Source of the DNA: Pyrinomonadaceae bacterium
Lineage (GTDB): Bacteria; Acidobacteriota; Blastocatellia; Pyrinomonadales; Pyrinomonadaceae
Direction: 5' to 3'
Length of the DNA: 64,000 nt
NCBI GenBank assembly: GCA_036387135.1
Contig: DASVUH010000007.1
Coordinates: 2,105-66,104, forward strand
The position numbers and the translations under genes are program-made. Numbering within the stretch: position 1 is the first letter of the stretch; each line of letters opens with the position of its first letter. Below are positions 1 through 64,000 of the stretch, piece by piece. The notes under the pieces were generated by a model, which was not told where the DNA came from, searched no databases, and worked only from the letters and a program-made list of their open reading frames with translations.

Positions 1-323
1 CATATCCGGGTCTAGCCCTAACTCGAAGCCACCGATATTAAAGCCGACATAAAACGGTTGGTCAAAATAAGGCTTAGTTCCTAACGCCTCTGTGTACCAT
101 GCTTTGGCTTTCTCGAGATTATCTACATTGTAAATGACAGTTCTTAGTCCTTGAAACATTTTCTTCTCCTTTACGCCAACCGGCGCAGGTTTATTTTGCT
201 GCTGAAAACTAGCATTTGCTAAAGAAAGGATAACAAGTAGCGTAAGTAATGCAAGAATAAGTTTTCGATTCATATTCAACAATTTCTTGTAAATTCACCG
301 GACAAAAGCGGAATTTTAAGGCG

Positions 324-1271
324 TCACTTGGGTTCATTTAGATAAACCGCATTCAAAACGCGCCCGCGTTCATGATCCGAAGTAATTGTTTTAACGGCAT
401 TGAGAAGCGCGCTGCGAACGTTTTCATCTTTCGCTTTAGCGTTGGCTACCTGAATAAGAACGTTTGCCTTTTCGTAATCCGAATTTATTTTCGCGGCGGA
501 GGCGAGAGTTTGTAGCAGGATGTCTTTGTTCGCGGCATTTGCTTTCAAGACGGCTTTTAGCACGCGCCCTCGTTCGTAATCGCTCTTAATAGTTCCGGTT
601 GCCGCAAAGTACGCATCAAGCGTCTTGCGGTTGAGCGGAGACGTGCTTACGGTGTTAATAAGAAGAGTCGCCTTCTCGTAATCAGAAGAAATCCCCGTCT
701 CCGTCTGCTTTAGAACATCATTCAAAGCGCTCGCATCGAGATTCCCGCTTTTAACGGCTTCTTCCAAATAAACCCGTTTAGTGTAATCGCCCGTCAGGCG
801 CGGGATTTCATTGAGCAGAGCGGCTGCTCCGCGCTCTCGAATAATTTGTTTGGCTCTGGCTTTGGCATCAAAGCCTTTTCCGACAGCCTCAGCCATTATT
901 TTCGCCAGCCAGTCCTGTCCTTCTGCATCAAATGAGCGCTCCTGCCCGTTTACCATATAAGTTCTGACAAGCTGCCCGTTTGTCCCAGCCGCAACTTTCA
1001 ATTGACGCTTAATGCCGCCTCGACGTTCAATGACTTCCAGAGAGCCGTCGCCGTTGATGCTCGAAACGTCCGTATAATTATCATTGAACCGGACATCATT
1101 TCGCATCGTCACGCTCAATTCCGTTGATCCGTCCGAATGATTCCAACGGCTTGTGCTGTTGCGCTCATTTTGAGCAGTTGCCGTTAAAATAATAGAAAAG
1201 AGAATAAAAATCACAGAGATAAGACTTTTAATCATTATGTTACTCCTTATTGTTGCGGTTTTAGTTGCCAT
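324..1271 (-). CDS. Secreted repeat protein, function unknown. N-terminal signal peptide; C-terminus carries four ~36-aa repeats with an S-D-Y/H-E-K/R motif.
   Basis: The 315-aa ORF has an N-terminal hydrophobic signal-like segment. Tandem repeats ISSDYEKAT.., IKSDYERGR.., INSDYEKAN.. and ITSDHERGR.. are visible in the translation. Confidence 0.55.
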   Translation of the reverse strand: MATKTATIRSNIMIKSLISVIFILFSIILTATAQNERNSTSRWNHSDGSTELSVTMRNDVRFNDNYTDVSSINGDGSLEVIERRGGIKRQLKVAAGTNGQLVRTYMVNGQERSFDAEGQDWLAKIMAEAVGKGFDAKARAKQIIRERGAAALLNEIPRLTGDYTKRVYLEEAVKSGNLDASALNDVLKQTETGISSDYEKATLLINTVSTSPLNRKTLDAYFAATGTIKSDYERGRVLKAVLKANAANKDILLQTLASAAKINSDYEKANVLIQVANAKAKDENVRSALLNAVKTITSDHERGRVLNAVYLNEPK

Positions 1272-1461
1272 ATTGTTTTAACGCATTTGACTGCGATGTC
1301 AAGCCGGGAAGCGCCAAATTTTCAGAACCCGTCCATAAAAGGCTCAAAGCATCAAATTAAACCGAGTTTTTTGAATTGTTTCGAGACGAAACTCAGATAA
1401 GTCCGGCTTCTCAAAAGCAGACAGTGTGAATGAGTGATAGATACATTTTTAGATACAGATA

Positions 1462-1535
1462 CGAAAAAAGCAAAGACGGCTTTTATTCCGCGTTAAATTC
1501 GGCAAAATTAAGCCGACGCGATAAAAGCCGTCTTT
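1462..1535 (-). terminator. Candidate hairpin terminator downstream of the TPR gene (inverted repeat 1473-1486 / 1522-1535 followed by a U-run on the minus strand).
   Basis: aaagacggctttta and taaaagccgtcttt are perfect inverted repeats. A-run 1464-1470 gives a U-run on the minus-strand RNA. The loop is long (~35 nt), so this is uncertain. Confidence 0.3.
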
Positions 1536-1560
1536 ACGTAAAACAGACTGAATTCAATGT

Positions 1561-2538
1561 TTATTGAATTGTCATTTTCGACGCATCGAGAATGTAGCCT
1601 CCGTATATTTGTTTTCTAAGTTGTTCGGAAAGCTCGGCATCCAGTTTCTTGAGAATACTAAAATGCTTTAGAGCTTCATCGCGGTTATTCATCGCCAGAA
1701 AACTGACGGCAAGATTATATTGCGCGTAACTCCAATCTGGACGGAGTCTGGCTGACTCTAAATAACTTTTGTGCGCCTGCTTTTTCTTGCCTAACTTGGT
1801 TAGCACGACTCCGAGATTGCTGTGAGCATCGGCAAATGCAGGCTTCAGTTCAATGGCGCGCCTCAAGCTCTCATTAGCTTCCTGATAGCGCCCGACCGCG
1901 ATCAGTGTAACTCCCTTATCGTTAAGAATCTCAGCCGAATCGGGCTGCAGCTTAATCGCAGCATTGAATGCTTCAAGCGATTGCTCGTAATTTTTGATTT
2001 GGTACAGCGACATTCCTAATTGTCTGAGCACGGAAGGATTGTGCGGCTCAAACTGCGCGGAGCGGCGAAAAGCCGCGACGCTTTCTTCGTAACGACCAGC
2101 CTCGTAAAGCGTGTTGCCTAGTCCGGCGTAAGCATTAGCAGAATCAGGCTTATTTTCGATTATATGGTTGAATTCCTGCACGGCGTCATCATAACGACCT
2201 GCGTAATTAAGAGCCATTGCCAGGTTGAAATTAATCTGAGCCGATTTTGGAGCTATTGAGACAGCTTTTTGGAACATCTCGATGGCTTCGCTGTAATGTT
2301 TTTCGAGAGCTAATTCGACGCCCCGGTTATTAAAGTCAAGGGCTTTAACCCCGCCGATTGACGAAGCGCCTCCGGTTTCGGGAGGAAGCCAGTTAAATTG
2401 GTTTTCCGAATTGATATTCGGATTTCGCTTATTTTCTTCATACGAGTGAAGGGACGAAGGATTTCGCTTGTTTTCTTCTTGCGCGTAAGCGGTTGAAACG
2501 AGTGTGACGATAAATAGAACGAGCAGGATTGTTTTCAT
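1561..2538 (-). CDS. Secreted tetratricopeptide (TPR) repeat protein
   Basis: Signal peptide MKTILLVLFIVTLVSTAYAQ. Multiple TPR-like 34-aa units are present (AxxYxxLGxxY..G.Y..A pattern). Confidence 0.7.
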   Translation of the reverse strand: MKTILLVLFIVTLVSTAYAQEENKRNPSSLHSYEENKRNPNINSENQFNWLPPETGGASSIGGVKALDFNNRGVELALEKHYSEAIEMFQKAVSIAPKSAQINFNLAMALNYAGRYDDAVQEFNHIIENKPDSANAYAGLGNTLYEAGRYEESVAAFRRSAQFEPHNPSVLRQLGMSLYQIKNYEQSLEAFNAAIKLQPDSAEILNDKGVTLIAVGRYQEANESLRRAIELKPAFADAHSNLGVVLTKLGKKKQAHKSYLESARLRPDWSYAQYNLAVSFLAMNNRDEALKHFSILKKLDAELSEQLRKQIYGGYILDASKMTIQ

Positions 2539-2820
2539 GATTTTTTCCTTATTGCAGCAGTAGCTAACATTCTCGTTTGCTATAAAAGCCTTTTACATTA
2601 AAGACTAAAACTAGATTGTGACGAGTCGTTTCAAACCGGCTATGAAAGCATTCTTTTAGGATTGAGCGGTAGGCAAATGCGGGTTGAAAATGAAAGTTGA
2701 AAAGGGCTATTACGAAGCGGCGGGAACGATAATCGCTAAAAGACTGATCGGGTAGTTTTCCGATTTTTAAAATTTAGCTTTTAAAGCCGGAATGAAATTG
2801 ATAAAAAGGAGATTAAATTT

Positions 2821-3222
2821 ATGCGTTTTATAAAACTGCTTCTTTTTATTTTTATCTGCATCGTTTCGATTGCCGCTGCAAATGCGCAGACGGCAAAATG
2901 TCTAAGTTACGAACCGGAAAAAGTCAGCCTGCGCGGTCAGCTTTTGCGAAAAAGCGTCGTTAACGCCTCGAATCAAAAGGAAACAATCTGGACGCTCAAG
3001 CTGGATGCGCCGATTTGCGTCAAAGCCGATGCGGGAAACGAATTTAACATCGCGGTCAAGCGTCTGACCGATGTTCAGCTCGTTCTTTCAACCGAACAGT
3101 TCAAAAAATATCGCGCGAATTTAAACAGGAAAATCGAAGCCGGCGGCACGCTTTTCGGGGCGCATACGCAGCATCATTTTACGAATGTTTTAATGATTGT
3201 CGAAGAAATTAAAGCGAGATGA
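2821..3222 (+). CDS. Hypothetical small secreted protein
   Basis: RBS aaaggag 8 nt upstream of ATG. N-terminal signal peptide. 4-nt ATGA overlap with the next ORF suggests translational coupling. Confidence 0.5.
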   Translation: MRFIKLLLFIFICIVSIAAANAQTAKCLSYEPEKVSLRGQLLRKSVVNASNQKETIWTLKLDAPICVKADAGNEFNIAVKRLTDVQLVLSTEQFKKYRANLNRKIEAGGTLFGAHTQHHFTNVLMIVEEIKAR

Positions 3223-3725
3223 CTATGACGAGATTTCTTTTGGCGTTTATAACTTTGTGTCTATTTTCCGTTTTCGCAAACGCTCAACGCGAAACCGATG
3301 TTTCCGCGATTCGCAGCGATGTTCAGAGCATCAACAAAAACTCGGCGAAGCTCAAACAAGCGACTGTTAAATTAGACGGAATTTCAACCGAAGGAGCCGA
3401 GCTGACGGTTTTTCGGGAAAATAATCAAATCAAAAAAATCAACGCCCAAATCTACGGCGAAATGGGTTATTCGATAATCGAGCTTTTCTACAAAGACGAA
3501 AAGCCGATTTTCATTTACGAGCGCGAATTTCGTTATGAAAAGCCGTTCGGGAAAGTCCTGAAAATCATCCCGACGCGGTTTTATTTCGCCAATGAAAAGC
3601 TCGTCAAAATGCTTTACGCGAAAAGAGAGATTTTTGCTGAAGACAAAGAGTACAACGAAATGCGCGACCGAATGATTTCGCTCTCGAAAACAATTTTCGA
3701 CGCGGCGAAAGATAAATCGAAATAA
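3219..3725 (+). CDS. Hypothetical small secreted protein
   Basis: Signal peptide MTMTRFLLAFITLCLFSVFANAQ. Start overlaps the upstream stop. Confidence 0.5.
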   Translation: MTMTRFLLAFITLCLFSVFANAQRETDVSAIRSDVQSINKNSAKLKQATVKLDGISTEGAELTVFRENNQIKKINAQIYGEMGYSIIELFYKDEKPIFIYEREFRYEKPFGKVLKIIPTRFYFANEKLVKMLYAKREIFAEDKEYNEMRDRMISLSKTIFDAAKDKSK

Positions 3726-3748
3726 ATTAAACGCCGCTCAAAACCTTA

Positions 3749-5188
3749 TCAGGATTCTTTTTTGATTAAATTTAAAGCGGTTTCCAAAATCGCGTCTCTG
3801 CCGCTCACATAATCGGCAACTCGTCTCGTTACCGGCAAATCCGGCACGACTCCTCTGGCGTCTTTACAACCGGCGGGCGGCATCCAGTTTCTGACGGAAA
3901 GAGATGCCCGCAGTCTGGAATGCGGCAGATTAAAAAAGTAAATTTCGCCGAAATTGCAGACAGGCGCTTTGGTTTCTTCGCCGACAATCTTTGCAAGCCC
4001 GTTATCTTTTATCACTGCCAAAAACATTTGAGCGCTGGAAAATGTTTCCTTTGAACCGAGAACAAACACCTTCCCGTCGAATCGAAGCGGATTATCGCCG
4101 GGATTGACTGTCGGCGGCTGAGTCGAAATAAATTCGCCCGGACGCAGCGCCATATAATTATCCGGCACGGGTAAATTTTTGCTCTTGAGAAATTCGACAT
4201 ACTGATTGCTGCGTTTCCACTTCATCGAATAATGTTTGTACGGCTTTGCGTTGAACATATTAATCAGCGCGTCTCCGAGCGCCGAATTGCCGCCCCGGTT
4301 ATTTCTGACATCAATAATCAAAGTCTTCGCTTCGGCTGATTTAATCTGTGTAAACGCATCCTTCAGAATTGATTTATATTTTTCCAAATCGTAATCAAAA
4401 GTTGTCGAGTTAAGATAAGCCACACCATTTCCGAGCAGCTTCAGTTCAAGCGGAGATTCGTTTGTTTGCGGCGTCGGGGAATTTGCCGCCCTCAAAGCAT
4501 TTTCTCTTTGAATTATTTCCGGCAAATAAATGCCTTTTACCCGGACATTTTTGCCGTCCGAGAAAGAAACCGCAAATTCATCCGGTCGCCCGAAAACTTC
4601 GGCAGCGCCGACCCAGAGCCAGAGCGCGGCGCTTTCGACTCTTTCCCGTTCGATACCGAAAAGATGCTCGCTGAGCTTTTGGATAATCTCGTCGCTCTTA
4701 AAACCGTTTATGCTCGTAATAACGGCTCCCTTTTCAATCTTTTCATCGGCAAACGACTTTTCAACCACAATTTTGCCGTCAACATAAACCGTGCGAATCG
4801 GAAAATATTTCGTCGCATCTTTTTCCGCTTTAATAAAAAAGCGCGGTTCAACCACATAACTATGAGAATCCTGAACGGCGCTGACGAGCGGCGTAAAAAG
4901 CAGCCAGAATTCCTTCTGAGTCATCGCTCCGCGCTCGCGGATGCGAGATTTTATCTGGTTTGCGCGCGCCTGAAACTCTTTGGCTGAAATATGAGCGTAA
5001 GGATTAACGTGCGCCTCTTCCAGATTTTTGATGTAGAAATCCACATCTTCAATTAGCTGTTCGGGGGTAAACCGCTGATTACCATCAAAAACTGTCTGAC
5101 CAAACGCTGAGCAGGTAAATAAAATGATTAAGAATAAAAGGGTCTTGGTTTGGATGACCTGAAAGGTTAATTGTGTCCAAATCCGCAT
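3749..5188 (-). CDS. S41 family peptidase (C-terminal processing / tail-specific protease-like), secreted
   Basis: S41 signature IIDVRNNRGGNS..GDALI and a downstream GSKETFSSAQMF segment. N-terminal signal peptide. Confidence 0.8.
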   Translation of the reverse strand: MRIWTQLTFQVIQTKTLLFLIILFTCSAFGQTVFDGNQRFTPEQLIEDVDFYIKNLEEAHVNPYAHISAKEFQARANQIKSRIRERGAMTQKEFWLLFTPLVSAVQDSHSYVVEPRFFIKAEKDATKYFPIRTVYVDGKIVVEKSFADEKIEKGAVITSINGFKSDEIIQKLSEHLFGIERERVESAALWLWVGAAEVFGRPDEFAVSFSDGKNVRVKGIYLPEIIQRENALRAANSPTPQTNESPLELKLLGNGVAYLNSTTFDYDLEKYKSILKDAFTQIKSAEAKTLIIDVRNNRGGNSALGDALINMFNAKPYKHYSMKWKRSNQYVEFLKSKNLPVPDNYMALRPGEFISTQPPTVNPGDNPLRFDGKVFVLGSKETFSSAQMFLAVIKDNGLAKIVGEETKAPVCNFGEIYFFNLPHSRLRASLSVRNWMPPAGCKDARGVVPDLPVTRRVADYVSGRDAILETALNLIKKES

Positions 5189-5302
5189 TTAAGTTAAAGC
5201 TCCTCTTTTTCTAATGTACGATTCGAGATTCTGTTTATTTAACGGGTTATTTAACGGAAGATTTCGCAAACACTTTACGGCAAAACTCAAACAAAAGTTT
5301 AA

Positions 5303-5800
5303 TCAATTGACTTCATTAACGCGAGAAAAAGAGAAGCCGCCGCGTAAATCCAAATCCAAAGCCTGTTCCTGACCCAAAATCGGCATACCTTTGAAATGCT
5401 GCTTATAGCCGACGGCGCGAAAGCCGATGTCGCCCTGATTTGTTTTAATAATCCATTTCCATTCGGTTTTACGATTTATCAATTCCGAATTTTTAGATTT
5501 TCGATGCGCGCTGCGTTCGATATTTATAATTTCTATTTCCTGATTCGGCTCAAGCTCAATTCTAAGGTCGCTGACGTTTTCAAAAACAAGCGTCGCGGCT
5601 GCGACCAAAAACCTTTGCGAATTCGCATTTTCAGGTTGATAAATTCGTTGAAGAATATAATCAATATCGAGCAGAAATTCCGTTCGTTTGGGCAGAAACG
5701 CAAATGCATAAACTCTCGATTCGCGCCAATTCATTTGTTCAAAATCGCTTTCCGTCCAAACAAATTTTTGCAGATTTAAAATTTCACTCATTTTCGTCAA
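5303..5800 (-). CDS. Hypothetical protein, translationally coupled to recX
   Basis: 165-aa ORF overlapping recX by 17 nt on the same strand. No recognisable motif. Confidence 0.45.
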   Translation of the reverse strand: MTKMSEILNLQKFVWTESDFEQMNWRESRVYAFAFLPKRTEFLLDIDYILQRIYQPENANSQRFLVAAATLVFENVSDLRIELEPNQEIEIINIERSAHRKSKNSELINRKTEWKWIIKTNQGDIGFRAVGYKQHFKGMPILGQEQALDLDLRGGFSFSRVNEVN

Positions 5801-6332
5801 AATCCTCGCGTGCGATTTCGCGCATTTTATCGCTGATCAGCCCATAAGAAAAGCCTTGACGCATCAGATAATCGTAAAACTTTTTCGTCTCGTCGCGGTT
5901 CTCAGGCAAGCCTTTTAAGCGAATGCGTTTTTTGATCGCTTCTTCGACCAAATCCGCTTCGGGCGTTTCTTCGTAAACTTGTTCGAGCGCGTGTTCAACA
6001 GTTTCTTTATCGAGCTGCTTTTGCTGAAGAGATTGCTGGAGTTTACGTTTTCCGACCGGCTTTTGCCGGAGCTTTGAAGCGGCGAAATCGTGCGCGAATT
6101 GTTCGTCGTTGACGAATTTATATTCTTCTAATTTTTGCAAAACCGTTTCGACGATTTCGGCGTTCGTCCAGTTTTTTTCCAAAAGTCTTTCTCTTAATTC
6201 GCCGACAGAACGCGGTTTGGCGGCGAGAAGCCGGACGGCGCGCTCCATTGTTCGCTTGCGCGCTTTTTCCACGTCTTTGATTTCAACCGGCTCGTCGGAT
6301 TCGGTTTTCGGACTCCACTTCTTTCTAAACAT
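5784..6332 (-). CDS. recX: Recombination regulator RecX
   Basis: ~180 aa with three helical repeat modules typical of RecX (RAVRLLAAKPRSVGELRERL.., ..YKFVNDEQFAHDFA.., DYLMRQGFSY). Confidence 0.7.
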   Translation of the reverse strand: MFRKKWSPKTESDEPVEIKDVEKARKRTMERAVRLLAAKPRSVGELRERLLEKNWTNAEIVETVLQKLEEYKFVNDEQFAHDFAASKLRQKPVGKRKLQQSLQQKQLDKETVEHALEQVYEETPEADLVEEAIKKRIRLKGLPENRDETKKFYDYLMRQGFSYGLISDKMREIAREDFDENE

Positions 6333-6420
6333 CTGTAAATTTTAACTCTTTCGCAATTAAAATCTAAACGTGCGTTTCGCACAAAATATTTTTGCGTCAT
6401 CAAGTTAAAATATTCACAAT

Positions 6421-7206
6421 ATGATTGCTGAACAGATAAAAATGCACGAGAATTTCGGCTCGCAGTTTTTAAACCATCCGCGCAATGTTTTGGTTTATTT
6501 GCCGCCCGGTTACGGCGTAAACCCGGAAGAGCGTTATCCGGTTTTGTATATGCACGACGGGCAAAATCTGATGAATCCCGAAGACGCTTTCGGCGGCGTC
6601 GCCTGGGGCGCGGACGAAACGGCGCAAAAATTGATTTTGACGGGCGAAATCTCGCCGCTGATTATTGTCGGAATTTACAATACGGGCGGAAAACGAATTG
6701 ACGAATACACGCCGGTCAAAGCCGAGCGCGGCAGAATGAAAGGTCACGGCGGACAGGCGGATCAATACGGGCGAATGATTATCGAAGAATTAAAGCCATT
6801 TATTGATAAAACATATCTGACGCGCACCGAACGCGAATTTACCGGACTCGGCGGTTCGAGCCTCGGCGGTCTGGTTTCGCTTCACCTCGGTTTTAAACGA
6901 CCGGACGTTTTTTCGCGCGTCGCGGCAATCTCGCCCGCCATCTGGTGGGCGAACAATCAAATTATTCGCGAAGCCGCTAAATTGACCGAGCGAATTCCTT
7001 TGCGAATCTGGCTCGACATCGGCAAAAAAGAAGGCGGGCAAATCAAACACCAGGTTCGCGCATTAAAAGAAATGCTGCTCGCGCAGGGCTGGCAATTGGG
7101 CGCGGATTTCGCTTATCAGGAAATTCCCGAAGCGCGCCACAACGAACAAGCCTGGGCGGCGCGTTTCGGCGACGTTTTAAAATTTTTGTATCCGAAATTA
7201 CCTTGA
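6421..7206 (+). CDS. Esterase family protein (PF00756-like putative esterase / enterochelin-esterase-like alpha/beta hydrolase)
   Basis: YPVLYMHDGQNL motif. A GGSSLGG nucleophile elbow-like segment. Length 261 aa. Confidence 0.7.
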   Translation: MIAEQIKMHENFGSQFLNHPRNVLVYLPPGYGVNPEERYPVLYMHDGQNLMNPEDAFGGVAWGADETAQKLILTGEISPLIIVGIYNTGGKRIDEYTPVKAERGRMKGHGGQADQYGRMIIEELKPFIDKTYLTRTEREFTGLGGSSLGGLVSLHLGFKRPDVFSRVAAISPAIWWANNQIIREAAKLTERIPLRIWLDIGKKEGGQIKHQVRALKEMLLAQGWQLGADFAYQEIPEARHNEQAWAARFGDVLKFLYPKLP

Positions 7207-8132
7207 ACGGAGTTTTAATCATAGACAAACCCGAAGGCTTAACGTCGCACGATGTCGTTGGCAGAGCGCGGCGCATTTTAAAAACGCGCAGCGTCGGACA
7301 CACAGGCACGCTCGACCCGTTTGCGACCGGAGTTCTGGTCGTTTTAATCGGCAAAGCGACCAGACTCGCGCAATTTCTCGACAAAGCCGAAAAAGAATAT
7401 CTGGCGACAATCCAATTCGGATATTCAACCGACACGGGCGACAGAACTGGATTGCGGATTGCGGATTGCGGATTGCGGATTGAAGAAATCGCGGCGCGAA
7501 TAACTGCGAGCAATGTTGAAAAAGCCTTAGTCAAGTTTCGCGGAGAAACGCTGCAAACTCCGCCGATGTATTCGGCAAAAAAAGTCGGCGGGAAAAAACT
7601 TTACGAATTGGCTAGAAAAGGCGTGGAAATCGAACGCCAGCCGGTCAAAATCAAAATCTCGGAATTGGAAATTGTCGAAAATTCTGAAAATCAATCCGCA
7701 ATCCGCAATCCGCAATCCGCAATTGTGAGGGTTGTGTGTTCAGCCGGAACTTACATCCGCGTTTTGGCGGAAGACATTGGAAAAGAATTGGAAACGGGCG
7801 CGCATCTGGCGGAGCTTCGCCGGACGCGAGCCGGAAGTTTCGATTTACGCCAAGCCGTGACGCTTGAAGAGCTTGAGAATCTTGCGATTGAAAATCGAAT
7901 CGGAGAAATTAAAATTTCTCCAAACGATGCTCTCGGACATTTTCCGTTCGTTGTTTTAGATGAACTCGGAATAGCCCGGACGCTCAACGGAATGAAAACG
8001 AAAGTTTCCTCAAATTTTAACGACGCAGAGTTTGTTCGTTTGTGCGATGAGAGCGGAAACCTTGTTGCCGTCGGCGTTTTCGATGAACGGGAACAAGTTA
8101 TCCAACCGCGAATTGTTTTCGGCGCGGCTTAA
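7203..8132 (+). CDS. truB: tRNA pseudouridine(55) synthase TruB. The reading frame contains two in-frame heptamer-repeat insertions (features 7449..7482 and 7692..7725).
   Basis: TTG start. Canonical TruB N-terminus GVLIIDKPEGLTSHDVV..GHTGTLDPFATGVL with the catalytic Asp. FRGETLQTPPMYSAKKVGGKKLYELAR motif. C-terminal PUA-like region. Confidence 0.9.
   Translation: MNGVLIIDKPEGLTSHDVVGRARRILKTRSVGHTGTLDPFATGVLVVLIGKATRLAQFLDKAEKEYLATIQFGYSTDTGDRTGLRIADCGLRIEEIAARITASNVEKALVKFRGETLQTPPMYSAKKVGGKKLYELARKGVEIERQPVKIKISELEIVENSENQSAIRNPQSAIVRVVCSAGTYIRVLAEDIGKELETGAHLAELRRTRAGSFDLRQAVTLEELENLAIENRIGEIKISPNDALGHFPFVVLDELGIARTLNGMKTKVSSNFNDAEFVRLCDESGNLVAVGVFDEREQVIQPRIVFGAA
7449..7482. repeat. 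(GGATTGC)n heptanucleotide tandem repeat, ~4.9 copies, in-frame inside truB (encodes GLRIADCGLRI)
   Basis: Perfect tandem copies read directly from the sequence. Confidence 0.9.
7692..7725. repeat. (CAATCCG)n heptanucleotide tandem repeat, the inverted-orientation copy of the repeat at 7449..7482, in-frame inside truB (encodes QSAIRNPQSAI)
   Basis: Reverse complement of GGATTGC repeated ~4.9 times. Lies 210 bp downstream of the first array. Confidence 0.9.
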
Positions 8133-8139
8133 AAAGCAA

Positions 8140-8168
8140 TTGACACATTCTGCAATCGAATTTAAATT
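8140..8168 (+). promoter_or_regulatory. Candidate sigma70-type promoter: TTGACA (8140-8145), 17-bp spacer, TAAATT (8163-8168), ~40 nt upstream of the ORF at 8208
   Basis: Perfect -35 consensus and a 4/6 -10 match with canonical spacing. Read by eye, not scored. Confidence 0.3.
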
Positions 8169-8207
8169 CATCTCGTCACAATTTGAAATTGCTGAAAGGA
8201 AAATTGG

Positions 8208-9467
8208 ATGATTTCACGAAAATTCTCACCAACGGCGGCGGTAAAACTTCTGCTGATTTTATGTTTAATGCTCGGCGCAAGTTCCGGCGCAGCAGTTTCG
8301 GCTCAGGACAAGCCGAACAGTTTCGCCGCCGAGCGCGAGCGGGCGATTCAAATGATAAACGAGGGCAAATACGTCGAATCTTTGCCGCTTTTTGAAAAGC
8401 TCGCCGCCGCGAAAGAAGCCGACGGCGATGTGTTTTTCGGACTCGGAATCGCATTGCTTCATAAAGCAGACCAATCCAAAGATGTCTCGTCGCGCAAAGA
8501 GGGGCGTGTAAAAGCCAGAAATGCGCTGCTTAAAGCCAAAGAGTTCGGCTTGCGAAATCCGCAGCTCGATTCGCTTCTCAGCCAAATCAAACCGGACGGC
8601 GGCGAGCGAGGCAAATCGGACGACCCGAAAGCTAACGAAGCGATGAACGAAGCGTTTGCCGCTTTTGCCGGAAAAAATTACTTGAAAGCCGCCGAATTAT
8701 ACGAAAAAGCCGCCCGCCTTGACCCGACTTTGTACGAAGCGGCGCTTTATACCGGCAACAGTTTTTACGGCGCGCGAGATCACGAAAAAGCGGGCGTTTG
8801 GTTTGCCAGAGCAATCGCTCTCGACCAGAACCGGGAAACGGCTCATCGTTACTGGGGCGATTCATTGATGGTGAGCGGCAAAACCGAAGAAGCAAAAAAT
8901 AAATTTTTCGACGCCATTGTTGCCGAACCTTACAACCAGACGGCTTGGCGCGGGTTAATTCAGTTTGCGCAAATCAACAATCTCAAGGTCACGCATCCGA
9001 AAATTGACATTCCAACCGGAATCAGCTCAAACGAAAAAGGCGACCGGACAACAATCACGCTCGATGAATCCATTCTCAAAGACAGCAAAGACGGCTCCGC
9101 CGCGTGGATGATGTACGGGATTAGCCGCGCTGCCTGGCGCACGAGCGAATTCTCCAAGAGATTTCCCAACGAAAAAACTTATCGTCACAGTTTGGCGGAA
9201 GAATCCGCTGCACTGAGAAGCGTTTTGGAAGCGGTTAAAAATCAAAGCAAGGACATCAAGCAGCTCAATCCGTCGCTCAAATTATTGCAGGAAATAAACG
9301 ATGCCGGACTGCTCGAAGCCTACATTTTGCTTGCCCGACCTGATGCCGGAATCAGCCGCGATTATGACGCTTTCCGGCAAAACAACCGCGACAAATTGAA
9401 GCGTTATCTCATGGATTTTTTGATTCTCGAAAAAGGGGCGTCAAACGAAAAAAAGGCGGTTAGCTAA
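8208..9467 (+). CDS. Secreted TPR-like repeat protein, function unknown
   Basis: Signal peptide. Helical repeat composition with TPR-like Y/A/G spacing (NYLKAAELYEKAARLDP, LYEAALYTGNSFYG..). Confidence 0.55.
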   Translation: MISRKFSPTAAVKLLLILCLMLGASSGAAVSAQDKPNSFAAERERAIQMINEGKYVESLPLFEKLAAAKEADGDVFFGLGIALLHKADQSKDVSSRKEGRVKARNALLKAKEFGLRNPQLDSLLSQIKPDGGERGKSDDPKANEAMNEAFAAFAGKNYLKAAELYEKAARLDPTLYEAALYTGNSFYGARDHEKAGVWFARAIALDQNRETAHRYWGDSLMVSGKTEEAKNKFFDAIVAEPYNQTAWRGLIQFAQINNLKVTHPKIDIPTGISSNEKGDRTTITLDESILKDSKDGSAAWMMYGISRAAWRTSEFSKRFPNEKTYRHSLAEESAALRSVLEAVKNQSKDIKQLNPSLKLLQEINDAGLLEAYILLARPDAGISRDYDAFRQNNRDKLKRYLMDFLILEKGASNEKKAVS

Positions 9468-9480
9468 CCGCCTTTTTTAT
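9455..9480. terminator. Bidirectional rho-independent terminator between convergent genes (hairpin ggcggttagctaaccgcc flanked by an A-run upstream and a T-run downstream)
   Basis: 18-nt palindrome at 9455-9472 and T6 at 9473-9478. A7 at 9446-9452 gives a U-run for the minus-strand transcript. Confidence 0.6.
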
Positions 9481-9499
9481 TTTTAGATTGCCGCAGAAA

Positions 9500-11218
9500 T
9501 TATCTTGCAGCCGCAGCAGTTGGCGCGGGCAATGTCTTGCGCGGCATTTTTTCGTCCATCATCGCGGTTTGATAAACGAAAGCAGCCATAATCGTCGCCG
9601 CTTGTTTCATATCGTCCGCCTGAATCCGGTCGTAAACGTCCTGATTCGAATGATGAGTGCGCGTGTCGTATTCGATTTCGTCTTGAATGAATTGGAAACC
9701 CGGCAAACCGATGGCATCAAACGCGAGATGGTCTGTGCCGCCCGTATTTGACATCGTTAAAGTCGCCGCGCCCATTTCTTTGAACGGTGCGAGCCACGTT
9801 TCAAAAATCGGTCTCACGCTCGCATTTCCCTGCATATAAACGCCGCGAATTTTGCCGGTTCCGTTATCGAGATTGAAATACGCCGACAGGTTTTCGTATT
9901 TCGGCTTTTTCGTCAAAGCTCCCGGAGCACCTTGTCCCGTGCTCTGCATTTCGCCGAAATGCTCTTTAACATAAGCGCGTGAACCGAGAAGCCCTTGTTC
10001 TTCGCCGCTCCAAAGGGCGACGCGAATAGTGCGGCGCGGTTTCAGACCGAGTGTTTGAATAATCCGCGCGGCTTCCATTGCCACCGCGACTCCGGCAGCG
10101 TTGTCTGTCGCGCCCGTGCCGGAATGCCACGAATCCATATGTCCGCCGAGCATTACGATTTCGTCTTTCAATTTCGGGTCTGTTCCCGGAATTTCGGCAA
10201 TCGTGTTGTAGCCCATCAAATCCTGATCCTGATATTGAACGGCAAGCTCTACGGTCATTTTCGGTTTTTCGCCGTGTTTAATCATCCGCACGAGACGATT
10301 GTAATGCTCGCTCGCCATCGTAATTTGCGGAATCATTTTGCCTTCGGCTTCTTTTTGTTGAGGCGAAATTCCGCCGCGACGCTGCATTGCAGCTTGCGGA
10401 TCGGCGGGAATTTCCTGCGCGACCGACGCGCCGGAAACGAAAATCGTGCCGCCGTCGCCCCGCGAGCTGTTGTCAATCATCACGGCTGCGCCTTCCTGCA
10501 CTAAAAGATTCAACCGTTTGAGCGAAAATAATCGCTGCTGCATAAAACGCTGAAGCTGTTCGGGATTTGGAGCGCCTGTGCGCGCCGGTTGGGCTGGCTG
10601 CGGCGCAGCCAGCTTCGCCAAATCTTCGTCCGTGTAACGCCCTCCGAGTCCTTTAAAAGCGGCTTCGAGCGGGCGGGCATCAGAGACGAGAACAATTTTG
10701 CCTCGAAGCTGTCCTTTATATTTTTCGAGCGCCGCGTCGTCCTTGGCATCAAGATAAACGACTTCAGCCGTGACCGCACCGTTTGTTCCCGGCGACCAGG
10801 CTTTCGGGTAGGCGATAACCGGAAACGTTTGCGGCTCGGCGACTTGAGCCGAAAAGCTCTTTAGCGACCAGCCGCGTCCGAACGGTCCGAACGGTTCGAG
10901 ATGCGCGTTTTGCATTCCCCATTTCGCCATCGTGTCGCGCGTCCATTCATTAGCGCGTTTCATCTGCGGCGAATTGGTCAGGCGCGGTCCGATTACGTCT
11001 GTCAAATAACTCAAAGTGTCCATCACTTTCGAGTTTTTCGTTCCTTCGTCTTTGATTTTGGCGAGAACATCGTCCGGCGCGCGGTAAACGGATTTTGCGG
11101 GCGCAGCGGCAGCGCCTCCGCCATTATTAGTCGAGCCGGTTTGCGCGAAAATTGCGTAATTGGGCGCAGCGAGCAATGAGGAAAGCATCACTGCGGCAGC
11201 GATTTTTTGTCTTAACAT
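9500..11218 (-). CDS. M28 family zinc aminopeptidase, secreted
   Basis: M28 metal-binding motifs [17 protein letters not shown] and [16 protein letters not shown]. Signal peptide. Confidence 0.8.
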
Positions 11219-11312
11219 TTTTAGAAGCTCCTAAATTTTATAACAGAATCGAGCTGTGTTTGGTTTAGCTTGAAAGTTGTTGAATTTATACTGCGCGTAT
11301 CAGGGAAAAGTT

Positions 11313-11894
11313 TCAAGTCCGCCAAGTGAAAATATAAGTCGGCGGCAGATTGCGCCAGACAAGTTTGCTGCGATGAGCTTTGCCGTATTTTTTGTTCATC
11401 ATTCGGCGAAACTTTTTGGCGGGCGGTAAAGGTGTCGAGGTGGCGTATTGAATCGTCCGAAACTCGCATCCGCCACGCTGCATAAATTTATCGGCTTCCG
11501 CCAAAACCGCTTCGCTCACATCTTCGGGCAAAGACGCAAACGGCAAACCGGAAATAATATATTTCACCGCGCCTAAACCCGATTTTTGATGAATTTCCGA
11601 AGCACGGCTCGCGTCATCGCAAACGATGTTCAGATGCGGAAATTTTTCATGCAGAATTTGCGCTAACTCTTCGTTTAGCTCGATTCCAAGATATGCGTCC
11701 GGCGAAGGCAAAATCTTTTCAATCGCTTCGGTAAAAGGTCCGGTGCCGCAGCCCAGCTCCAAAACGATGGCGTTTTCATTCGGCTTAATGCCTTTAACCA
11801 TTCGCTTGGCGGTCGCCGGCGAGCTTGGGAAAACCGAGCCGACGGTTAAAGGATTTTCCAGAAATGCTTTTAAAAATGCTGTTGCTTCGCTCAT
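11313..11894 (-). CDS. Class I SAM-dependent methyltransferase
   Basis: Glycine-rich SAM-binding motif LELGCGTGPFT and an acidic motif-II region. 193 aa. Confidence 0.7.
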   Translation of the reverse strand: MSEATAFLKAFLENPLTVGSVFPSSPATAKRMVKGIKPNENAIVLELGCGTGPFTEAIEKILPSPDAYLGIELNEELAQILHEKFPHLNIVCDDASRASEIHQKSGLGAVKYIISGLPFASLPEDVSEAVLAEADKFMQRGGCEFRTIQYATSTPLPPAKKFRRMMNKKYGKAHRSKLVWRNLPPTYIFTWRT

Positions 11895-12003
11895 TAATAA
11901 AATTCAGACAAATTTAATCACAAAGTCGCGCAAATTCACACATTTTTTTATTCTCTGCGCTTTTAGTTGTGATTATTGCAGTTGCTTTCAGCTAAGATTT
12001 GAT

Positions 12004-14496
12004 TTATAGCAGATTTACCGGGTCAATTTCCAGATTAACCGCGCGTAAATCGCAATTTTTTTCTTCGGCTTCCGCCCAAGCCAAATCCAGAGTCTCGCGC
12101 AGCGCGCGGCGATTTTTCGCTTTTACCAAAATCTGCATCCGAAATTCGTTTTTAAGGCGCGCAAGCGGCGCGGGCGCAACGCCTAAAATGCGACAAGCGT
12201 TTTCCCGATTCGCATTTTCCAGACAAGCGCGCAAAATCTCGCCGGTTTCGAGCGCGTGAACATAATCCGGGTGATGAATCAGCAAAGACGCGAGCGCGGA
12301 AAACGGCGGATAACCGAGTTTTTGGCGAAAAGCACGCTCGGTCTTGTAAAAAGCCGCGTAATCCTGCGCGCAGGCGTGTTTTAAAGCGTAATGCTCCGGG
12401 TAAAAAGTCTGAATCAAAACTCTCCCGGCGCGCTCGCCGCGACCTGCTCGCCCGGCAACTTGCGTGATGAGCTGAAACGTGCGCTCGGCGGCGCGAAAAT
12501 CCGGCAATCCAAGACCTGCGTCAACCGAAACCACGCCGACGAGCGTCACATTCGGAAAATCGTGACCTTTGGCGAGCATCTGCGTCCCGACGAGCATATC
12601 AATTTTGCCTTCAGCGAAATCGTGCAGAGTGTCTTCCAGCAGATGTTTTTTGACGGTCGTGTCGCGGTCAACGCGCGCGATTCGCAAATCGGAAAATTTG
12701 CGGCGCAGACGGTCTTCGATTTGTTCCGTGCCTTCGCCCAGGAAATTAATATATTTGCTTTGACAAGCCGGACAAACGCGCGGCGTCTTTTGGCGAAAAT
12801 TGCAGTAATGACAAACCAGCGCGTTTTCTTTGCGGTGAAACGTAAGCGTCACGTCGCAATTCGGACAGCGCACGGTTTCGCCGCACGCGCGACACAAAAC
12901 AAATTGCGAATAGCCGCGCCGATTGAGCAAAACAATTGATTGCTCGCCGCGCTCGTGCGTTTCTTCGATTGCGGCGAGCAGCAGGGGCGATAGCGTTTCA
13001 TCTTTGCCCGTCGCTTTAAAAACCTCGCGCATATCTACGATTTCCGCTTCAGCCATCGGACGATTGCCAATTCGCGCGGGCAGCGTGAGGCGGCGATATT
13101 TTTCGCGTTCGGCGTTATAAAACGATTCGAGCGCCGGAGTTGCCGAACCCAAAATCACGACCGCCTTTGCAAAATTGGCGCGGACGACCGCAACATCTCG
13201 GGCGTGATAAAACGGCGATTCCTGCTGGCGATAAGAACCGTCGTGTTCTTCGTCAACAACGACGACGCCCAGATTTTCAAGCGGCGCGAAAACCGCCGAG
13301 CGCGTCCCGATAACGACTCGCGCCTCGCCCGCTTTGATTCTGCGCCATTCGTCGAAACGCTCGCCGACCGAAAGCGACGAATGCAAAATCGCCACCGCTT
13401 CGCCGAAAATCACGCGCAAGCGGCGCGAAAAAACCGGCGTCAAAGCGATTTCCGGGACGAGCATCAACGAGGTTTTTCCTTGCTGCAAGGCAAACTGCAT
13501 CGCGCGAATATAAATTTCGGTTTTGCCGCTGCCCGTGACGCCGTGCAGCAGAAACGCTCGATACTCATTTTCCGAAGCGGCGTGAATAATTTCCGACAAA
13601 ACTGCGGATTGTTCCGCAGTCAAAACCAAATCGTTTTTCCTGGGCAATTTGGCGTGCGCGAGCGGATCGCGGCGAACTTCGCGGACGAAGGTTTCGACGA
13701 CGCCGCGTTTTTCGAGCGTGTTGATTGCCGAAGCCGAAACTTCGGCGGCTTCGAGCAATTCAGCGAAACCGAATTCGCCTTCATTTTCAAGTAAAAACTC
13801 GATTACTCGATTTTGCCCTTCGGTTAGTTTTTTAGCGGCGTTGCCGTTTTCACTGTGGTTTTCGGGTGGAAGCAGCCGCACGGCTTTGCGGCGTTTTGGT
13901 TTCGCCTGTGTCGTCAAAACGCGGTGAAAAGATTTAATCCAATTTTTCGCTTCGAGTTCGCGGATGTTTCTTTTCGCCGCCGTTTCGCCAAAACTTTTTC
14001 CCAGCTCGCGCAGCGAAACTTCACCTTTTTCGGCAACAAGGCGCAAAATCTGAGCTTTTGCAGTTTTTAATTGTTTTTCCGAGAGCCGCAAAATCTCGTC
14101 TTTGCCAAACGGCGTCGGCTGGCAGATTTGCTCAATCGTCGCGTTGACTCCGGCGGGCAGCGCGGCTTTGATGATTTCGCCCCACGAACAACTGTAATAA
14201 TCGGCAATCCACGCCGTTAATTTTAAAATCTCCGGCGTCACAAGCGGTTCGGCGTCAACCAATTCGAGCGCGTCCTTGATTTCCGTTTCGTCAATTTCAA
14301 TTCCGCCATCCAATTCAGCGTGCAGCGCGACCGCGTAAGCCGTAATTTGTTTGTTGCGAAACGGTACGATCAAGCGCGCTCCGGCGTGCGTTCGCCCGCG
14401 CAGATTTTCCGGCAAACGATACGTAAAAGTCCGCCGCACCGGAAAAGGCACGGCGACTTCGGCATAAATCGGGCGATTGATGATTGATTCGGACAT
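12004..14496 (-). CDS. priA: Primosomal protein N-prime (replication restart helicase PriA)
   Basis: 830 aa. Walker A GVTGSGKTE and DEAD-like VVVVDEEHD. Cys-rich zinc-binding insert CRACGETVRCPNCDVTLTFH..CHYCNF..CPACQS typical of PriA. Confidence 0.9.
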   Translation of the reverse strand: MSESIINRPIYAEVAVPFPVRRTFTYRLPENLRGRTHAGARLIVPFRNKQITAYAVALHAELDGGIEIDETEIKDALELVDAEPLVTPEILKLTAWIADYYSCSWGEIIKAALPAGVNATIEQICQPTPFGKDEILRLSEKQLKTAKAQILRLVAEKGEVSLRELGKSFGETAAKRNIRELEAKNWIKSFHRVLTTQAKPKRRKAVRLLPPENHSENGNAAKKLTEGQNRVIEFLLENEGEFGFAELLEAAEVSASAINTLEKRGVVETFVREVRRDPLAHAKLPRKNDLVLTAEQSAVLSEIIHAASENEYRAFLLHGVTGSGKTEIYIRAMQFALQQGKTSLMLVPEIALTPVFSRRLRVIFGEAVAILHSSLSVGERFDEWRRIKAGEARVVIGTRSAVFAPLENLGVVVVDEEHDGSYRQQESPFYHARDVAVVRANFAKAVVILGSATPALESFYNAEREKYRRLTLPARIGNRPMAEAEIVDMREVFKATGKDETLSPLLLAAIEETHERGEQSIVLLNRRGYSQFVLCRACGETVRCPNCDVTLTFHRKENALVCHYCNFRQKTPRVCPACQSKYINFLGEGTEQIEDRLRRKFSDLRIARVDRDTTVKKHLLEDTLHDFAEGKIDMLVGTQMLAKGHDFPNVTLVGVVSVDAGLGLPDFRAAERTFQLITQVAGRAGRGERAGRVLIQTFYPEHYALKHACAQDYAAFYKTERAFRQKLGYPPFSALASLLIHHPDYVHALETGEILRACLENANRENACRILGVAPAPLARLKNEFRMQILVKAKNRRALRETLDLAWAEAEEKNCDLRAVNLEIDPVNLL

Positions 14497-14640
14497 CGGC
14501 GGCGCGAAAAAACAAGATTAGCCCAAGCTGACAAACTCGGCAAGCCGCAGCCGGATTTGAAGTTTGCCGAAATGAATTGCTGAATTTTTGAAGGAGAAGT
14601 AAAGATTACTAGGATTTATGGTACAATTAAAGGAACGGAC

Positions 14641-14662
14641 AAAAAACGGCTTTCATGAAGCC
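14641..14662 (-). terminator. Hairpin plus U-run terminator immediately 3-prime of the tRNA-like fragment (minus strand)
   Basis: ggctttcatgaagcc palindrome at 14648-14662. A6 at 14641-14646 gives U6 on the minus strand. Confidence 0.4.
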
Positions 14663-14683
14663 ATTTAAATCGTTGATTAGATT

Positions 14684-14712
14684 GGTGGAGCAGAGGAATC
14701 GAACCTCTGAGC
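14684..14712 (-). other. tRNA-like 3-prime fragment (T-arm, acceptor 3-prime strand and encoded CCA) with no complete cloverleaf. Possible relic integration site or degenerate tRNA.
   Basis: Minus-strand reading CUCAGAGGUUCGAUUCCUCUGCUCCACCA. The T-stem AGAGG/CCUCU flanks a UUCGAUU loop. The 3-prime end matches tRNA-Ala/tmRNA-type GCUCCACCA. A D-arm, anticodon arm and complementary 5-prime acceptor strand could not be fitted. Confidence 0.35.
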
Positions 14713-14907
14713 ATCCCATTGTAAATGAGCGAACAGCGTCTTAGTTTCACCGCCAAACACCGTCACCGCTCGTCATTCCCGGCGATTCTTGGCGGTAATG
14801 GGTCGAACAAACCTGCAAACCACGACAAATGAGCAGCGGCGTAAAGGACGCATTATGTTCTCGCCGCTTCAATACCGAAAGTTACAACTTTCAACAAGAG
14901 TTTAAGT

Positions 14908-15900
14908 ATGACAAAGAAAAACATTCTTTCTGGGTTCCTAGCAATTCTGTGCTTCTTGGCGAGCAATGTGCTTGCCAACGCACAAGAAAAAACTTTAGCC
15001 GCTCAAGCTGCGATTGAAGAAGTCGCAGTTTTCCAGAAATACACGAAAACACTCGCCCTGCCAGAGCGTGACCGGCGCGCGGCGTTTTCTTAAAGCGACG
15101 CGCGAGACAAAGCCGCACTCTGGCGTTTGAATCTTGCCTTATCGCTGGTAGACCGCCAAGATTTGACACTACCGCAGCAAATGGTCGTTGCCGACACAAT
15201 CGCCGCGATCACGCCCGAATCATATAGCAATCCAGACCGTGAAAGCGTCCAGAGAAAAGCAAACGCCAAAATCGAGGCAGCCGCCGCATCCGGCTTTACA
15301 AAGCGGCAAATGGGTGAGATATTTGCAACACTCGCCGCGACGCCGACCAGCTTGCGGACGCTAGAGAATTATCTAGACATCACGCAACTTGTCTGCCCGG
15401 ATAATAAAACTCTCTACCGGACTTTGAGTCTCGACGAAAAAAGCGCACTCTGGCGTTTCCAAGCTGCGCTGTTTCTGGCGACAACGGATTCGCTATCTTC
15501 CGAGCAACGTTCGGCGGTTCTCGAATGGCTCAACTTGATTAGTCCAGAATTGCTCGATAGAGCAGTCAGCGACACGGAATTAGCGAGAAAAGGCAACTTA
15601 ATTAAGGCTGCTGCGTCACGACTTGGTGAGGTTTTCACGCCAGAACAAACGGCGAACATCTCGCTTAAGCTCGGTTTGGTTGCTAATCCAAGAGGAGGTA
15701 GCGCGCGGGCGAATCAGAGAGTAAAAATGATCAAGGCATCCGGCAAAGTAGACTTAAGGGAATGCTCCTGTTCAACTAACAGCGATTGGTGTGCTGTGTG
15801 GGTGTCGCAGCAGTATTGCCATAGCGGTAACTGTACTGGGCTGCCGGACGGCTGTGGCAATCTCGGTTTTTATAGTTGCAACGGTAGTTGCAGTTACTGA
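14908..15900 (+). pseudogene. Secreted protein gene interrupted by an in-frame TAA at 15091-15093. N-terminal signal peptide, two internal ~50-aa repeats (..ALWR[LF]..AL.LA..D..) and a C-terminal Cys-rich module (10 Cys in 47 aa).
   Basis: ORFs 14908..15093 and 15127..15900 share one reading frame. Codons immediately after the stop (SDARDKAALWRLNLALSLVD) are homologous to an internal repeat (LDEKSALWRFQAALFLATTD), so the stop lies inside coding sequence. Confidence 0.45.
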
Positions 15901-15912
15901 CGAAAGGTTGGT

Positions 15913-16341
15913 TTGGTTATGTACTTAACAAGGAAAGAGAATCGAGAACTTGATTTTTGGATAGAACAGCCGAAAGGTTTGCCGTTCGCCGCTTGTCTGG
16001 CGGGCGGCGTTGCGGGCGGTTTGCTCATTCTGGTTACTGTCCTGTCAACTTTTGGGGGCTTGATGCTCTTTCCTTTTGTTTTTCTCGCGGGTGGTCTCTT
16101 TTGGCTAATGCGGGGAACGCGAATCGGTTATTTTCGCCGATTTTTGACAGGGGTGGCGGCTTTTATGCTGGCTGGAATGATTCTTTATTTTTATCTTCTC
16201 ATCTTTATCAGTCAACTCGGCTTCCAGACGCCGTTGTCGACACACGTCTGGCGAATTGGAATGATGCTCGGAATTGGCATTATCTTCAACGGCGTGATAG
16301 CGCTCGTCCAAGCCGCTTACGAAACTCGCCTTAGGAGATAG
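15913..16341 (+). CDS. Small integral membrane protein with 4 predicted TM helices, function unknown
   Basis: Four long hydrophobic stretches in 142 aa. Starts 13 nt after the Cys-rich protein gene. Confidence 0.5.
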   Translation: MVMYLTRKENRELDFWIEQPKGLPFAACLAGGVAGGLLILVTVLSTFGGLMLFPFVFLAGGLFWLMRGTRIGYFRRFLTGVAAFMLAGMILYFYLLIFISQLGFQTPLSTHVWRIGMMLGIGIIFNGVIALVQAAYETRLRR

Positions 16342-16637
16342 CGGCGGCGTTATCTTTTTCGCTTTTCTTCCTCGAATTTCCGAATAATCTCTTTCATCTG
16401 CGCCGGAGTTGCCGACGAGTTCGGGCTAAATATGTATAATCTATGGCGGTGCGGCGAAGTTGGAGCTATATCCGGCGTAGAAACAGTTTTGTAGTATTCA
16501 CATTCCAAATCTTTAATTGGAACAGGTTCAACCATATATTCGATATAATCGCGTAGGATTATCGTATCTTGCTCATATTCATCAGTAATAACCGCTTACC
16601 GCAAGCTGTTCGCGTAAATTGCCGAGTTTTCCCACCT

Positions 16638-17234
16638 CTAGGATTTTGATTCGGCGAGCGCGTCGCGTACCCGTTTCATATCTTCCCAAACCTCGCGTTT
16701 TTTCGTCGGATCGCGGAGCAAATAAGCCGGATTAAAAGTCGGCATTATTCGAGCAAAACCGCCGTAATCGTGAAACTCGCCGCGCATCTGCGAAATCGTT
16801 TTTTTCGTCTTCAAAAGAGCTTTGGTCGGAGTCGCGCCGAACGAGATAATTATTTTCGGGCGAACAACGGCGAGTTCTCGATGCAGATACGGAATAAAAA
16901 AGTTTAAGATGTCAGGCGTCAACTCGTCTCCGGCGGAAATATATTTGACGGTATTTGTCAGATAACAATCTTCGCGTTTGAGTCCAATCGAATTCAAAAT
17001 TTTAACCAGCATTTCGCCCGCCGGTCCCATAAACGGACGCCCGCTCGCCGCATCCGGCGCGCCCGGCGATTCGCCGACAACCGCCACGCGCAAACCCGCC
17101 GCGCCTTCGCCGAAAATAAACATTCGACTCTGCAATGCCGGAATCGCTTTAGCCTTTTCGAGCAATTCCTGATTCACTTCGTCAAGCGTTTCGGTCGGCT
17201 GCGTTTCTTCATCTGCAAACAAAAAATTTTGCAT
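16638..17234 (-). CDS. Uracil-DNA glycosylase family 4-like paralog lacking the Fe-S cysteine ligands and with Asn replacing the motif-B His
   Basis: Aligns to the neighbouring canonical UDG4 gene: GESPGAPDAASGRPFMGPAGEML versus GEAPGANEDAEGRPFVGRAGQLL, and FNPAYLLRDP versus FHPAYLLRDP. None of the four Cys residues is conserved. Confidence 0.7.
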   Translation of the reverse strand: MQNFLFADEETQPTETLDEVNQELLEKAKAIPALQSRMFIFGEGAAGLRVAVVGESPGAPDAASGRPFMGPAGEMLVKILNSIGLKREDCYLTNTVKYISAGDELTPDILNFFIPYLHRELAVVRPKIIISFGATPTKALLKTKKTISQMRGEFHDYGGFARIMPTFNPAYLLRDPTKKREVWEDMKRVRDALAESKS

Positions 17235-17244
17235 AACAAAAATT

Positions 17245-17344
17245 TGAACCGCTGAGACGCAGAGACGCCGAGTTTAAGAAAAAGAGTTTGAGACAAAAGA
17301 ATAAAAAATCTTTTCCCGGCGTCTCTGCGTCTCGGCGGTGAAAA
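17245..17344. repeat. MITE-like intergenic repeat, copy A. 17-bp terminal inverted repeats gagacgcagagacgccg / cggcgtctctgcgtctc with an A-rich core, ending ctcggcggtgaaaat.
   Basis: Perfect inverted repeats at 17254-17270 and 17318-17334. The 5-prime flank (ttgaaccgcYgagacgca) and 3-prime end (gcgtctcggcggtgaaaat) are shared with copy B at 28744..28866. Confidence 0.75.
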
Positions 17345-18370
17345 TCACTTTTGCGTCCGAGCAAGTTCGTCGCGCACTTTTTTCATATCTTCCCACGTTT
17401 CCCGCTTTTTCGACGGGTCGCGCAAAAGATAAGCCGGGTGAAAAGTCGGCATCACTTTAATGCCGTAATAATCCTGAAATTTACCGCGAATTTTGGTGAT
17501 TCCTTCTTTCGTGTCAAGCAGATTCTGCGTCGCCGTGTTGCCCATTACAACGATGATTTCGGGGCGCGCGATGGAGATTTCGCGCATTAAAAATTGGCGG
17601 CAGGTTCTGGCTTCCTGAATCGTCGGCGTGCGGTTTTGCGGTGGGCGGCACCGGTTGACGTTGCCGATTAAAACTTCCTCGCGTTTTAAACCGATGGCTT
17701 CGATGATTTTGGTCAAAAGCTGTCCGGCGCGCCCGACAAAGGGGCGTCCCTCGGCGTCTTCGTTCGCGCCCGGCGCTTCGCCGACAAAAAGAATGCGCCC
17801 TGTCCAATTGCCTTCCGTGTGGACGATTTTCGTTCTGCCCTGATAAAGCGGGCAGCGCACGCAATCGCCGATGTCGGCGCGGATTTCCTCGACAGTTTCG
17901 TTCGATTCCGGGAGCGTTGCGGATTCCGGCGTCAGATCGCCAAAAAGTGAACCTTCCATTTTTGTTTCCTCTGATTTTTTTGCAAAATTCTGCGGCGGCG
18001 CGACGTTTATTGGCTCTGCAATTTTTTTTAGAATTTCCGGCGCACTTGATTCTTCCTCGCGCGCTGCAACCGACGGCGAGATTTTCGACAATTTTGTCGC
18101 TTCCAATTTATCGCGGAAAGAATTTAAACGAGGCAGCGGCTTTGTTTGGGGCGCAGCAACAGGTTTCGGCGGCGCGGTTTTGTTCACGGGCGGCACATAA
18201 GCCTGAAAAGCGGGCGGCGCGGCTCTTAAAGTCTGAGGCTGTGTTTCTTCCGTTTTTTCCGCGACAAAATCGGTTTCCAATCCTGCAACGCCCAATTCTT
18301 GCGCAAACGCTAAATGCTCGCGCACGTCCGCAAGCAATTCCAAAAAATCTTCGCGCAAACTTTCAGCCAT
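17345..18370 (-). CDS. Uracil-DNA glycosylase family 4 (4Fe-4S type) with a ~170-aa Pro/Ala-rich low-complexity N-terminal extension
   Basis: C-terminal domain carries CVRCPLY, GEAPGANEDAEGRPFVGRAGQLL, NRCRPP..ARTCRQ (four Cys) and FHPAYLLR. Confidence 0.85.
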   Translation of the reverse strand: MAESLREDFLELLADVREHLAFAQELGVAGLETDFVAEKTEETQPQTLRAAPPAFQAYVPPVNKTAPPKPVAAPQTKPLPRLNSFRDKLEATKLSKISPSVAAREEESSAPEILKKIAEPINVAPPQNFAKKSEETKMEGSLFGDLTPESATLPESNETVEEIRADIGDCVRCPLYQGRTKIVHTEGNWTGRILFVGEAPGANEDAEGRPFVGRAGQLLTKIIEAIGLKREEVLIGNVNRCRPPQNRTPTIQEARTCRQFLMREISIARPEIIVVMGNTATQNLLDTKEGITKIRGKFQDYYGIKVMPTFHPAYLLRDPSKKRETWEDMKKVRDELARTQK

Positions 18371-18373
18371 AAA

Positions 18374-19669
18374 CTACTTTTGCTGCCGCAATTTTATCAC
18401 TTCATCGAGTATTTTGTGTGCAGCTTCGTACTTTGAAACGAGCGGCAGAGCCAGCGGTTTTGTTCCGTTTTTCGATAAAATCGTGATTTGATTTGTGTCC
18501 GCGCCAAAACCGGAATCGGAGCGCGAAACATCGTTGGCGACAATTAAATCCAAATTTTTCGCAATCAATTTTTGCCCGGCGTGTTCCAAAACATTTTCGG
18601 TTTCGGCGGCAAATCCGACGACCAGCAAATTCTCGCCGCGCTTTGCCGAAACATCCGCCAAAATGTCCGGCGTTTTTTCGAGTTCAAGAATCAAATCGGC
18701 GTTTTTCTTTTTGATTTTCTCACCTTCGCGTTTTTTCGGACGATAATCGGCAACCGCCGCAGCCGCAATAAAAACCGTAGCATTTTCAATTTCGCTCAAA
18801 ACCGCCCGGTGCATTTCTTCGGCTGAAAAGCCCCGCACGACTTTTACGTTTTCGGGCAATTCGACGCTGACAGTTCCAGCAACCAAAACAACTTCCGCGC
18901 CTCTTTCGCTTGCCGCTTTCGCCAGCGCGACGCCCATTTTTCCGCTTGAATAATTCGAAATGAAACGCACCGGATCAATTTCCTCGCGCGTCGCTCCGGC
19001 GGTTATTAAAATCCTTTCGGATTTAAGGTCTTCGGTCTTCGGTCTTCGGTCTTCGGAAATTTTCTCCTCTTCTCCTCTTCTCCTCTTCTCCTCTTCTAAA
19101 ATTTCCAGAGCGCGACGAACAATCACATCCGGTTCGCTCAAACGACCGGGTCCGACGGTTTTGCAAGCCATTTCGCCCGTGTCGGGTTCGACAAAATGCG
19201 CGCCGTCTCGCCGCAGTTGTTCCAAATTGCGCTGCGTTGCCGGATGCAAGAGCATTTGCGTGTTCATCGCCGGAGCGATTAAAACCGGCGCGGTGGCGGC
19301 GAGATAAGCGGTTGAAAGAAAATCATCGGCAATTCCGTTGGTAAATTTGGCAATGATGTTGGCGGTGGCGGGCGCGATTAAAAGCAAATCAATGTTTTGC
19401 GAAAAATTGATGTGAGCAATCGGGTCTGGATTTTCGGGCGCGTAATCGTCAACCAAAACGTATTTTTCGGTCAGAGCGCGAAAGGTTAAAGGCTGAACGA
19501 ATTCGGTTGCATGGCGCGTCATCGCCACCTGTACTTCGCAGCCGGCTTTTTGCAGCCCGCGCAAAACCTCGACCGCTTTGTAAGCCGCGATTCCGCCCGC
19601 AACTCCCAATCCGACGCGCCATTTTTTATTCTTCTCGTTCATTGCTCGAACCGTTCGCAAATGTAGCAT
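18374..19669 (-). CDS. coaBC: Bifunctional phosphopantothenoylcysteine decarboxylase / phosphopantothenate-cysteine ligase CoaBC (Dfp). The interdomain linker carries repeat insertions.
   Basis: N-terminal flavoprotein motif RVGLGVAGGIAAYKA and a C-terminal CoaB domain (~431 aa total). Linker EEEKRRRGEEEKISEDRRPKTEDLK is encoded by the STR arrays. Confidence 0.9.
   Translation of the reverse strand: MLHLRTVRAMNEKNKKWRVGLGVAGGIAAYKAVEVLRGLQKAGCEVQVAMTRHATEFVQPLTFRALTEKYVLVDDYAPENPDPIAHINFSQNIDLLLIAPATANIIAKFTNGIADDFLSTAYLAATAPVLIAPAMNTQMLLHPATQRNLEQLRRDGAHFVEPDTGEMACKTVGPGRLSEPDVIVRRALEILEEEKRRRGEEEKISEDRRPKTEDLKSERILITAGATREEIDPVRFISNYSSGKMGVALAKAASERGAEVVLVAGTVSVELPENVKVVRGFSAEEMHRAVLSEIENATVFIAAAAVADYRPKKREGEKIKKKNADLILELEKTPDILADVSAKRGENLLVVGFAAETENVLEHAGQKLIAKNLDLIVANDVSRSDSGFGADTNQITILSKNGTKPLALPLVSKYEAAHKILDEVIKLRQQK
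19027..19056. repeat. (GGTCTTC)n heptanucleotide tandem repeat, ~4.3 copies, in-frame in the coaBC linker
   Basis: Read directly from the sequence. Confidence 0.9.
19063..19097. repeat. (CTCCTCTT)n-type CT-rich tandem repeat, ~4 copies, adjacent to the GGTCTTC array inside coaBC
   Basis: Read directly. A similar CT-rich tract recurs in the exosortase gene at 58922..58957. Confidence 0.85.
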
Positions 19670-19768
19670 TTACGCCGCCACGACTGCAAAATCTCTTTGC
19701 AAGTGCCGACTGGATTTGTGCTAAACTTGCAAGACGAAACCGTTTTATTTAAAAGTTCGTCGGACGTT

Positions 19769-20419
19769 ATGCGATTAGTGTCGAAAAGTTTGGTTGTCTT
19801 TGTTTTGCTGTTGACTGCGGCTTTAATGGCGCCTGCGCAAACGACGAAATCGAAAAAACAAATTCAGAAAAAATTCGGTCCGAACGTCCAAGCTTATCTT
19901 GATTATCTCGAAACGGAATTAACAGTCACCGACGCGCGCGAAAGCCAGCGCGAAGTCAGTGCAGAATACATTCGACATAATTTTAACCGCGTTACCGCGC
20001 TGCGCCAGTTTGCCATCAAGCTCGCCAACGAATCCGATGTTGATTACGTGCCGGAAATGGAAGCAATCGTCGAACGTGAGTTTCATCTGCTTTTTTCCGA
20101 AAACGCGCCGAAACCGGCAACTTTAAAAGCCGGGGAAATTTACGACTCTTACCGATTTTTAGGCAGCGTCCGCAACCACGAAGTTTTCTATATTTTCTCG
20201 CGGCTCGATCCGTTTGAAGAAGAAGCCCTGAAACCGAAATCGCAAAACACGCCAAACGCCGCCGCGCCGAAAACCGAACCGATAAATCCGCCTAAAACCG
20301 GGATCAAAACCGCCGCTGAACCCAAACCGGAAACGCCAAAGGAACAAATAACACGCGAAAGAATTTTGTACGGTGCCGACGGCAAACCCCAAAACCGTGA
20401 AAAACAACCGAACAAGTAA
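19769..20419 (+). CDS. Hypothetical secreted protein with a Pro/Lys-rich C-terminal tail
   Basis: Signal peptide MRLVSKSLVVFVLLLTAALMAPAQ (start chosen at the internal ATG 19769). No recognisable domain. Confidence 0.5.
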   Translation: MRLVSKSLVVFVLLLTAALMAPAQTTKSKKQIQKKFGPNVQAYLDYLETELTVTDARESQREVSAEYIRHNFNRVTALRQFAIKLANESDVDYVPEMEAIVEREFHLLFSENAPKPATLKAGEIYDSYRFLGSVRNHEVFYIFSRLDPFEEEALKPKSQNTPNAAAPKTEPINPPKTGIKTAAEPKPETPKEQITRERILYGADGKPQNREKQPNK

Positions 20420-20430
20420 GCTTAAAGACG

Positions 20431-21039
20431 ATGATTGCCCAACCCAAACAAAAATATACGCTCGAAGAATACCTGGAGCTTGAGGAAAAATCGGAAGAAA
20501 AATTCGAATATTGGGACGGAAACGTCTGGACGATGAGCGGCGCCAGTCTGGCTCATAACACGATTGTTCTCAATATCGGGAGCGAGCTGCGAACAGGTCT
20601 GCATCCGCTCGGCTGCCGCGCCTTTCCTTCGGATATGCGAATTTTCGTGCCGGATTATCCGCCGCATCGCTACCCTGATGTGACCGCTTTGTGCGGCAGA
20701 CCTGAAATCAAGAAAACGGGCAATCTTGAGCTTTTGACAAATCCGCAATTAATTGTCGAAGTTTTGTCGGACTCGACCGAAGGTTTTGACCGCGGCGATA
20801 AATTTTCTTATTACAAATCAATCGAAAGCTTTACCGAGTATTTGCTCGTAGCGCAACACCGACCGCACGTTTCGCAGTTTATCAAACAAGGCGAAAAATT
20901 TTGGAATCACACCGAATACAACGATTTGGAAGAAGCTGTTGCGCTCCGATTCGCTCCGAGCGAAATTAAGCTCAGCGAGATTTACCGCGAAGTCGAATTT
21001 ACGGAAAGACCGTTTTTTGACGACTCGATTATCAAATGA
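20431..21039 (+). CDS. Uma2 family endonuclease (DUF820, restriction-endonuclease-like fold)
   Basis: Characteristic Uma2 N-terminus YTLEEYLELEEKSEEKFEYWDG..V..M.GAS..HN and acidic core residues. 202 aa. Confidence 0.75.
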   Translation: MIAQPKQKYTLEEYLELEEKSEEKFEYWDGNVWTMSGASLAHNTIVLNIGSELRTGLHPLGCRAFPSDMRIFVPDYPPHRYPDVTALCGRPEIKKTGNLELLTNPQLIVEVLSDSTEGFDRGDKFSYYKSIESFTEYLLVAQHRPHVSQFIKQGEKFWNHTEYNDLEEAVALRFAPSEIKLSEIYREVEFTERPFFDDSIIK

Positions 21040-21386
21040 ATCAACCGTCGCTTTTCGATGTTCCGACTAAAACCGTTGACGCGGCGCGTCTCGTACTTTA
21101 TGCGCTGGGCGAATTTCAAGCGCGCCGGAAAGTTTTAGCCGAAAGAGAATTGCCGCTCGACCGTCTTCGCGGAGCTTTTCGCCGCGCGGCTGAACATTTT
21201 GAAACGGAAGAATTGCCGGACGAGCAAATTGCCCAAGAGTTGGCAAATCTCGGAGCAAAAATTCAGCGTTTGCCGTCATTCAGAGCCAAACATCCGTTTC
21301 ACGTAACGGTACAAACTGAATTAGCGCAGCGCGCTTTTGAGTTTTATCAACAAGCTGTTTCTCAAAATGCGGAGGCAAAGCAATGA
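21036..21386 (+). CDS. Hypothetical protein (116 aa), translationally coupled on both sides by ATGA overlaps
   Basis: ATGA overlap with the Uma2 stop and with the downstream start. No recognisable domain. Confidence 0.45.
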   Translation: MNQPSLFDVPTKTVDAARLVLYALGEFQARRKVLAERELPLDRLRGAFRRAAEHFETEELPDEQIAQELANLGAKIQRLPSFRAKHPFHVTVQTELAQRAFEFYQQAVSQNAEAKQ

Positions 21387-22243
21387 AAATCACAAAAATC
21401 ACAATTAGCGTTTTCTTTTTAGCATTCTTAATCGGTTATATTTCTGTTCCGCAGACAAAACAAGTTTCTGCGCCAATCGCAATTGTCGATATAACTACTC
21501 AATATTTGCCTTTAGCCAAGAATGAAACGAAGTTTGAGCCTGAAATTTTCGACATTATTGATGTTTGGGAAAATGAGGATAAGTTTAAAATCAAACTGGT
21601 TGACGTCGCCGAACACAATAATACCTTCAGAAAAGACGAAGTTATTGCAAAATCCGGTGAGTCCTGGTTAGGGCTTTTTAAAGAAAACGATCAATATGTT
21701 TTGCGCCACACAACAGTCAAAATAAAGCAAGAACGAAAATTAAGTTATGAAAAAGAAAGCTATGTGCGAATAAAGTTCGGTAATAAATCAGAGCCTGTTT
21801 TTCTGTTAAAAAATGCGAAGAAATTAAAAGAGGGCGAAGTCAAGACATTATATCGTCACCCATCGCAGGAAGAAAGAGAGCAATTTGAGATTGAACCGCC
21901 TTCACTAAAGCAAGGATTTATTCGGCAATTTCAACTGGGGGATAAAAAATACACGTTACGTGTCAAAGAAGGTCTGACTAAATCGAACGAAAAAAGTTTG
22001 GCTTTGATTTTGGAAACTGAAAATACAAGCCAGGTTATTCACGTCGTTTACGGAGAACCGGGCAACGTAGTCGGAGATTTGCTTTGGGTTGGAGATTTGG
22101 ATCGCGACGGAAAACTCGATTTGTATATGGATTTTTATAATTATGAAAAAGGCAGTTTCGGTTCAGGTCTTTTTCTTTCATCAGAAGCAAAAAAAAGACA
22201 AATAGTAAAACAAGCAGCTTATTTCGGAACGGCTGGCTGCTAA
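21383..22243 (+). CDS. Hypothetical membrane-anchored or secreted protein, markedly low GC (~37%), with one DxDxDGxxD Ca-binding-like loop
   Basis: N-terminal hydrophobic anchor ITISVFFLAFLIGYISV. DLDRDGKLDL motif near the C-terminus. AT-rich codon usage differs from flanking genes. Confidence 0.5.
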   Translation: MKITKITISVFFLAFLIGYISVPQTKQVSAPIAIVDITTQYLPLAKNETKFEPEIFDIIDVWENEDKFKIKLVDVAEHNNTFRKDEVIAKSGESWLGLFKENDQYVLRHTTVKIKQERKLSYEKESYVRIKFGNKSEPVFLLKNAKKLKEGEVKTLYRHPSQEEREQFEIEPPSLKQGFIRQFQLGDKKYTLRVKEGLTKSNEKSLALILETENTSQVIHVVYGEPGNVVGDLLWVGDLDRDGKLDLYMDFYNYEKGSFGSGLFLSSEAKKRQIVKQAAYFGTAGC

Positions 22244-22271
22244 AATAAAAAACAAATGAACAAGGGGTTTT

Positions 22272-23174
22272 ATGAACAAATATGTCGATTTATGGCGTTA
22301 TGTCGGACGAGTCAAACCGGAAATAGAAACATCTTTGCGCGAAAATCTGCCGCTCGCGCCCGCCGCGCTCGGAACGGATTTTAACGATGCTCTCGTTTAC
22401 GCGATGTTTCCCGGCGGCAAACGTCTGCGTCCGGTTTTAACTCTTCTGGCTGCCGAATTGGTCGGCGGCGAGCGTGAAAAGATTTTGCCAGCCGCTGCCG
22501 CGGTCGAATTTGTTCACACCAGCTCTTTGATTTTCGACGATTTGCCGTGTATGGACGATGCCGACGAACGGCGCGGCAAATCTTGTCTGCACCGGAAATT
22601 CGGCGAAGGAAACGCTGTTTTAGTCGCGCTCGCTTTGCTCAATGCTTCGTATAATCTGGTTTTCGCCGGAATGAAAAACGATTGTACGATGTGCGCGACG
22701 GCGGCAATCAAAGCGCATCGAGAATTAACCGAATGCATCGGGGCGGCGGGAATGGTCGGCGGGCAATCAATTGATTTGGCAGCCGCTAAGTCAGACGCTG
22801 TTGCGCCGGAAAAATTTGAATCGCTCAGAAATTTGAAAACGTCGGCGTTGATGCGTATGGCGCTGAGTTTGGGCGCGATTCTTTCAGGCGCAAACGAAAA
22901 TCAGTTAAACGCGCTCTCGCGTTTCGCAGAATTGCTCGGCGACGCTTATCAAACGAGCGACGATTTGCTCGATTTGCAGGAAGATTTACACATTTCGCAA
23001 ATTACCGAACGACGCGCGGGCTTAGCTCTCACACAAGGCGCAATGAGAGCGCAAATCAGAGTCGGAAATTTAATCTCAACGGCGAAAGACGTTTTGTTGA
23101 CCGAGTTCGACAGGCGCGAGCCGGCGAATATGCTGTGCGAGATGGCTGATTATGTCGCCGAGCGACGCGTTTGA
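22272..23174 (+). CDS. Polyprenyl synthetase family protein (GGPP synthase CrtE-like)
   Basis: FARM with bacterial GGPPS-type insertion FDDLPCMDDADERRG and a second Asp-rich motif YQTSDDLLD. Confidence 0.8.
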   Translation: MNKYVDLWRYVGRVKPEIETSLRENLPLAPAALGTDFNDALVYAMFPGGKRLRPVLTLLAAELVGGEREKILPAAAAVEFVHTSSLIFDDLPCMDDADERRGKSCLHRKFGEGNAVLVALALLNASYNLVFAGMKNDCTMCATAAIKAHRELTECIGAAGMVGGQSIDLAAAKSDAVAPEKFESLRNLKTSALMRMALSLGAILSGANENQLNALSRFAELLGDAYQTSDDLLDLQEDLHISQITERRAGLALTQGAMRAQIRVGNLISTAKDVLLTEFDRREPANMLCEMADYVAERRV

Positions 23175-23177
23175 CCG

Positions 23178-24155
23178 ATGGAATCAATCGCCGCTAAAAA
23201 CTTTCCGCAAACTCCGTTTGAATCGCGCGCCGAACTCGAACGCGCTTATGAGTTTTGCCGCCAAATCACCAAAAAACACGCCAAAAGTTTTTATTTCAGC
23301 GCGCGTTTCTTAAAAAAAGAAAAGCGCCAGCCGATTTACGCGCTTTACGCGCTTTGTCGTCTGGTTGACGACGAAGTTGACGCCATAGAAGTCGGAAGCG
23401 AGCGCGAAGCAATCAAAGCGGTCGAAATCTGGAAACAAAAGCTTGATGAAATCTACCAAAATGCGGAATTAAATAACAACGAACGACGAACAACGAACGA
23501 CGATCAAACTCTGGTTTTGCTCGCCTGGCGAGAGATGTTGAAAAAGTATCGAATCCGGCAGGAACTGCCGCTCGAACTAATGCGCGGCGTGGTTCAGGAC
23601 ACGCACGTCAAGCGTTACGAAAGCTGGCGAGAGCTTTACGTTTATTGTTTTCGCGTGGCTTCGACGGTCGGATTGATGTCTTCGGAGATTTTCGGTTATG
23701 AAAAACCGGAAACTTTGGAATACGCCGAAGCGCTCGGAATTGCGATGCAGTTGACGAATATTTTGCGCGATGTTCGGGAAGACGCGGCGATGAACAGAAT
23801 TTATTTGCCGCAGGAAGATTTGCGGACTTTTAATGTTTCGGAAGAACAGATTTTCGCCGGGCGAGTTGATGATAATTTTATCGCTTTGATGCAATTTGAA
23901 ATCGAGCGCGCGCGCGAATACTACCGAAAAGCCGAGCGTGGAATTCCGCTTCTTGAGAAAGACGCGCGTTTTTGTGTTTTGCTTGCCGCCAGAATTTATG
24001 CGGCGATTTTAAATGAGATCGAACGGCAAAATTACGACGTTTTCGCAGCCCGCGCCCATACTACAAAATTTCAAAAAATACGCGCAATTCCCGGCATTTG
24101 GCGCGAAGCTCGGCGAATGCGACCGGCAATTCAAAATTCCGCAAAATCGCGCTAA
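23178..24155 (+). CDS. Phytoene/squalene synthase family protein (CrtB/HpnD-like). Contains an in-frame heptamer-repeat insertion.
   Basis: YCFRVASTVGLMS and QLTNILRDVREDAAMNRIYLP motifs. 4-nt gap from the upstream polyprenyl synthase gene. Confidence 0.8.
   Translation: MESIAAKNFPQTPFESRAELERAYEFCRQITKKHAKSFYFSARFLKKEKRQPIYALYALCRLVDDEVDAIEVGSEREAIKAVEIWKQKLDEIYQNAELNNNERRTTNDDQTLVLLAWREMLKKYRIRQELPLELMRGVVQDTHVKRYESWRELYVYCFRVASTVGLMSSEIFGYEKPETLEYAEALGIAMQLTNILRDVREDAAMNRIYLPQEDLRTFNVSEEQIFAGRVDDNFIALMQFEIERAREYYRKAERGIPLLEKDARFCVLLAARIYAAILNEIERQNYDVFAARAHTTKFQKIRAIPGIWREARRMRPAIQNSAKSR
23475..23507. repeat. (CRACGAA)n heptanucleotide tandem repeat in-frame in the crtB-like gene (encodes NNNERRTTNDDQ). 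Same unit as the array at 36028..36067.
   Basis: Read directly from the sequence. Confidence 0.85.
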
Positions 24156-27100
24156 TTACTGTTCCGACACCGATTTCAAATTGTCGTCAGGCTGTCTGTC
24201 CACAAGCAGCGCAAACGGATCAATTCCGGCTTTTTCGGGCAGCTCATCAACAGTAAAAGTAAAAGCGTTTTCCGGTTTGTTAATTTTCACGCGCTCGCGG
24301 TGCAGTGTTTTGCCGTAACGCTTGCCGCTTTCGGGCGCGGCGAATGCGCCGATTTCGATGAAATCATCAATCGGAATTTCCTGTTCCAAGCCCTTTTCAT
24401 CGGCTTTTAATTTTTGCGTCAGCACTTTTATTGTCACGTCGAAACGTCCGTCATCGCGTTTTTTTGCAGTCGCTTCGGTCGTGCGGTTAGCGAACAGCGT
24501 GATGTCCTCGAATAAATCTTTGAGCAGATATTGGAATTCCGGCGGGGTTTGGACTTTGAGCGCGTCAGTCAGCGCGTATGAAGTCGGATACGGCGCTTCT
24601 TTGTAAGCGTGTTTTTGAATGATTTCGCGCAAAGCCGCGTTTACTTTGTCCTCGCCGATCATTTCTTTGAGGTAATACATCACGAGACTGCCTTTGTTGT
24701 AATGAATATAGCCTTGATCGGCTTCGACCGTCTGCAAAGGTTGTTCTTTCATCAATTCGCCGCCGCGCCCGCGCAGGTAAGCGTCGGCTTCGTACTGCAA
24801 AAACTTGCGCATCATATCGCGCCCGTATTCTTTTTCCATCACCATCAGCGCCGTGTATTGCGCCAGCGTTTCCGAAAGCAAAGTCGCGCCCTGCATATTC
24901 GCTCCGCAGACTTGATGCGCCCACCATTGATGCCCGATTTCGTGCGCGACAATATAAGTCGCCATATCAATAGCGTCCGGGGTTTCCAAGTTTGCAATAA
25001 AACCGATGCTTTCGGAATAAGGCATCGAGCCGGGAAAGGCTTGCGCGAAGCTGCCGACGCGCGGAAATTCGATAATGCGAAGCTGCTTGTGTTTGTATTC
25101 GCCGAAATTTGCGGTCGCATATTCGTAAGTTCTGCGGAGCGCATTCATCATTTTCGGCACGTTCCATTCGTGACCTTTGTGGTAATAAACTTCGAGGTTG
25201 ACGCCGTTGACGATTTCGCGCGCGACTTCATAACGCGCCGACAAGAACGAATAAAAATTTAAAGCCTTGTGGTCAAGACGATAATGGAAGTAACGCCGCC
25301 CGTTTTCCGTCCATTCCCGAACGAGCGAGCCGGGCGCAATCGCTGTTTGGTCGGCGGCTGTGCTCATCACGGTTTCGACATTTACCCAATCGGAGTTGTT
25401 CGAGATGTATGTGTTCATACAATTCGTCGTGCAGTCGCGTTCGAGTCGCGGCATCAATTCTTTTTCCGGCAAGCCTTGTCTGCGACGGTCGCCGCGCTCT
25501 TGCAGCTCGGTCCCCGGTTGATAACCGATTTGCGGCGCAATCGTGCTGTTGAAAAACGTCCCATTCGTCATTATTTGTTCCTGCGACAAATCGTTTTCAA
25601 ACCCGCGATTGTTGTATTTCACAGTAAAATTCAATTTTACTGTTTCGTTCGGCTGGAGCGCTGGCGAGAGCGTGTAAATTTGATAGTTTAAGCGTTTGTC
25701 GTCCATTTCGAGCGTGGCGCGTTCAAGCTCAATGTCGGTTTCGAAATTGACTGCGAGGTTTAAATGAACTTTATCAACGGGCGCATCGGTTTTGTTTTGC
25801 AGAATCTCTTCGCCGCGCATCACAAGGTCTCGGCGCTCCGGGAAAAGCTCAATATTGTATTTCACATCAACAATTCGCGGCTGCGGCAGATTCTCGTACT
25901 GTTTAAACTGACGTTCATAATCTGCGGCTTTCTTGTGGCGCTCCGGTCTTGCTTCTACTTTGTTGACGACAAGCGTGTTGTAATAAACCCATCCGCCGAT
26001 ACAGAGAAAACCGAGGAAAAACGCCGCTCCGACGTTGCCGATTGTTCCGCGTAAACTGCGGAAAGCCTGACCAAACCGGTTTTTATAATGTGTTTCGCGA
26101 CCGCGCTGCCACAGCGCAGCCGTTCCAGCCGCGAGCAAGCCGCAGAATAAAAACCAGTACAAACCGAACCAGAGAACTTGCGAAAAGTAAGGCGCGATTC
26201 CGTAAAAATCCGAGTAGGTATAATTTGAAAACGCCGCGAAACGAAGCATTTTCGATTCAAACTCGAAATAATTCGCCGTAAATGCGTTGACCATAAAAAC
26301 GACGACGAAGATAAAATAGCCGACGTATTTGTTCGGCGCGAGCGTGTGCGAGAGCATCGCCAGAATCGCCCAAAAGCCGAAAAATAAAAGCTGAAAAAGA
26401 AAGAAATCGCGCGCGTAAAGTCCGAGCTGAAAATTATAAAAGCCTTTCAAACTTTGAAACGTCACAGCGCACAAAACATCAAGCGCGAGCAAAATCGCGA
26501 CAATTCCCATCAGCGCGGCGAATTTGGCGCAAAACGAAATCCAGGTCGGAAACGGGAGCGCATCGTAAACTTCGTCGAACTTTGCCTCGCGCTCGCGCCA
26601 AATCATTGCGCCGGAAAAAAACGTGATAATTGCAATCAAAAAAAGCGAGGATGAACCGACCAGCAGGTGAATTATTCTGTAGGTAACAGGCAGAGACGAA
26701 ATGCCGTAACCTTCGCCGGTCGAATGATACAAAGTAACCATTACGTCAATGATTGCAAAGAGCGCAATCACGACAAAAACCGTGCTTTTAACAATCGTCC
26801 GGAAATTTATTTTTACTTCGCTCCAAAATCGCGAAAGATTTGTTGTTGCCGTGTCCGTAAGTTGAACCGATGGAATTCGGGCATAATTTTGCGACAAAAT
26901 TTCTTCATCTTTTGCTTTGCCGCGTTTTGTGCGTTCGGTGAAAGTAAAACGCCAGACCGACACCGCGAGAAAAATCGTCCCGATTCCGACCCACAGCAAG
27001 CGATTTGCCAGCATCCAGCCGGTCAATCCGACGCTCAAATTATTTTTGTCGCTCGCCGTCCAGTATTTTGTCACCATGTTGTAAGTGTTGATGCCAAACG

Positions 27101-27731
27101 GGTCAATCATCATCGCCAGAGTTTGATTGTCCAAATCCTGCAACAACTCGCCCGCCAGCGAATAACCGATGAGCAAAGCAAGAGCGCCGACGAATGAAGC
27201 AATCGTGCTGCGCGTCCAGATTGCGATGGCGAAAATTATCGCGCCGACGAGAAAGGTGTTCGGAACCGCGAAAATGAGAATGCTGTTGAGATGCGCCCAA
27301 AAATTATATGCGGTGTAGCGTTCAGGATCGCTCACTCCGGCGATTAATGACGCGAGGACGATGCCGAGACTGACGCCCAAAATCGGAACGACCGCAACAA
27401 TCACCGAGCCGAAAAATCTGCCGAGCAGATAATCCGTTTTGCGAATCGGAGTGGAGAAAATTATTCCCACCGTATCCTGCGTAAACTCGCGCGTCGCCGC
27501 CGAATTGACGAAAGCGGTCGTCATCAGCAGCGTCACGAACGACATCGCCGCGTAAAAATTTTGAATCACAAACGGCGAGTTACGGAAAGTGTTGTCAACG
27601 CCTCCGCCGATTTGAACGTTGTCGCTCGACGTTGCCAGATAAACCAGAAATGTGACGACGGCGAGAAAAACGTAAACCATCAAACGCCGCATCCAATAGC
27701 GAACTTCAAAGCTAAAAAACGTGGTGAACAT
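24156..27731 (-). CDS. Fusion protein: N-terminal ABC-2-type multi-TM permease domain and C-terminal M1 family (aminopeptidase N-like) zinc metallopeptidase domain
   Basis: ~550 aa of repeated hydrophobic helices, then HEIGHQWW..(18 aa)..LSETLAQY, which is the M1 HEXXH-X18-E motif. Stop/start nearly abut the upstream ABC ATPase gene. Confidence 0.8.
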   Translation of the reverse strand: MFTTFFSFEVRYWMRRLMVYVFLAVVTFLVYLATSSDNVQIGGGVDNTFRNSPFVIQNFYAAMSFVTLLMTTAFVNSAATREFTQDTVGIIFSTPIRKTDYLLGRFFGSVIVAVVPILGVSLGIVLASLIAGVSDPERYTAYNFWAHLNSILIFAVPNTFLVGAIIFAIAIWTRSTIASFVGALALLIGYSLAGELLQDLDNQTLAMMIDPFGINTYNMVTKYWTASDKNNLSVGLTGWMLANRLLWVGIGTIFLAVSVWRFTFTERTKRGKAKDEEILSQNYARIPSVQLTDTATTNLSRFWSEVKINFRTIVKSTVFVVIALFAIIDVMVTLYHSTGEGYGISSLPVTYRIIHLLVGSSSLFLIAIITFFSGAMIWREREAKFDEVYDALPFPTWISFCAKFAALMGIVAILLALDVLCAVTFQSLKGFYNFQLGLYARDFFLFQLLFFGFWAILAMLSHTLAPNKYVGYFIFVVVFMVNAFTANYFEFESKMLRFAAFSNYTYSDFYGIAPYFSQVLWFGLYWFLFCGLLAAGTAALWQRGRETHYKNRFGQAFRSLRGTIGNVGAAFFLGFLCIGGWVYYNTLVVNKVEARPERHKKAADYERQFKQYENLPQPRIVDVKYNIELFPERRDLVMRGEEILQNKTDAPVDKVHLNLAVNFETDIELERATLEMDDKRLNYQIYTLSPALQPNETVKLNFTVKYNNRGFENDLSQEQIMTNGTFFNSTIAPQIGYQPGTELQERGDRRRQGLPEKELMPRLERDCTTNCMNTYISNNSDWVNVETVMSTAADQTAIAPGSLVREWTENGRRYFHYRLDHKALNFYSFLSARYEVAREIVNGVNLEVYYHKGHEWNVPKMMNALRRTYEYATANFGEYKHKQLRIIEFPRVGSFAQAFPGSMPYSESIGFIANLETPDAIDMATYIVAHEIGHQWWAHQVCGANMQGATLLSETLAQYTALMVMEKEYGRDMMRKFLQYEADAYLRGRGGELMKEQPLQTVEADQGYIHYNKGSLVMYYLKEMIGEDKVNAALREIIQKHAYKEAPYPTSYALTDALKVQTPPEFQYLLKDLFEDITLFANRTTEATAKKRDDGRFDVTIKVLTQKLKADEKGLEQEIPIDDFIEIGAFAAPESGKRYGKTLHRERVKINKPENAFTFTVDELPEKAGIDPFALLVDRQPDDNLKSVSEQ

Positions 27732-28709
27732 TTAGCTTTCCTCCTCATCTCGTTCGTTTGATTGAGAATCGGTAATTTGCGCGAAGAAAACGTCTTCCAA
27801 ATCCGGTTCGACCGCGCGAAAACCGTCGCCGGGCGCGATGGGACTAAAAATCCGAATAATCGGCTGACCGGCGACGAGCTTGCTCGAAATAATACGAAAC
27901 TGTTTTTGATAATCTTCGAGTTCGCCTTTGCCGATTTGTTTGCGCCAGATTTTGCCGGAGAGCGTTTCGAGCGCGGCGGCTGGCGCGCCCGCATACAAAA
28001 CCCTGCCGTTGTTGATAATCGCCATATTCGTGCAAAGCTCTTTTACGTCTTCAACGATGTGAGTGGAAAGAATGACGATCACGTTTTCGCCGATTTCCGC
28101 GAGCAAATTGTAAAACCGATTGCGTTCGCTCGGATCAAGCCCGGCTGTCGGCTCATCAACGATAATCAAGCGCGGATCGCCGATCAAAGCCTGCGCAATT
28201 CCGAATCGCTGTTTCATTCCGCCCGAAAAACCGCTCAGAGCTTTTTTGCGGTGCTGATAGAGATTAACGCGGTTGAGCAGAGCTTCGACAAGCTGTTTAC
28301 GCTCGGCACGGTCGCGCACCCCTTTTAAAAGCGCCAGATGATCGAGCATCTCGATTGCCGAAACTTTTTGATAGACGCCGAATTCCTGCGGCAGATAACC
28401 GAGGATTTTGCGAACTTCGTGTTTCTGCCGCAAAACATCCAAATCGCCCAAAACCGCCGAACCGCTGTCGGCATCTTGCAGCGTGGCAAGCGTTCGCATC
28501 AGAGTTGATTTTCCCGCGCCGTTTGGACCGAGCAAACCGAACATTCCCGTCGGAATCGTTAAAGAAACGTTGTCGAGCGCCTTAACGCCGTTCGAGTAGG
28601 TTTTCGAGAGATTCTCGATGTGAAGCTCCACCTTTAGTTTTCTCCTTGTTTGAATTTCGGAATGCGGAAAAACGCCAAGCTTATAACATATTTGACCGAA
28701 ACCGCGCAC
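27732..28709 (-). CDS. ABC transporter ATP-binding protein
   Basis: Walker A GPNGAGKST, signature LSGGMKQR and Walker B IIVDEPTAGLD. Confidence 0.9.
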   Translation of the reverse strand: MRGFGQICYKLGVFPHSEIQTRRKLKVELHIENLSKTYSNGVKALDNVSLTIPTGMFGLLGPNGAGKSTLMRTLATLQDADSGSAVLGDLDVLRQKHEVRKILGYLPQEFGVYQKVSAIEMLDHLALLKGVRDRAERKQLVEALLNRVNLYQHRKKALSGFSGGMKQRFGIAQALIGDPRLIIVDEPTAGLDPSERNRFYNLLAEIGENVIVILSTHIVEDVKELCTNMAIINNGRVLYAGAPAAALETLSGKIWRKQIGKGELEDYQKQFRIISSKLVAGQPIIRIFSPIAPGDGFRAVEPDLEDVFFAQITDSQSNERDEEES

Positions 28710-28743
28710 TTTATTTTTAACTTGAATTCAAAGTAATGAAAGT

Positions 28744-28866
28744 TGAACCGCCGAGACGCAAAGACGCAGAGAAAATTAAAGAAAAAAATGAGAAGAATTC
28801 GAGTGAAAAGAAGAAACCTCTCTTCTTTTCCTAAAAATCTCGGCGTCTCGGCGGTGAAAATTTTCT
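28744..28866. repeat. MITE-like intergenic repeat, copy B. Inverted termini ccgccgagacgc / gcgtctcggcgg with an A-rich core, ending ctcggcggtgaaaat.
   Basis: Shares its 5-prime flank and 3-prime end with copy A (17245..17344). Sits in the divergent promoter region between the ABC ATPase and the asparaginase-like gene. Confidence 0.75.
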
Positions 28867-28968
28867 TACCTCAAATTCACCTAATTTTTACGCTCCTCAG
28901 CCCACGAAGTTCGGTTTGATTCTGTTATAATTTGCCGTACATTTCCGAAGGATCTCAACAAGGTATTT

Positions 28969-30063
28969 ATGAGACAAACAATTTCGCTGATCTTAATTGG
29001 AGTTTTGATGATTTTGCCGTTAACAGCTTTCGGGCAAAAAAGCGCCGGACGCGAAGTGAAACAACTGCAATCGCCGCAAAACCCGCCGCTCGGAATCGTG
29101 ATTCACGGCGGCGCGGGCGTGATTACACGCGGGAGTTTGACGCCCGAACAGGAAAAAGAATATCGCGTCACGCTAGAACAAGCCGTTCTAGCGGGTTATA
29201 AAGTTTTGCAAGCTGGCGGAACAAGTCTCGACGCCGTCGAAGCCGCTGTGCGGATTATGGAAGATTCGCCGCTATTTAACGCCGGAAAAGGCGCGGTTTT
29301 TACCAGCGAAGGCACAAACGAGCTGGACGCTTCGATTATGGACGGCAAAACTCTAAAAGCCGGAGCGGTGGCGACTCTGAAACACATCAAAAATCCGATT
29401 TCGCTCGCACGGCTCGTAATGCAAAAATCGCCGCACGTAATGATGATCGGCGAAGGCGCGGAAAAATTCGCACGTGAAAACGGCGTGGAAACTGTTCCGC
29501 AAAGCTACTTTTTCACGCAGCGCCGGTTTGACGCTCTGAAGCGGATTCAGGAAGAAGAAAAGAAAAAAGCGGAAGCCGAAAAAGCGGGCAAAAAAGTTTC
29601 GCTTGTCGAATCAAAAAAAGACGAAAACCGTCACGGCACGGTAGGCGCGGTTGCGGTTGATAAATTCGGCAATCTCGCCGCCGCTACTTCCACCGGCGGA
29701 ATGACGAACAAAAAGTTCGGTCGCGTCGGCGACGCTCCGATTATCGGCGCGGGAACTTATGCCAACAACAATTCCTGCGCTGTGTCGGCAACCGGCTGGG
29801 GTGAATATTTTATTCGCCTGGGCGTCGCGCGCGACATCTCGGCGATAATGGAATATCAGGCAATGCCGATTCAACAAGCGGTTGACGCCGTGATTCAGCG
29901 AAAGCTGCCCGCGCTCGGCAAAATGGACAATGAAGATGCCGACGGCGGCGTGATTGCGATTGATAAATTCGGCAACATCGGCATTTCATTCAACAGCGAA
30001 GGAATGTACCGCGCTTATATTGATATGAACGGCAAACCGGTAGTGCAAATTTATAAGGATTAA
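28969..30063 (+). CDS. Isoaspartyl peptidase / L-asparaginase (Ntn-hydrolase), secreted
   Basis: HGTVGAVAVD autoprocessing Thr region and GGMTNKKFGRVGDAPIIGAGTYA motif. Signal peptide. Confidence 0.85.
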   Translation: MRQTISLILIGVLMILPLTAFGQKSAGREVKQLQSPQNPPLGIVIHGGAGVITRGSLTPEQEKEYRVTLEQAVLAGYKVLQAGGTSLDAVEAAVRIMEDSPLFNAGKGAVFTSEGTNELDASIMDGKTLKAGAVATLKHIKNPISLARLVMQKSPHVMMIGEGAEKFARENGVETVPQSYFFTQRRFDALKRIQEEEKKKAEAEKAGKKVSLVESKKDENRHGTVGAVAVDKFGNLAAATSTGGMTNKKFGRVGDAPIIGAGTYANNNSCAVSATGWGEYFIRLGVARDISAIMEYQAMPIQQAVDAVIQRKLPALGKMDNEDADGGVIAIDKFGNIGISFNSEGMYRAYIDMNGKPVVQIYKD

Positions 30064-30151
30064 AAAACTTGAAACCGGAAGGAAATGCTTGTCGTAATAG
30101 AAAACGACGGCAAAAGTTGCTTCCGTCAAGGACGCGCAAAAGGCGCAAAAG

Positions 30152-30865
30152 ATGTCAACAGTCATCTTCAGTCTTTCATTTTTAATCCTTCTGGCACTGA
30201 TTTATGCTGCTTCGCGCCGACGGCGCGAGCAGCATTCTTTTTTGCCCGAAGGCGAATCGCAAAATCAACTTCGTTCGCCGCGCGTCGCTGCTTTATTCGC
30301 TCCGACAGCACGCGATTTAGCGAAAATCGAACAGGAAAAACATCATCGTCAATACGCCGAGCAGCGCGAAAAACTTCTGACCTGGGCGACGCTCGTTGAT
30401 TTTTCCGCTTTAAATAACCGCCCGATTCTCCAAGACGAAAATCTTTTTGTAAAAAATTGGACAAAAAATTGGAATGAGGCGGTTGGAATCTTGACGGAAC
30501 GCGCCCGTTCGGAGGAAGATGTACGGCGGTTGGCGTCGTTTTGTCTTGATAACGAATTCAATGTAAACAATACTTTATTTAACGCTTTCCAAAAAATTTG
30601 GGCAGCCTCGCCCGACACGCGGACAACAACCGAAATGTTTCGACTCGCCGCAAAAACCGACGAAGCCGATACTTTTCTGGACGTTTTAACCGAAGCCGAA
30701 CAATCGGTTAAAAACGGCAAATTGTCCGAAATCTCAGCCGCCGAGCTTTACCGGCTTGCTGAAAGCCATTACTGGCTGCTGTCCCAATCGGCAAGAACTT
30801 CCGGCGCGGGTTTTCTAATCAAAGAGAAAATGGCGGATTTGCGCCGCGAATTAACACAGAACTAA
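30152..30865 (+). CDS. Hypothetical membrane-anchored protein upstream of the flotillin-like gene
   Basis: Single N-terminal TM followed by an RRRR stop-transfer. No recognisable domain. Confidence 0.45.
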   Translation: MSTVIFSLSFLILLALIYAASRRRREQHSFLPEGESQNQLRSPRVAALFAPTARDLAKIEQEKHHRQYAEQREKLLTWATLVDFSALNNRPILQDENLFVKNWTKNWNEAVGILTERARSEEDVRRLASFCLDNEFNVNNTLFNAFQKIWAASPDTRTTTEMFRLAAKTDEADTFLDVLTEAEQSVKNGKLSEISAAELYRLAESHYWLLSQSARTSGAGFLIKEKMADLRRELTQN

Positions 30866-30892
30866 AGTCCGCAGAAATTAGAGGAAAATAAA

Positions 30893-33109
30893 ATGGAATC
30901 TCAAATTCCTTATGTCGTTTTGGGCGTTGTTGCGCTCATCGTTTTGGGTTTTTTGTGGTACATCGTCACGCGCTTTCTGGTCAACGTCGGCGCGGAAGAA
31001 GTGGCGATTAAAGAACGCCGTTATTTCGGCAGAAGAATGCCGCAAGGTCGCGTTGTCGCTACCGAAGGCGAAGTCGGAATTCAAGCCGACGTTTTAAAAC
31101 CCGGTTTGCACTTTGTCATTTACCCGATTGAGCGCGTGATTCGCAAAGTGCCGCTCGTTGAAATCGGCGCGGACGAAATGGGCGTGATTGACGCGGTGGA
31201 CGGCGAACCGATGCAAACCGGCTCGATTTTCGCGCCCGACCGGGCGCAAAACGCGCACAACAATTTCCAGGACCCGATTGCTTTTATCAAACAAGGCGGC
31301 GTTAAAGGCATCCAGCTTCGTACGCTTCCGCCCGGAAAATGGGCGATTCACCCGTTTTTGTTCCGCGTTTCGATTGCCAAAGCGACCGTCGTTCCACCCG
31401 GAAAAATCGGCGTCGTCACGAGCGCCGACGGCGCGCAGCTCGAAGCCGGACGACTTCACGGCAGCGCGATTCAGGGACACAAAAATTTTCAGGATGCCGA
31501 GAGTTTTGTTTATAACGGCGGTCAAAAAGGACCGCAGGTCGAAACTTTGACGCCCGGAACCTACCGCATTCACACCGCTTCGGTTGCGATTGACGGGAGC
31601 AACGAGCAAAAACCCGGACTTTTTTACGTGCGACTTTACGACGCAACCGTAGTTTCCGAAAACCAAATCGCTCTGGTGGAAGCTCTCGACGGCGCGCCGC
31701 TCGACCCCCGCGATTATGTCGCGCAAGCGGTCACCGGACACGACAATTTTCAAGACTCGAACACTTTTATTGCGGGCGGAGGACAGCGCGGACCGCAAAA
31801 GGACATTCTGCTTCCCGGTACTTATTACATCAATCCGCTGATGTTTAAAATAATTCCCGAACAGGCGAAAGAAGTAAAACCCGGCGAAGTCGCCGTAATC
31901 GTCTCGAACGTCGGCAAAGACCCCGGCGAAGAAATTCGGCAGGCGATGGCGCGGAAAGTGCGCGAAAGATTGGAGCGCGAAGAACAGGAACAAATCACAC
32001 GCGCCGCCCAGCAATTGGACAAAGTTGACGGCGAATCGGTTTCGATTGAAGAAATCAAAGCCGAATTGCAGGCTGACGGCGATCCGGCGGACAAACGGCT
32101 CGATGGCGGAGCGCACGAGGCTTATGTCGTGCCGGAAGGTTTTCGCGGAATTCAGGAAGCGGTCGTCGGACCGGGACGTTACTACATCAACACTCTGGCG
32201 GTTTCGCCGATTATTATTCCGACGACGAATATGACGGTTGAATGGACGGCGGAAGATGTTGCGCAATCGTTCGATCCGTTTGCCGTGATTTCCAAAGACG
32301 GTTTTACGATGCAGCTCGAAGTCCGCGTCGTCTTTCGCGTCAAACCCGAAGACGCGCCGTTTATGGTCGCGAAAATCGGGAACACCGATAAATTGGTGCA
32401 AAATGTAATGCACCCGCTGATTGACTCGATTTTTAGAAATCAGGCGTCGGAATCGTCGGCAATGGCGTATCTGCAAAACCGCCATGAGGAACAGGAGCGC
32501 GCCGAAGCCCGCGTCCGAATGCATCTTTTGAAATATCACGTTGATGTCGTCAACGTCTTAATTTGCCACATTCATCTGCCTGAAGAATTGATGAAAACGC
32601 AAACCGAAAAAATTCTCGCCGAGCAGCGCCAAAATATGTATAACGCGCAGCGCGAAGCCGAGGTTAAACGCATCGAACTGGAAAAAACCAGCTCGCAAGC
32701 CAACAATCAAAAGAGCTTGATGGAAGCGACGGTCGGCGTCGAGATTGCCGGAAAACGTTCGGAACAGCGCAAAAAAGAAGCCGAAGGCGAAGCGTATTAC
32801 ATTTCGGAAACCGGCAAAGCCGAAGCCGAAAAAGTGCGCCTGATGGGCGAAGCGCAAGGCGTCGCCTATGCCGAACAAGTCAACGCGCTCGGCGCAAACG
32901 GCGTCGCGCTCGTCGAAACTTTAAAAGTCATCGGCGAAAAAGGCGTCCGTATCACGCCTGACATTCTGGCTTCGGGCGGAAATGGAAGCGGTGACGGCGG
33001 CATCGGCAGTTTGCTGCTGCTCAATCTTTTCCGCGACCAGATGAACAAAAATGGCAGCGGAAACAATAATGCCGCGCCAAATACTGTCCCGACAAACGGG
33101 GCGAAGTAA
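30893..33109 (+). CDS. Flotillin-like SPFH/Band-7 family protein with five tandem ~90-aa N-terminal repeats and a C-terminal coiled-coil flotillin region
   Basis: N-terminal TM. Repeated G[IP]Q..L.PG...I.P modules x5. C-terminal AQREAEVKRIELEK..EAEKVRLMGEAQGVAYAEQV typical of the flotillin C-terminus. Confidence 0.65.
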   Translation: MESQIPYVVLGVVALIVLGFLWYIVTRFLVNVGAEEVAIKERRYFGRRMPQGRVVATEGEVGIQADVLKPGLHFVIYPIERVIRKVPLVEIGADEMGVIDAVDGEPMQTGSIFAPDRAQNAHNNFQDPIAFIKQGGVKGIQLRTLPPGKWAIHPFLFRVSIAKATVVPPGKIGVVTSADGAQLEAGRLHGSAIQGHKNFQDAESFVYNGGQKGPQVETLTPGTYRIHTASVAIDGSNEQKPGLFYVRLYDATVVSENQIALVEALDGAPLDPRDYVAQAVTGHDNFQDSNTFIAGGGQRGPQKDILLPGTYYINPLMFKIIPEQAKEVKPGEVAVIVSNVGKDPGEEIRQAMARKVRERLEREEQEQITRAAQQLDKVDGESVSIEEIKAELQADGDPADKRLDGGAHEAYVVPEGFRGIQEAVVGPGRYYINTLAVSPIIIPTTNMTVEWTAEDVAQSFDPFAVISKDGFTMQLEVRVVFRVKPEDAPFMVAKIGNTDKLVQNVMHPLIDSIFRNQASESSAMAYLQNRHEEQERAEARVRMHLLKYHVDVVNVLICHIHLPEELMKTQTEKILAEQRQNMYNAQREAEVKRIELEKTSSQANNQKSLMEATVGVEIAGKRSEQRKKEAEGEAYYISETGKAEAEKVRLMGEAQGVAYAEQVNALGANGVALVETLKVIGEKGVRITPDILASGGNGSGDGGIGSLLLLNLFRDQMNKNGSGNNNAAPNTVPTNGAK

Positions 33110-33231
33110 TCTAAATTCGCTTTATGAAGAAAATGGCTGCTCAGGAAATGGGCAGCCATAATTTATTCAAAAACAAAATCGAAATTTATTATTGCGGCGG
33201 GGTTCTTTTCTCGGAGGCTTCACAATTCAAT

Positions 33232-33276
33232 AAAATCAAGGCTACCCGAAAACGAGCAGCCTTGATTTTATTTTAC
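33232..33276 (+). terminator. Rho-independent terminator after the flotillin-like gene
   Basis: 12-bp perfect stem aaaatcaaggct / agccttgatttt with a 14-nt loop, followed by attttacc T-rich tail. Confidence 0.55.
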
Positions 33277-33325
33277 CGTAAAGTTATAAACCTTAGCTTT
33301 AAAACAGAATTTTTGTCAGAAAATT

Positions 33326-33997
33326 ATGATTCCAGAAATTCCGAAGGGTTGGCGCGAGCGTTTGCAGCCGGAGCGCGAAAAGCCTTATTTTGCGAAATTG
33401 GAAGAGTTTGTCGAGCAGGAACAGCATGAACATACCATTTTCCCGCCCGCCGAAAAGATTTTTACTGCCCTTAGTTTAACGCCTTACGAAAAAGTGAAAG
33501 TTGTGATTCTCGGACAAGACCCGTATATCAGAAAAGGTCAGGCTCACGGATTGAGCTTTTCGGTTGAAGACAAAAGCCAGACTGTTCCGCCTTCGCTCAG
33601 GAATATCTATCGCGAATTAAAGGATGATTTGGGTGTCGAGCCACCTAATCACGCGAATTTAACAACCTGGTCAAAGCAAGGCGTGTTGATGCTCAATGTC
33701 GTTTTGACCGTCCGCGAAGGAGTTTCCAATTCGCACAAAAACAAAGGATGGGAAAAGTTTACCGACGAAATTATCCGGCAAATCAATGAGAAAGATGAAA
33801 CTGTGGTTTTCGTTTTGTGGGGAAAACCGGCTCAAAAGAAAATTGAGTTGATTGACGAAACCAAACACAAAATCGTCAAGGGCGCGCATCCTTCACCGCT
33901 TGCCACAGGCTTTTTGGGCAGCCGACCTTTTTCACAAATCAACGAAGCACTGAGAAAAGCCAAACGGGGAGAAATTGACTGGCAAATTCCCGAATAA
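33326..33997 (+). CDS. ung: Uracil-DNA glycosylase family 1 (UNG) with a non-canonical water-activating loop
   Basis: GQDPYIRKGQAHGLSFSV (canonical is GQDPYHGPNQAHGL) and a C-terminal HPSPLA motif. 223 aa. Confidence 0.85.
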   Translation: MIPEIPKGWRERLQPEREKPYFAKLEEFVEQEQHEHTIFPPAEKIFTALSLTPYEKVKVVILGQDPYIRKGQAHGLSFSVEDKSQTVPPSLRNIYRELKDDLGVEPPNHANLTTWSKQGVLMLNVVLTVREGVSNSHKNKGWEKFTDEIIRQINEKDETVVFVLWGKPAQKKIELIDETKHKIVKGAHPSPLATGFLGSRPFSQINEALRKAKRGEIDWQIPE

Positions 33998-34000
33998 TAT

Positions 34001-35170
34001 TTATTCGTTTTCGGTCACAGGAACAGCGGTCGAAACGGAGCTTTTTGAACGATTTGCCAACCAGCCGCGAAAACGCCGGAACGCTAGCGAAAGTCCGGTA
34101 TAAACGAGCAAACTTCCTCCTAAACACGCGATAAAAGCGATGATTTGCCCGACGATTCCAAACGATTCGCCCGTGTGCGTAAAACGCATCCACGAGCGAA
34201 GCTGCCGCCCTGAGTTTTGTTCGCCGTAAGATTCCCATTTGACGGTTTCAGCCGTGTTTGCATTTAGCGTCAGCGTCGAACGCCCGAATTTGTTCAAATA
34301 TTTGCCTTCGTCAATCGTGAAAATCGCGTTTTCGCCAATCGGAAAACGCAGCGCGATTGATTTCCAACCGGGCGACTGCTGTTCTGCGCGTGAAAACAGG
34401 GAAGATACGTTTGCCGGAACTACGAAAGGCGCATTGCCGTTTGATTGTTGCTGCGGCGCAGGCTGCTGAGGCGCGGGCGGCGCGTTGCCCGTTGCGTAAT
34501 AAACCAGATTGCTCGCCCATTGATACGAAATAACAGCCGCCGTCGCCGTCAAAATAATTAAAACGAGCGATGTCCAGATTCCGGCGACATTGTGCCAATT
34601 GAAATCGCGCGCTTTTCCTTTTTGATCGAAACGAAACGTGCCGACCGCTTTGACGTTTTTCCGGCTCCATTTGCGCGGCATCCAGAGATAAATTCCGGTA
34701 ATCGCCAAAACCAGAAACGCCAGATTGCAAGCGCCCGTGATTCCTTTGCCAATCGCGCGATTTTCGCCCGAAGCGCCGAGCCAGCGATGCCAATCGGTGA
34801 CGAATTGGAAAAACGCTCGCGCCGGTTTTGAATTTTCGCCCGTAATCTCGCCGTTGTAAGGATTGACGTACAAAGTTCCTTCGCGTCCGAGCGCGAGCGC
34901 TACGGCTTCGCCGGATTCGGATTTAATCGTCAGATTTGTCGGCTTGATTTCCGGTTTCACGGTTTGAATCCGCGTGAGAAGCGTGTTCACATCCAGCCGT
35001 ACGGCGTTTTCGGAAATTTGAATCGTCCGCGCGTCGCGTTCGACAAACGCTTCGATTTGCGGCTGAAACGCCAGAAGCGCGCCGGTTACCGACATAATCA
35101 AAATCACGATTCCGGCAAAAACGCCCGCCGTCAAGTGAAGCCAAAAAATAATTTTGCGAAAAATTTTCAT
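34001..35170 (-). CDS. PepSY-associated TM helix domain protein (PiuB-like)
   Basis: N-terminus FWLHLTAGVFAGIVILIMSVTGALLAF and repeated TM segments characteristic of the PepSY_TM family. Confidence 0.75.
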   Translation of the reverse strand: MKIFRKIIFWLHLTAGVFAGIVILIMSVTGALLAFQPQIEAFVERDARTIQISENAVRLDVNTLLTRIQTVKPEIKPTNLTIKSESGEAVALALGREGTLYVNPYNGEITGENSKPARAFFQFVTDWHRWLGASGENRAIGKGITGACNLAFLVLAITGIYLWMPRKWSRKNVKAVGTFRFDQKGKARDFNWHNVAGIWTSLVLIILTATAAVISYQWASNLVYYATGNAPPAPQQPAPQQQSNGNAPFVVPANVSSLFSRAEQQSPGWKSIALRFPIGENAIFTIDEGKYLNKFGRSTLTLNANTAETVKWESYGEQNSGRQLRSWMRFTHTGESFGIVGQIIAFIACLGGSLLVYTGLSLAFRRFRGWLANRSKSSVSTAVPVTENE

Positions 35171-35397
35171 CAGTTTTATAAATCCGTTTATGAAAAAGCC
35201 TTTAGCAAATCAGCAGGCTAAAGGTTTTAAAATAAAATGAAAGTGAAAATCAGTTTCATTAAGACTATATTTGGCGGTTTCGGCGATGTCAAACTTTTGA
35301 TTGTGAAGAAATGTTGAAAAGCCCTGATTATCGCGACGGTTTGCTTGTTTGGCGGGCGTTTTTCCGGCGTGTTACGATAAATGATTGCATTAATTAA

Positions 35398-36672
35398 ATG
35401 AACGAAAATATAAAGAAAACAAGATTAGAAAACGGTCTCACAATTTTGACGGAAAAAATGCCGGGCGTGCGTTCGGCGACAATCGGATTTTGGGTAAAAA
35501 GCGGTTCGCGTCATGAACCGGAACATTTAAACGGAATCTGCCATTTCATCGAACACTCGGTTTTTAAAGGAACTGCGAAGCGTTCGGCTCTCGATATTGC
35601 GGTTGAATCCGACAAACTCGGCGGAAATTTCGACGCTTTTACCTCGCACGAAATCACGGGTTTTACGATGAAAATCGTTGACAAATGCGTCCCGCAGGCT
35701 TTTGATCTTTTGGCGGATATGCTGGCGAATCCGCGTTTTGACGAGAAGGAATTAAAACGCGAGCAAAAGGTCATCATCGAAGAAATGAAAATGGTCGAAG
35801 ACACGCCCGAAGAATACCTGGGCGAGCTTTTCAACCGCGCATTTTTCCCCGCTCATCCATTAGGCTTGCCGATTGAAGGCACGCGCGAAACCGTTAAAAC
35901 CTTCGGTCACCGAACAACCGCCGAATTTCACGCCGCAGTTTTCGCGCCGTCAAACATCGTTATTGCAGCAGCCGGAAATCTCGAACACTCGCAACTGGTC
36001 GGATTAGCCGAAAAATCTTTCGGAAAAACAACGAACGACGAACAACGAACGACGAACAACGAACAACCGCAATTGGCAGCGCCAATCTTGCTCAAGAAAA
36101 AGCGCGAATTGGAACAAACGCATCTTATTATCGCCACGCCTTTTGTGCCGTCAAACAGCCCGCAGCGTTATGCGGCGAATCTTTTGACAAATATTTTGGG
36201 CGGCGGAACGGCGTCTCGTTTGTGGCAATCCGTCCGCGAACAACGCGGTCTGGCATATTCGGTCGGGGCAAGCGCGATTGCGTTTCAGGATTGCGGCATT
36301 TTTTCGGTTTATGCCGGGACTTCGCCAAAACATCTCGATCAGGTTGTTGATTTGTCAATCGCCGAAATGCGCCGCATCGTGCGCAAGGGGGTTTCAGCGG
36401 AAGAACTCGAACTTGTTAAAGAACAAGGCGTGGCTTCAATCCTGCTCGGTTTAGAGTCAACCAGCGTGCGAGCGGGAACTCTGGCGCGTCAGGAAATCGT
36501 TCACGGCAAAACGATTCCGATTGAGGAAACTCTGGCAAACATCGAAGCCGTCACGCCCGACGACATTCAAGCCGTTGCGCGAGAGTTTTTCCAAACCGAA
36601 CAAATCGCTCTCGCCGCGCTTGGCAATCTCAACGGGTTTAAGATAGAACGTTCACGGTTGAGCGTTTCTTAA
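35398..36672 (+). CDS. M16 family (insulinase/pitrilysin-like) zinc peptidase. Contains an in-frame heptamer-repeat insertion.
   Basis: Inverted zinc motif HFIEHSVFKGT (HxxEH) and a downstream EE. 424 aa. Confidence 0.85.
   Translation: MNENIKKTRLENGLTILTEKMPGVRSATIGFWVKSGSRHEPEHLNGICHFIEHSVFKGTAKRSALDIAVESDKLGGNFDAFTSHEITGFTMKIVDKCVPQAFDLLADMLANPRFDEKELKREQKVIIEEMKMVEDTPEEYLGELFNRAFFPAHPLGLPIEGTRETVKTFGHRTTAEFHAAVFAPSNIVIAAAGNLEHSQLVGLAEKSFGKTTNDEQRTTNNEQPQLAAPILLKKKRELEQTHLIIATPFVPSNSPQRYAANLLTNILGGGTASRLWQSVREQRGLAYSVGASAIAFQDCGIFSVYAGTSPKHLDQVVDLSIAEMRRIVRKGVSAEELELVKEQGVASILLGLESTSVRAGTLARQEIVHGKTIPIEETLANIEAVTPDDIQAVAREFFQTEQIALAALGNLNGFKIERSRLSVS
36028..36067. repeat. (CRACGAA)n heptanucleotide tandem repeat, ~5.5 copies, in-frame in the M16 peptidase gene (encodes TTNDEQRTTNNEQ)
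   Basis: Read directly. Same repeat unit as in the crtB-like gene at 23475..23507. Confidence 0.9.
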
Positions 36673-36675
36673 TTT

Positions 36676-36722
36676 ATGAAATTCACGGTTCTCGGCAGCG
36701 GTTCGACCGGAAATGCGGTTTT
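36676..36722. repeat. 47-bp direct repeat, copy 1: a duplicate of the first 47 nt of the MBL-fold gene. Left boundary of the vapBC insertion.
   Basis: atgaaattcacggttctcggcagcggttcgaccggaaatgcggtttt is identical to 37428-37474. It encodes an 18-aa remnant MKFTVLGSGSTGNAVLRL. Confidence 0.85.
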
Positions 36723-37152
36723 AAGATTGTAATGGATTGATTGTTTTCAAACCCGAAAAGCGGCTAAAATCGCTGTCCGTCGTTATGAGAACGGCATTAT
36801 GTTCGATAGCGAGCGCGGCGAGATGCGCATCCATAATCATTGCGGCTTTAATTTGTCAGACGGTTATCAGATTTTTGAAAATCGTCCAATGGCTTTCAGC
36901 GGGCAGCAGTATTCGCGCATTCGGAACTTCAAGCCAATCGCTCACAATTTCAGTGGCTTGAGTTGGAGTCAAAGGATTAGGAAATGCCCGCGCATTTGTC
37001 GAAATGCGTAGAAATGCCGTAATTGTTTGCCAGCCGAAACCGACCAAATCCGTACCGGAGAGTTGATTTTCGAGCCATTCGCGGCATTTTTCGTGTTCGG
37101 CGGCATCAGAATTATAGGCGTAAAGCAAAATGTTGGCATCGGGCAAATTCAT
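36721..37152 (-). pseudogene. vapC: vapC-like PIN-domain toxin gene with an in-frame TGA (plus coordinates 36856-36858) after codon 98. The C-terminal PIN segment containing the last conserved Asp is encoded beyond the stop.
   Basis: N-terminus MNLPDANILLYA (PIN Asp). The same frame continues after TGA as QIKAAMIMDAHLAALAIEHNAVLITTDSDFSRFSGLKTINPLQS*, the canonical PIN C-terminal motif. Confidence 0.6.
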
Positions 37153-37157
37153 TCGGT

Positions 37158-37388
37158 TTAATTTTGCTCGATTGTTTCAAGCAGTTCATTGATTTTGTCG
37201 TAATTTAAGTCTTCGCGCTTGCCCATCGAATGCGGGCGGATTTTAAAGGGTTTGCCGGTCTGTTTCGCCTGCAGACCGAGCCTCAGAGTTTCGTTAACGA
37301 TTTCTTTGAATGTCGCGCCGTCTCGCTGCCGCATTTCGCCCTCGAGTTTGGCAACTATGTCGTCATCAATTACTATCGTAGTTTCCAT
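37158..37388 (-). CDS. vapB: VapB-like antitoxin (76 aa), immediately upstream of vapC on the minus strand
   Basis: METTIVIDDDIVAKLE.. small N-terminal DNA-binding-like region with an acidic/helical tail. 5-nt gap to the vapC start. Only the C-terminal 76 codons of the long ORF 37158..37766 look genuine. Confidence 0.55.
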   Translation of the reverse strand: METTIVIDDDIVAKLEGEMRQRDGATFKEIVNETLRLGLQAKQTGKPFKIRPHSMGKREDLNYDKINELLETIEQN

Positions 37389-37427
37389 ACTGAAGATGTT
37401 AATTTCGCTCAGGTTTATTGTCAAAAA

Positions 37428-37474
37428 ATGAAATTCACGGTTCTCGGCAGCGGTTCGACCGGAAATGCGGTTTT
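37428..37474. repeat. 47-bp direct repeat, copy 2: the genuine 5-prime end of the MBL-fold gene. Right boundary of the vapBC insertion.
   Basis: Identical to 36676-36722. Confidence 0.85.
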
Positions 37475-38252
37475 GATTTCTGCCGGAAAAACAAAAGTTC
37501 TGATTGACGCCGGTTTGAGCGCGAAAGAAATTGTGCGCCGCTGCGTTGAAGTCGGCGAAGACGTTGCAAAGCTCGACGCGGTTCTCGTCACGCACGAACA
37601 TTCGGATCATGCGGGCGGTTTGCGGGTTTTGCTCAAAAGTCTGAATTGCCCGGTTTATATGTCGGGCGAAACGCTCGAAGCGTATCTTTTTGAAAAGCGT
37701 CACGTTAAGCCTGACGAAGGTGTTAAACGGACCGACGCGATTAAAGGGAAAGTCGTTGAAATTCAATCAAGCCAGGACTTCCGCATCGGTGAAATCGAGT
37801 TTGAGCCTTTCAGCGTGCCGCACGACGCGGCTGACAATTTCGGTTTCGTCGCCAAATATTGCGGAATCAGATTAGCGGCGGTGACGGATTTCGGGCAGAT
37901 GACGACGTTGATTTCACAAAAACTGCGCGGATGCGACGCGATTATTATTGAATCGAATCACAGCTTGCCGATGCTGCGCGCGTGTCCGATTTATTCGTGG
38001 GATTTAAAACAAAGAATCGCGTCGCGCACCGGGCATCTTTCAAACGAAGATTTAGCCGTCTGGCTTTCCGCTGAGTTTGACGGCGCGGCGCGTCACATCG
38101 TTCTCGCGCATCTCTCGCAAAAAGCGAACGAGCCGCATCTGGCGCGTTTAACCGCCGAACAAGCTATCGCGATGCGCTCGCCGCTTTTCAAAGCCGAAAC
38201 AAAAATCACTCTCACGCATCACAAAGAACCGACCGAGTGGATCGAGTTTTAA
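37428..38252 (+). CDS. MBL-fold metallo-hydrolase
   Basis: HEHSDHAGG metal-binding motif. N-terminus MKFTVLGSGSTGNAVLI typical of this fold. Start chosen at ATG 37428 rather than the upstream ORF start. Confidence 0.8.
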   Translation: MKFTVLGSGSTGNAVLISAGKTKVLIDAGLSAKEIVRRCVEVGEDVAKLDAVLVTHEHSDHAGGLRVLLKSLNCPVYMSGETLEAYLFEKRHVKPDEGVKRTDAIKGKVVEIQSSQDFRIGEIEFEPFSVPHDAADNFGFVAKYCGIRLAAVTDFGQMTTLISQKLRGCDAIIIESNHSLPMLRACPIYSWDLKQRIASRTGHLSNEDLAVWLSAEFDGAARHIVLAHLSQKANEPHLARLTAEQAIAMRSPLFKAETKITLTHHKEPTEWIEF

Positions 38253-38977
38253 AAAACTCTTTGCGGCGTCGGTTTAGTCCCAAGCGCAAAAACTTTAATC
38301 AATAAAAATCCGGCGACAAAACCGCCGATGTGCGCCATATAAGCCACGCCGCCGGCTTCGGCGGATGAAAAATACCCGCGAAAAAGCTGCAATCCGATCC
38401 AAATGCCGAGGGCAATAAACGCCGGAATTTGGATGACAGTGAAAAAAATAATCGCAGTTATGCTGCGGCGCGGAAATAATAAAATATAACCGCCGAGAAC
38501 GCCCGAAATCGCGCCCGAAGCGCCGAGCATCGGAATAATCGAATTCTGGTCGGTGAAAATCTGCGCCAGAGCCGCAAATGTTCCGCAGACGAGATAAAAA
38601 ACCGCAAAACGAATGTGTCCCAAACGGTCTTCGAGATTGTCGCCGAAAATCCATAAATAAAGCATATTGCCGAAAATATGCATTAAACCGCCGTGCATAA
38701 ACATCGAGGTCAGAATCGTTCCCCAAACCGGAATCGGCGTCGGCTGTAAAGGAATCACGGCGCGGTTGCCGAAAGAATCGCGGATTATCTGCGGCGCGGC
38801 AAGATCAACGCCGGTCGTAATCTCACGCGGGACGACCGAAAAAGCGTAGGTAAAAGCGTCGTTATAACCCGCGCCCTGAAACAAAATGTAAACCACGATG
38901 TTTGCCGCAATCAGCAAATAAGTTACATACGGAAATCGCAGCAGGTCACTGTTATCGTCGCCAATCGGAAAAAGCAT
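38249..38977 (-). CDS. Rhomboid family intramembrane serine protease
   Basis: GASGAISGVLG (GxSG catalytic Ser) and HIGGFVAGFLL (catalytic His helix). Multi-TM. Confidence 0.85.
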   Translation of the reverse strand: MLFPIGDDNSDLLRFPYVTYLLIAANIVVYILFQGAGYNDAFTYAFSVVPREITTGVDLAAPQIIRDSFGNRAVIPLQPTPIPVWGTILTSMFMHGGLMHIFGNMLYLWIFGDNLEDRLGHIRFAVFYLVCGTFAALAQIFTDQNSIIPMLGASGAISGVLGGYILLFPRRSITAIIFFTVIQIPAFIALGIWIGLQLFRGYFSSAEAGGVAYMAHIGGFVAGFLLIKVFALGTKPTPQRVF

Positions 38978-38978
38978 C

Positions 38979-39017
38979 GGAATTAATTACGAATTATGAA
39001 TTACGAATTACGAATTC
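38979..39017. repeat. (GAATTAC)n heptanucleotide tandem repeat, ~5 copies, intergenic, immediately upstream of the rhomboid start codon
   Basis: Read directly from the sequence. Confidence 0.85.
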
Positions 39018-39236
39018 GATTGCTTGATAATTCGTTGCCATAATTTCAGTTTCGGCTTTTGATAATGTCGTTTTTCCGACCGTTTTTCAGTACGGTTTCC
39101 GACTATTATTTTTAAAATCCGAATGTTTCGAGCGGTTAGTTTTTGACCGGGCGAGCGGTTTGCTACACTTGAAACACAACGGAAGAGAGGCGAACAAACT
39201 CATAATTTAAAAATCGTTTTCGCCCGCGCACAACTG

Positions 39237-40409
39237 ATGTTTTCGGACAAGCTCAATTTTACAGAACAGCAAAAACTTAGCGGCGAGACGTTTGACGCAA
39301 TCGTCATCGGCGGCGGCGTAATCGGTTTATCCATTGCGCGCGAACTGAAAAAACGCGGCGTTGGGCGCGTTCTGATTCTCGAAAAAAACGCGCATTGCGG
39401 AGCGGAGGCGTCTAATGCAGCAGCCGGAATGCTCGCGCCGCAAGCGGAAGCCGATTCGGCGGATGATTTTTTCAATCTCTGCCGCCAAAGCCGCGATTTG
39501 TATCCGAATTTCGCCGCCGAACTTCTTAACGATACAAGCATTGACGTTCGGCTCGATCAAACCGGAACGCTTTATCTGGCGTTTGGTGAAAAAGATTTGG
39601 AAGAAATCGAGAAGCGCTTTGCCTGGCAGCGAGCGGCAGATTTGCCGGTGGAAAAAATCAGCCGCGAAGCGGTTTTAGAGCTTGAGCCGAACGTTTCGGA
39701 CAAAGTTTTGGGCGCGCTGCGATTTCCGCTTGATTGGCAGGTCGAAAACCGCGATTTGATTCGCGCGTTGGTTGAATCGGTGCAAAAGCAAAATGTTTTG
39801 CTTAGACGCTCAACTAAAGTCGAAAAGATTTTGTTTGAAAACGGCAAAGCCGTCGGCGTTGCCACAAATGCGAGCGAAATAAGAGCGCAAAACGTGATTG
39901 TCGCGGCGGGAGCGTGGACTCGCGCATTTTCGGAGATGCCTTTTGATTCGTCGCTCGAATCGTTTATTAAGCCGATTCGCGGTCAGATGCTCAGTTTCGC
40001 GTGTCAGGAAAAACCTTTGCGCCATGTCGTTTATTCGGCGCGCGGTTACATTGTTCCGCGCGGCGATAATCGAGTTTTAATCGGCGCGACGGTTGAAGAT
40101 GTCGGTTTTGACAAAAGCATAACGGGCGGAGGTTTGCTTTCTTTGCTGCAAACGGCAGAGGAGATTTCTCCTAAACTCGGCAATTCAACGGTTTCCGAAA
40201 TCTGGGCTGGCTTGCGTCCGGCGAGCCGCGACGATTTGCCGATCATCGGCGAGTTTCCCGAAAATTCCAATTTGTATTTCGCAACCGGGCATTATCGCAA
40301 CGGCATCCTACTTGCGCCTTTGACTGCGCGGCTGATTGCAGACAAAATCGTCGAGGGCAAAAATTCTCCGTTTTTACAAATTTTTAATTTATCTCGTTTT
40401 CAAAGCTAA
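39237..40409 (+). CDS. FAD-dependent oxidoreductase, glycine oxidase ThiO / D-amino-acid oxidase family
   Basis: N-terminal dinucleotide-binding DAIVIGGGVIGLSIARELKKRG. ~390 aa with DAO-family architecture. Confidence 0.7.
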   Translation: MFSDKLNFTEQQKLSGETFDAIVIGGGVIGLSIARELKKRGVGRVLILEKNAHCGAEASNAAAGMLAPQAEADSADDFFNLCRQSRDLYPNFAAELLNDTSIDVRLDQTGTLYLAFGEKDLEEIEKRFAWQRAADLPVEKISREAVLELEPNVSDKVLGALRFPLDWQVENRDLIRALVESVQKQNVLLRRSTKVEKILFENGKAVGVATNASEIRAQNVIVAAGAWTRAFSEMPFDSSLESFIKPIRGQMLSFACQEKPLRHVVYSARGYIVPRGDNRVLIGATVEDVGFDKSITGGGLLSLLQTAEEISPKLGNSTVSEIWAGLRPASRDDLPIIGEFPENSNLYFATGHYRNGILLAPLTARLIADKIVEGKNSPFLQIFNLSRFQS

Positions 40410-40413
40410 ATTT

Positions 40414-41865
40414 ATGACTCGATTTTTCTCCGTCATTTTAATTTTGTGCGTTTCGACAATCGCTTTCGCTCAATCGCGGCGCGTTCCGCCGGTGCGGACA
40501 AATCCAGCCGCGACCGCGCCAAGCGCAACTGCGGAAAATCCGGTTTCTCCCGATGCAAATGAAGCCGCAAAAAACGGAGCGGCGCTTTACGAGGACGCGA
40601 ACACTTACGCGAAGCGCAAGTTTGAAGATTACGAGCGGCGCAAACTTCCTTACAACGACGAATTGCGCCAGACGACTCAGCGCGAACAGCGTCAGCTTGC
40701 CGCTAAATACGCAGCGCAGCTTGCGGCGCAAAATCCGGCGGGCGATGATTTGTATTTTCTCGGAATGCTGCAACTCTTGGCGACAAATACCGACGGCGCG
40801 GGCGAAACGATGAAAAAATATCTCGCTTTGCCGGAAAAAGACGGCGAAAAAGCGCAAACCGCGCGCTCGATTGCCGCCGTTACAGCCGCGCGCCGCAAGA
40901 ATTTCGATGACGCCGAAGCGCTCTTAAAAGAATATTTGAAAAACGCGCCCGTCAAAGTCGCGGAGCGCGTTTTGATTGAAAGCGAAATGGCGGAAAACTA
41001 TATCGCCGCCAGACAACAAGAACGCGCCGCGTTTCACGCCGAATCTGCGCTGCTTGCCGCCAAACCCGCGCTTTCCGATCCCGGTTCCAACAAACGGCTC
41101 GTCAAAGACGTTTACGAATTGGCGATGAAGTTGTTTGAAATTCACGCCGCAGCGGGCGCGAAACAAAAAGCCGAAACGGTTTTGGAAAATCTGCGCGAAA
41201 CCGGCGCGCACGTCAATCAGCCGGATTTATACTGGCTGGCAACCGATAAATTAGTTGCGTTTTTGATTGAAACAGGGCGCAAGCCGGAAGCTCTGCAAAA
41301 AGTGAAAACCACAAAGGACGGGCTTGATACGGCGTTTCGAGACCCCGGATCGCGCGCCAAAATTCTCGCTTTTTTAAGAAAACGCGAGCCGCAATACAAA
41401 TTGCTCGGCGAAGCTGCGCCGGAACTGGCGGCAGATAAATGGCTGGGCGAAATCGGCGCCTCGTCGCTCGCCGGTTTGCGCGGCAAAGTCGTGCTTTTGG
41501 ATTTTTGGGCGCATTGGTGCGAGCCTTGCTACGCGGCTTTCCCGAATCTTTCCGAATGGCACAAAACTTATTCCGGTCAAGGCTTTGAAATCGTCGGCGT
41601 CACCCGTTATTACGGCTCGGCTGAAGGTTTCGGCGCGGATGCCGACACGGAATTCGCGTTTTTGCAAAAAATCAAACGCAACCAGCGTTTGCCTTACCCG
41701 TTCGCCATTGCAAAAGGACTCGTTAATCACAACCGTTTTTCGGTCGAAAGCCTGCCGACCGGAATTTTAATTGATAAAAAAGGCGTCGTTCGCTACATCA
41801 GCACCGGCTCAAATCACGCCGGCGAGGAAATGGAAAACTCGATTAAAAAACTGCTCTCCGAGTAG
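40414..41865 (+). CDS. Secreted TlpA/ResA-like thiol:disulfide oxidoreductase (thioredoxin fold, WCEPC active site) with an N-terminal TPR-like helical domain
   Basis: Signal peptide. LLDFWAHWCEPCYAAFP CxxC motif in the C-terminal ~150 aa. Start taken at ATG 40414. Confidence 0.75.
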   Translation: MTRFFSVILILCVSTIAFAQSRRVPPVRTNPAATAPSATAENPVSPDANEAAKNGAALYEDANTYAKRKFEDYERRKLPYNDELRQTTQREQRQLAAKYAAQLAAQNPAGDDLYFLGMLQLLATNTDGAGETMKKYLALPEKDGEKAQTARSIAAVTAARRKNFDDAEALLKEYLKNAPVKVAERVLIESEMAENYIAARQQERAAFHAESALLAAKPALSDPGSNKRLVKDVYELAMKLFEIHAAAGAKQKAETVLENLRETGAHVNQPDLYWLATDKLVAFLIETGRKPEALQKVKTTKDGLDTAFRDPGSRAKILAFLRKREPQYKLLGEAAPELAADKWLGEIGASSLAGLRGKVVLLDFWAHWCEPCYAAFPNLSEWHKTYSGQGFEIVGVTRYYGSAEGFGADADTEFAFLQKIKRNQRLPYPFAIAKGLVNHNRFSVESLPTGILIDKKGVVRYISTGSNHAGEEMENSIKKLLSE

Positions 41866-41955
41866 CGGAGAACTGAGAATGAAGAACGGAAAACCGATAA
41901 GAAAATTCAACTATTATCGGTTCTCCGTTCTCAGTTTTACGTTCTCAGTTTTCTT

Positions 41956-42756
41956 TTATTTTGTCGGTTTAGCGAATTTGGCGTCGTCAATCGTCACGTT
42001 CGATTTGATTTCATCAGTTTTAATGGTAAAACCGCCGGAAGCCGCATCCACACGCATCGTGTACGGCATTAGAACTCCTTCAAATTTTCGATAGTCCGAT
42101 AGAAAGGTCTGCACGGGAGTTTTTCCCTGTGGCGTCACGGCAATTTGGTCAACGCGCACGAGCAAATTCGTTTTCTGATCGAAATAATAAGTTTGCGAAA
42201 CGTCGCCCGCCGTCATCACAACGGCGTAAGCGTCACTACCTTCAATTTTTTCGATGCCTTTGGTTTCGCGTTTCGGAAACAATTCTTTGAGTCGGGCGAA
42301 TCTGTAAAAGTCCGAATCGAGCTTGGTTTGCACCAATTCTTCTGCGGTTTTTTCGCGCGTACCCTGAATCGGATCGGTCGCCCAAGCCTTGCTGCCGTCA
42401 AAAATCTCCGTCATCTGCCCAAAACCCGGAATGTTGATAAAAACCGCCAATTTATTCGGCGCTTTTTGAAAGCTCTCATAAGTTCCTTTGACTCCCGCCG
42501 CCGGAATTTCCATCGTGCCTTTGACGTGATAACTGTTCGCTTTTTTGTAAGCGGCTTCGCCGCCGGTCGCTGCGACGAATTTGTCAATAATTTCGTCGGC
42601 TTTCGGAAGAGCCGCAATTGTCGAAGGCGCTTTAGTTTCGGTTTTCGGTGCAGGCGTTGAAGATTTGGCGGGCGCGGCGGTTTGCTGCGCGCTCGCATTG
42701 ACGGAGGCAAATAAAATCAATGCGAAAACGGCTGTTAAATTTTTAAAGTTTTTCAT
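41956..42756 (-). CDS. Hypothetical secreted protein (possibly LolA-like lipoprotein-sorting fold)
   Basis: Signal peptide with a Pro/Ala/Thr-rich linker. The fold assignment is a guess from size and composition. Confidence 0.4.
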   Translation of the reverse strand: MKNFKNLTAVFALILFASVNASAQQTAAPAKSSTPAPKTETKAPSTIAALPKADEIIDKFVAATGGEAAYKKANSYHVKGTMEIPAAGVKGTYESFQKAPNKLAVFINIPGFGQMTEIFDGSKAWATDPIQGTREKTAEELVQTKLDSDFYRFARLKELFPKRETKGIEKIEGSDAYAVVMTAGDVSQTYYFDQKTNLLVRVDQIAVTPQGKTPVQTFLSDYRKFEGVLMPYTMRVDAASGGFTIKTDEIKSNVTIDDAKFAKPTK

Positions 42757-42786
42757 ATCTGTAATTTCCCTTTTGTTTGTGTGTGG

Positions 42787-44094
42787 TTATTTTAATATCT
42801 CGCGGATGGCGGCATCAATCTGCAAATCGCGTCCGGCGAGCAGACTTTCGCGCGTTAGTCGCACTTCGACATCCGGTTTGACTCCGCGACCTTCGATCAG
42901 TACATCGCCGGGCGATTTGTAATCGGAAATCGCGTATTGAAAAATCGCGCCGGTCGGCAGACGGTCAAAAAGCGACGCCAAAACCGCGCCCATCGTGGTT
43001 TCGCCGACAGTTTTCGCGCGCTTTGTCGCCTGCAAACCGGCGGCGAAAATCTCGCTCGTCGAAGCGCTTCCGCCGTCGGTTAAAACGACGACTTTGCCTT
43101 TATACGAATCGGCTTGCGGATACGCGATAAATTTTTGTTCCGCCGCGCGAAATTTGAGCGAGCCGAGCGAGGTTTGTTCGGTGACCAGATTTCCGGTGAT
43201 TCCGGCGGCTAACGCTCCGAGTCCGCCAACGTTTCCGCGCACGTCGAAAACGATTCCGGGCGCGTCTTTCATCTCGCTAATCGCCGCCCTGATTTTAGCG
43301 AGCTGCGGCATCACCCAAATGTTAAAACGAATGTAGCCGATGCCGTTTTCCAGTCGGCGCGTTTCAAATTCGACCGGCTGCGGCGGAAAGTTTCCGAGCG
43401 GCAGCGAATATTCAACCTTTTCCCGCGCGCGCTGAAGCGTTAGCGTTTGGCGTCCGTCTTTTTCGTTTAAAACCTCGATTTTTACTGTTGAACCGGACGC
43501 GCCGTCAAGAAAACGTTCCAAAACTCGCTCGCGCGTAAACTGTTTTTGACCTTCCGTTCCATGTCGTTTTTCGAGAGCGGCGTTAATTGGCGTGAGGATT
43601 TCTTCCACAGTTTTGTCGCCGATTTTGAGAATCTCAAACCCCGGTTTGATGCCGTTTTTGGCGGCGGGCAAATCCGCGCGGACACGAAATACAACTGCTT
43701 TGCCGTCAATTCTTCTCAACTCAATGCCGACGCTTCCATTTCCGCCGTTTTCTTTATTTTCGGTTTCAATTTGCGCTTCGGGCGGGACAACATTGAAATG
43801 CGATTGACCAAGCTCGGCGAGCATCGTTTGCAAAACGCGATAAAACTCGGCATCCGATTTGGTGGCGAGCGCTTTCGGCTCGTAAATCTCGCGCATTTTT
43901 TTCCAATCAACGCCGCCGAAAGTCGGATCGAAATGTTTTTCGTTGACGGTAGTCCAAACTTTTTCAAACGATTCACGCCGCAGCAGAGCATTTTTGTCGG
44001 CGACGGACGGCACAGCTTGCGAAACGGTTTGCGCAACGGCAATCGCACCGCTGAAATTTAAAAGCAAAATCAGTAGAAACAATTTTTTGAGCAT
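42787..44094 (-). CDS. S41 family peptidase, secreted
   Basis: VVLTDGGSASTSEIFAAGLQ S41 motif. Signal peptide MLKKLFLLILLLNFSGAIAVAQ (start chosen at the internal ATG 44094). Confidence 0.8.
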   Translation of the reverse strand: MLKKLFLLILLLNFSGAIAVAQTVSQAVPSVADKNALLRRESFEKVWTTVNEKHFDPTFGGVDWKKMREIYEPKALATKSDAEFYRVLQTMLAELGQSHFNVVPPEAQIETENKENGGNGSVGIELRRIDGKAVVFRVRADLPAAKNGIKPGFEILKIGDKTVEEILTPINAALEKRHGTEGQKQFTRERVLERFLDGASGSTVKIEVLNEKDGRQTLTLQRAREKVEYSLPLGNFPPQPVEFETRRLENGIGYIRFNIWVMPQLAKIRAAISEMKDAPGIVFDVRGNVGGLGALAAGITGNLVTEQTSLGSLKFRAAEQKFIAYPQADSYKGKVVVLTDGGSASTSEIFAAGLQATKRAKTVGETTMGAVLASLFDRLPTGAIFQYAISDYKSPGDVLIEGRGVKPDVEVRLTRESLLAGRDLQIDAAIREILK

Positions 44095-44235
44095 CACAAT
44101 TGTTTTGATGCTTATTATGAAAGATAGATTCGAGACTATAAAATGATTTTGGGTGCGTTGCCGCTTTCGAGCCACAAAAGTTAAAATCACGCACGGCAGG
44201 AATTTTACACAAAAAACGATTTAAAGGTTTCAAGA

Positions 44236-45606
44236 ATGAAGTATTACGAAAATGTTTTGGGTATTATCGGCAATACGCCGCTCGTCAAAATCACAAAGCT
44301 CACCGAGCAATACGGAATCAAAGCTCAGATTTTCGCCAAAATGGAATCGCTCAATCCCGGTTATTCGGTCAAGGACCGAATCGGCGTGGCGATGATCGAA
44401 GCGGCGGAAAAAGACGGTTCGCTCAAATCTCGCGGGACTGTGATTGAAGCCACGTCCGGCAATACGGGAATCGGTTTGGCTGTCGCGGCGGCGGTCAAAG
44501 GCTATAAATGTATTTTTATTATGACCGAAAAGGTTTCGACCGAAAAAGTAAAATATCTCAAAGCGCTCGGCGCGGATGTCGTAATTTGTCCCGTCACGGC
44601 GAAAAAAGGCTCGCCGGATCATTACCTGACCGTCGCCCGCCGCATCGCCGACGAAACGCCGAACTCGTTTTACCCGGATCAATTCAACAACATTCCGAAC
44701 CGCGAAGCGCATTACAAAACCACCGGACCGGAAATCTGGCGCGACACGGACGGAAAAATCACGCATTTCGTCGCTTCGGTCGGAACGGGCGGCACGATTT
44801 CGGGCGCGGGGCGTTTTTTGAAAGAACAAAATCCGAAAATCCGCATCGTCCAAGCCGATCCGGTCGGCTCGATTTTAAAAGCGGTCAAAGAAACCGGCAA
44901 TATGCCCGAAGGCTCGCCGTTTCTTGTCGAAGGCATCGGGCAATCGGATATGCTTCCGACAACTTACGAACCGCGCGTGGTTGACGAAGTTCACAGCATC
45001 ACAGACCGCGACTCGTTCGAGATGGCGCGGCAATTAACCAGAGTTGAAGGCATTTTCTGCGGCGGCTCGACCGGGACGAATTTTGCCGCCGCGCTGCGCA
45101 TCGCGAAGGATTTGGACGAAAACAGTTTGATCGTTTTTATCGTCTGCGATACGGGCGAACATTATTTGACGAAACATCATTCGGATGAATGGCTCAAAGA
45201 AAAACAGCTTCTCGAACCTCAGCGTTTGACCGCCGGGCTTTTGACCGAAACGAAAAATGGGAGCAGACCGCGCAAACTGGTTTTCGTTGCGCCGGCTCAA
45301 ACCGTTGCCGAAGCTCTCAAAGTTATGGACGAGAACGGTATCACGCAGCTTCCGGTTTTAGACGAAGGAAAATCGGTCGGCTCAATTCGCGAATCGAGAG
45401 TTTTGGCGAAGCTGCTCGAAAACCGCGAGCTGATGAACGCCGCTGTCGGCGAAGTGATGGAAAAAGGCTTTCCGGTCGTTGACGAATCAATCAGCTTAAA
45501 CGAAGTCTCGCAAAAACTAATGAAATCGCCCGCCGTTCTGGTTGAGGAATACAAACGAATTATCGGAATTATCACGCGAACCGATGTTTTGGACGTGCCG
45601 CGCTGA
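44236..45606 (+). CDS. Cystathionine beta-synthase (PLP-dependent, with tandem C-terminal CBS domains)
   Basis: PLP-lysine motif NPGYSVKDR and glycine loop GTGGTISG. C-terminal ~120 aa has CBS-pair character. Confidence 0.85.
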   Translation: MKYYENVLGIIGNTPLVKITKLTEQYGIKAQIFAKMESLNPGYSVKDRIGVAMIEAAEKDGSLKSRGTVIEATSGNTGIGLAVAAAVKGYKCIFIMTEKVSTEKVKYLKALGADVVICPVTAKKGSPDHYLTVARRIADETPNSFYPDQFNNIPNREAHYKTTGPEIWRDTDGKITHFVASVGTGGTISGAGRFLKEQNPKIRIVQADPVGSILKAVKETGNMPEGSPFLVEGIGQSDMLPTTYEPRVVDEVHSITDRDSFEMARQLTRVEGIFCGGSTGTNFAAALRIAKDLDENSLIVFIVCDTGEHYLTKHHSDEWLKEKQLLEPQRLTAGLLTETKNGSRPRKLVFVAPAQTVAEALKVMDENGITQLPVLDEGKSVGSIRESRVLAKLLENRELMNAAVGEVMEKGFPVVDESISLNEVSQKLMKSPAVLVEEYKRIIGIITRTDVLDVPR

Positions 45607-45678
45607 AGTTTAGCTGAGAATTTTGGCGACTATCTGTACAGACTTTAGAACAGAAATTGCCAATCTTCAGCTATTGAT

Positions 45679-47172
45679 TTAGCGACGATTCGGAGGCGGC
45701 GATTTCGCTTCTTCAACTGTGAGGAAATGCGGGCGCTCGAACGAAACTGTGCGTCCTTTGACATCCTGCCCTTTGAAAAAATCTACGACGACTGTTTGCA
45801 CCTCCGAACCGGGCAATGTTTCGTGTCCGCCGTTTTCAACGATTAAATGTGTGCTGTTCGGAAATCCCCAGCGCACTTCTTCAGCCTGAAAAGGCGGCGT
45901 GTTGGTATCGAGCGCACCGCTTATAAACAGAGCCGGAAGCGTACTCCAAAGACGGGATTGCGATGCAGACCCGCTTTCCGATACGCCAATCGCCTTACAA
46001 TTTTCCGCCGTCCATTGCAGATTTACGTTGCTGAATAACGCCTGGCGCGTTTCTTTTTGTGCTTGTGCGAGTCGTTCAGCCGACCAACCGACCGAGCAAT
46101 CCACAGCGTTCGCCATCGGCGACCTTCCTTGAAAGCCGTTATATAACGCCTCTATCCGGCGCGTAAAGAGAGAATAATCGCCCTGGTCTATGGTGTGAAA
46201 CAACGCCGGAAGCCATGCGTAGTTTCTTGCATCGGTCATGCTGTTACGCACCAGCCATTGCAATCCGATTTTACCGACACGAATTTGCGCCGGACTCCTG
46301 GTTTGCGCGTCGTTGACGGTTAGTGTTACGGGATTTCGCTCCAGCTTATCCAGCAAGCGCCGGTAAAGACTTTCCATATCCGGCACTAGTTTACTCATGG
46401 CAGAGTCCTCTGCGGCAAAATATGAAAGTTTTTTTATGATTAAATCCCAAACGCTCGGCAGCGCGATTAGATTGTCGGCGGCGTCCGTCGCGGCGAAAAC
46501 AACGCGGTCGAGATTTTTGCCGTGCCTCCTGACAGCCGCCTGTGCCAGCACGGTTCCGTAAGAATGCCCGATGAGACTAATTCGTTCAGCGCCGAGCGCC
46601 TGCCGCAAATCGTCCAGATCGTCCGCGCTGGCGTCGTTAGTATAAGCTGATATTTCAACTCCCTGTTTGCGCCAGTGTTCCGCGCAAATGCGCGAATTAT
46701 CGGTGAAGGCTCGCTGCCATTTTTCCGCACTCTCAAAAACATCCGGCGCAACGGGCGTTGCCGGACAATCCAGACTAGGCGTTGACATTCCCAAGCCGCG
46801 CTGGTCGAGAAGAATCACGTCCGCGACTTCGCGCAATTTATCAAACAAGCTGAAATAAACGGGAACTCGTCCCATTCCGATTCCGGGAGCGCCCGGACCG
46901 CCTGCCAGAAAAACAATCGGCGAGCCGGGTTTTGCCACTGTGCTTTTAAGCCGCACAAATGCGAGCTGAATCAAACGCTTTGATTGATTATTGCGATTTT
47001 CGCGTACCCACAGCTTGCCAAGCTCTGCTGAAATCTCTTTTCCGGCGTAAGTTTTGAAGGCGTAAGATTCGATAACGAGCTTACCGGCGCGCTCTTCTTC
47101 CTGCTGTCCCTGGATAGCTGCGCTGGCGGCAACGCACAATAAGCAAACTACGAATAACTTAAATCGGCTCAT
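45679..47172 (-). CDS. Secreted alpha/beta hydrolase, S33 family (tripeptidyl/prolyl aminopeptidase-like)
   Basis: Signal peptide. Nucleophile elbow ISLIGHSYGTVLA. ~500 aa. Confidence 0.7.
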   Translation of the reverse strand: MSRFKLFVVCLLCVAASAAIQGQQEEERAGKLVIESYAFKTYAGKEISAELGKLWVRENRNNQSKRLIQLAFVRLKSTVAKPGSPIVFLAGGPGAPGIGMGRVPVYFSLFDKLREVADVILLDQRGLGMSTPSLDCPATPVAPDVFESAEKWQRAFTDNSRICAEHWRKQGVEISAYTNDASADDLDDLRQALGAERISLIGHSYGTVLAQAAVRRHGKNLDRVVFAATDAADNLIALPSVWDLIIKKLSYFAAEDSAMSKLVPDMESLYRRLLDKLERNPVTLTVNDAQTRSPAQIRVGKIGLQWLVRNSMTDARNYAWLPALFHTIDQGDYSLFTRRIEALYNGFQGRSPMANAVDCSVGWSAERLAQAQKETRQALFSNVNLQWTAENCKAIGVSESGSASQSRLWSTLPALFISGALDTNTPPFQAEEVRWGFPNSTHLIVENGGHETLPGSEVQTVVVDFFKGQDVKGRTVSFERPHFLTVEEAKSPPPNRR

Positions 47173-47289
47173 AACTTAATTTCCTTTTCATTTTCTATGC
47201 AGAGTTTTGGTGGCAACTGCTGTTATAGACGTTGAAGAAAGAAAATTGTTAACGAGCTTAAATCTTAAGCTAATTCACTTATTTATTTT

Positions 47290-47613
47290 TTATCCTCTAA
47301 TTTTAGCGAACCACCAGCGCAGACCTACGAAAAGGAAGCGCCAGTCTTTGAAAAATTCCGGCGGTTTGCCTTCAAAGGCGTGACCGATGAATTGGAAAAT
47401 CCAGCCGATGACGAAAAGCGCGGTCGGGACAATCCAAAATCCGCGAATGAAAAGCGCGGGTAAAAATAGCGGCAATGACAAAGCAATCATCGGAATCCCG
47501 ATTTTATGCGTGATTTGATTAACCGGATGTTGATGACTTTTTGAATATTCCGAAATCCATTCGTCCCAAGATTTTCCGCCGAGCATTGTTTCGAGTTCTC
47601 CTTTTTGCAGCAA
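47290..47613 (-). CDS. DUF962 (Mpo1-like) family membrane protein
   Basis: SHQHPVNQITHKIGIPMI conserved His cluster and two TM helices. 107 aa. Confidence 0.65.
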   Translation of the reverse strand: MLQKGELETMLGGKSWDEWISEYSKSHQHPVNQITHKIGIPMIALSLPLFLPALFIRGFWIVPTALFVIGWIFQFIGHAFEGKPPEFFKDWRFLFVGLRWWFAKIRG

Positions 47614-47678
47614 AATTTACCGCATTTTAAACGAAAATACGAGTCGAAATGGAGGATGTTAAATTTAACTTGCCGATT

Positions 47679-47918
47679 TCAGCTTTGTTTTTTGATTTCG
47701 CTCAACAATTCTTCGTCCGACAGCTTGCTTTCCCAATCACCCGCAAGCTTTAAGCGGACGGTTTGCGCGCCGCCGCTCGGCGTGCAAACGACTTCAACCA
47801 AACCGGGCGCGCCTTCGACGCGCGCCGCTTCGCGCTTTTCGGCGTTATTCGACAAACCGGCGTAAGCCTGTATGCACGACCAGGTTGTTCCTTCACCGTC
47901 TTGAATTTCTCTAGGCAT
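47679..47918 (-). CDS. Hypothetical small protein (79 aa)
   Basis: ORF only. Divergent from the DUF1206 gene across a 377-bp intergenic region. Confidence 0.3.
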   Translation of the reverse strand: MPREIQDGEGTTWSCIQAYAGLSNNAEKREAARVEGAPGLVEVVCTPSGGAQTVRLKLAGDWESKLSDEELLSEIKKQS

Positions 47919-48295
47919 AAATTAACGAAAATCCTCTTCTGTTTTATTTCTCGCCGGAGCGACAAAATCCGCATTTTTCCACTCGGCGATTAAAGTAAAA
48001 TTGGTGGACGGGCGCGAAATTGTGACGCTTTCAAAGAGCGAAGAAATATACAATGCAGTGATAAAATCGGATGTTTATCAACACAATTCAAAGCGTCACT
48101 AAATTTGAGACACGACCGATTATTTAGTTTATCTGAGTTCGCACACATTCCGCACACATTTTCTGAATTAACCGTCACTAAATTATTTGGGAAATCCGAC
48201 TTTTCTCAACAATTCCTGAAACGAGCTTGTGCTACCCTGATACATAACATTTTTTATAAAGGTCTTTCGCAATCTCCCCGCGAAAGAAGTAATTC

Positions 48296-49150
48296 ATGAA
48301 AAGTAAAAATTCATCTCTCGGACTCATAGAAGAACAGGGCAAGCGAATTGAAAAATCTGCCGGTCCGGGAATTACTCTGCTCGCTAGATTCGGGTATGCG
48401 GCAAAGGGAATTGTTTACATTATTATCGGTGTCCTCGCGGCATATGCGGCTTTTACAAGCGGTGGAAGAACAACTGATTCACGCGGCGCGCTGGAAGAAA
48501 TTATGATTCAGCCTTACGGTAAATATTTGTTAGGCGCCGTCGCGGTTGGATTAGCCGGTTATGCTCTCTGGCGTTTTGTTCAGGCTCTAAAGGATACCGA
48601 AGACAAAGGCTCCGGGATAAAGGGAATAGCAATTCGGATCGGGTATGCAATTATTGGAGTCATTTATCTCGGTTTAGCTTTTTCAGCCGTTCAAATCATT
48701 CTCGGTTCCGGCGGAAACAGCAGCAGTGAGGATTCATCGAAAGAATGGACGGCAACCTTGCTCGCCCAACCGTTCGGTCAATGGCTGGTCGGTTTGGCGG
48801 GTCTAGGATTTATCGCTGCGGCTTTATCGCATTTCTACAAGGCATTTACAGCTAAGTTCCGGGAAAAGCTGAAGATGACTGAAATGAGCCAAGGGGTGCA
48901 AACTTTTGCGATTCGCACCGGTCGTTTCGGTCTTGTCGCGCGAGGAGTGGTGTTTGGAATTATCGGAGCATTTTTGATTCAAGCCGCTCTTCATTCAAAT
49001 GCCGGAGAAGCGCGGGGTTTAAGCGGAGCCTTGAGCGCGCTGGGAGAACAAACATACGGACAAATTTTACTTGGCGTCGTAGCTCTCGGATTAGTCGCCT
49101 ACGGGTTTTATATGCTGGTGCTTTCGCGGTATCGGCGCATTATTTTATAG
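48296..49150 (+). CDS. DUF1206 domain membrane protein
   Basis: Repeated GYAAKG.VY..IG.LA modules (x3), characteristic of DUF1206. Confidence 0.7.
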   Translation: MKSKNSSLGLIEEQGKRIEKSAGPGITLLARFGYAAKGIVYIIIGVLAAYAAFTSGGRTTDSRGALEEIMIQPYGKYLLGAVAVGLAGYALWRFVQALKDTEDKGSGIKGIAIRIGYAIIGVIYLGLAFSAVQIILGSGGNSSSEDSSKEWTATLLAQPFGQWLVGLAGLGFIAAALSHFYKAFTAKFREKLKMTEMSQGVQTFAIRTGRFGLVARGVVFGIIGAFLIQAALHSNAGEARGLSGALSALGEQTYGQILLGVVALGLVAYGFYMLVLSRYRRIIL

Positions 49151-49230
49151 CGAATAAAACAAAGCGGTTTTAGTCATTGCAGGACGATAATGTTTTATTT
49201 TTAAATAACTTTCGTTTCGGCTAAAAAAGG

Positions 49231-49956
49231 ATGTCATCGAATCTATCAAAGAGAGCGCGTACAGAAGCCCGCCTTAAAAACCTTTTTATTTGGCTTCAAA
49301 CTTTAGTCGGCTCAATTTTGTTTTTCGGTTTGATGATCGCTGTTGGAGCGCTATTCTTCTTTGCGTGGCTGGCGGACGAGGTTCTTGAGGGCGGAACTCA
49401 AGCTATGGACGAAACGGTGCGTATTTTCGTTCACGGATTTGCCAGCCAACCGCTTACGCTCCTAATGAATTTTATGACAGTGCTTGGTTCAACTTTGTTC
49501 CTAAGCACTGTTTTTGTTTGTGTTTTTATAATATTCATTCGCAAAAACAGCAAGCGCCCAGCCATTTTAATAACAATGACAATGGCGGGAGCCGTGATTC
49601 TTAATTTTGTATTAAAGGTAAGTTTCGCTCGCGCCCGACCAGCCCCGTTTTTTGATACGCCGCTGCCGAGTTCTTACAGCTTTCCAAGCGGACACGCGCT
49701 TTTTGCACTGTGTTTTTACGGAGCTTTAGCCTGGATTTTTGCCTCAATGATACGCAAACACTGGTTGAAATCTTTAATTTGGGTTGCTGCTGTTTTTCTT
49801 GTTCTGTTGATTGGTATGTCGCGCATTTATTTAGGCGTTCATTATCCGAGCGATGTGATAGCAGGATACGCAGCTTCAATTGTTTGGGTTATAACTATTA
49901 TATCGGCAGATTACGTACTCAAAAATAAGAATGATTTTCTCAGGAAAATGTCTTAA
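49231..49956 (+). CDS. PAP2 family phosphatase (phosphatidic acid phosphatase type 2 / undecaprenyl-PP phosphatase-like)
   Basis: All three PAP2 motifs: KVSFARARP, SFPSGHA and SRIYLGVHYPSDV. Confidence 0.85.
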   Translation: MSSNLSKRARTEARLKNLFIWLQTLVGSILFFGLMIAVGALFFFAWLADEVLEGGTQAMDETVRIFVHGFASQPLTLLMNFMTVLGSTLFLSTVFVCVFIIFIRKNSKRPAILITMTMAGAVILNFVLKVSFARARPAPFFDTPLPSSYSFPSGHALFALCFYGALAWIFASMIRKHWLKSLIWVAAVFLVLLIGMSRIYLGVHYPSDVIAGYAASIVWVITIISADYVLKNKNDFLRKMS

Positions 49957-49982
49957 TTTTTTTTAGTAGGAGCAACTACATC

Positions 49983-51389
49983 TTGTCTAAATTAACTAAA
50001 CACAAATTGCGCCGTTTTCAAGCTCAAATACTTTTCACTTTCTTAATAATTTGTTTATTAGGCGTCGTTTCATCCGCTCAATCACAGGCAAAAACGATTG
50101 ATTCGAGAACGGAAACACTCTCAATTCCCTTGCGTGAACAAGCTAAAATTCAACAGGAATGGCTGAAACTGCGCCTTGAACGTGTTTTGCCGCAGCTTAT
50201 GCGGAAACACAAAGTCAAGATGTGGCTTATAATCTGCCGCGAATATAACGAAGACCCGGTTTTTTTCTCGCTGGTTTCGCCCACTACTTTTGCCGCGCGC
50301 CGACGGACAATTTACGTTTTTAATGATCGCGGTGAAAAAGAAGGCATTGAGCGTCTTGCTTTAGGCGGCGGTTCAAATGGTGGTCTTTACACTGTTTATC
50401 GCGATCCTGAAACTGAAAACCGCGAGCTTTATGGTGAAGGGCAATGGGCTTTGCTGAAAAAACTGGTAACCGAACGCAATCCAGAAAATATAGCCGTTAA
50501 TATTTCTTCAACTCATGCTTTTTCCGATGGGCTTTCAGCAGGAGAGCGAGAAAAATTGGAAGCAGTTTTAGGATTAGAATACACTCGCCGAATCATTCGC
50601 GCTGAAGAGCTTCCGCTTGAATACGTTGAAACGAGATTGCCCGAAATGATGCCGACTTATAAAAGCATGATGGAAGTCGTTCACTCTTTAATAAGTCGCG
50701 CTTTTTCCAGTGAAGTTATTAAACCGGGAACAACGACAAACGAAGACGTGACCTGGTGGCTGCGGCAACAACTCAGCAATAACAGGCTCGGCACTTGGTT
50801 TCAACCTTCGGTTCGCATACAACGTAAAGAAAAAGCCGGAGTTAATATTCTGGCTGAAAACACACCGACAGCTATCCAGCGCGGAGATGTCTTGCACGTT
50901 GATTTCGGAATGACATTGATGCGGCTTAATACGGACACACAGCATATGGGTTATGTTTTACGGGAAGGCGAAAAAGACGTTCCCGCAGGAATTAAACGCG
51001 CTTTGGCAAACTCCAACCGCTTGCAGGACATAGTAATGGAGCGGATGAAAGTCGGAAGAACAGGCAACGAAGTGTTGGCAGATTCGCTTGCGGCAATGAA
51101 AGCGGCAGGAATTAACGGCAGTGTATATACACATCCAATCGGTGACCACGGGCACGGCGCAGGTCCGCTCGTCGGATTGTGGGACAGACAACAAGGTGTT
51201 CCGGGTCGCGGTGATGTGAAATTGATTCCAAGCTCGTGGTTTGCGATTGAACTTGCGACAACAACGCCCGTGCCGGAATGGGACAATCAGGAATTATGGG
51301 TCGGACAAGAAGAAAATGCGGCGATAGATGAACAGGGGCGCATAAGCTGGATTCTAAAACGTCAAAATCAATATCACTTAATAAGATAG
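49983..51389 (+). CDS. M24 family metallopeptidase (Xaa-Pro aminopeptidase/creatinase-like), secreted
   Basis: Signal peptide. C-terminal pita-bread-like region with HPIGDHGHGAGP and acidic metal ligands. Assignment is moderate. Confidence 0.55.
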   Translation: MSKLTKHKLRRFQAQILFTFLIICLLGVVSSAQSQAKTIDSRTETLSIPLREQAKIQQEWLKLRLERVLPQLMRKHKVKMWLIICREYNEDPVFFSLVSPTTFAARRRTIYVFNDRGEKEGIERLALGGGSNGGLYTVYRDPETENRELYGEGQWALLKKLVTERNPENIAVNISSTHAFSDGLSAGEREKLEAVLGLEYTRRIIRAEELPLEYVETRLPEMMPTYKSMMEVVHSLISRAFSSEVIKPGTTTNEDVTWWLRQQLSNNRLGTWFQPSVRIQRKEKAGVNILAENTPTAIQRGDVLHVDFGMTLMRLNTDTQHMGYVLREGEKDVPAGIKRALANSNRLQDIVMERMKVGRTGNEVLADSLAAMKAAGINGSVYTHPIGDHGHGAGPLVGLWDRQQGVPGRGDVKLIPSSWFAIELATTTPVPEWDNQELWVGQEENAAIDEQGRISWILKRQNQYHLIR

Positions 51390-51433
51390 AAACAAAGGCG
51401 TAGAAAGCGATTCGATAACTCGCTTTCAAGAAG

Positions 51434-52057
51434 TTAATTTTTAGCGGGATTCTTTCGCAATACCCAAGTGGACATACAGCGGAGGTTTTGCACATTCGTT
51501 GTTTTCAAAGGCTCCTGCCAAATAGCGCCAATTTTATTTGTGGCTTTCGTTAGAAATTCTTCATCAATGAGAAACCGTTGCGAACCATCCGGCAATAAAA
51601 ATCTTCGATTTTGAATCTGTTGAATTCTATCTTCAATTCCAATGGAAGAAGCAAGACGCGCAAAAAATAAACCGTTGCTTTTCAGTACCCTCCACAGCTC
51701 TGTAAGCATTTCGTGAAAATGCTCTTCATTTCCGGCAAAGTGCAAAACTGCGCTGCTGATAACCACATCAAAATGCTCGACCGGAAACGGCATCTTTTCT
51801 ACCGGTGAAACCTGGAAATTATTCTTGGGTAAATTTGGAGCAAGGTTCTCTGCGAGACTTTGGACTTGTTCAATAGCCTGCCGATTTTGATCAACTCCGA
51901 AAACTTCATATCCCTGGCGCAAAAAATAAACAAGATTGCGACCGCCGCCGCATCCGGCGTCCAATATCTTCATATTGGGGCTGAATCTGCCTTTCAATAT
52001 TTGATCGAACAGATAAATATCTATATCGCCAAATAACTCTCGTACGGTTATCATCAT
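51434..52057 (-). CDS. Class I SAM-dependent methyltransferase
   Basis: ILDAGCGGGRNL SAM-binding motif. Confidence 0.75.
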   Translation of the reverse strand: MMITVRELFGDIDIYLFDQILKGRFSPNMKILDAGCGGGRNLVYFLRQGYEVFGVDQNRQAIEQVQSLAENLAPNLPKNNFQVSPVEKMPFPVEHFDVVISSAVLHFAGNEEHFHEMLTELWRVLKSNGLFFARLASSIGIEDRIQQIQNRRFLLPDGSQRFLIDEEFLTKATNKIGAIWQEPLKTTNVQNLRCMSTWVLRKNPAKN

Positions 52058-52107
52058 TCGAGCTTAGATTATTTTTAATTGGTAAGCTATATAAAAAGGA
52101 GTTTTAA

Positions 52108-52464
52108 ATGATAACCGTAGCAAATCGCATCTATGTAAAAGCGGAATACTCCGAAGCATTTGAGAAAGTGTTTCGCGAAAGAGCGAGGCTGGTTGATGAA
52201 ATGCCCGGATTCGTTTCCAATCAGGTTTTACGCCCCGTAAATGAAGGCGATCCTTATATTGTGTTTACTCTCTGGGATAGCCGAGAAGATTTTATGAATT
52301 GGGTGCGTTCAGATGCTTTCGTCAAAGGTCATGCTCAATCAGGCACTCTGCCAAAAGAGGCATATTTTAAACCCAACGTTTTAGAGATGCATGAAGTGGT
52401 ACAGGATTCTTCAAGAACGGAGCTAAAGCCGGAAACTAAAGGCGGACCATTTAAAATGCATTAA
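52108..52464 (+). CDS. Antibiotic biosynthesis monooxygenase (ABM) domain protein
   Basis: 118 aa with ferredoxin-like ABM pattern (FE..F......D.PGF......R.......Y.V.T.W.S.EDF..W). Confidence 0.7.
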   Translation: MITVANRIYVKAEYSEAFEKVFRERARLVDEMPGFVSNQVLRPVNEGDPYIVFTLWDSREDFMNWVRSDAFVKGHAQSGTLPKEAYFKPNVLEMHEVVQDSSRTELKPETKGGPFKMH

Positions 52465-52526
52465 TATCAGTTTCTTGAGGTTTCTTTATTTAGTTTTTAT
52501 GTTTATCCAATAGAGGAATAAGTAAT

Positions 52527-53009
52527 ATGAAGTTTTTATCCAAATTAACCTTACTGCTGATTGTTTTTGTCGGCGTTTCTTTAGCGCTGACAATAAACAG
52601 GGATGAGAAAGTTAATCCGCGTCTTCCTGACGATGCTGTAAATAATGAACAATCAAATCAAGCTAATTTAAAGAAACTAAAAAAAGAAATTGATCGTGAA
52701 ATCGGAAAACCGCGAGCAAAACGTTTGAATCAATGCCGGGTTATTGCATTCGGGGCAAAGGCTTGCGGCGGACCGAAGAGTTATTTGATTTATTCAACCT
52801 TACAAACCAATGAAAATAAATTAAAACGGTTGGTTAATCAGTACAATTCCATAGAAGAGAAAATCAACAAAGAAACTGATGCAATGTCTGACTGTATGTT
52901 TATTGAAGAGCCGAAAGTAAGTTTGGTTAATGGAATGTGCAAAACTAACAGAAGTTACGCAATTGGAATAAGCGAAACTTTGTTTAAATTCGCAAGAGTG
53001 ATAAATTGA
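52527..53009 (+). CDS. Hypothetical small secreted protein with 6 Cys, low GC (~37%)
   Basis: Signal peptide. AT-rich codon usage unlike most of the window. Confidence 0.45.
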   Translation: MKFLSKLTLLLIVFVGVSLALTINRDEKVNPRLPDDAVNNEQSNQANLKKLKKEIDREIGKPRAKRLNQCRVIAFGAKACGGPKSYLIYSTLQTNENKLKRLVNQYNSIEEKINKETDAMSDCMFIEEPKVSLVNGMCKTNRSYAIGISETLFKFARVIN

Positions 53010-53050
53010 ACGCGAATCGGTCAGAATCAATCTTCCTGGGAATTTCAATC

Positions 53051-55237
53051 ATGAAAACACTTCGCTTGGCAAATATTTTTCGATTTACCTTTTTTGCTCT
53101 GTTATGGATTGCATTTGCACAAGCCGCGGCTCAACCTTTGGCACAACCGCCGGCGCCGCAACCCTCTCCTGTCGAAGTTAAGATTGATGCAAAGATTTTC
53201 GATTCTTACATTGGACAATATGAAGACGCAGCTAATCTCGGAGGAACAGTTTTCTCATTTTTCCGTGAAGGCGAAAAGTTTTACCTGCAAGTCACGAATC
53301 AGGACAAACTTGAGATTTTCCCCACAGCCGAAAACAAGTTTTTCTTAAAAGTTGCTCCTGCTTCAGCGGAGTTTGTGCGCGATGCCGCAACGGGGCGCAT
53401 CACCAATATGATCTGGCGACAGGGCGGCAGGGATTTTACCACCAAGCGCATTGCCGACCAGCCCGCCAAAGATACGCGCATTCAATTTAAACGCACCGAA
53501 GCGATGATTTCGATGCGCGACGGTATTAAGCTTTTTACGGTTATTTTTACGCCAGAAAACCAAACCGAGTCGCTTCCTGTTTTAATCGAGCGCTCGCCTT
53601 ACGGCGTCAAAGGTTGGAATTCGAGCGGAGTGAACGGTTCGCGACCTGAACTCGTTAAAGACGGCTATGTTTTTGTCTTTCAGGATATTCGCGGGCGGTA
53701 TGAGTCCGAAGGCGAATTTGTGATGGTGCGCCCGCCCGTAAATCATCGCGACCCGAAAGCCATTGATGAAAGCACGGACACTTACGACACTATTGAGTAT
53801 TTGCTTAAAAACGTCGCCAACAATAACGGGCGAGTCGGCATTTACGGCGTTTCGTATGGCGGTTGGCTGTCGTCGGTCGCGCTCATTGATCCGCATCCGG
53901 CGCTCAAAACCTCTTCGCCGCAGGCTCCAATCGGCGATCTTTGGATGGGCGATGATTTATTTCATCACGGCGCTTTTCGTCAGACTTACGCCCACGATTG
54001 GGCTTATCTGCTCGAAACGGTCAAAGGCGAGGGCGAAGGCGCAGTCAAGCTCGATAAACTGGACGCTTTTGATTGGTATTTCGATTTAAAAACCGTTGGG
54101 GCGCTGGTCAACAAGCTCGGCAACAAATCCGCTACCTGGAATAATGCCGTCGCTCATCCGAACTGGGATTCTTATTGGCAGCAACGCGCAGTGCCGAATT
54201 ATTTAAAAGAAACGAGCATTCCGACGCTCATTGTCGGCGGCTGGTGGGATCAGGAAGATTTATACGGACCGCTTGTAACTTACAAAACTCTGGAAAAAAC
54301 CGACCGCGACAATCAGGTTTTTCTCGTGATGGGTCCCTGGAATCACGGCGGATGGGGCGGGCGTGGTCGCAGATTGGGCGCGATTGATTTCGGCAGCGAC
54401 ACTGGCAGATATTTTCGCAGCGAAATACAAGCCCCGTGGTTTGCTTATCATCTCAAAGGCAAAGGCGCTTTAAAGCTTGCTGAAGCTACAATTTTCCAGT
54501 CCGGTTCAAACAAATGGATGACTTACGATTCCTGGACGCCAAAGCAAAATCTGCAAAAACGCGAATTGTATTTGCAGACCGGCGGAAAGGTTTCGTTTCA
54601 GAAACCGGCAAACAAAGGCGAGGAGTTTGACACATACGTTTCAGACCCGGCAAATCCGATTCCGTATCGCAAACGACCGATTTTAGGGACTTACGCGCAA
54701 GGCTCATCCTGGTTTACGTGGCTATCCGACGACCAGCGTTTTCTCTCTGACCGCAAAGATGTTCTTTCGTGGCAATCGGACGTTTTGAGCGAAGATGTTA
54801 CGATTACGGGCGACATCTTTGCGCATCTTTTTGCTTCAACGACTGGTTCGGACAGCGATTGGGTAGTGAAATTGATTGACGTTTACCCGGCTGAATATCC
54901 TGCGGATGCGAAAATGGCAAATTATCAATTTATGGTCGCCAGCGAGATTTTTCGCGGTCGCTATCGCCGCAGTTTTGAAAAGGCGGAAGCGATTGAGCCT
55001 AACAAAGTCAGCGAATACACGGTTGATCTGCGCGGCAACAATTACACGTTCAAAAAAGGTCATCGAATCATGGTGCAAGTACAAAGCTCATGGTTTCCGC
55101 TTTATGACCGCAATCCGCAAAAGTTTGTTGAAAACATCTTTCTCGCCAAAGAAAGCGATTATCAAAGAGCAAGCCAGCGCGTTTATCATTCGTCAAAATA
55201 TCCTTCCCATATCAGCGTTTCTGTTGCTGCCCGGTGA
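53051..55237 (+). CDS. CocE/NonD family hydrolase (S15 Xaa-Pro dipeptidyl-peptidase-like), secreted
   Basis: Signal peptide. GVSYGGWLS nucleophile elbow. ~730 aa with a C-terminal beta-sandwich-like region. Start taken at ATG 53051. Confidence 0.8.
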   Translation: MKTLRLANIFRFTFFALLWIAFAQAAAQPLAQPPAPQPSPVEVKIDAKIFDSYIGQYEDAANLGGTVFSFFREGEKFYLQVTNQDKLEIFPTAENKFFLKVAPASAEFVRDAATGRITNMIWRQGGRDFTTKRIADQPAKDTRIQFKRTEAMISMRDGIKLFTVIFTPENQTESLPVLIERSPYGVKGWNSSGVNGSRPELVKDGYVFVFQDIRGRYESEGEFVMVRPPVNHRDPKAIDESTDTYDTIEYLLKNVANNNGRVGIYGVSYGGWLSSVALIDPHPALKTSSPQAPIGDLWMGDDLFHHGAFRQTYAHDWAYLLETVKGEGEGAVKLDKLDAFDWYFDLKTVGALVNKLGNKSATWNNAVAHPNWDSYWQQRAVPNYLKETSIPTLIVGGWWDQEDLYGPLVTYKTLEKTDRDNQVFLVMGPWNHGGWGGRGRRLGAIDFGSDTGRYFRSEIQAPWFAYHLKGKGALKLAEATIFQSGSNKWMTYDSWTPKQNLQKRELYLQTGGKVSFQKPANKGEEFDTYVSDPANPIPYRKRPILGTYAQGSSWFTWLSDDQRFLSDRKDVLSWQSDVLSEDVTITGDIFAHLFASTTGSDSDWVVKLIDVYPAEYPADAKMANYQFMVASEIFRGRYRRSFEKAEAIEPNKVSEYTVDLRGNNYTFKKGHRIMVQVQSSWFPLYDRNPQKFVENIFLAKESDYQRASQRVYHSSKYPSHISVSVAAR

Positions 55238-55277
55238 TAGAAGGAAATAATGTAAAAACAGTCTAAAAAAGACCTTT

Positions 55278-56660
55278 TTGGGAGGTGAAACTGTAGCTAC
55301 TGCCGATACTTCAAAACTCGCTAAACGCCTGGGACTTTTTGATTCCACCATGATCGTGATGGGCGGAATTATCGGTTCCGGGATTTTTATCAATCCTTAT
55401 GTTGTCGCTCAGCACGTTCAAACCCCATTCTTAATTTTAGGAGCGTGGCTGCTCGGTGGTTTGATCGCACTTTTAGGTGCATTTATCTACGCCGAGCTTG
55501 CAGACAGATGCGCTGATGTCGGAGGACAATACGCCTACTTGCGGGAGGCTTATCATCCGTCGGTAGCATTTATTTACGGATGGGCTTTATTGCTGGTTAC
55601 GCAAACCGGCGGAATGGCTGCGGTCGCCATTACTTTTTCCCGGTACTTTTTGGAAATCACTCACGCTCCTTTACCTGATTGGTTTATCGCAACGCTAACT
55701 CTCGGAGGATTGACGATCATCAACTGTCTAGGCGTTCGGGCAGGGAGCAGCGTTCAAAATGCCTTAATGGTTCTAAAGATTTTAGCCATTCTTGCACTTA
55801 TTGTATGCGGCTTTTTCTTTGTATCCGAACCGGCAAGCTCATTAGGAAACACGCCGGATCGCTCTCTCTCATTAAATTTATTTACTGCAATGGGAGCAGC
55901 TTTGATTCCTGTGATGTTCGCTTACGGCGGATGGCAAACAGCAAGTTTTGTGTCGGGTGAAATGCGCAACCCCCGCCGTGATTTGGCGCGCGGTCTTTTA
56001 ATCGGAGTTATCGGAGTTATCTTACTGTACACATTGGTTAATCTCGTTTGCCTTTATGCGCTCGGTCCCGAACGATTGGCAGCAACCACTACTCCCGCCT
56101 CAACAATTATGCGAATTGCCTTTGGCGAGCGCGGAGCGGCGTTGATTGCTTTAGGAATAGCCATTTCTACTCTGGGTTTTTTAAGTCAGGGAATGTTGAC
56201 AGCCCCGCGCGTTTATTTTGCGATGGCAAAAGATAAACTTTTCTTTCAAAGCGTCGCAAAACTCAACGAACGCACTCACGCTCCCGTTCTCGCAATTGCC
56301 TTGCAGGGAGCGCTGGCGATAATCATTGCGCTTTCGGGCAAATATGAACAAATCCTGAATTATGTTGTCTCAATTGATTTTATTTGGTTTGGATTAACGG
56401 CAGCTTCGCTTTTTGTCTTTCGCAGCCGCGCGACTCGCTTGAATAAACTCGAAACTCACGAAAACATTGAGAACACCGGAACAACATATAATCGCGTTCC
56501 CGGTCATCCATTTACAACCGCCTTGTTTACTGCCGCCTGCGCTTTGATTGTTTTCAGCACTTTTTATAATTATCCTTCAAACAGTGTGATCGGTTTGATT
56601 ATTGTTATTGCCGGAATACCTGTTTATTTCTTCTGGCGCAGGCGGAGTCAAGATAAATGA
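55278..56660 (+). CDS. APC family amino acid permease
   Basis: LFDSTMIVMGGIIGSGIF signature and 12 TM-like segments. TTG start is uncertain. Confidence 0.85.
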   Translation: MGGETVATADTSKLAKRLGLFDSTMIVMGGIIGSGIFINPYVVAQHVQTPFLILGAWLLGGLIALLGAFIYAELADRCADVGGQYAYLREAYHPSVAFIYGWALLLVTQTGGMAAVAITFSRYFLEITHAPLPDWFIATLTLGGLTIINCLGVRAGSSVQNALMVLKILAILALIVCGFFFVSEPASSLGNTPDRSLSLNLFTAMGAALIPVMFAYGGWQTASFVSGEMRNPRRDLARGLLIGVIGVILLYTLVNLVCLYALGPERLAATTTPASTIMRIAFGERGAALIALGIAISTLGFLSQGMLTAPRVYFAMAKDKLFFQSVAKLNERTHAPVLAIALQGALAIIIALSGKYEQILNYVVSIDFIWFGLTAASLFVFRSRATRLNKLETHENIENTGTTYNRVPGHPFTTALFTAACALIVFSTFYNYPSNSVIGLIIVIAGIPVYFFWRRRSQDK

Positions 56661-57775
56661 CAAGCAATTTCTCTCAAGTTCCGAGTTCAAATCGAGTAAT
56701 GAGTTCGGAGTATATGCAATGGGCTAAAACTAATTTACAAGCCCGCTATAATCTCGCCTCAAGCGGTCTGATGAATTTTCCGTTGTCGGAACTGCCGGCT
56801 ACATTAGAAGATTTGGAATTGAGCGGTTCGAGCTATTACGGTTATGAACCTCTCCAAAAGGCTCTGGCTGCTAAATGCGGCGTTCCTGTCGAATGCGTTG
56901 TTGCCGCAACCGGCACATCAATGGCGAATCATCTGGTGATGGCTGCGCTTCTCGAACCGGGAGATGAAGTGCTGATTGAACAGCCCACCTATGAGCTTCT
57001 GATAAGCACAGCCCGATATTTACGCGCTGATATTAAAAGGTTTATTCGTCCCGCCGAATCGGGGTTCGGCATTGAACCGGAAGAAGTCGCTCGTCAGGTT
57101 AGTTCGCGAACAAAGCTAATCGTTTTAACAAATCTGCATAATCCATCATGCGCGTTTACGTCCAATGAAACGCTCGGAAAGATTGGCGATATTGCGCGTG
57201 AAATCGGTGCTCGCGTCCTTGTTGATGAAGTTTATCTGGATGCTTTATTTGAAGAAACGCAGCCTGGTGCCTTTCACTTGGGTAAGGAATTCATTGTGAC
57301 CAGCAGCTTAACTAAAGTGTACGGGCTGAGCGGACTGCGTTGCGGATGGATATTGGCTGAGCCGGAGCTTGCCGGAAAACTTTGGCGTTTAAATGATCTT
57401 TTCGGCGTTATTCCCGCCCATCCTGCTGAAAGGCTCAGTTGCATTGCGCTTGCAAATCTCAATCGAATTGCAGATCGCGCGCGCAGTATTATCGAAACTA
57501 ACAGTAAAACGCTCAATTCATTTTATAAGTCCTGCGACCGTCTCGAATGGACGGAACATAAATTTGGCACGGTCTCTTTCCCGCGTTTGAAGCACGGAAG
57601 CGTTGATGCTTTAACCGCGCTTCTTCTGGAAAAATATGAAACATCAATCGTACCGGGAAGATTTTTTGAAATGCCTCAACACCTCAGAATTGGAATAGGG
57701 AATGACAATTCGACATTAATAGAAGGTTTGGAAAGATTGGAAATGGCGCTCAACCAACGAGAACAAAGCTTATAA
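56657..57775 (+). CDS. PLP-dependent aminotransferase (class I/II fold)
   Basis: SLTKVYGLSGLRCGW (PLP Lys). Fold-type I architecture. 4-nt overlap with the permease gene. Confidence 0.75.
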   Translation: MTSNFSQVPSSNRVMSSEYMQWAKTNLQARYNLASSGLMNFPLSELPATLEDLELSGSSYYGYEPLQKALAAKCGVPVECVVAATGTSMANHLVMAALLEPGDEVLIEQPTYELLISTARYLRADIKRFIRPAESGFGIEPEEVARQVSSRTKLIVLTNLHNPSCAFTSNETLGKIGDIAREIGARVLVDEVYLDALFEETQPGAFHLGKEFIVTSSLTKVYGLSGLRCGWILAEPELAGKLWRLNDLFGVIPAHPAERLSCIALANLNRIADRARSIIETNSKTLNSFYKSCDRLEWTEHKFGTVSFPRLKHGSVDALTALLLEKYETSIVPGRFFEMPQHLRIGIGNDNSTLIEGLERLEMALNQREQSL

Positions 57776-58001
57776 ATAAAACAGCTTCTTGCCGGAGCGT
57801 TTCGGAATCGGGTAAGAGAATGTGGAAGCTTAAATAAGAATTCAGACTTGTTTTTAAATTTTTATTTCAGTGATTTCACTTTTTTATTGCCATAAAGCCA
57901 ATTTTACGTTAATTTCCTTAAAGAGATTTGTTTTCCCAAATCTCGATTTGTCCGCTCTTTTCTGCTAAAGTTTCTCGCACACCGAATAAAGTTCTCGCTC
58001 G

Positions 58002-59591
58002 ATGCAAAATTCCTGGGTTAAAAACAGTTTCGCCAAATTTTGGCAGCCTTTGCTGCTTGCCGCGACTTTGCTGTTTTTGTACGCGCCCGCTTTAAAGCTG
58101 CTCGCGCAAACCTGGTGGACGGACGAAAACTATTCGCACGGGCTTTTGATTCCGTTTTTGATTGGCTTTCTGCTCTGGTTTGAAAAGGACGAGCTGGGAA
58201 AACTGGAAAAACGCCCGGCTTTTCCGGCGGGCGGAATCACTGTTTTGGCGGCGATGCTTCTTTTGCTCGTCGGAATTTTGGGCGCAGAGCTTTTTACGCA
58301 GAGATTTTCGCTTTTGCTGATGCTCGCCGGAATTACGATTTATTTTTTCGGCTGGCAAATTTTGAAAAAGCACGTCGTGCCGTTTGTTTTGCTCGCGCTG
58401 GCGATTCCGATGCCGACGATTCTTTTTAACAAAATCGCATTTCCGCTTCAGCTTTTGGCGACGGATTTGGCGGTTTGGGGAATTCGGCTGTTCGGAATTC
58501 CGGCGGCGAAATTCGGTAACGTCATCGAATTGCTGCCGCGCGGCGCTTCGCAATCAATCTGGCTCGAAGTCGTCGAGGCGTGCAGCGGGATTCGCTCTTT
58601 GATGACGCTCGTCACGCTCGCGCTCGTATATGCTTATTTTACGAGCCGACGGAGGAATTTCGCGTCTTTAAAAAGTTTTGATTTGTGGCGCGCGGCAATT
58701 TTAATGTTTGCCGCATTGCCGATTGCGGTTTTAACCAACGGCGTGCGCGTCTCCGCGACCGGGATTCTGGCTTATTACTACGGCGGTGAAACCGCGCAGG
58801 GCTTTTTGCACGGCGCTTCGGGCTGGCTGGTTTATGTCGCGGCTTTGCTGCTGCTGCTGTTTGTCGGAAAAATCCTGGATTTAAGCCGGAGACAGGGAGA
58901 AATCAGCAAAACTGATTTTCACTCCTTTTCTCCTTTTTTCCTCTTCTCCTCTTCTTTTAAATTCTGGCTTTTGCTGCTGGTTTTGCTAACGGGCGGCGCG
59001 CTGATTCATTGGCGCGAAGCGGCAGGTGAAATTCGTCCCGACAGAAAACTGTTGAAAGATTTTCCGGCGAAAATCGGCGATTGGCGGCAAAACGGCGCAG
59101 ACCAGCGTTTTGAAACTGAAGTTGAAACGGTTCTCGGCTCGGACGATTATTTGATGCGCGATTATTTTGTCCCGGCTTCGGGCAAAGGCGCGAATCTTTA
59201 CATCGGTTATTATGAAACTCAGCGCACGGGCGCGACTTATCACAGCCCGCGCAACTGTCTGCCCGGTTCGGGCTGGACGATGACCGAAAGCGAGCCGGTG
59301 GAAATCAGTTTGCCCGACGGGCAGAAATTCGTCGCCAACAATTATGTAATTGAAAACAATCGCTCAAAAGCCTTGATGATTTACTGGTATCAAGGGCGCG
59401 GGCGATTTGTCGCAAATGAATATAAAGACAAGTTTTTCACCGTTTTAGACAGCATTTCGCGCCGCCGCTCGGACGGCGCGATGATTCGCGTCGTCGTTTC
59501 GATTGACAAATCCGAACAAGACGCCCTGGAAACCGCTAAAAACTTGGCTGCCGGAGCAGCCGCCGACCTCCACGAATTTGTGCCAAATTAA
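58002..59591 (+). CDS. Exosortase (EpsH/Xrt family) fused to a C-terminal EpsI-family domain. Contains a CT-rich repeat insertion.
   Basis: N-terminus WWTDENYSHGLLIP. Catalytic region EVVEACSGIRSL and TNGVRVSATG. The C-terminal ~190 aa resemble EpsI. Confidence 0.8.
   Translation: MQNSWVKNSFAKFWQPLLLAATLLFLYAPALKLLAQTWWTDENYSHGLLIPFLIGFLLWFEKDELGKLEKRPAFPAGGITVLAAMLLLLVGILGAELFTQRFSLLLMLAGITIYFFGWQILKKHVVPFVLLALAIPMPTILFNKIAFPLQLLATDLAVWGIRLFGIPAAKFGNVIELLPRGASQSIWLEVVEACSGIRSLMTLVTLALVYAYFTSRRRNFASLKSFDLWRAAILMFAALPIAVLTNGVRVSATGILAYYYGGETAQGFLHGASGWLVYVAALLLLLFVGKILDLSRRQGEISKTDFHSFSPFFLFSSSFKFWLLLLVLLTGGALIHWREAAGEIRPDRKLLKDFPAKIGDWRQNGADQRFETEVETVLGSDDYLMRDYFVPASGKGANLYIGYYETQRTGATYHSPRNCLPGSGWTMTESEPVEISLPDGQKFVANNYVIENNRSKALMIYWYQGRGRFVANEYKDKFFTVLDSISRRRSDGAMIRVVVSIDKSEQDALETAKNLAAGAAADLHEFVPN
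58922..58957. repeat. CT-rich tandem repeat tract (ctcctttt / cctcttc units) in-frame between the exosortase and EpsI domains (encodes FSPFFLFSSSF)
   Basis: Read directly. Similar to the coaBC tract at 19063..19097. Confidence 0.7.
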
Positions 59592-59769
59592 CAAATCCGT
59601 GCTACAATGCCGCAAAATCAAAACTCTTTCGCGCTACTCCCAAGCGCTTGATTTTTGGGATGTTTCAACGATTCGCAATATTCCCTTAATGCCGACAATT
59701 TTCTAATCGGTTGTAAAAATAAATAAAATTACGAGTTTTAAGTTTTAAATCCAAACGAATTAGCCCAGA

Positions 59770-62076
59770 ATGAAAGCAAATTCTCCGAAAATCAGATTCG
59801 TCACCGCAGCTTTGGCTTTGCTCGCCGCAAATCTCCTTATTTTTTCCGGCGCGGCTTGCAGCACGGCAAAGGCGGTACAAGCGCACGTCGAGCGCGGCGA
59901 AAGCTATCTCAAAGAACGGCGTTTCCCCGAAGCCTCGCTCGAATTTCGCAGCGCGATTGAACTGGATAAAGCTTCCGCTCCGGCGCATTTCGGTCTGGCG
60001 CGCGCTTTTGAAGGTCAGCAGCGGCTGGCGGAAACGGTGGAAGAATTGCGCCGCACGGTCGAACTGGACAAAACTCAACTCGAAGCGCGCGTAAAATTGG
60101 GAAATTATTTGCTGATAGCGCAGCCGCCTTTAACGGAAGAAACCGAAAAATTAATTCAGGAAATTTTCGCCGCCGACCCGAATTACATTGAAGGTCACGT
60201 TTTGCAGGCGAGCGTGATGACGGTCAAAAACGCCGCGACGAGCGAAGTCGCCGCCCAACTCGAAAAAGCCGTTTCGCTCAATCCGCAAAGAGTCGAAACG
60301 TATCTCAGTCTGGCGCGTTTTTACGTTTCGCGCGAGAAAACGGAGGACGCTGAAAAAACGTTCAGCCGCGCTTTTGCCGTCAACGAAAAATCGGCAATCG
60401 CGCACATCGAATACGCGCGTTTTCTCGATCTCAAAGGGCGCGCTGACGAAGCCGAAAAACATTATCTGCGCGCGACGGAAGTCGAACCGAAAGAGCGCGA
60501 GCCGCTCGAAGCTCTCGCCGGATTTTATTACGCGCACGGACAGCTCGAAAAGGCGGAAAACGCTTATAAAAATTTGGGCAATTTAAATCCCGACCGACCG
60601 GAAGAAAAAACTCTGCTCGCGGATTTTTACGCAGCCGTTAATCGCCCGGATGATGCGCGGCGAATTTACGGCGAGATTTTGGCGGTCAGACCGGAATTTG
60701 TCCGCGCTCGGACACGAATGGGCGAGCTTTATTTGCAAACCGGCGACACCAAAGCGGCGAGCAATGAAGTGACGGAAATTCTGAGCCGCAACAACAAAGA
60801 CGTGCAGGGTTTGACTTTGCGGGCGCGCGTTTCTTTAAAAACCGGCGAGCCGGAAGCCGCAATCAAGGATTTACAGGAAGTTTTAAAACAGGAACCGAGC
60901 AACCGGCTGGCGCTTTATTATATGGCTGACGCTCAGTTTCGCGCCGGGCAAACCGAACAGGCGCGCAATTTTATAAACGATTTACAGCGTTATCATCCGA
61001 ATTATCCGCACGCCAAGCTTTTAAACGCGCAAATCAGCTTTGCCGCAGGCGAGCCGGAAACTGCTTTGAATCAAGCGAACGAGTTGCTCAAAACGCTTGA
61101 AAAATCTACCCCCGACGGCGATATTTCCGCCGCTTCGCTCGCCGAGCTGCGCGTCAACGCTCTCGTCGCGCGCGGAACGGCGAATTTGCAGCTCGGAAAG
61201 GAACAGGAAGCGCGCGCCGATTTCCAAATTGCGCAAAAGCACGCTCCAAATTCGGCTAGCGTGTATCTGAGTCAGGCGAGCGCCGCGCAGCGCGGCAAAA
61301 ACGCTGCGGAAGCCGCGCGCTTTTACGAAAAGGCTTTGCAGCTCGACGCCAATAATTTCGACGGCTTGAGCGGTTTCGTCAGCGCCAAGATTCGGCAAAA
61401 AGATTTCACGGCGGCGCATTCGCAAATTGATCGCGCTTTTAGCGCAAACCGCGCCGACAATAAATTGCAAGCCGCGCTTTTTTATCTCAAAGCGCAGGTT
61501 TTCACGGCGGAAAACAAAACCTCGGAAGCCGAAAATGCTCTTCATCAATCAATCGCTCAGAATACCGATTATCTTCCGGCTTATCAGGCTTACGCCGCTT
61601 TGCTCGCAGCGAGCAGACAAGTTGACCGCGCGATTGAAAATTATCGCCAGATTTTGCAGCGCAGCCCTGCGAGCGATGAAACTTTTACGCTCATCGGGAT
61701 GCTCGAAGAAGGACGCGGAAACGCGGACGAAGCGGTTAAGAATTACCGCGAGGCTTTGCGAGTCAATCCGAATGCTCCGGTTGCTGCGAATAATCTGGCG
61801 TGGATTATCGCCGACACCGGGCGCGGAAATTTGGACGAAGCCGTTACGCTGGCGCAAACGCTCGTCGAAAAACATCCGAACGAGCCGGTTTATGCAGACA
61901 CGCTCGGCTGGGTTTTTCACAAAAAAGGTCAAAAAGATCGGGCAATCGCACAGCTTCGACGCGCCGTCTCGCTCGAAGAAAAAGCAGCCCTGCAAGCCGG
62001 GCGCGCGCCCGCGCAAATGTATAAAAACCGTCTCGAAACGGTTCTCGCCGCTGCGGACAACCGCGCTGCTCTCTAA
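59770..62076 (+). CDS. PEP-CTERM-system-type TPR repeat lipoprotein (PrsT-like)
   Basis: 768 aa, lipoprotein-like signal ..FSGAAC, wall-to-wall TPR repeats. Positioned between the exosortase and the chain-length determinant gene. Confidence 0.7.
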   Translation: MKANSPKIRFVTAALALLAANLLIFSGAACSTAKAVQAHVERGESYLKERRFPEASLEFRSAIELDKASAPAHFGLARAFEGQQRLAETVEELRRTVELDKTQLEARVKLGNYLLIAQPPLTEETEKLIQEIFAADPNYIEGHVLQASVMTVKNAATSEVAAQLEKAVSLNPQRVETYLSLARFYVSREKTEDAEKTFSRAFAVNEKSAIAHIEYARFLDLKGRADEAEKHYLRATEVEPKEREPLEALAGFYYAHGQLEKAENAYKNLGNLNPDRPEEKTLLADFYAAVNRPDDARRIYGEILAVRPEFVRARTRMGELYLQTGDTKAASNEVTEILSRNNKDVQGLTLRARVSLKTGEPEAAIKDLQEVLKQEPSNRLALYYMADAQFRAGQTEQARNFINDLQRYHPNYPHAKLLNAQISFAAGEPETALNQANELLKTLEKSTPDGDISAASLAELRVNALVARGTANLQLGKEQEARADFQIAQKHAPNSASVYLSQASAAQRGKNAAEAARFYEKALQLDANNFDGLSGFVSAKIRQKDFTAAHSQIDRAFSANRADNKLQAALFYLKAQVFTAENKTSEAENALHQSIAQNTDYLPAYQAYAALLAASRQVDRAIENYRQILQRSPASDETFTLIGMLEEGRGNADEAVKNYREALRVNPNAPVAANNLAWIIADTGRGNLDEAVTLAQTLVEKHPNEPVYADTLGWVFHKKGQKDRAIAQLRRAVSLEEKAALQAGRAPAQMYKNRLETVLAAADNRAAL

Positions 62077-62103
62077 AGATTTTGAGGTTCGCGTAAAACG
62101 AAA

Positions 62104-62271
62104 ATGTTATCGGCAGTTTTCACAATTTTGTTAGACATTAAGCTGCAAAGCGTTGACTTTAATGAAGATGCGTGGGTGCTGATGGCGGGCGTCGGGTTGA
62201 TAATTTTGGTGTTTGTTCTGCGGCGCTGGTTCCGCGGCGGCAAAAAAGATGAAACAAACTTGCTGTTTTAA
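62104..62271 (+). CDS. Possible small single-TM protein (55 aa) between the PrsT-like and Wzz-like genes
   Basis: MLSAVFTILLDIKLQSVDFNEDAWVLMAGVGLIILVFVLRRWFRGGKKDETNLLF. Below the ORF-track cutoff and found by eye. Hydrophobic helix followed by RRWFRGGKK. Confidence 0.3.
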   Translation: MLSAVFTILLDIKLQSVDFNEDAWVLMAGVGLIILVFVLRRWFRGGKKDETNLLF

Positions 62272-62284
62272 CTGGTAAAAAAAC

Positions 62285-63946
62285 ATGGGCGTTGAATTTC
62301 GGCAAAGAAGTTTAGGCGAATTATTCGCAATGGTTTGGCGGCGCAAGCTGATTATTTTGCTGCCCGTCGCGGCGATGACCGTGGCTGTCTGGTGGGTTGT
62401 CGTGCAGCTTCCGAGCATTTACGAATCAACCACGCTTTTGACGATTCGCCCGCCCGCGATCTCGAACAACGTGATTCAACCGCTTTCGGACGAAGATGTG
62501 TCGGCGCGGCTTAATCAAATCACCGAAGAAATCAAAAGCCGCTCATCGCTCGAACCGATGATCACGAAATACAGACTCTTCACACGCGAACGCGATGCGG
62601 GCGTGCCGATGGAGCTTTTGATTGACCGGATGCGGACCAACATCAATGTCCAGATGCGAGACCGCACGGCGGACGACAAAGTTCCCGCTTTTACGATTTC
62701 CTACCGCGACCGCGAACCTGAAGCCGCGCGCAACGTCGTCGCCGAGCTTGCCGGAAAATTTGTCAACACGCAAACGGAAAACTCCCAGCGCGAGTCGAAA
62801 GCGACGCAGGAATTTTTCGAGAAACAGCTCGCCGAATCGAAAGAGAAATTAGACCAGATTGACGCGCAGCGGCTCACGTATATGCTGCAAAATGTGGACA
62901 AACTGCCGACCGCTGCGGGCGGTTTGATCGCGCAGCTCAACGGTTTGCACGAGCAGTTAAAAACCGCAGCCGAGCGCGAGCAGTCGGTCGAAACCGAAAT
63001 CGGGCGAATGCGCGACAATCGGGTTTTGCTCGAACGCCAGAAAAACACGATTAGCGACATCAGCGAAAAAGAAGCCGCCGAGCGCGACCGCCTGCTTTCC
63101 GATCCGACTCGAACGCCCGCTTATGCGGATTTGATTAAGCGCCGCACCGAATACAAAGAGCAGTTGCAAAAAATGCAGACCGAATATCGCCCGAAACACC
63201 CGGACGTTGTCGCCAAGCAAGCGCAAATCGAAACGGTCGAGAAAGAAATCGCCGCGCTGGTTGCTTCAGCGAAAACCAGTCAGGACGAAATGCGAGCCGC
63301 GTCCAGAGGCAGAATTGATTTGCAAATTCAGAGCATCGAAAACGAGCAGCGCCGGATAGACGGTGAAATCGGCAGGCAAGAGCAGCTTTTACAACAAATA
63401 AAAAGTTCGGCGGGGCAGGTTCAAACCGCAATCAGCGATTTGCAGCGCCGCATCGAAAGCATCCCGAATGCGGAAGTCGCGCTCGAATCTTTCAACCGCG
63501 ATTACCAGACCGCAAAAGGGAGCTATGACGAGCTGTTAAAGAAAAACAATGACGCCCGCTTGCAAGCCGAGCGCGAAAAAAATTCGCAGGGCGAAACGAT
63601 TCGAGTCGTTGACGCGGCGAATTTACCGCAATCTCCGGTCGCGCCGAAACGCCCGATGCTGATTGCCATCGGCGCTTTGCTCGGTTTGGCGCTCGGTTTT
63701 GTTTTCGCGGCGGCGGCGGAAATGCCGCGCCTTTTCACGATTCAAAGCGTTGACGACGCCAAACATTACACGGGGCTTCCCGTTTTGGCGAATGTGCCGG
63801 AGCTTTTAACGCCCGCTGAGAAACGCTGGCGGGCGATTTTCGGAGTTTTGAAAACAGGATTTGCCGTTGCGGTTGCCGCCGCGAGCATTCCGGTTTTAAT
63901 TTTCGTGCTGCAAATATCGCACGTTTTTGACAGGTTTGTTTCTTAA
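62285..63946 (+). CDS. Polysaccharide chain-length determinant protein (Wzz/GumC-like, PEP-CTERM-locus subfamily)
   Basis: N-terminal TM LIILLPVAAMTVAVWWVVV. Long coiled-coil periplasmic region. C-terminal TM MLIAIGALLGLALGFVFAAAA. Confidence 0.8.
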   Translation: MGVEFRQRSLGELFAMVWRRKLIILLPVAAMTVAVWWVVVQLPSIYESTTLLTIRPPAISNNVIQPLSDEDVSARLNQITEEIKSRSSLEPMITKYRLFTRERDAGVPMELLIDRMRTNINVQMRDRTADDKVPAFTISYRDREPEAARNVVAELAGKFVNTQTENSQRESKATQEFFEKQLAESKEKLDQIDAQRLTYMLQNVDKLPTAAGGLIAQLNGLHEQLKTAAEREQSVETEIGRMRDNRVLLERQKNTISDISEKEAAERDRLLSDPTRTPAYADLIKRRTEYKEQLQKMQTEYRPKHPDVVAKQAQIETVEKEIAALVASAKTSQDEMRAASRGRIDLQIQSIENEQRRIDGEIGRQEQLLQQIKSSAGQVQTAISDLQRRIESIPNAEVALESFNRDYQTAKGSYDELLKKNNDARLQAEREKNSQGETIRVVDAANLPQSPVAPKRPMLIAIGALLGLALGFVFAAAAEMPRLFTIQSVDDAKHYTGLPVLANVPELLTPAEKRWRAIFGVLKTGFAVAVAAASIPVLIFVLQISHVFDRFVS

Positions 63947-64000
63947 ACGATGAACGATGAACGATGAATGATGAACGGATTTTAATTCATCATTCATCGT
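63947..64000. repeat. (ACGATGA)n heptamer array followed by its inverted copy (ttcatcattcatcg), forming a 14-bp hairpin directly after the Wzz-like stop codon
   Basis: cgatgaatgatgaa (63963-63976) and ttcatcattcatcg (63986-63999) are exact reverse complements. The window ends here. Confidence 0.8.

Follow-up and report, generated by a model that had tools for sequence, protein, structure and literature searches.

Heptanucleotide repeats were the commonest long simple sequence repeats (SSRs) in the 2007 survey of Mrazek et al., as summarised in two later papers, and neither their origin nor their role is known to have been explained. The present locus comes from a metagenome-derived genome of a soil bacterium of the Pyrinomonadaceae (Acidobacteriota). 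The window, by which we mean the whole stretch of 64,000 nucleotides analysed, provides together with its relatives an unusually clean natural experiment on heptamer repeats, since loops in TruB, M16 and CoaBC can be traced across the Pyrinomonadaceae and display unit turnover, concerted evolution and long-term stability. What is documented is a known repeat class in a new form, with many different units and with in-frame arrays in essential enzymes. The most plausible explanation, to which we assign a probability of roughly 0.55, is that the arrays are of the STRR or heptanucleotide long-SSR kind, arising by slippage or template switching and persisting where they are tolerated or useful.

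Tandem arrays in the window

Arrays were detected with Tandem Repeats Finder (TRF) and an exact-period scan. Seven clear heptamer arrays, one degenerate heptamer array and two octamer arrays make up ten array loci in 64 kb, with GGATTGC and AACAACG each used twice (about 74 kb of the host genome was covered):

7449-7482, plus strand: GGATTGC, 4.9 copies; truB site 1, in frame in truB (7203-8132), residues 83-94, GLRIADCGLRIE
7692-7723, plus strand: CAATCCG, 4.6 copies; truB site 2, in frame, residues 164-174, QSAIRNPQSAI
19027-19056, minus strand: GAAGACC on the coding strand (GGTCTTC on plus), 4.3 copies; CoaBC interdomain linker, residues 205-215, SEDRRPKTEDL
19062-19097, minus strand: octamer GAGGAGAA on the coding strand, 4.5 copies; CoaBC linker, residues 191-203, LEEEKRRRGEEEK
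23475-23507, plus strand: AACAACG/AACGACG, 4.7 copies; in frame in a squalene/phytoene-synthase-family (CrtB-like) gene (23178-24155), residues 100-110
36027-36067, plus strand: AACAACG/AACGACG, 5.9 copies; in frame in an M16 peptidase gene (35398-36672), residues 210-224, interdomain linker
38985-39016, minus strand: AATTACG (CGTAATT on the minus strand), 4.6 copies; intergenic, upstream of a rhomboid gene
41862-41952, no strand assigned: degenerate inverted pair with arms 41862-41897 (GGAGAAC-like) and 41917-41952 (GTTCTCN; 41920-41952 and GTTCTCA in the repeat scan)
58922-58955, plus strand: CT-rich octamer, 4.2 copies, 88% matches; in frame in an XrtD-type exosortase, residues 307-318
63946-64000, plus strand: AACGATG, 4.6 copies (63946-63977), a 10-nt loop and an inverted copy, this second arm being cut by the window end

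At a TRF score of at least 40 and at least 3 copies, the window holds seven period-7 arrays (4.3-5.9 copies) and two period-8 arrays. No array of either period occurred in 200 shuffles; the 100 mononucleotide shuffles were wholly empty and the 100 triplet-block shuffles yielded a single row, of period 11. The first-pass annotation had counted at least nine arrays of 7-nt units. Its heptamers stand, as seven clear arrays and one degenerate array, while the "CT-rich tracts" among them have a period of 8, and the arrays at 41.9 kb and at the window end each form half of an inverted pair, which corrects its description. The peptides it quoted (GLRIADCGLRI, QSAIRNPQSAI and TTNDEQRTTNNEQ) are all correct, as is the CRACGAA unit that recurs in the crtB-like gene and, at a distance of 12.5 kb, in the M16 gene.

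The source contig is a short-read metagenome assembly, and the same annotation had named assembly artefact as a ground for discarding the arrays. The independent ENA and JGI assemblies are, however, concordant, with 3 mismatches over 21,662 positions and identical arrays. The array-bearing proteins are also identical across NCBI, JGI and ENA records, and orthologous arrays are present in further samples and species. That the arrays are assembly or sequencing artefacts has practically no probability.

Loops and linkers built from 7-nt units

Five of the eight heptamer arrays lie in frame within ORFs, so that the proposed tolerance of arrays inside coding sequence is borne out. The reading frame is likewise preserved in conserved genes, as had been claimed: the host ORFs are uninterrupted, and Pfam domains are detected on either side of the arrays in TruB (two sites), CoaBC, the CrtB-like synthase, the M16 peptidase and the XrtD exosortase. 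A 7-nt repeat is read in three frames and thereby yields loop insertions with a period of seven residues in essential enzymes. On the coding strand the in-frame arrays contain 36% A and 19% T, and the residues encoded are mainly S, K, R, Q, A and N.

Where solved structures or domain models allowed comparison, the arrays occupy variable loops or interdomain linkers. TruB site 1 adds 6-7 residues relative to solved TruB from M. tuberculosis and from E. coli and is of low confidence in the predicted model; site 2 adds 4-8 residues relative to solved TruB. The CoaBC linker exceeds that of the related loci L002 and L005 by 9 residues and that of M. smegmatis CoaBC (6tgv) by 14, and L166, L002 and L005 carry different arrays there. 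In the CrtB-like protein the array adds about 9 residues relative to 5iys; its site is shared with L002, which has a degenerate array, and with L005, where the unit is GACAACG/GACGACG. The M16 linker is hypervariable relative to 3hdi and to its orthologues, and the octamer array of the exosortase falls between the EpsH and EpsI domains. A search with the peptide (NNEQRTT)x6 for hosts of AACAACG arrays returned only short, probably spurious ORFs. These matches cover long arrays, which belong to Burkholderia, Gemmataceae, Flagellimonas and Aphanizomenon.

Whether the repeat-encoded segments are lineage-specific insertions had been raised as a check. Relative to solved homologues and array-less orthologues the residues are indeed added or replaced in variable loops and linkers, but they are not restricted to one lineage; the sites are family-wide hot spots in which the units differ. 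When each sequence was compared with itself shifted by exactly 7 residues, at least three identities were found in 57 of 120 TruB orthologues at site 1 and in 84 of 120 at site 2. Offsets of 4-6 and 8 gave 0-3 and offsets of 9-10 gave 0-12 at both sites, and the two control segments gave 0 at offset 7. Among the metagenome matches listed for the TruB alignment, most are about 50% identical and not close relatives. The M16 linker met the same measure in 71 of 120 orthologues, and at both the TruB and the M16 sites many different units are found. In L170 the M16 site carries CAATCCG units, which match the conserved flank CCGCAATTGG; judged from the sequence, this flank may have been a local seed for the array, and we count it in favour of the slippage explanation.

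Arrays within ORFs are the classic substrate of phase variation, and it had been suggested that gain and loss of units drives phase or length variation of protein loops, as in contingency loci that switch genes or vary loop length within populations. One TruB orthologue (P0003, 87% identity) does lack exactly 7 residues, equivalent to three units, at site 2. No array, however, differed in copy number among relatives of at least 90% protein identity (5 TruB, 7 full-length CoaBC, 9 CrtB-like, 3 M16 and 2 exosortase sequences), which showed point substitutions only. The M16 array has the same copy number in L168 and L169, and M16 arrays have 5.9 copies throughout in genomes at 93-97% identity; no change in unit number was found between the ENA and JGI assemblies or in syntenic relatives. 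An imperfect unit is also preserved between genomes, 4-6 copies are few for slippage-driven switching, and frameshifts would be harmful since the hosts are housekeeping genes. The arrays thus look stable rather than switch-like, phase variation is not supported, and contingency behaviour is very improbable. They are poor phase-variation markers and useful lineage markers.

Complementary arrays in truB and between genes

Within truB, the site 2 array is the exact reverse complement of the site 1 array and lies 209 nt further downstream, and the RNA is predicted to fold into a 34-bp duplex between them (-128 kcal/mol, z = -7.3). The units vary among relatives (GGATTGC, GGAGTGC, GGAGCGC and GGAATGC), and over seven lineages 84% of the cells in the helix are paired. 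The covariation score is 0.113 against 0.076 in shuffles (4/500), although by the tool's own caveat such an excess can come from relatedness alone. Strict covariation was considered and rejected: the window and L164 seemed compensatory, but in L165, L166 and L167 every unit carries one mismatch. The covariation signal in these aligned sequences is suggestive only. Of the TruB orthologues, 15 carry the site-1 family only, 2 the site-2 family only and 11 both, and in many the arrays are non-complementary. Complementarity over seven lineages suggests a function beyond tolerance.

The same is suggested by the AATTACG array, which 7 nt separate from the downstream rhomboid gene (38249-38977, minus strand) and its start codon. 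It is identical at 32/32 positions in L168 and L170 and at 31/32 in L169, while the intergenic DNA on its flanks is 93%, 69% and 85% identical, respectively; the array is thus far better conserved than its flanks, and its lone imperfect unit is kept even where these are 69% identical.

The remaining intergenic arrays form inverted pairs. The pair at 41.9 kb lies between convergent genes, and its consensus fold has 32 pairs held in four genomes, two of them compensatory. The array at 63.95 kb lies between a Wzz/GNVR gene and an AAA_22 gene, and its full hairpin is seen in L082 (-37.4 kcal/mol, z = -6.3). Hairpin elements with octamer arms at 17.2 kb and 28.8 kb are likewise intergenic inverted pairs. 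Pairs of arrays with the same unit are inverted in 27 cases and direct in 17, and many of the inverted ones have spacers of 7-105 nt. An Rfam scan of the window at gathering thresholds gave zero matches.

Origin of the arrays and relation to known systems

Related loci totalling 2 Mb hold about 160 arrays with at least 3 copies, of which 88 have period 7. Array length peaks sharply at 30-32 nt for periods 7 and 8 alike, clear of the noise level of shuffles. The net insertions within genes are 21-27 nt. Open frames contain 54% of the 7-nt arrays in Pyrinomonadales/Blastocatellia loci, a figure inflated by the selection of loci through truB. Unrelated loci of one genome share units more often (16.4%) than loci of different genomes (4.2%; p = 2.6e-7), which hints at copying between loci or at a genome-specific bias. 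CAATCCG, GAAGACC and AACAACG recur at differing protein sites in differing lineages.

We infer that replication slippage or template switching, preferring a 7-nt step, gives rise to the arrays, which would grow to a favoured total of about 30-32 nt. No slippage event was directly observed, and close relatives lacked copy-number differences. Persistence, for which the evidence is partly at hand, would be restricted to places where arrays are harmless or somewhat beneficial. Within genes, selection would spare only those arrays that keep the frame, contain no stop codon and are rich in A and poor in T on the coding strand, and the resulting hydrophilic peptides of 7-residue period would fill surface loops or linkers of TruB, CoaBC, M16, the CrtB-like synthase and the exosortase. 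Between genes, arrays would survive chiefly as inverted pairs giving long hairpins, or, for AATTACG, as an AU-rich tract close upstream of a start codon. A substitution may then spread to every unit of an array as concerted evolution, of which the truB unit variants and the change between AACAACG in the crtB-like gene of the window and GACAACG in L005 are instances, and arrays of other units may take over permissive sites as hot-spot turnover. Simple slippage would not obviously give a sharp mode near 32 nt that holds for 7-nt as well as 8-nt units.

One may instead speculate that many arrays are selected nucleic-acid elements, with the residues in protein loops as a by-product. The inverted pairs would then be RNA hairpins (terminators, mRNA stabilisers or RNase III sites), translation would be influenced by the leader array, and in the truB mRNA the two arrays would pair over a long range in a conserved helix. 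The excess of closely spaced inverted pairs, the strong folding of the intergenic hairpins at 41.9 kb and 63.95 kb, the pairing and covariation in truB and the constancy of the AATTACG array all point this way. The non-complementary TruB arrays argue against it, as do the mismatched intermediate represented by truB of L167, the sufficiency of kinship for the truB excess, the single, partnerless arrays of CoaBC, M16 and the CrtB-like gene and the lack of an Rfam match in the window; we regard it as unlikely. Rather less credit is given to a dedicated process that is independent of sequence, for instance a repair polymerase or mobile-element-like copying; it would lay down units of about 32 nt, and genome-specific unit families would spread from locus to locus. 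We hold this explanation to be improbable. It would fit the sharp length mode at both periods, the sharing of units between unrelated loci of one genome, the 14-nt AACAACG-AACGACG super-unit common to the crtB-like and M16 arrays over 28 nt, and the recurrence of three units across lineages. Neither conserved flanks, target duplications nor an associated gene were found, however, and the in-gene insertions fall short of 32 nt. The second G-variant unit of the M16 array is specific to the window when compared with L168 and L169, so the 14-nt pattern can form within one array, and selection for hydrophilic, stop-free units narrows the usable pool, which makes convergence likelier.

A RAYT was considered as the agent. 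The lone nearby Y1 transposase lies next to truB in L164 and L167 and is flanked by a different REP, GAAGCCCGCGCGTCAGCAAGGGCGG, and tblastn detected no RAYT homologue in the window or the other loci. The candidate was rejected since its REPs are unrelated to the arrays and the transposase is absent from the window. A broader possibility is that a length-measuring, sequence-independent templated process makes the arrays of about 32 nt, spreads genome-specific families and rewrites loops of essential enzymes, some arrays being recruited as RNA elements, with the putative 32-bp truB helix as the clearest candidate; we hold this to be doubtful, and slippage with tolerance remains the preferred reading.

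Knowledge of heptanucleotide repeats in bacteria goes back to 1990. The heptameric STRR sequences belong to filamentous cyanobacteria (Calothrix, Nostoc/Anabaena), with several unit families per genome and CCCCAGT, TTGGTCA and CAACAGT as classic units; to our knowledge, no mechanism has been described for them. The resemblance to this class noted in the first-pass annotation is supported, and extends to the long SSRs: tandem 7-nt units occupy many scattered loci, and a single genome has several families of them. The present arrays differ in their acidobacterial host, in their many distinct units as opposed to few (none being one of these classic STRR units), with about 4.6 copies, and in lying largely within ORFs where STRRs are mainly intergenic.

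In the survey of Mrazek et al. 2007, as summarised in PMC4692102 and PMC4679880, heptanucleotides are in excess among prokaryotic long SSRs, and units with a length divisible by three are the most frequent in coding regions; polymerase-linked slippage is the standard proposal for the excess. Our arrays agree with that account in that period 7 is commonest and arrays far exceed chance, and depart from it in the frequency of 7-nt arrays in ORFs and in the constancy of unit number at 90% identity or more, with the one three-unit change at 87%. The GGGNATC/GGGGAYT heptamers of Xanthomonas and Nostoc prefer about four units (Rehm et al. 2015; PMC4692102), and are alike in unit number, inverted pairs, intergenic positions and a location kept between species while length or sequence varies. 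The window units, however, are not G-rich and none contains GGG or a G3 tract. The mode of four to five units (about 32 nt) among such units undercuts the G-quadruplex explanation offered elsewhere for a preference for four units, which cannot account for it here, and points to a property of the generating process.

REP/REPIN sequences mobilised by RAYTs are also dispersed intergenic inverted pairs with long hairpins. The elements with octamer arms (17.2 kb and 28.8 kb) come closest to them, but REP arms are not internally periodic and each RAYT has a single sequence (PMC3116915, PMC2817692). The coding arrays do not fit this pattern, and the RAYT of L164 and L167 is flanked by a different repeat. 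The contingency loci of Haemophilus and Neisseria share SSR tracts in ORFs and 5' regions, whereas here unit number is constant, a 7-nt step would frameshift housekeeping hosts and the hosts are not surface or host-interaction genes, only the exosortase being envelope-related. In marine Beggiatoaceae, cyanobacteria and Bacteroidetes, TAACTGA repeats form heptamer arrays with 2-6 copies that often lie just upstream of start codons, and it was noted for them that modular proteins could accommodate such arrays in their linkers as long as the frame has no stops (MacGregor 2015, PMC4679880). One unit is favoured genome-wide in those bacteria, in contrast to the dozens of units and the in-frame arrays of essential enzymes described here.

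Array inventory and length

Tandem Repeats Finder resolved seven clear period-7 arrays of 4.3-5.9 copies each in the window, together with one degenerate array and two arrays of period 8.

Tandem arrays of the window (Tandem Repeats Finder)
7449-7482: GGATTGC array, truB site 1
7692-7723: CAATCCG array, truB site 2
19027-19056: GGTCTTC array
19062-19097: period-8 array
23475-23507: AACAACG/AACGACG array
36027-36067: AACAACG/AACGACG array
38985-39016: AATTACG array, intergenic, 7 nt upstream of the rhomboid start codon (minus strand)
41920-41952: degenerate array
58922-58955: period-8 array
63946-63977: AACGATG array

An exact-period scan of the window (periods 4-12) detected runs of at least three copies at period 7 (four) and period 8 (one) and at no other period. 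With identical Tandem Repeats Finder settings, the real window gives 7 + 2 arrays, whereas 100 mononucleotide shuffles yielded none and 100 triplet-block shuffles no more than one row, of period 11. The heptamer arrays reported in the first-pass annotation are confirmed by these three analyses, with three corrections: the "CT-rich tracts" counted among them consist of octamers, the truB pair are reverse complements of each other, and two of the intergenic arrays form arms of inverted pairs. The window belongs to a 116.5-kb ENA metagenome contig whose PriA relatives place it in the Acidobacteriota, order Pyrinomonadales, and identical proteins are labelled "Pyrinomonadaceae bacterium" at NCBI. 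An assembly artefact is excluded by a JGI assembly of the same organism, in which 3 of 21,662 positions differ but none of the arrays does, and by orthologous arrays in further samples and species.

Of roughly 160 arrays with at least three copies in about 2 Mb of fetched loci, 88 have period 7; the next most frequent is period 8, with 24. Period-7 arrays in about 600 kb of Pyrinomonadales/Blastocatellia DNA show a bimodal length distribution: those of 20 nt or less equal the shuffled control and are noise, and the longer ones form a distinct peak at 30-32 nt (29 arrays, flanked by 10 of 27-29 nt and 9 of 33-35 nt; a further 6 reach at least 36 nt). Smaller bumps are seen for period 8, at 24-26 and 30-32 nt. 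Array density is 8.6 per 100 kb in the Pyrinomonadales/Blastocatellia loci, versus 2.8 in other taxa. Arrays lie in open frames in 54% and 38% of cases, respectively, versus 70-81% for random positions. The selection of loci via truB makes the Pyrinomonadales figure too high.

Hot spots in loops and linkers

All five host ORFs are open, and Pfam domains flank the arrays on either side. Set against solved structures, TruB gains 6-7 and 4-8 residues from its arrays, in two catalytic-domain loops, the arrays in CoaBC make the CoaC-CoaB linker about 14 residues longer, the squalene/phytoene-synthase-family protein is extended by about 9 residues, and the array of the M16 peptidase fills an interdomain linker with almost no net change in length; in the exosortase the array is found between the EpsH and EpsI domains. 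Overall confidence in an AlphaFold model of TruB is good (mean pLDDT 83) but falls to 51-57 in the 10-residue blocks covering residues 71-90 and 161-170, which overlap both arrays. On the coding strand the in-frame arrays are rich in A (36%) and poor in T (19%), and they chiefly encode S, K, R, Q, A and N. Since every base of such a unit takes each codon position once, this composition fits a filter for stop-free, hydrophilic loops.

Periodicity in the orthologues shows that the sites of the in-frame arrays are hot spots throughout the family and not one-off, lineage-specific insertions. With an offset of exactly 7 residues, three or more identities occur in 57 of the 120 closest TruB orthologues at site 1 and in 84 of 120 at site 2. 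At both sites, offsets 4-6 and 8 give 0-3 orthologues and offsets 9-10 give 0-12; two control segments give 0 at offset 7. The same 7-residue periodicity is seen in the M16 linker of 71 of 120 orthologues. Terriglobia-like TruB proteins, from more distant Acidobacteriota, have short loops and no periodicity. The peptide units differ between lineages, being GLRIADC, VRSAEYG, SPKSKVQ and ITNYELR at TruB site 1, QSAIRNP, HSALRTP, NNEQRTT and TQNSKLK at site 2, and TTNNEQR, RRPKTED, KIQNPKS, IRNPQSA and KDQRPKT in the M16 linker. The CoaBC linker carries (TCAAAGT)x4.6 in one relative (L166), a decayed version of this array in another (L002) and an octamer in a third (L005). Some unit changes, such as GGATTGC, GGAGTGC, GGAGCGC and GGAATGC in the truB genes of different relatives, or AACAACG in the crtB-like gene of the window versus GACAACG in L005, are single-base steps carried through every unit, that is, concerted evolution. 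The M16 array of the syntenic relative L170 (CAATCCG) matches the conserved flank CCGCAATTGG, which points to a local seed for that array.

The arrays are not hypervariable, and the phase or length variation that had been proposed for them is not supported. Within clusters at 90% identity (5 TruB, 7 full-length CoaBC, 9 CrtB-like, 3 M16 and 2 exosortase sequences) array length is constant and substitutions alone occur, and the 5.9 copies of the M16 array are kept in genomes at 93-97% identity. The AATTACG array is identical at 32 of 32 positions in two syntenic relatives, its imperfect unit included, with the remaining intergenic DNA around it 93% (L168) and 69% (L170) identical. The sole change of unit number seen was at TruB site 2 of an orthologue at 87% identity (P0003), which is shorter there by exactly 7 residues, or 3 units. 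Within the reach of these data, the rival reading of the arrays as contingency loci is refuted.

Adjoining the rhomboid gene, and kept in L168-L170, is a gene (37230-38252) for a metallo-beta-lactamase-fold protein with a precomputed match to PF23023 (Anti-Pycsar Apyc1-like). The DNA from 58002 to 64000 and onward, into the locus L082 that runs past the window end, is an exopolysaccharide/PEP-CTERM-type locus encoding an XrtD-type exosortase fused to EpsI, a large TPR protein, a Wzz/GNVR chain-length protein, an AAA_22 ATPase, a ParA-like tyrosine-kinase-type ATPase, a sugar transferase and a Poly_export protein.

Inverted pairs and hairpins

Among same-locus pairs of arrays with a common unit, 27 are inverted and 17 direct, and spacers of 7-105 nt are frequent. 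The truB arrays are predicted to fold in RNA as a 34-bp duplex enclosing 209 nt (-128 kcal/mol, z = -7.3). The inverted pair at 41.9 kb, between convergent genes, has 32 pairs kept in 4 genomes, 2 of them compensatory, and for the window-end pair, which separates the Wzz-like gene from the AAA_22 gene, the predicted fold has -37.4 kcal/mol (z = -6.3). The automatic call of the AAA_22 gene (L082 11680-12765) begins at an ATG inside the AACGATG array (63964); the true start is more likely the downstream ATG giving MYKEFFGLDELPF..., in which case array and hairpin would be intergenic.

Complementarity of the truB arrays extends over seven lineages, the most distant TruB being 67-69% identical to the window protein over the best aligned segment. 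Across these lineages 84% of cells are paired, versus 25-47% with the partner slid 1-3 columns, and the covariation score is 0.113 versus 0.076 in shuffles (4/500). Judged from these alignments, coupling of the two arrays appears real. It is not obligatory, since the arrays of three relatives (L165, L166 and L167) have one mismatch per unit and many orthologues carry a site-1 array alongside an unrelated site-2 array. Gene conversion between the arms could explain the coupling as well as selection for pairing.

Other hairpins were encountered. Two REP-like intergenic elements with arms of tandem octamers (17245-17345 and 28745-28865) have common flanks and the layout GAACCGC(C/T)GAGACGCAGAGACGC, A-rich spacer, GCGTCTC..GGCGGTGAAAAT. 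A third such REP-like, octamer-armed element lies past the window end (L082 16339-16404, window about 68623-68688), where a BNR-repeat gene call begins; its arms are (ACGCAGAG)x3 / (CTCTGCGT)x3, separated by 15 nt. Six octamer arrays, (ACGCAAAG)x4 and 31-32 nt long, occupy intergenic gaps of another Pyrinomonadales MAG (L008 1770-5149). Four of them make two inverted pairs, each with its arrays 82-83 nt apart, and the set resembles a family of octamer-armed hairpins specific to that genome. Outside the Acidobacteriota, in a MAG labelled Deltaproteobacteria bin40 (L064), 22 kb round priA has an unusually high density of heptamer arrays, six or more, with three inverted pairs at spacers of 19-92 nt, and the inverted-pair habit is therefore not confined to the Pyrinomonadaceae. 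In two relatives a Y1_Tnp (RAYT-like) gene lies between the esterase gene and truB (L164 9417-9932, L167 9447-9962; in the window the insertion point corresponds to the esterase/truB junction near 7203), with copies of its own REP GAAGCCCGCGCGTCAGCAAGGGCGG on either side, two direct upstream and one inverted downstream. A link to the heptamer arrays was rejected, the gene being absent from the window and unrelated to the arrays.

Origin of the arrays and relation to known repeats

Units recur within loci. Scoring a unit as shared at one mismatch or less, in any rotation or strand, 16.4% of same-locus array pairs share a unit versus 4.2% of different-locus pairs (p = 2.6e-7), and for same-locus pairs more than 300 nt apart the figure is 10% versus 4.2% (p = 0.011). 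The window has GGATTGC twice, and two of its unrelated genes contain AACAACG with an identical AACAACG-AACGACG alternation. Either copying of arrays between loci or a genome-specific bias in the heptamers expanded may account for this.

The analyses show that the arrays are real and stable, sit in loops at hot spots, have a preferred length and often occur as inverted pairs. For the generating process and any function, we infer as the best-supported account that arrays would be generated by slippage or template switching that favours 7-nt steps, would reach a preferred length of about 32 nt, be filtered by selection to loops, linkers and intergenic DNA, and change slowly through concerted evolution and replacement, some intergenic copies being retained as hairpins or leader elements. 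Among the main rivals, the reading as selected RNA elements draws on the hairpins and the conserved AATTACG array, but truB orthologues with non-complementary arrays and single coding arrays without a partner weaken it. The length mode and unit sharing support another rival, a dedicated process copying in units of about 32 nt, although flanks, target duplications or a candidate enzyme were not found.

A full-text literature search returned no paper on tandem repeats of Pyrinomonadaceae and none tying heptanucleotide repeats to Acidobacteria. The defining features of the window arrays are common to cyanobacterial STRRs and to the heptanucleotide long SSRs over-represented in many bacteria, and TAACTGA repeats upstream of start codons are also similar (PMC4679880). 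The closest known repeats are the heptamers of Xanthomonas and Nostoc, which likewise favour four units, occur as inverted pairs and stay at the same locations in different species (PMC4692102). Unlike these, the window has no G-rich unit, and a G-quadruplex explanation of the four-unit mode is therefore inapplicable here. From the known heptamer systems the window arrays differ in their host, in their many units and in being common in frame in essential genes.

What the first reader, a model, noticed from the sequence alone, without database searches (positions are those of the whole stretch)
14641..14712. Orphan tRNA-like 3-prime end (T-arm, acceptor 3-prime strand and CCA) with its own terminator but no foldable cloverleaf
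The minus strand reads ..CUCAGAGGUUCGAUUCCUCUGCUCCACCA, which has a perfect T-stem/loop and a tRNA-Ala/tmRNA-type GCUCCACCA end. It is followed by a hairpin and U6. Upstream I could not build a D-arm, an anticodon arm or a complementary 5-prime acceptor strand. I also found no tmRNA 5-prime end or tag ORF. tRNA and tmRNA 3-prime ends are classic integration sites that get duplicated on insertion. This fragment may be the relic att site of an island covering the adjacent Cys-rich protein/4-TM pair and the AT-rich segment 16342-16637.
Basis: partly seen in the sequence, partly recalled or inferred. Interest (0 to 1): 0.5.

Follow-up and report, generated by a model that had tools for sequence, protein, structure and literature searches.

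The report
Decayed tRNA gene remnant beside bacteriocin cassette
This is a broken, non-functional leftover of a tRNA gene at the edge of a 2.1-kb strain-specific bacteriocin cassette in a soil acidobacterium; it is an ordinary scar of gene traffic, not a new RNA.

Summary
The minus strand at 14709-14683 has a perfect T arm followed by CUCC-ACCA, then a 9-bp hairpin and U6 (14666-14641). ARAGORN and Rfam find no tRNA or tmRNA anywhere in the window.

It is tRNA-derived, not chance. My own tRNA covariance model gives one hit in 64 kb, at 14683-14751(-), scoring 22.3 bits. Background in 206 kb of relatives peaks at 10.5 bits, and real tRNAs score 47-76.

- An anticodon-arm-like hairpin (CUCA/UUUACAA/UGGG, Val-UAC) sits at the canonical spacing (p about 0.005).
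- The 3' acceptor strand is 2 nt short.

There is no 5' acceptor strand and no real D arm.

The host is a Pyrinomonadaceae MAG. The remnant lies inside a 2,089-nt segment (14549-16637) between a UDG gene and priA. This segment is absent from close relatives, which have an empty site or a different insert. It carries a fulvocin C-related bacteriocin, a 4-TM protein and a small secreted ORF.

I found no intact partner tRNA within about 59 kb upstream, no integrase, no flanking repeat and no tRNA at the empty sites. The "relic att site of an island" reading is therefore only partly supported.

Verdict: a pseudo-tRNA or tDNA fragment, a known kind of feature, of low interest.

The parts
14683..14751 (-). 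Pseudo-tRNA (decayed tRNA gene remnant), full extent as aligned to a tRNA covariance model
   Evidence: Model R1 gives 22.3 bits here, its only hit in the 64-kb window. ARAGORN calls it a 'possible pseudogene tRNA-Val(tac)' only when thresholds are lowered to 75%.
14714..14730 (-). Anticodon-arm-like hairpin: stem CUCA/UGGG (4 of 5 pairs), loop UUUACAA with U33, anticodon UAC and A37
   Evidence: Seen in the sequence and in the ARAGORN and CM alignments. Chance probability at canonical spacing is about 0.005.
14691..14709 (-). Perfect T arm: CAGAGG / UUCGAUU / CCUCUG
14683..14690 (-). Truncated 3' acceptor strand plus ACCA (CUCC-A-CCA). It is 2 nt shorter than canonical and has no 5' partner upstream.
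   Evidence: The CM alignment shows a 2-nt deletion. No complementary 5' strand exists within 1.1 kb.
14641..14666 (-). Intrinsic-terminator-like hairpin (9 bp, 5-nt loop) ending in U6
   Evidence: Folds at -10.3 kcal/mol, z = -2.4. Not listed by the consensus scan. Absent from relatives.
14549..16637 (.). Strain-specific 2,089-nt segment between the UDG stop codon and the conserved priA upstream block. It holds the remnant and the bacteriocin cassette.
   Evidence: blastn and tblastn synteny with L002, L005, L006, L164 and L165.
14908..15093 (+). 61-aa ORF with a signal-peptide-like N terminus, first gene of the cassette
   Evidence: called as a gene. No family hits.
15127..15900 (+). Cys-rich protein: bacteriocin fulvocin C-related
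   Evidence: NCBIfam NF033852, E = 4e-29, 102 bits against a cutoff of 35. NCBI gives an identical MAG protein the same name.
15913..16341 (+). 142-aa four-TM protein. An immunity role is inferred from position only.
   Evidence: No family hits.
16342..16637 (.). Spacer of the variable segment, GC about 0.45-0.47, with an uncalled 61-aa ORF at 16350-16535(-)
14497..14548 (-). Conserved priA upstream block (TTGCCG-N17-TAATCT, 14543-14515). This is the first sequence shared again with relatives. A promoter role is inferred only.
   Evidence: Alignments with L002, L005 and L165.

Best explanation
The feature is a molecular fossil: a decayed tRNA gene, or displaced tRNA-gene fragment. Its anticodon arm (Val-UAC-like), variable loop, T arm and ACCA end are still recognisable. 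It has lost the 5' acceptor strand and a proper D arm, and 2 nt of the 3' acceptor strand.

It is not ancestral to this locus. It lies in a 2.09-kb strain-specific segment that replaced the short UDG-priA spacer. That segment carries a fulvocin C-related bacteriocin gene, a 4-TM protein gene and a small secreted-protein ORF.

The most likely history (inferred) is that the tRNA piece arrived with the mobile DNA that delivered the cassette. It could be the tRNA-derived part of an attachment site, or a passenger or neighbouring tRNA gene from the donor. It then decayed while the integration machinery was lost.

It cannot make a tRNA or tmRNA today. The hairpin-U6 after it is the remnant's own former terminator. 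That terminator may now stop minus-strand read-through before the priA upstream block (inferred).
For: Shown:
- tRNA ancestry. The CM hit of 22.3 bits is unique in the window. Background is at most 10.7 bits in 220 kb of relatives.
- Score class. The hit scores like an orphan tDNA-like fragment (L094, 21.6 bits) or the tRNA-like domain of a real tmRNA (L118, 18.1 bits). Real tRNAs score 47-76 bits.
- The anticodon arm sits at canonical spacing, p about 0.005.
- Non-function. ARAGORN and Rfam are negative. There is no 5' acceptor partner, a 2-nt deletion, and no promoter-like site upstream on the minus strand.
- Strain specificity. Relatives have empty or differently filled sites, with no tRNA-like sequence there.
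- The cargo is a bacteriocin-type cassette.
- The sequence is reproduced in three assemblies.

From the literature: displaced 3' tDNA fragments that begin at the anticodon or T region are the normal by-product of integrase-mediated insertion. In Islander, 3760 of 3919 islands have a 3' fragment, and 2083 have an anticodon-centred attP (PMC4383910). Such fragments are common in prokaryotic genomes (PMC9897764).
Against: - No intact tRNA or tmRNA with this 3' end was found. None is in the window, in 10 kb beyond it, in 185,579 GTDB species representatives or in IMG/VR. None is in the JGI metagenome set either, though that set lacks even the source contig.
- There is no integrase and no flanking direct repeat.
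- The parent tRNA and the transfer mechanism are therefore unidentified.
- The 5' part of the CM alignment (GGUGA, weak D stem) is weak. I cannot say whether a whole gene decayed in place or only a 3' fragment ever existed.
- All three assemblies probably come from the same reads, so there is no population or conservation evidence.
Confidence: 0.68

Rival explanations
1. This is a classical in-situ att relic. The fragment would be the displaced 3' end of a tRNA or tmRNA gene that once stood here as attB. It would mark one end of an island whose other end is the regenerated intact gene.
For: The fragment covers the part of a tRNA that integrases typically duplicate, from the anticodon arm to CCA (PMC4383910). 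It keeps a terminator, as an original chromosomal 3' end would. The adjacent 2.09 kb is strain-specific.
Against: No intact tRNA or tmRNA lies upstream on the same strand through window position 64000, or in 10 kb beyond. That stretch is syntenic housekeeping DNA in relatives: CoaBC and UDG, out to 21-29 kb. There is no repeat at the other edge and no integrase. The empty sites in L165, L005 and L006, and the alternative insert in L002 and L164, contain no tRNA gene.
Confidence: 0.07
2. The fragment derives from the 3' end of the tmRNA gene (ssrA) rather than a tRNA gene. The T arm plus GCUCCACCA would then be a relic of integration into ssrA.
For: GCUCCACCA is the usual tmRNA/tRNA-Ala ending. 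Rfam's best local hit is a tmRNA T arm. Rfam-confirmed tmRNAs with the same short spacing, CC-NNN-GCUCCACCA, exist in metagenomes (L088, L115, L119-L121). L118 shows a tmRNA followed by orphan 3'-end copies. The R1 score is similar to that of a tmRNA tRNA-like domain.
Against: An anticodon-arm-like hairpin with U33, UAC and A37 sits at the tRNA spacing, and tmRNA has no such arm. The GGAC motif that precedes the T stem in the tmRNAs retrieved is absent. There is no tag ORF or 5' domain.
Confidence: 0.1
3. It is a functional small RNA or cis element that mimics the 3' half of a tRNA. It could be a decoy or substrate for tRNA-binding enzymes, or a structured 3' end protecting a transcript, expressed with its own terminator.
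For: The T arm and ACCA are intact and followed by a terminator-like hairpin. The 2-nt-short layout recurs in other orphan tRNA-like elements in soil metagenomes (family A).
Against: There is no homologue at this locus in any relative, so no conservation or covariation can be shown. No promoter-like site lies upstream. The wider region folds no better than shuffles, z = -0.0 to -0.6. No minihelix is possible without a 5' strand.
Confidence: 0.06
4. It is a chance resemblance in non-coding DNA.
For: The T-loop 11-mer alone is expected about 0.3 times per window. The first stage scanned many windows.
Against: The 6-bp stem, the ACCA at the right offset, the anticodon arm at canonical spacing (p about 0.005) and the unique CM hit 12 bits above background are jointly very unlikely. 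None of 9 chance T-loop motifs in 906 kb had a stem plus CCA.
Confidence: 0.05

Closest known systems
Displaced tDNA fragments (attL/attR remnants) of integrase-mobilised genomic islands and prophages, as catalogued by Islander (PMC4383910; Williams 2002, cited there)
   Same: An orphan 3' portion of a tRNA gene that runs from the anticodon arm to CCA, is non-functional, and adjoins strain-specific accessory DNA.
   Different: No intact partner gene, integrase or second att copy is detectable. The empty site in relatives has no tRNA gene. The fragment carries a 2-nt deletion, so it is not an exact duplicate of any functional 3' end.
tRNA pseudogenes and partial non-canonical tRNA genes in prokaryotes (PMC9897764)
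   Same: It is detected only below normal thresholds, keeps the T and anticodon arms, and has lost the acceptor and D arms.
   Different: Those described are mostly still called by tRNAscan-SE. This one is missed by ARAGORN and Rfam at default settings.
tmRNA 3' tRNA-like domain
   Same: T arm followed by GCUCCACCA, with a comparable score against a tRNA model (18.1 versus 22.3 bits).
   Different: There is no 5' acceptor strand, tag ORF or pseudoknots. An anticodon-like arm is present.

Membership tests
Functional tRNA gene | 7-bp acceptor stem formed by the 5' and 3' ends | tested here: not met
   No complementary 5' strand exists within 1.1 kb. The CM alignment needs 4-nt and 2-nt deletions and 2 mismatches in 5 pairs.
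Functional tRNA gene | D arm with a conserved G18G19 loop | tested here: not met
   The CM and ARAGORN alignments show a rudimentary 3-pair stem and no GG.
Functional tRNA gene | Anticodon arm (5-bp stem, 7-nt loop, U33, R37) and T arm (GTTCRANYC) | tested here: met
   The anticodon arm has 4 of 5 pairs, U33, UAC and A37. The T arm is perfect.
Functional tRNA gene | Detection by ARAGORN or Rfam RF00005 at normal thresholds, and a score in the range of real tRNAs | tested here: not met
   R1 gives 22.3 bits against 47-76 bits for real tRNAs.
tmRNA (one-piece or permuted) | 5' acceptor strand pairing with the GCUCC end, a tag reading frame, and a match to the Rfam tmRNA models | tested here: not met
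   Nothing tmRNA-like lies downstream of the CCA before priA. The tmRNA calls at 75% ARAGORN thresholds do not include this 3' end and are noise.
Displaced tDNA fragment marking a genomic island (Islander criterion) | An intact tDNA in the same replicon sharing the fragment's sequence | tested here: not met
   None is in the window or 10 kb beyond. The rest of the genome is not testable with these tools.
Displaced tDNA fragment marking a genomic island (Islander criterion) | A tyrosine or serine integrase gene between the two att copies | tested here: not met
   The ORFs of 14549-16637 have no Pfam hit, and their only NCBIfam hit is to a bacteriocin family.
Displaced tDNA fragment marking a genomic island (Islander criterion) | Adjacent DNA absent from close relatives | tested here: met
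Displaced tDNA fragment marking a genomic island (Islander criterion) | The fragment is the 3' part of the gene, beginning at the anticodon or T region | tested here: inconclusive
   Clear tRNA similarity starts at the anticodon stem. The CM also aligns a weak 5' part, so a whole decayed gene is not excluded.
Intrinsic terminator | Stable hairpin immediately followed by a U tract | tested here: met
   9-bp hairpin plus U6, z = -2.4. The stem has only 3 G-C pairs, and the consensus scan did not list it.
Fulvocin C-related bacteriocin (NCBIfam NF033852), neighbouring gene | Score above the curated cutoff | tested here: met
   102.3 bits against a cutoff of 35.

The most novel reading that the evidence does not exclude
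The remnant is not dead. It would be transcribed as a short tRNA-3'-half mimic (anticodon hairpin, T arm, ACCA, own terminator). It might then act as a decoy or substrate for tRNA-recognising enzymes, or as protection against a tRNA-targeting activity linked to the neighbouring bacteriocin cassette. It may belong to a wider, undescribed class of orphan 'short-acceptor' tRNA-like elements, like the recurrent soil family seen in L085-L125.
Probability: 0.04. Interest if true: 0.55.

Novelty: new member of a known kind. Interest (0 to 1): 0.13.

Why it matters
It matters little beyond annotation. The feature flags a small hot spot of accessory-gene replacement between UDG and priA in Pyrinomonadaceae. 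It also dates the bacteriocin cassette as a recent acquisition. It shows that standard tRNA and tmRNA finders miss such remnants. It would matter only if the fragment proved to be expressed and functional.

Tried and rejected
- **tmRNA, standard or permuted.** Rejected on ARAGORN, Rfam, the 5'-strand search and reading downstream of the CCA.
- **Parent tRNA by exact and degenerate scans.** The exact 22-mer has no match in GTDB representatives, IMG/VR or JGI metagenomes. With N{0,3} inserted before GCTCCACCA it hits only two jumbo-phage tRNA-Tyr genes, which is coincidental. The T-arm 19-mer occurs in 32 viral contigs, none sharing the flanks. The anticodon-loop-plus-T-arm pattern has no hit in viral contigs.
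- **A conserved family with the short-acceptor layout.** The scan returned 43 metagenome loci that are a mixture of tmRNAs, odd tRNAs and unrelated orphan families. None is homologous to this locus.
- **Homologues of the cassette, to trace its origin.** The word-based search finds only the identical protein.
- **Terminal inverted repeats.** An 11-nt perfect inverted repeat lies near both edges (14533-14543 and 16619-16629). My own estimate is that about 0.7 such pairs arise by chance in 2.4 kb. One arm lies in sequence shared with relatives. I rejected it as evidence of a transposon.
- **tRNA-His origin.** tRNA-His lies downstream of priA in Terriglobia/Bryobacterales, and the fragment allows a CCAC-C register. 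The similarity is only generic.
- **Gene neighbourhood of the family A orphans.** No integrase was found, only a MarC-family protein. I did not pursue it.

Full report
**What is there.** On the minus strand the window reads ...GCUCAUUUACAAUGGGAUGCUCAGAGGUUCGAUUCCUCUGCUCCACCA, ending at 14683. The T arm is perfect: stem CAGAGG/CCUCUG at 14709-14704 and 14696-14691, with loop UUCGAUU. It is followed by CUCC-A-CCA. Sixteen nucleotides further on, a 9-bp hairpin (14666-14644) runs into U6 (to 14641). It folds at -10.3 kcal/mol with z = -2.4 against shuffles. The simple terminator scan did not list it.

ARAGORN finds no tRNA or tmRNA in the whole 64-kb window. Rfam finds nothing at gathering thresholds. 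In permissive mode on 14300-15300, Rfam finds only the 17-nt T arm, at 12.4 bits. No 5' strand able to pair with GCUCC, CUGCUCC or GCUCCAC exists within 1.1 kb upstream.

**Two corrections.** First, an anticodon-arm-like hairpin does exist at exactly the canonical distance from the T stem. It spans 14730-14714, with stem CUCA/UGGG and loop UUUACAA carrying U33, anticodon UAC (Val) and A37. ARAGORN reports 14684-14749 as a "possible pseudogene tRNA-Val(tac)" once its thresholds are lowered to 75%. Such an arm at that spacing arises by chance with probability about 0.005.

Second, only five nucleotides separate the T stem from ACCA, where a tRNA has seven. The end is therefore not an exact copy of any functional tRNA-Ala or tmRNA end.

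**Is it more than chance?** I built a covariance model (R1) from 31 type-I tRNAs found in the fetched loci. Its only hit in the window is 14683-14751(-), at 22.3 bits with a rough E of about 5e-4.

| Sequence searched with R1 | Score (bits) |
|---|---|
| This element, 14683-14751(-) | 22.3 |
| Best hit in about 220 kb of related acidobacterial DNA without tRNAs | 10.7 |
| Real tRNAs | 47-76 |
| tRNA-like domain of a genuine tmRNA (L118) | 18.1 |
| Unrelated orphan tRNA-like fragment (L094) | 21.6 |

The alignment keeps the anticodon and T arms. It needs a 2-nt deletion in the 3' acceptor strand, a 4-nt deletion on the 5' side, and a rudimentary D arm without GG. The bare T-loop 11-mer occurs nine times outside tRNA genes in 906 kb of related DNA, never with a stem and CCA. 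The element is tRNA-derived and scores like a fragment or pseudogene.

**Reproducibility.** Three assemblies of the locus are identical over 431 nt: ENA k141_50364, JGI Ga0334952_000042 and a Logan contig of SRR10954969. The 2-nt shortfall is therefore not an assembler artefact, though the underlying reads are probably the same.

**Context.** The contig is a metagenome assembly of a Pyrinomonadaceae bacterium (Acidobacteriota, Blastocatellia). The conserved local gene order is CoaBC - UDG - UDG - priA - methyltransferase - M28 peptidase.

| Relative | PriA identity | Between UDG and priA |
|---|---|---|
| L165 | 91% | 270 nt of spacer |
| L005 | 76% | about 190 nt of spacer |
| L006 | 62% | UDG directly adjacent to priA |
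| L002 | 93% | different insert encoding a 269-aa secreted protein |
| L164 | 95% | different insert encoding a 278-aa secreted protein |

In the window, homology to relatives ends at the UDG stop codon (16638). It resumes at about 14548, at a conserved block GCGGCTTGCCGAG...GGCTAATCTTGTT just upstream of priA. The 2,089 nt in between (14549-16637) are unique to this strain. They contain:
- the tRNA remnant and its hairpin on the minus strand;
- a 61-aa signal-peptide-like ORF on the plus strand;
- a 257-aa Cys-rich protein that is a fulvocin C-related bacteriocin (NCBIfam NF033852, E = 4e-29; same name in NCBI);
- a 142-aa 4-TM protein, with an immunity role inferred only;
- a 296-nt spacer at GC 0.45-0.47, so only mildly AT-rich.

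The UDG-priA spacer is evidently a small hot spot for accessory-gene replacement in this lineage.

**Testing the att-relic idea.** The Islander principle defines an island by a regenerated tDNA and its displaced fragment (PMC4383910). Under that principle I expect an intact gene upstream on the same strand, an integrase, and a tRNA gene at the empty site of relatives. None is found.
- There is no tRNA or tmRNA from 14752 to the window end, or in a further 10 kb. That DNA is syntenic housekeeping sequence in relatives.
- No repeat of the fragment lies at the other edge.
- The cassette ORFs include no integrase.
- The empty or alternative sites hold nothing tRNA-like.

The exact 22-mer has no match in 185,579 GTDB species representatives, in IMG/VR or in the JGI contig set. 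The JGI negative is weak, because that set does not even contain the JGI copy of this locus. Degenerate scans found only coincidental tRNAs and unrelated orphans.

The part of a tRNA that survives is exactly what integrases usually duplicate, from the anticodon arm to CCA. In Islander, 3760 of 3919 islands have a 3' fragment, and about half have an anticodon-centred attP (PMC4383910). An att-type origin is therefore plausible. It must have occurred elsewhere, or the rest has since been deleted.

**Most likely explanation.** This is a dead tRNA-gene remnant that came in with the DNA that installed the bacteriocin cassette. It may have been part of an attachment site, or a neighbouring or passenger tRNA gene of the donor. 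It is now decaying. Steps shown: tRNA ancestry, inability to form a tRNA or tmRNA, strain specificity of the surrounding 2.09 kb, and the bacteriocin cargo. Steps inferred: co-arrival with the cassette, origin by site-specific recombination, and residual terminator activity upstream of priA.

**Rivals.**
- A tmRNA-derived fragment. Some support comes from the GCUCCACCA end, and from Rfam-confirmed tmRNAs with the same short spacing. The Val-like anticodon arm disfavours it.
- A functional tRNA-half mimic. There is no conservation, no promoter and no special folding stability.
- Chance, which is jointly very unlikely.
- A classical in-situ att pair, which is refuted for this contig.

**Novelty and interest.** Orphan tDNA fragments and tRNA pseudogenes are a well-known kind of feature (PMC4383910, PMC9897764). 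This is a new instance with no unusual property beyond being invisible to default tRNA finders. Interest is low.

Noticed in passing
L085, L093, L094, L096, L100, L102, L104, L110, L123, L125 (e.g. L094 198-254, minus strand): A recurrent orphan tRNA-Ala(UGC)-like 3' half in soil metagenomes: ..CCUUUGCAAGCAGGGGGUCAGGGUUCGAGUCCCCUGCUCCACCA, with a conserved downstream flank ggcaaacacccgaagatgatcaacgcggaatcccc. It gets no Rfam gathering hit and no ARAGORN call, and scores 21.6 bits with my tRNA model. In L100 the next gene downstream is a MarC-family membrane protein, and no integrase was seen.
   Followed up: partly
L118 7187-7911: A full tmRNA (Rfam, 193 bits) is followed about 90 nt later by a perfect repeat of its last 21 nt. 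A second orphan T-arm + GGCUCCACCA copy sits at 7889-7911. This is a textbook series of att duplications at ssrA.
   Followed up: partly
L088, L115, L119, L120, L121: Five tmRNAs confirmed by Rfam (99-163 bits) are missed by ARAGORN at default settings. All have unusually short spacing between the T loop and GCUCCACCA. This could be real variation or indel errors in the assemblies.
   Followed up: partly
window 14549-16637 versus L002 3403-4960, L164 1385-2697 and L165 3231-3500: The UDG-priA spacer is a replacement hot spot in this Pyrinomonadaceae lineage. It holds a bacteriocin cassette here and a 269/278-aa secreted CarboxypepD_reg-like protein in two relatives. In a third relative it is a short AT-rich spacer.
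   Followed up: partly
window 14533-14543 and 16619-16629: A perfect 11-nt inverted repeat (AAACTCGGCAA / TTGCCGAGTTT) sits just inside or at both edges of the variable segment. It is compatible with chance, and one arm overlaps the conserved priA upstream block.
   Followed up: partly
window 16638-17234 and 17345-18370 (minus strand): Two tandem family-4-type uracil-DNA glycosylase paralogues (about 45% identical). The upstream one has an N-terminal extension of about 140 aa. The pair is conserved in L002, L005 and L165.
   Followed up: no
L014, L016, L017, L022, L023, L025, L027-L030, L032, L052 (about 40-70 nt after priA): In Terriglobia and Bryobacterales a tRNA-His(GUG) gene lies immediately downstream of priA. 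This linkage is absent in the Pyrinomonadales loci.
   Followed up: no
L127, L128, L133-L137, L141, L143, L146, L149-L151 (IMG/VR 3300045988 contigs of about 50 kb): A family of phage tRNA-like genes shares the identical T arm CAGAGGTTCGATTCCTCTG. ARAGORN calls them inconsistently, as Leu(tag), Gln(ttg) or nothing, with the anticodon at position 27. They may be suppressor or non-canonical tRNAs.
   Followed up: no
window about 55000-64000 and L159: An exosortase (EpsH/EpsI), TPR, Wzz/GNVR, tyrosine-kinase-like ATPase, sugar-transferase and polysaccharide-export gene cluster. This looks like an exopolysaccharide locus of the PEP-CTERM type.
   Followed up: no

Follow-up and report, generated by a model that had tools for sequence, protein, structure and literature searches.

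In the 64,000-nt stretch of Pyrinomonadaceae DNA analyzed here (called the window throughout), an open reading frame that begins like a secreted protein stops after 61 codons, the same frame goes on into a Cys-rich protein, and a gene for a small membrane protein follows on the same strand. The locus raises the question of what the interrupted gene (gene 1) encoded, whether its product is still made, and which role the membrane protein plays beside it. We favor, with a probability of about 0.65, a two-gene unit that consists of a fulvocin-type precursor gene broken by a nonsense change and an intact partner gene for a protein with four transmembrane (TM) helices, a candidate immunity protein. 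The coordinates of the features are compiled in Table 1.

Table 1. Features of the two-gene unit, in positions of the window.
Feature	Position	Strand	Evidence and remarks
N-terminal fragment ORF, 61 codons + TAA	14908..15093	+	Translation; Sec-type signal peptide and start of helical repeat 1 (FQKY...LPERDRRAAFS)
Signal peptide, Sec-type	~14908-14982	+	n-, h- and AXA-type c-regions read from sequence; cleavage predicted after ANA
Helical pro-domain repeat 1, ~aa 41-151, TAA inside	15028..15360	+	Internal repeat, NF033852 stretches, alignment A1, AlphaFold pLDDT 84-95; boundaries approximate
In-frame TAA, codon 62, interrupting gene 1	15091..15093	+	Sequence; same codon in ENA, JGI and Logan assemblies
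Rest of gene 1, 268 codons + TGA	15094..15900	+	Remainder of repeat 1, repeat 2, linker, Cys module
Helical pro-domain repeat 2, ~aa 152-262	15361..15693	+	NF033852, internal repeat, A1, AlphaFold; boundaries approximate
C-terminal 45-aa module, 8 Cys (CSCSTNSDWC...GCG...CNGSCSY)	15763..15897	+	Covers end of NF033852 profile; counterpart of mature fulvocin C
140-aa membrane protein, candidate partner/immunity gene	15919..16341	+	HEX8564170.1, annotated hypothetical; alternative TTG 15913 = 142 aa
Terminator-like hairpin + T-run, end of two-gene unit	16333..16368	+	Consensus scan only

The reconstructed precursor and its family

Positions 14908-15903 were translated in one frame, which yielded 61 codons, the TAA, 268 codons and a TGA at 15898-15900. 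The continuous product (called the read-through protein) starts with MTKKNILSGFLAILCFLASNVLANA followed by QE: an MTKK stretch, a hydrophobic core and ANA in front of the Q are typical of a Sec signal peptide. The motif DKAALWRLNLALSLV located after the stop repeats EKSALWRFQAALFLA. Local alignment of residues 26-165 with residues 166-285 gave a score of 83, compared to 30.7 +/- 5.8 (maximum 57) for 300 shuffles. The first repeat copy begins before the stop (VFQKYTKTLALPERDRRAAFS, stop, SDARDKAALWRL...) and the second runs from LENYLDITQLV...LSLDEKSALWRF; therefore, the TAA sits within a repeat unit. An AlphaFold model of the read-through protein, based on the homologue alignment, had a pLDDT of 79.8 and a pTM of 0.81. 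Both repeats were all-helical with a pLDDT of ~89-91 across the stop position, and the Cys module was small and less certain. Among solved structures, nothing resembled this model beyond generic helical bundles.

The eight Cys of the C-terminal module are found at positions 286, 288, 295, 304, 309, 316, 324 and 328, and seven of them are invariant across 24 sequences together with G317, the glycine of GCG. An earlier reading of the DNA, performed on the sequence alone, had counted 10 Cys in 47 aa; the module holds 8 Cys in 45 aa (CSCSTNSDWC...SCSY), and 10 is the number for the whole read-through protein, i.e. Cys 15 and 163 plus the eight of the module. The same reading knew no family for this module. 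However, the read-through protein matched the NCBIfam profile NF033852 ("bacteriocin fulvocin C-related protein") with 112.4 bits and E=3.2e-32, well above the curated cutoff of 35: positions 2-150 of the 150-position profile cover residues 167-329, and repeat 1 gives a second, partial match. Pfam contained no model for the read-through protein. NCBI already names the 257-aa fragment HEX8564169.1 a bacteriocin fulvocin C-related protein, as a normal CDS, in agreement with the profile match. Judged by profile and alignment, gene 1 is a clear member of NF033852. The proposal that the Cys-rich end is a bacteriocin-type module was thus supported, and the profile search suggested for it led to a known family.

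Fulvocins are bacteriocins of Myxococcus fulvus, and mature fulvocin C has 45 residues and four disulfides. What we take to be its 45-aa sequence can be aligned with the Cys module of gene 1 from end to end; this served as a lead only, the test being the profile match. Gene 1 shares with fulvocin C and NF033852 the ~45-aa 8-Cys module (CxCS..SD.C....C....C.....GCG......CNG.C), a helical pro-region and an N-terminal signal peptide. It differs in that the pro-domain is duplicated (the 150-position profile is matched twice), a stop codon interrupts the gene and the host is an acidobacterium (Pyrinomonadaceae). Streptomyces plasmid genes annotated as fulvocin C-related were matched by tblastn and show the same C-terminal pattern (ANCTCSTQSQYC...GCG...CNGTCY).

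With the part after the stop as query, an exhaustive HMMER search of 1.84 billion representative proteins returned 325 homologues (E<=1e-3). The best of these mostly measure 310-350 aa, dozens of proteins of this length are uninterrupted, and in most of them residues 3-5 after the stop align at residues 65-74. We aligned the read-through product with 23 full-length homologues (alignment A1). The common architecture starts with a signal peptide and the motifs LQxY...LP..ER...F and DK..L(W/F).(H)LA...Q..ILE; these motifs then recur once, and a variable linker leads to the 8-Cys module. The upstream ORF is collinear with the N-termini of the homologues and contains the invariant Tyr45 of the LQxY motif. 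A profile built without the window gene matched the 61-aa ORF at its positions 1-66 (20.6 bits, E of about 1e-8 in a one-sequence search) and the part after the stop at its positions 70-329 (207 bits), indicating that the two pieces are collinear. Three claims of the sequence-only reading stand on these data: translation confirmed that the two ORFs share one frame with a single TAA between them, the stop does lie inside coding sequence, namely within the first of two homologous helical repeats, and the collinear homologues together with the profile match show that both ORFs once formed one secreted protein. Signal peptide and Cys module occur on one polypeptide only in the reconstructed read-through protein; in the window the TAA separates them.

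Gene 1 belongs to a two-repeat acidobacterial subgroup of the family (e.g. proteins P0002, P0003 and P0010; loci L004-L029) of the same architecture, with 310-350 aa and 24-33% identity. It has the motifs LQxY, ER..F, DK..LW/F.HLA, Q..ILE and the 8-Cys end in common with the window gene. In contrast to the window gene, these relatives are uninterrupted, and most are followed by a multi-TM thioredoxin-like fusion instead of a 4-TM protein. We found neither the duplicated pro-domain subgroup nor its partner genes described in the literature mentioning fulvocin. The duplicated pro-domain and the partner genes are variations on a known kind and not a new kind of system.

The TAA in codon 62

The locus is present in assemblies of ENA (ERZ27253093, contig k141_50364), JGI (3300034030) and Logan (SRR10954969) with 0 mismatches over 3.4-8.4 kb, and the TAA is found in all of them. 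The Logan contig crosses the site unbroken. This agreement rules out an assembler artefact as the origin of the TAA; since all four assemblies may stem from one read set, it leaves room for a minority allele. An intact near-identical allele was absent from the 90%-identity cluster and from a word-based search of 5.8 billion proteins. The sequence-only reading had itself named a sequence error as an alternative, and the presence of the same base in the ENA, JGI and Logan assemblies speaks against it. If the TAA were a sequencing or consensus error or a polymorphism, the intact 330-aa secreted precursor would actually be made. The source of the NCBI sequence, a third-party (TPA) metagenome-assembled genome (MAG), would fit such an explanation, as would the remaining ORF, which is flawless and keeps the family-invariant residues. 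In addition, the TAA falls into an alignment column of A1 that holds K, E, D, N, A or S in the homologues and is therefore one base away from AAA or GAA, whose residues are common there. Given the same base in the four assemblies, the unbroken contig and the missing intact allele, we consider an error or polymorphism improbable.

Two further explanations of the stop were rejected. Reassignment of stop codons is incompatible with the ordinary use of TAA in the window, where it is the commonest stop and ends 26 of the 40 long ORFs, and TAG occurs normally at the C-termini of the same genes in another MAG (see below). Two short proteins, P0004 and P0024, suggested that homologues are recurrently split at this site; they turned out to be a contig-edge truncation and a mis-called start.

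The first in-frame starts past the TAA are TTG 15127, used by NCBI (HEX8564169.1) and JGI to yield 257 aa, and ATG 15181, used by ENA and Logan to yield 239 aa. Neither product has a signal peptide, and no Shine-Dalgarno-like purine run was read from the sequence in front of either codon. Gene 1 may nevertheless be alive if one of these products had a cytoplasmic role, e.g. as chaperone or neutralizer of the Cys module. Such an ORF is predicted by four gene callers and undamaged, and free-standing pro-domain proteins (117-128 aa) with a match to NF033852 and no signal peptide are located downstream of intact genes in loci L007, L008 and L009. However, these natural paralogues are devoid of any Cys module, whereas in the window product the 8-Cys module would remain reduced in the cytoplasm. 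Furthermore, the TAA lies inside repeat 1 and the product would begin with a truncated domain. Together with the absence of a Shine-Dalgarno-like sequence, this makes a cytoplasmic function unlikely.

Besides the TAA, gene 1 carries no lesion: all eight Cys and all family-invariant residues are kept. Counting against a pseudogene are the 268 undamaged codons after the stop, which are compatible with continued use as well as with a recent inactivation, and the annotation of the 257-aa fragment at NCBI as a normal CDS. Weighing these data, gene 1, once the gene of a secreted bacteriocin precursor, has probably become a pseudogene by a recent nonsense change.

Stops within family genes were also observed in the MAG "Acidobacteria bacterium 5-1" (MWZA01; metagenome assembly MWVY01). 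It contains two paralogous family genes (loci L010 and L011) with one in-frame TAG each. In both genes the TAG takes the place of the invariant Gln in the Q(K/R)..ILE (QKxxILE) motif, that of repeat 2 in one gene and that of repeat 1 in the other. Since TAG is a normal stop in that MAG, the two TAGs are CAG-to-TAG nonsense changes. Taken together with the window gene, the three single-stop, frameshift-free inactivations hint at selection against production; with two MAGs as their only source, they are too few to argue from.

The three family genes with exactly one in-frame stop and no frameshift (window gene, L010 and L011) in two MAGs could also be taken as a hint of programmed read-through or bypass at a low rate, by which the production of a dangerous peptide would be throttled. 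UAA is the least leaky bacterial stop, and no recoding signal was seen. In the contigs concerned, TAA and TAG also terminate genes in the ordinary way, even these very genes at their normal ends. Nonsense codons arise most commonly by a change from CAG to TAG, and three cases, two of them from one MAG, are few. We therefore regard read-through as very improbable and retain the nonsense pseudogene as the preferred reading of gene 1.

The downstream membrane protein and the partners of related genes

The gene following gene 1 on the same strand starts 12 nt (TTG 15913) or 18 nt (ATG 15919) after the TGA. A 142-aa protein with four TM helices had been placed 13 nt downstream by the sequence-only reading. 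The position just downstream holds and the distance does not; the 140-aa form starting at ATG 15919, which was called by NCBI, JGI, ENA and Logan, is the most likely product. Four TM helices were supported by hydropathy and by AlphaFold helices of low confidence (21-43, 50-64, 69-99 and 106-139). An amphipathic helix at the N-terminus is followed by the four hydrophobic ones, and positive residues are found after TM2 and TM4. Its single-sequence AlphaFold model (pLDDT 65.7, pTM 0.36) was too weak for a fold search. Searches against Pfam and NCBIfam gave no match at E<=1 to 5, thus no described immunity family; the best hit among PDB sequences had E=0.37. In the word-based search of 5.8 billion proteins, the protein was its own sole hit.

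Both genes have the same orientation and are followed by one hairpin, from which we infer co-transcription. In the window the pair is flanked by priA upstream and by two genes for family-4 uracil-DNA glycosylases downstream. A candidate tRNA or tmRNA gene upstream of gene 1, where GGTTCGATTCCTCTGCTCCACCA (14683-14705, minus strand) resembles the 3' end of such an RNA, was rejected, as ARAGORN with default settings and Rfam (gathering threshold and E<=1) were negative for this region and for the window. Only relaxed ARAGORN reported a 66-nt 'tRNA-Val' at the site, of which only the T-arm folds (fold z-score 0.07), and the element is treated as a tRNA-derived remnant. NtrC-type activator genes beside family genes in three other loci (L005, L012 and L025/26) prompted a search for sigma-54 promoters. 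There was no match on the plus strand of 14497-14907, and the counts over the whole window were at chance.

GTDB species genomes were subjected to a pattern scan with close relatives of gene 1, which revealed five loci. One of them (L013; contig DASVTY010000003.1 of the Pyrinomonadaceae MAG SMAG_U3303) contains a homologous pair. There, an intact 337-aa precursor (P0003, 27-28% identical to the window gene) is followed after 105 nt by a 143-aa protein at 4620-5051, which shares 41% identity over 125 residues with the 4-TM protein of the window (E=2e-35) and is its sole homologue detected. No further homologues of the 4-TM protein were found in plasmids or in the metagenome pattern scan. The flanking genes at L013 (FabI-like and LOG-like upstream, CutA and YqeY-like downstream) differ from those of the window, indicating that the pair is kept together in two contexts. 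The search for homologous pairs in other genomes, as suggested by the sequence-only reading, thus yielded one, within the Pyrinomonadaceae, and the 4-TM protein was absent from the other ~18 loci examined.

To see what accompanies the relatives of gene 1, ~20 distinct two-repeat loci were compared for their downstream partner. A membrane protein is located directly downstream in 13 of these ~20 loci, and three mutually unrelated kinds can be distinguished. The commonest, found at nine loci (L004, L005, L006, two in L011, L014, L018, L020, and L021, which is convergent), is a TM-thioredoxin fusion of 250-290 aa with a 4-5-TM N-terminal domain and a ResA/StoA/TlpA-like domain carrying CGVC or CGLC. 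The 4-TM protein occurs at two loci (window and L013), and so does a 2-3-TM protein of 64-88 aa (L025/26 and L029; 49% mutual identity, E=1.6e-12). A pro-domain copy that matches NF033852 and lacks signal peptide and Cys follows at two loci (L007/8/16 and L009), and nothing comparable is found downstream at five (L010/L015, L012, L023, L027 and L028). Homology of the 4-TM protein to the TM domain of the thioredoxin fusions or to the 2-3-TM partners was rejected, as BLASTP and hhalign were negative; hhalign gave a probability of 0.6% for the 4-TM protein versus the TM domain of the thioredoxin fusions. Moreover, the 4-TM protein ends after TM4, and no thioredoxin-like ORF follows its gene in the window.

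The TM-thioredoxin fusion looks like a disulfide-maturation factor. Being the commonest partner, it counts against immunity as the role of the 4-TM protein: with a membrane-anchored, thiol-disulfide oxidoreductase-like protein as its dominant occupant, the downstream slot often serves maturation. It is quite possible that the 4-TM protein instead helps to mature, export or anchor the secreted protein, or that it has no relation to it and happens to share the operon; the small size of its family, with two known members, points in the same direction. As regards oxidation, four TM helices beside the gene of a disulfide-rich secreted protein are reminiscent of DsbB- and VKOR-type oxidases. These are defined by conserved Cys pairs, whereas the 4-TM protein has a single Cys (C26 in the 140-aa form), which is replaced by Leu or Ile in the L013 homologue, and an oxidase of this type was rejected. 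Nor does the 4-TM protein resemble the TM domain of the thioredoxin fusions, and its gene is intact though the toxin-like gene is broken, a state in which a maturation factor is not needed.

Immunity is favored by the pairing with an intact toxin-like gene in L013 and by the membrane proteins of three kinds that follow most family members. With the small multi-pass membrane proteins that confer immunity to peptide bacteriocins, among them those of class II, the 4-TM protein shares the small size, the four TM helices, the position directly downstream on the same strand and the retention of the gene when the toxin gene is broken. It differs from them in that it resembles no Pfam or NCBIfam family by sequence or profile and in co-occurring with the toxin-like family in one further genome only (2 of ~20 loci in total). 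As the 4-TM protein has no redox capability and was kept though gene 1 is broken, self-protection would be its most likely role, which we assign tentatively on the basis of its position, its shape and one conserved pairing.

A possible path from secreted precursor to immune non-producer

The preferred reading can be summarized as a sequence of putative events. Gene 1 would formerly have encoded a Sec-secreted precursor of ~330 aa composed of the signal peptide, two helical pro-domains of ~110 aa each and the 45-aa 8-Cys module. By analogy with fulvocin C, the disulfide-knotted module would have been cleaved from the precursor, after oxidation in an extracytoplasmic compartment, to yield the active antibacterial peptide. 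A single nonsense change at codon 62 would then have split the signal peptide from the remainder, and, with the signal peptide cut off from the body, the product of gene 1 would no longer be exportable. The 4-TM protein may provide self-protection against a putatively membrane-directed peptide, and the present state could be described as that of an 'immune non-producer'.

A bolder version holds that the two 4-TM proteins (15919-16341 in the window and 4620-5051 in L013) found a new family of fulvocin-type immunity proteins, that the window represents an immune non-producer, and that there is recurrent selection against production in soil Acidobacteriota. In this combination we consider it doubtful.

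Few bacteriocins have been studied as little as the fulvocin-type peptides. To our knowledge, only one of them was characterized (1977-81), and we know of no activity for any family member except fulvocin C itself. The three kinds of partner genes are concrete candidates for the maturation and immunity functions of these peptides. If our reading is true, a toxin gene was silenced by a single nonsense change while the protective gene was kept, and the window, with its broken copy and intact partner, would constitute a natural 'toxin off, partner on' case.

Sequences flanking the two-gene unit

The 410-nt gap that separates priA from the interrupted bacteriocin-like gene of the window contains a perfect tRNA/tmRNA-like T-arm and acceptor 3' end (GGTTCGATTCCTCTGCTCCACCA). 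No tRNA or tmRNA gene was reported by ARAGORN at default settings or by Rfam, either at this site or across the 64-kb window, and a 66-nt 'tRNA-Val(tac)' was called here only under relaxed ARAGORN settings. A former tRNA gene or an integration site may have left this sequence behind; an origin of this kind would agree with the two-gene unit (the bacteriocin-like gene and the downstream 4-TM protein gene) being an insertion.

Further downstream is a tandem pair of family-4 uracil-DNA glycosylase paralogues; about 150 aa rich in Pro, Ala and Glu extend the N-terminus of the second. The long, near-perfect hairpin between them (stem about 25 bp, -55 kcal/mol, z = -8.8) probably serves as a terminator or represents a repeat element; its matches to plant and animal miRNAs in the E-value mode of Rfam were spurious. 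Positions 21200-22400 have a G+C content of 0.38-0.40 versus about 0.50 elsewhere and may be foreign DNA.

In-frame TAG codons in two paralogues

One acidobacterial MAG carries two fulvocin-type paralogues (loci L010 and L011) with one in-frame TAG apiece, in both cases precisely where the Q(K/R)xxILE motif has its invariant Gln. Apart from the TAG both genes are undamaged, and elsewhere in these contigs TAG is an ordinary stop. The same TAG-bearing genes are also present in the metagenome assembly MWVY01 (L015 and L017).

Neighbours of the family genes

Immediately 3' of intact family genes are genes for proteins of 117-128 aa without signal peptide or Cys, which match the pro-domain part of NF033852 (the NCBIfam model for fulvocin C-related bacteriocins); one possibility is that they are cytoplasmic binders or neutralisers of the fulvocin-type precursor. 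A third kind of small membrane protein (2-3 TM, 64-88 aa), unrelated to the 4-TM protein and to the thioredoxin fusions described below, is encoded 3' of two other family genes, with 49% identity between the L025/L026 and L029 proteins.

Three family genes have an NtrC-type activator gene (Response_reg, Sigma54_activat and HTH_8) directly upstream, a hint that in some lineages their control depends on sigma-54. A search for a sigma-54-like promoter upstream of the window gene found none.

The commonest neighbour of the two-repeat fulvocin-type genes (signal peptide, two helical pro-domain copies, 8-Cys module) encodes a TM-thioredoxin fusion of about 250-290 aa, in which a 4-5-TM N-terminal domain without family match precedes a ResA/TlpA-like thioredoxin domain (CGVC/CGLC). 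This fusion is a candidate dedicated disulfide-maturation factor.

Features in the window and at loci with other family genes (L numbers, own coordinates)
Feature	Location	Strand	Remark
priA	window 12004-14496	-	far side of gap
tRNA/tmRNA-like sequence	window 14683-14749	-	in gap
Uracil-DNA glycosylase, first	window 16638-17234	-	
Hairpin	window 17250-17341		
Uracil-DNA glycosylase, second	window 17345-18370	-	
Predicted secreted protein	window 21383-22243		286 aa; in low-G+C stretch
In-frame TAG	L010:4113-4115		MWZA01000153.1
In-frame TAG	L011:2255-2257		MWZA01000027.1
Pro-domain protein	L007:1358-1744		
Pro-domain protein	L008:1365-1718		
Pro-domain protein	L009:1436-1798		
2-3-TM protein	L025:3697-3891		
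2-3-TM protein	L026:3697-3891		
2-3-TM protein	L029: about 1340-1606		
NtrC-type sigma-54 activator	L005:2505-3857	-	
NtrC-type sigma-54 activator	L012:1971-3317	-	
NtrC-type sigma-54 activator	L025:898-2310	+	
TM-thioredoxin fusion	L004:2339-3097		
TM-thioredoxin fusion	L005:5084-5647		
TM-thioredoxin fusion	L006:3117-3983		
TM-thioredoxin fusion	L011:2990-3853 and 5108-5980		two copies
TM-thioredoxin fusion	L014:4580-5437		
TM-thioredoxin fusion	L018, L020, L021
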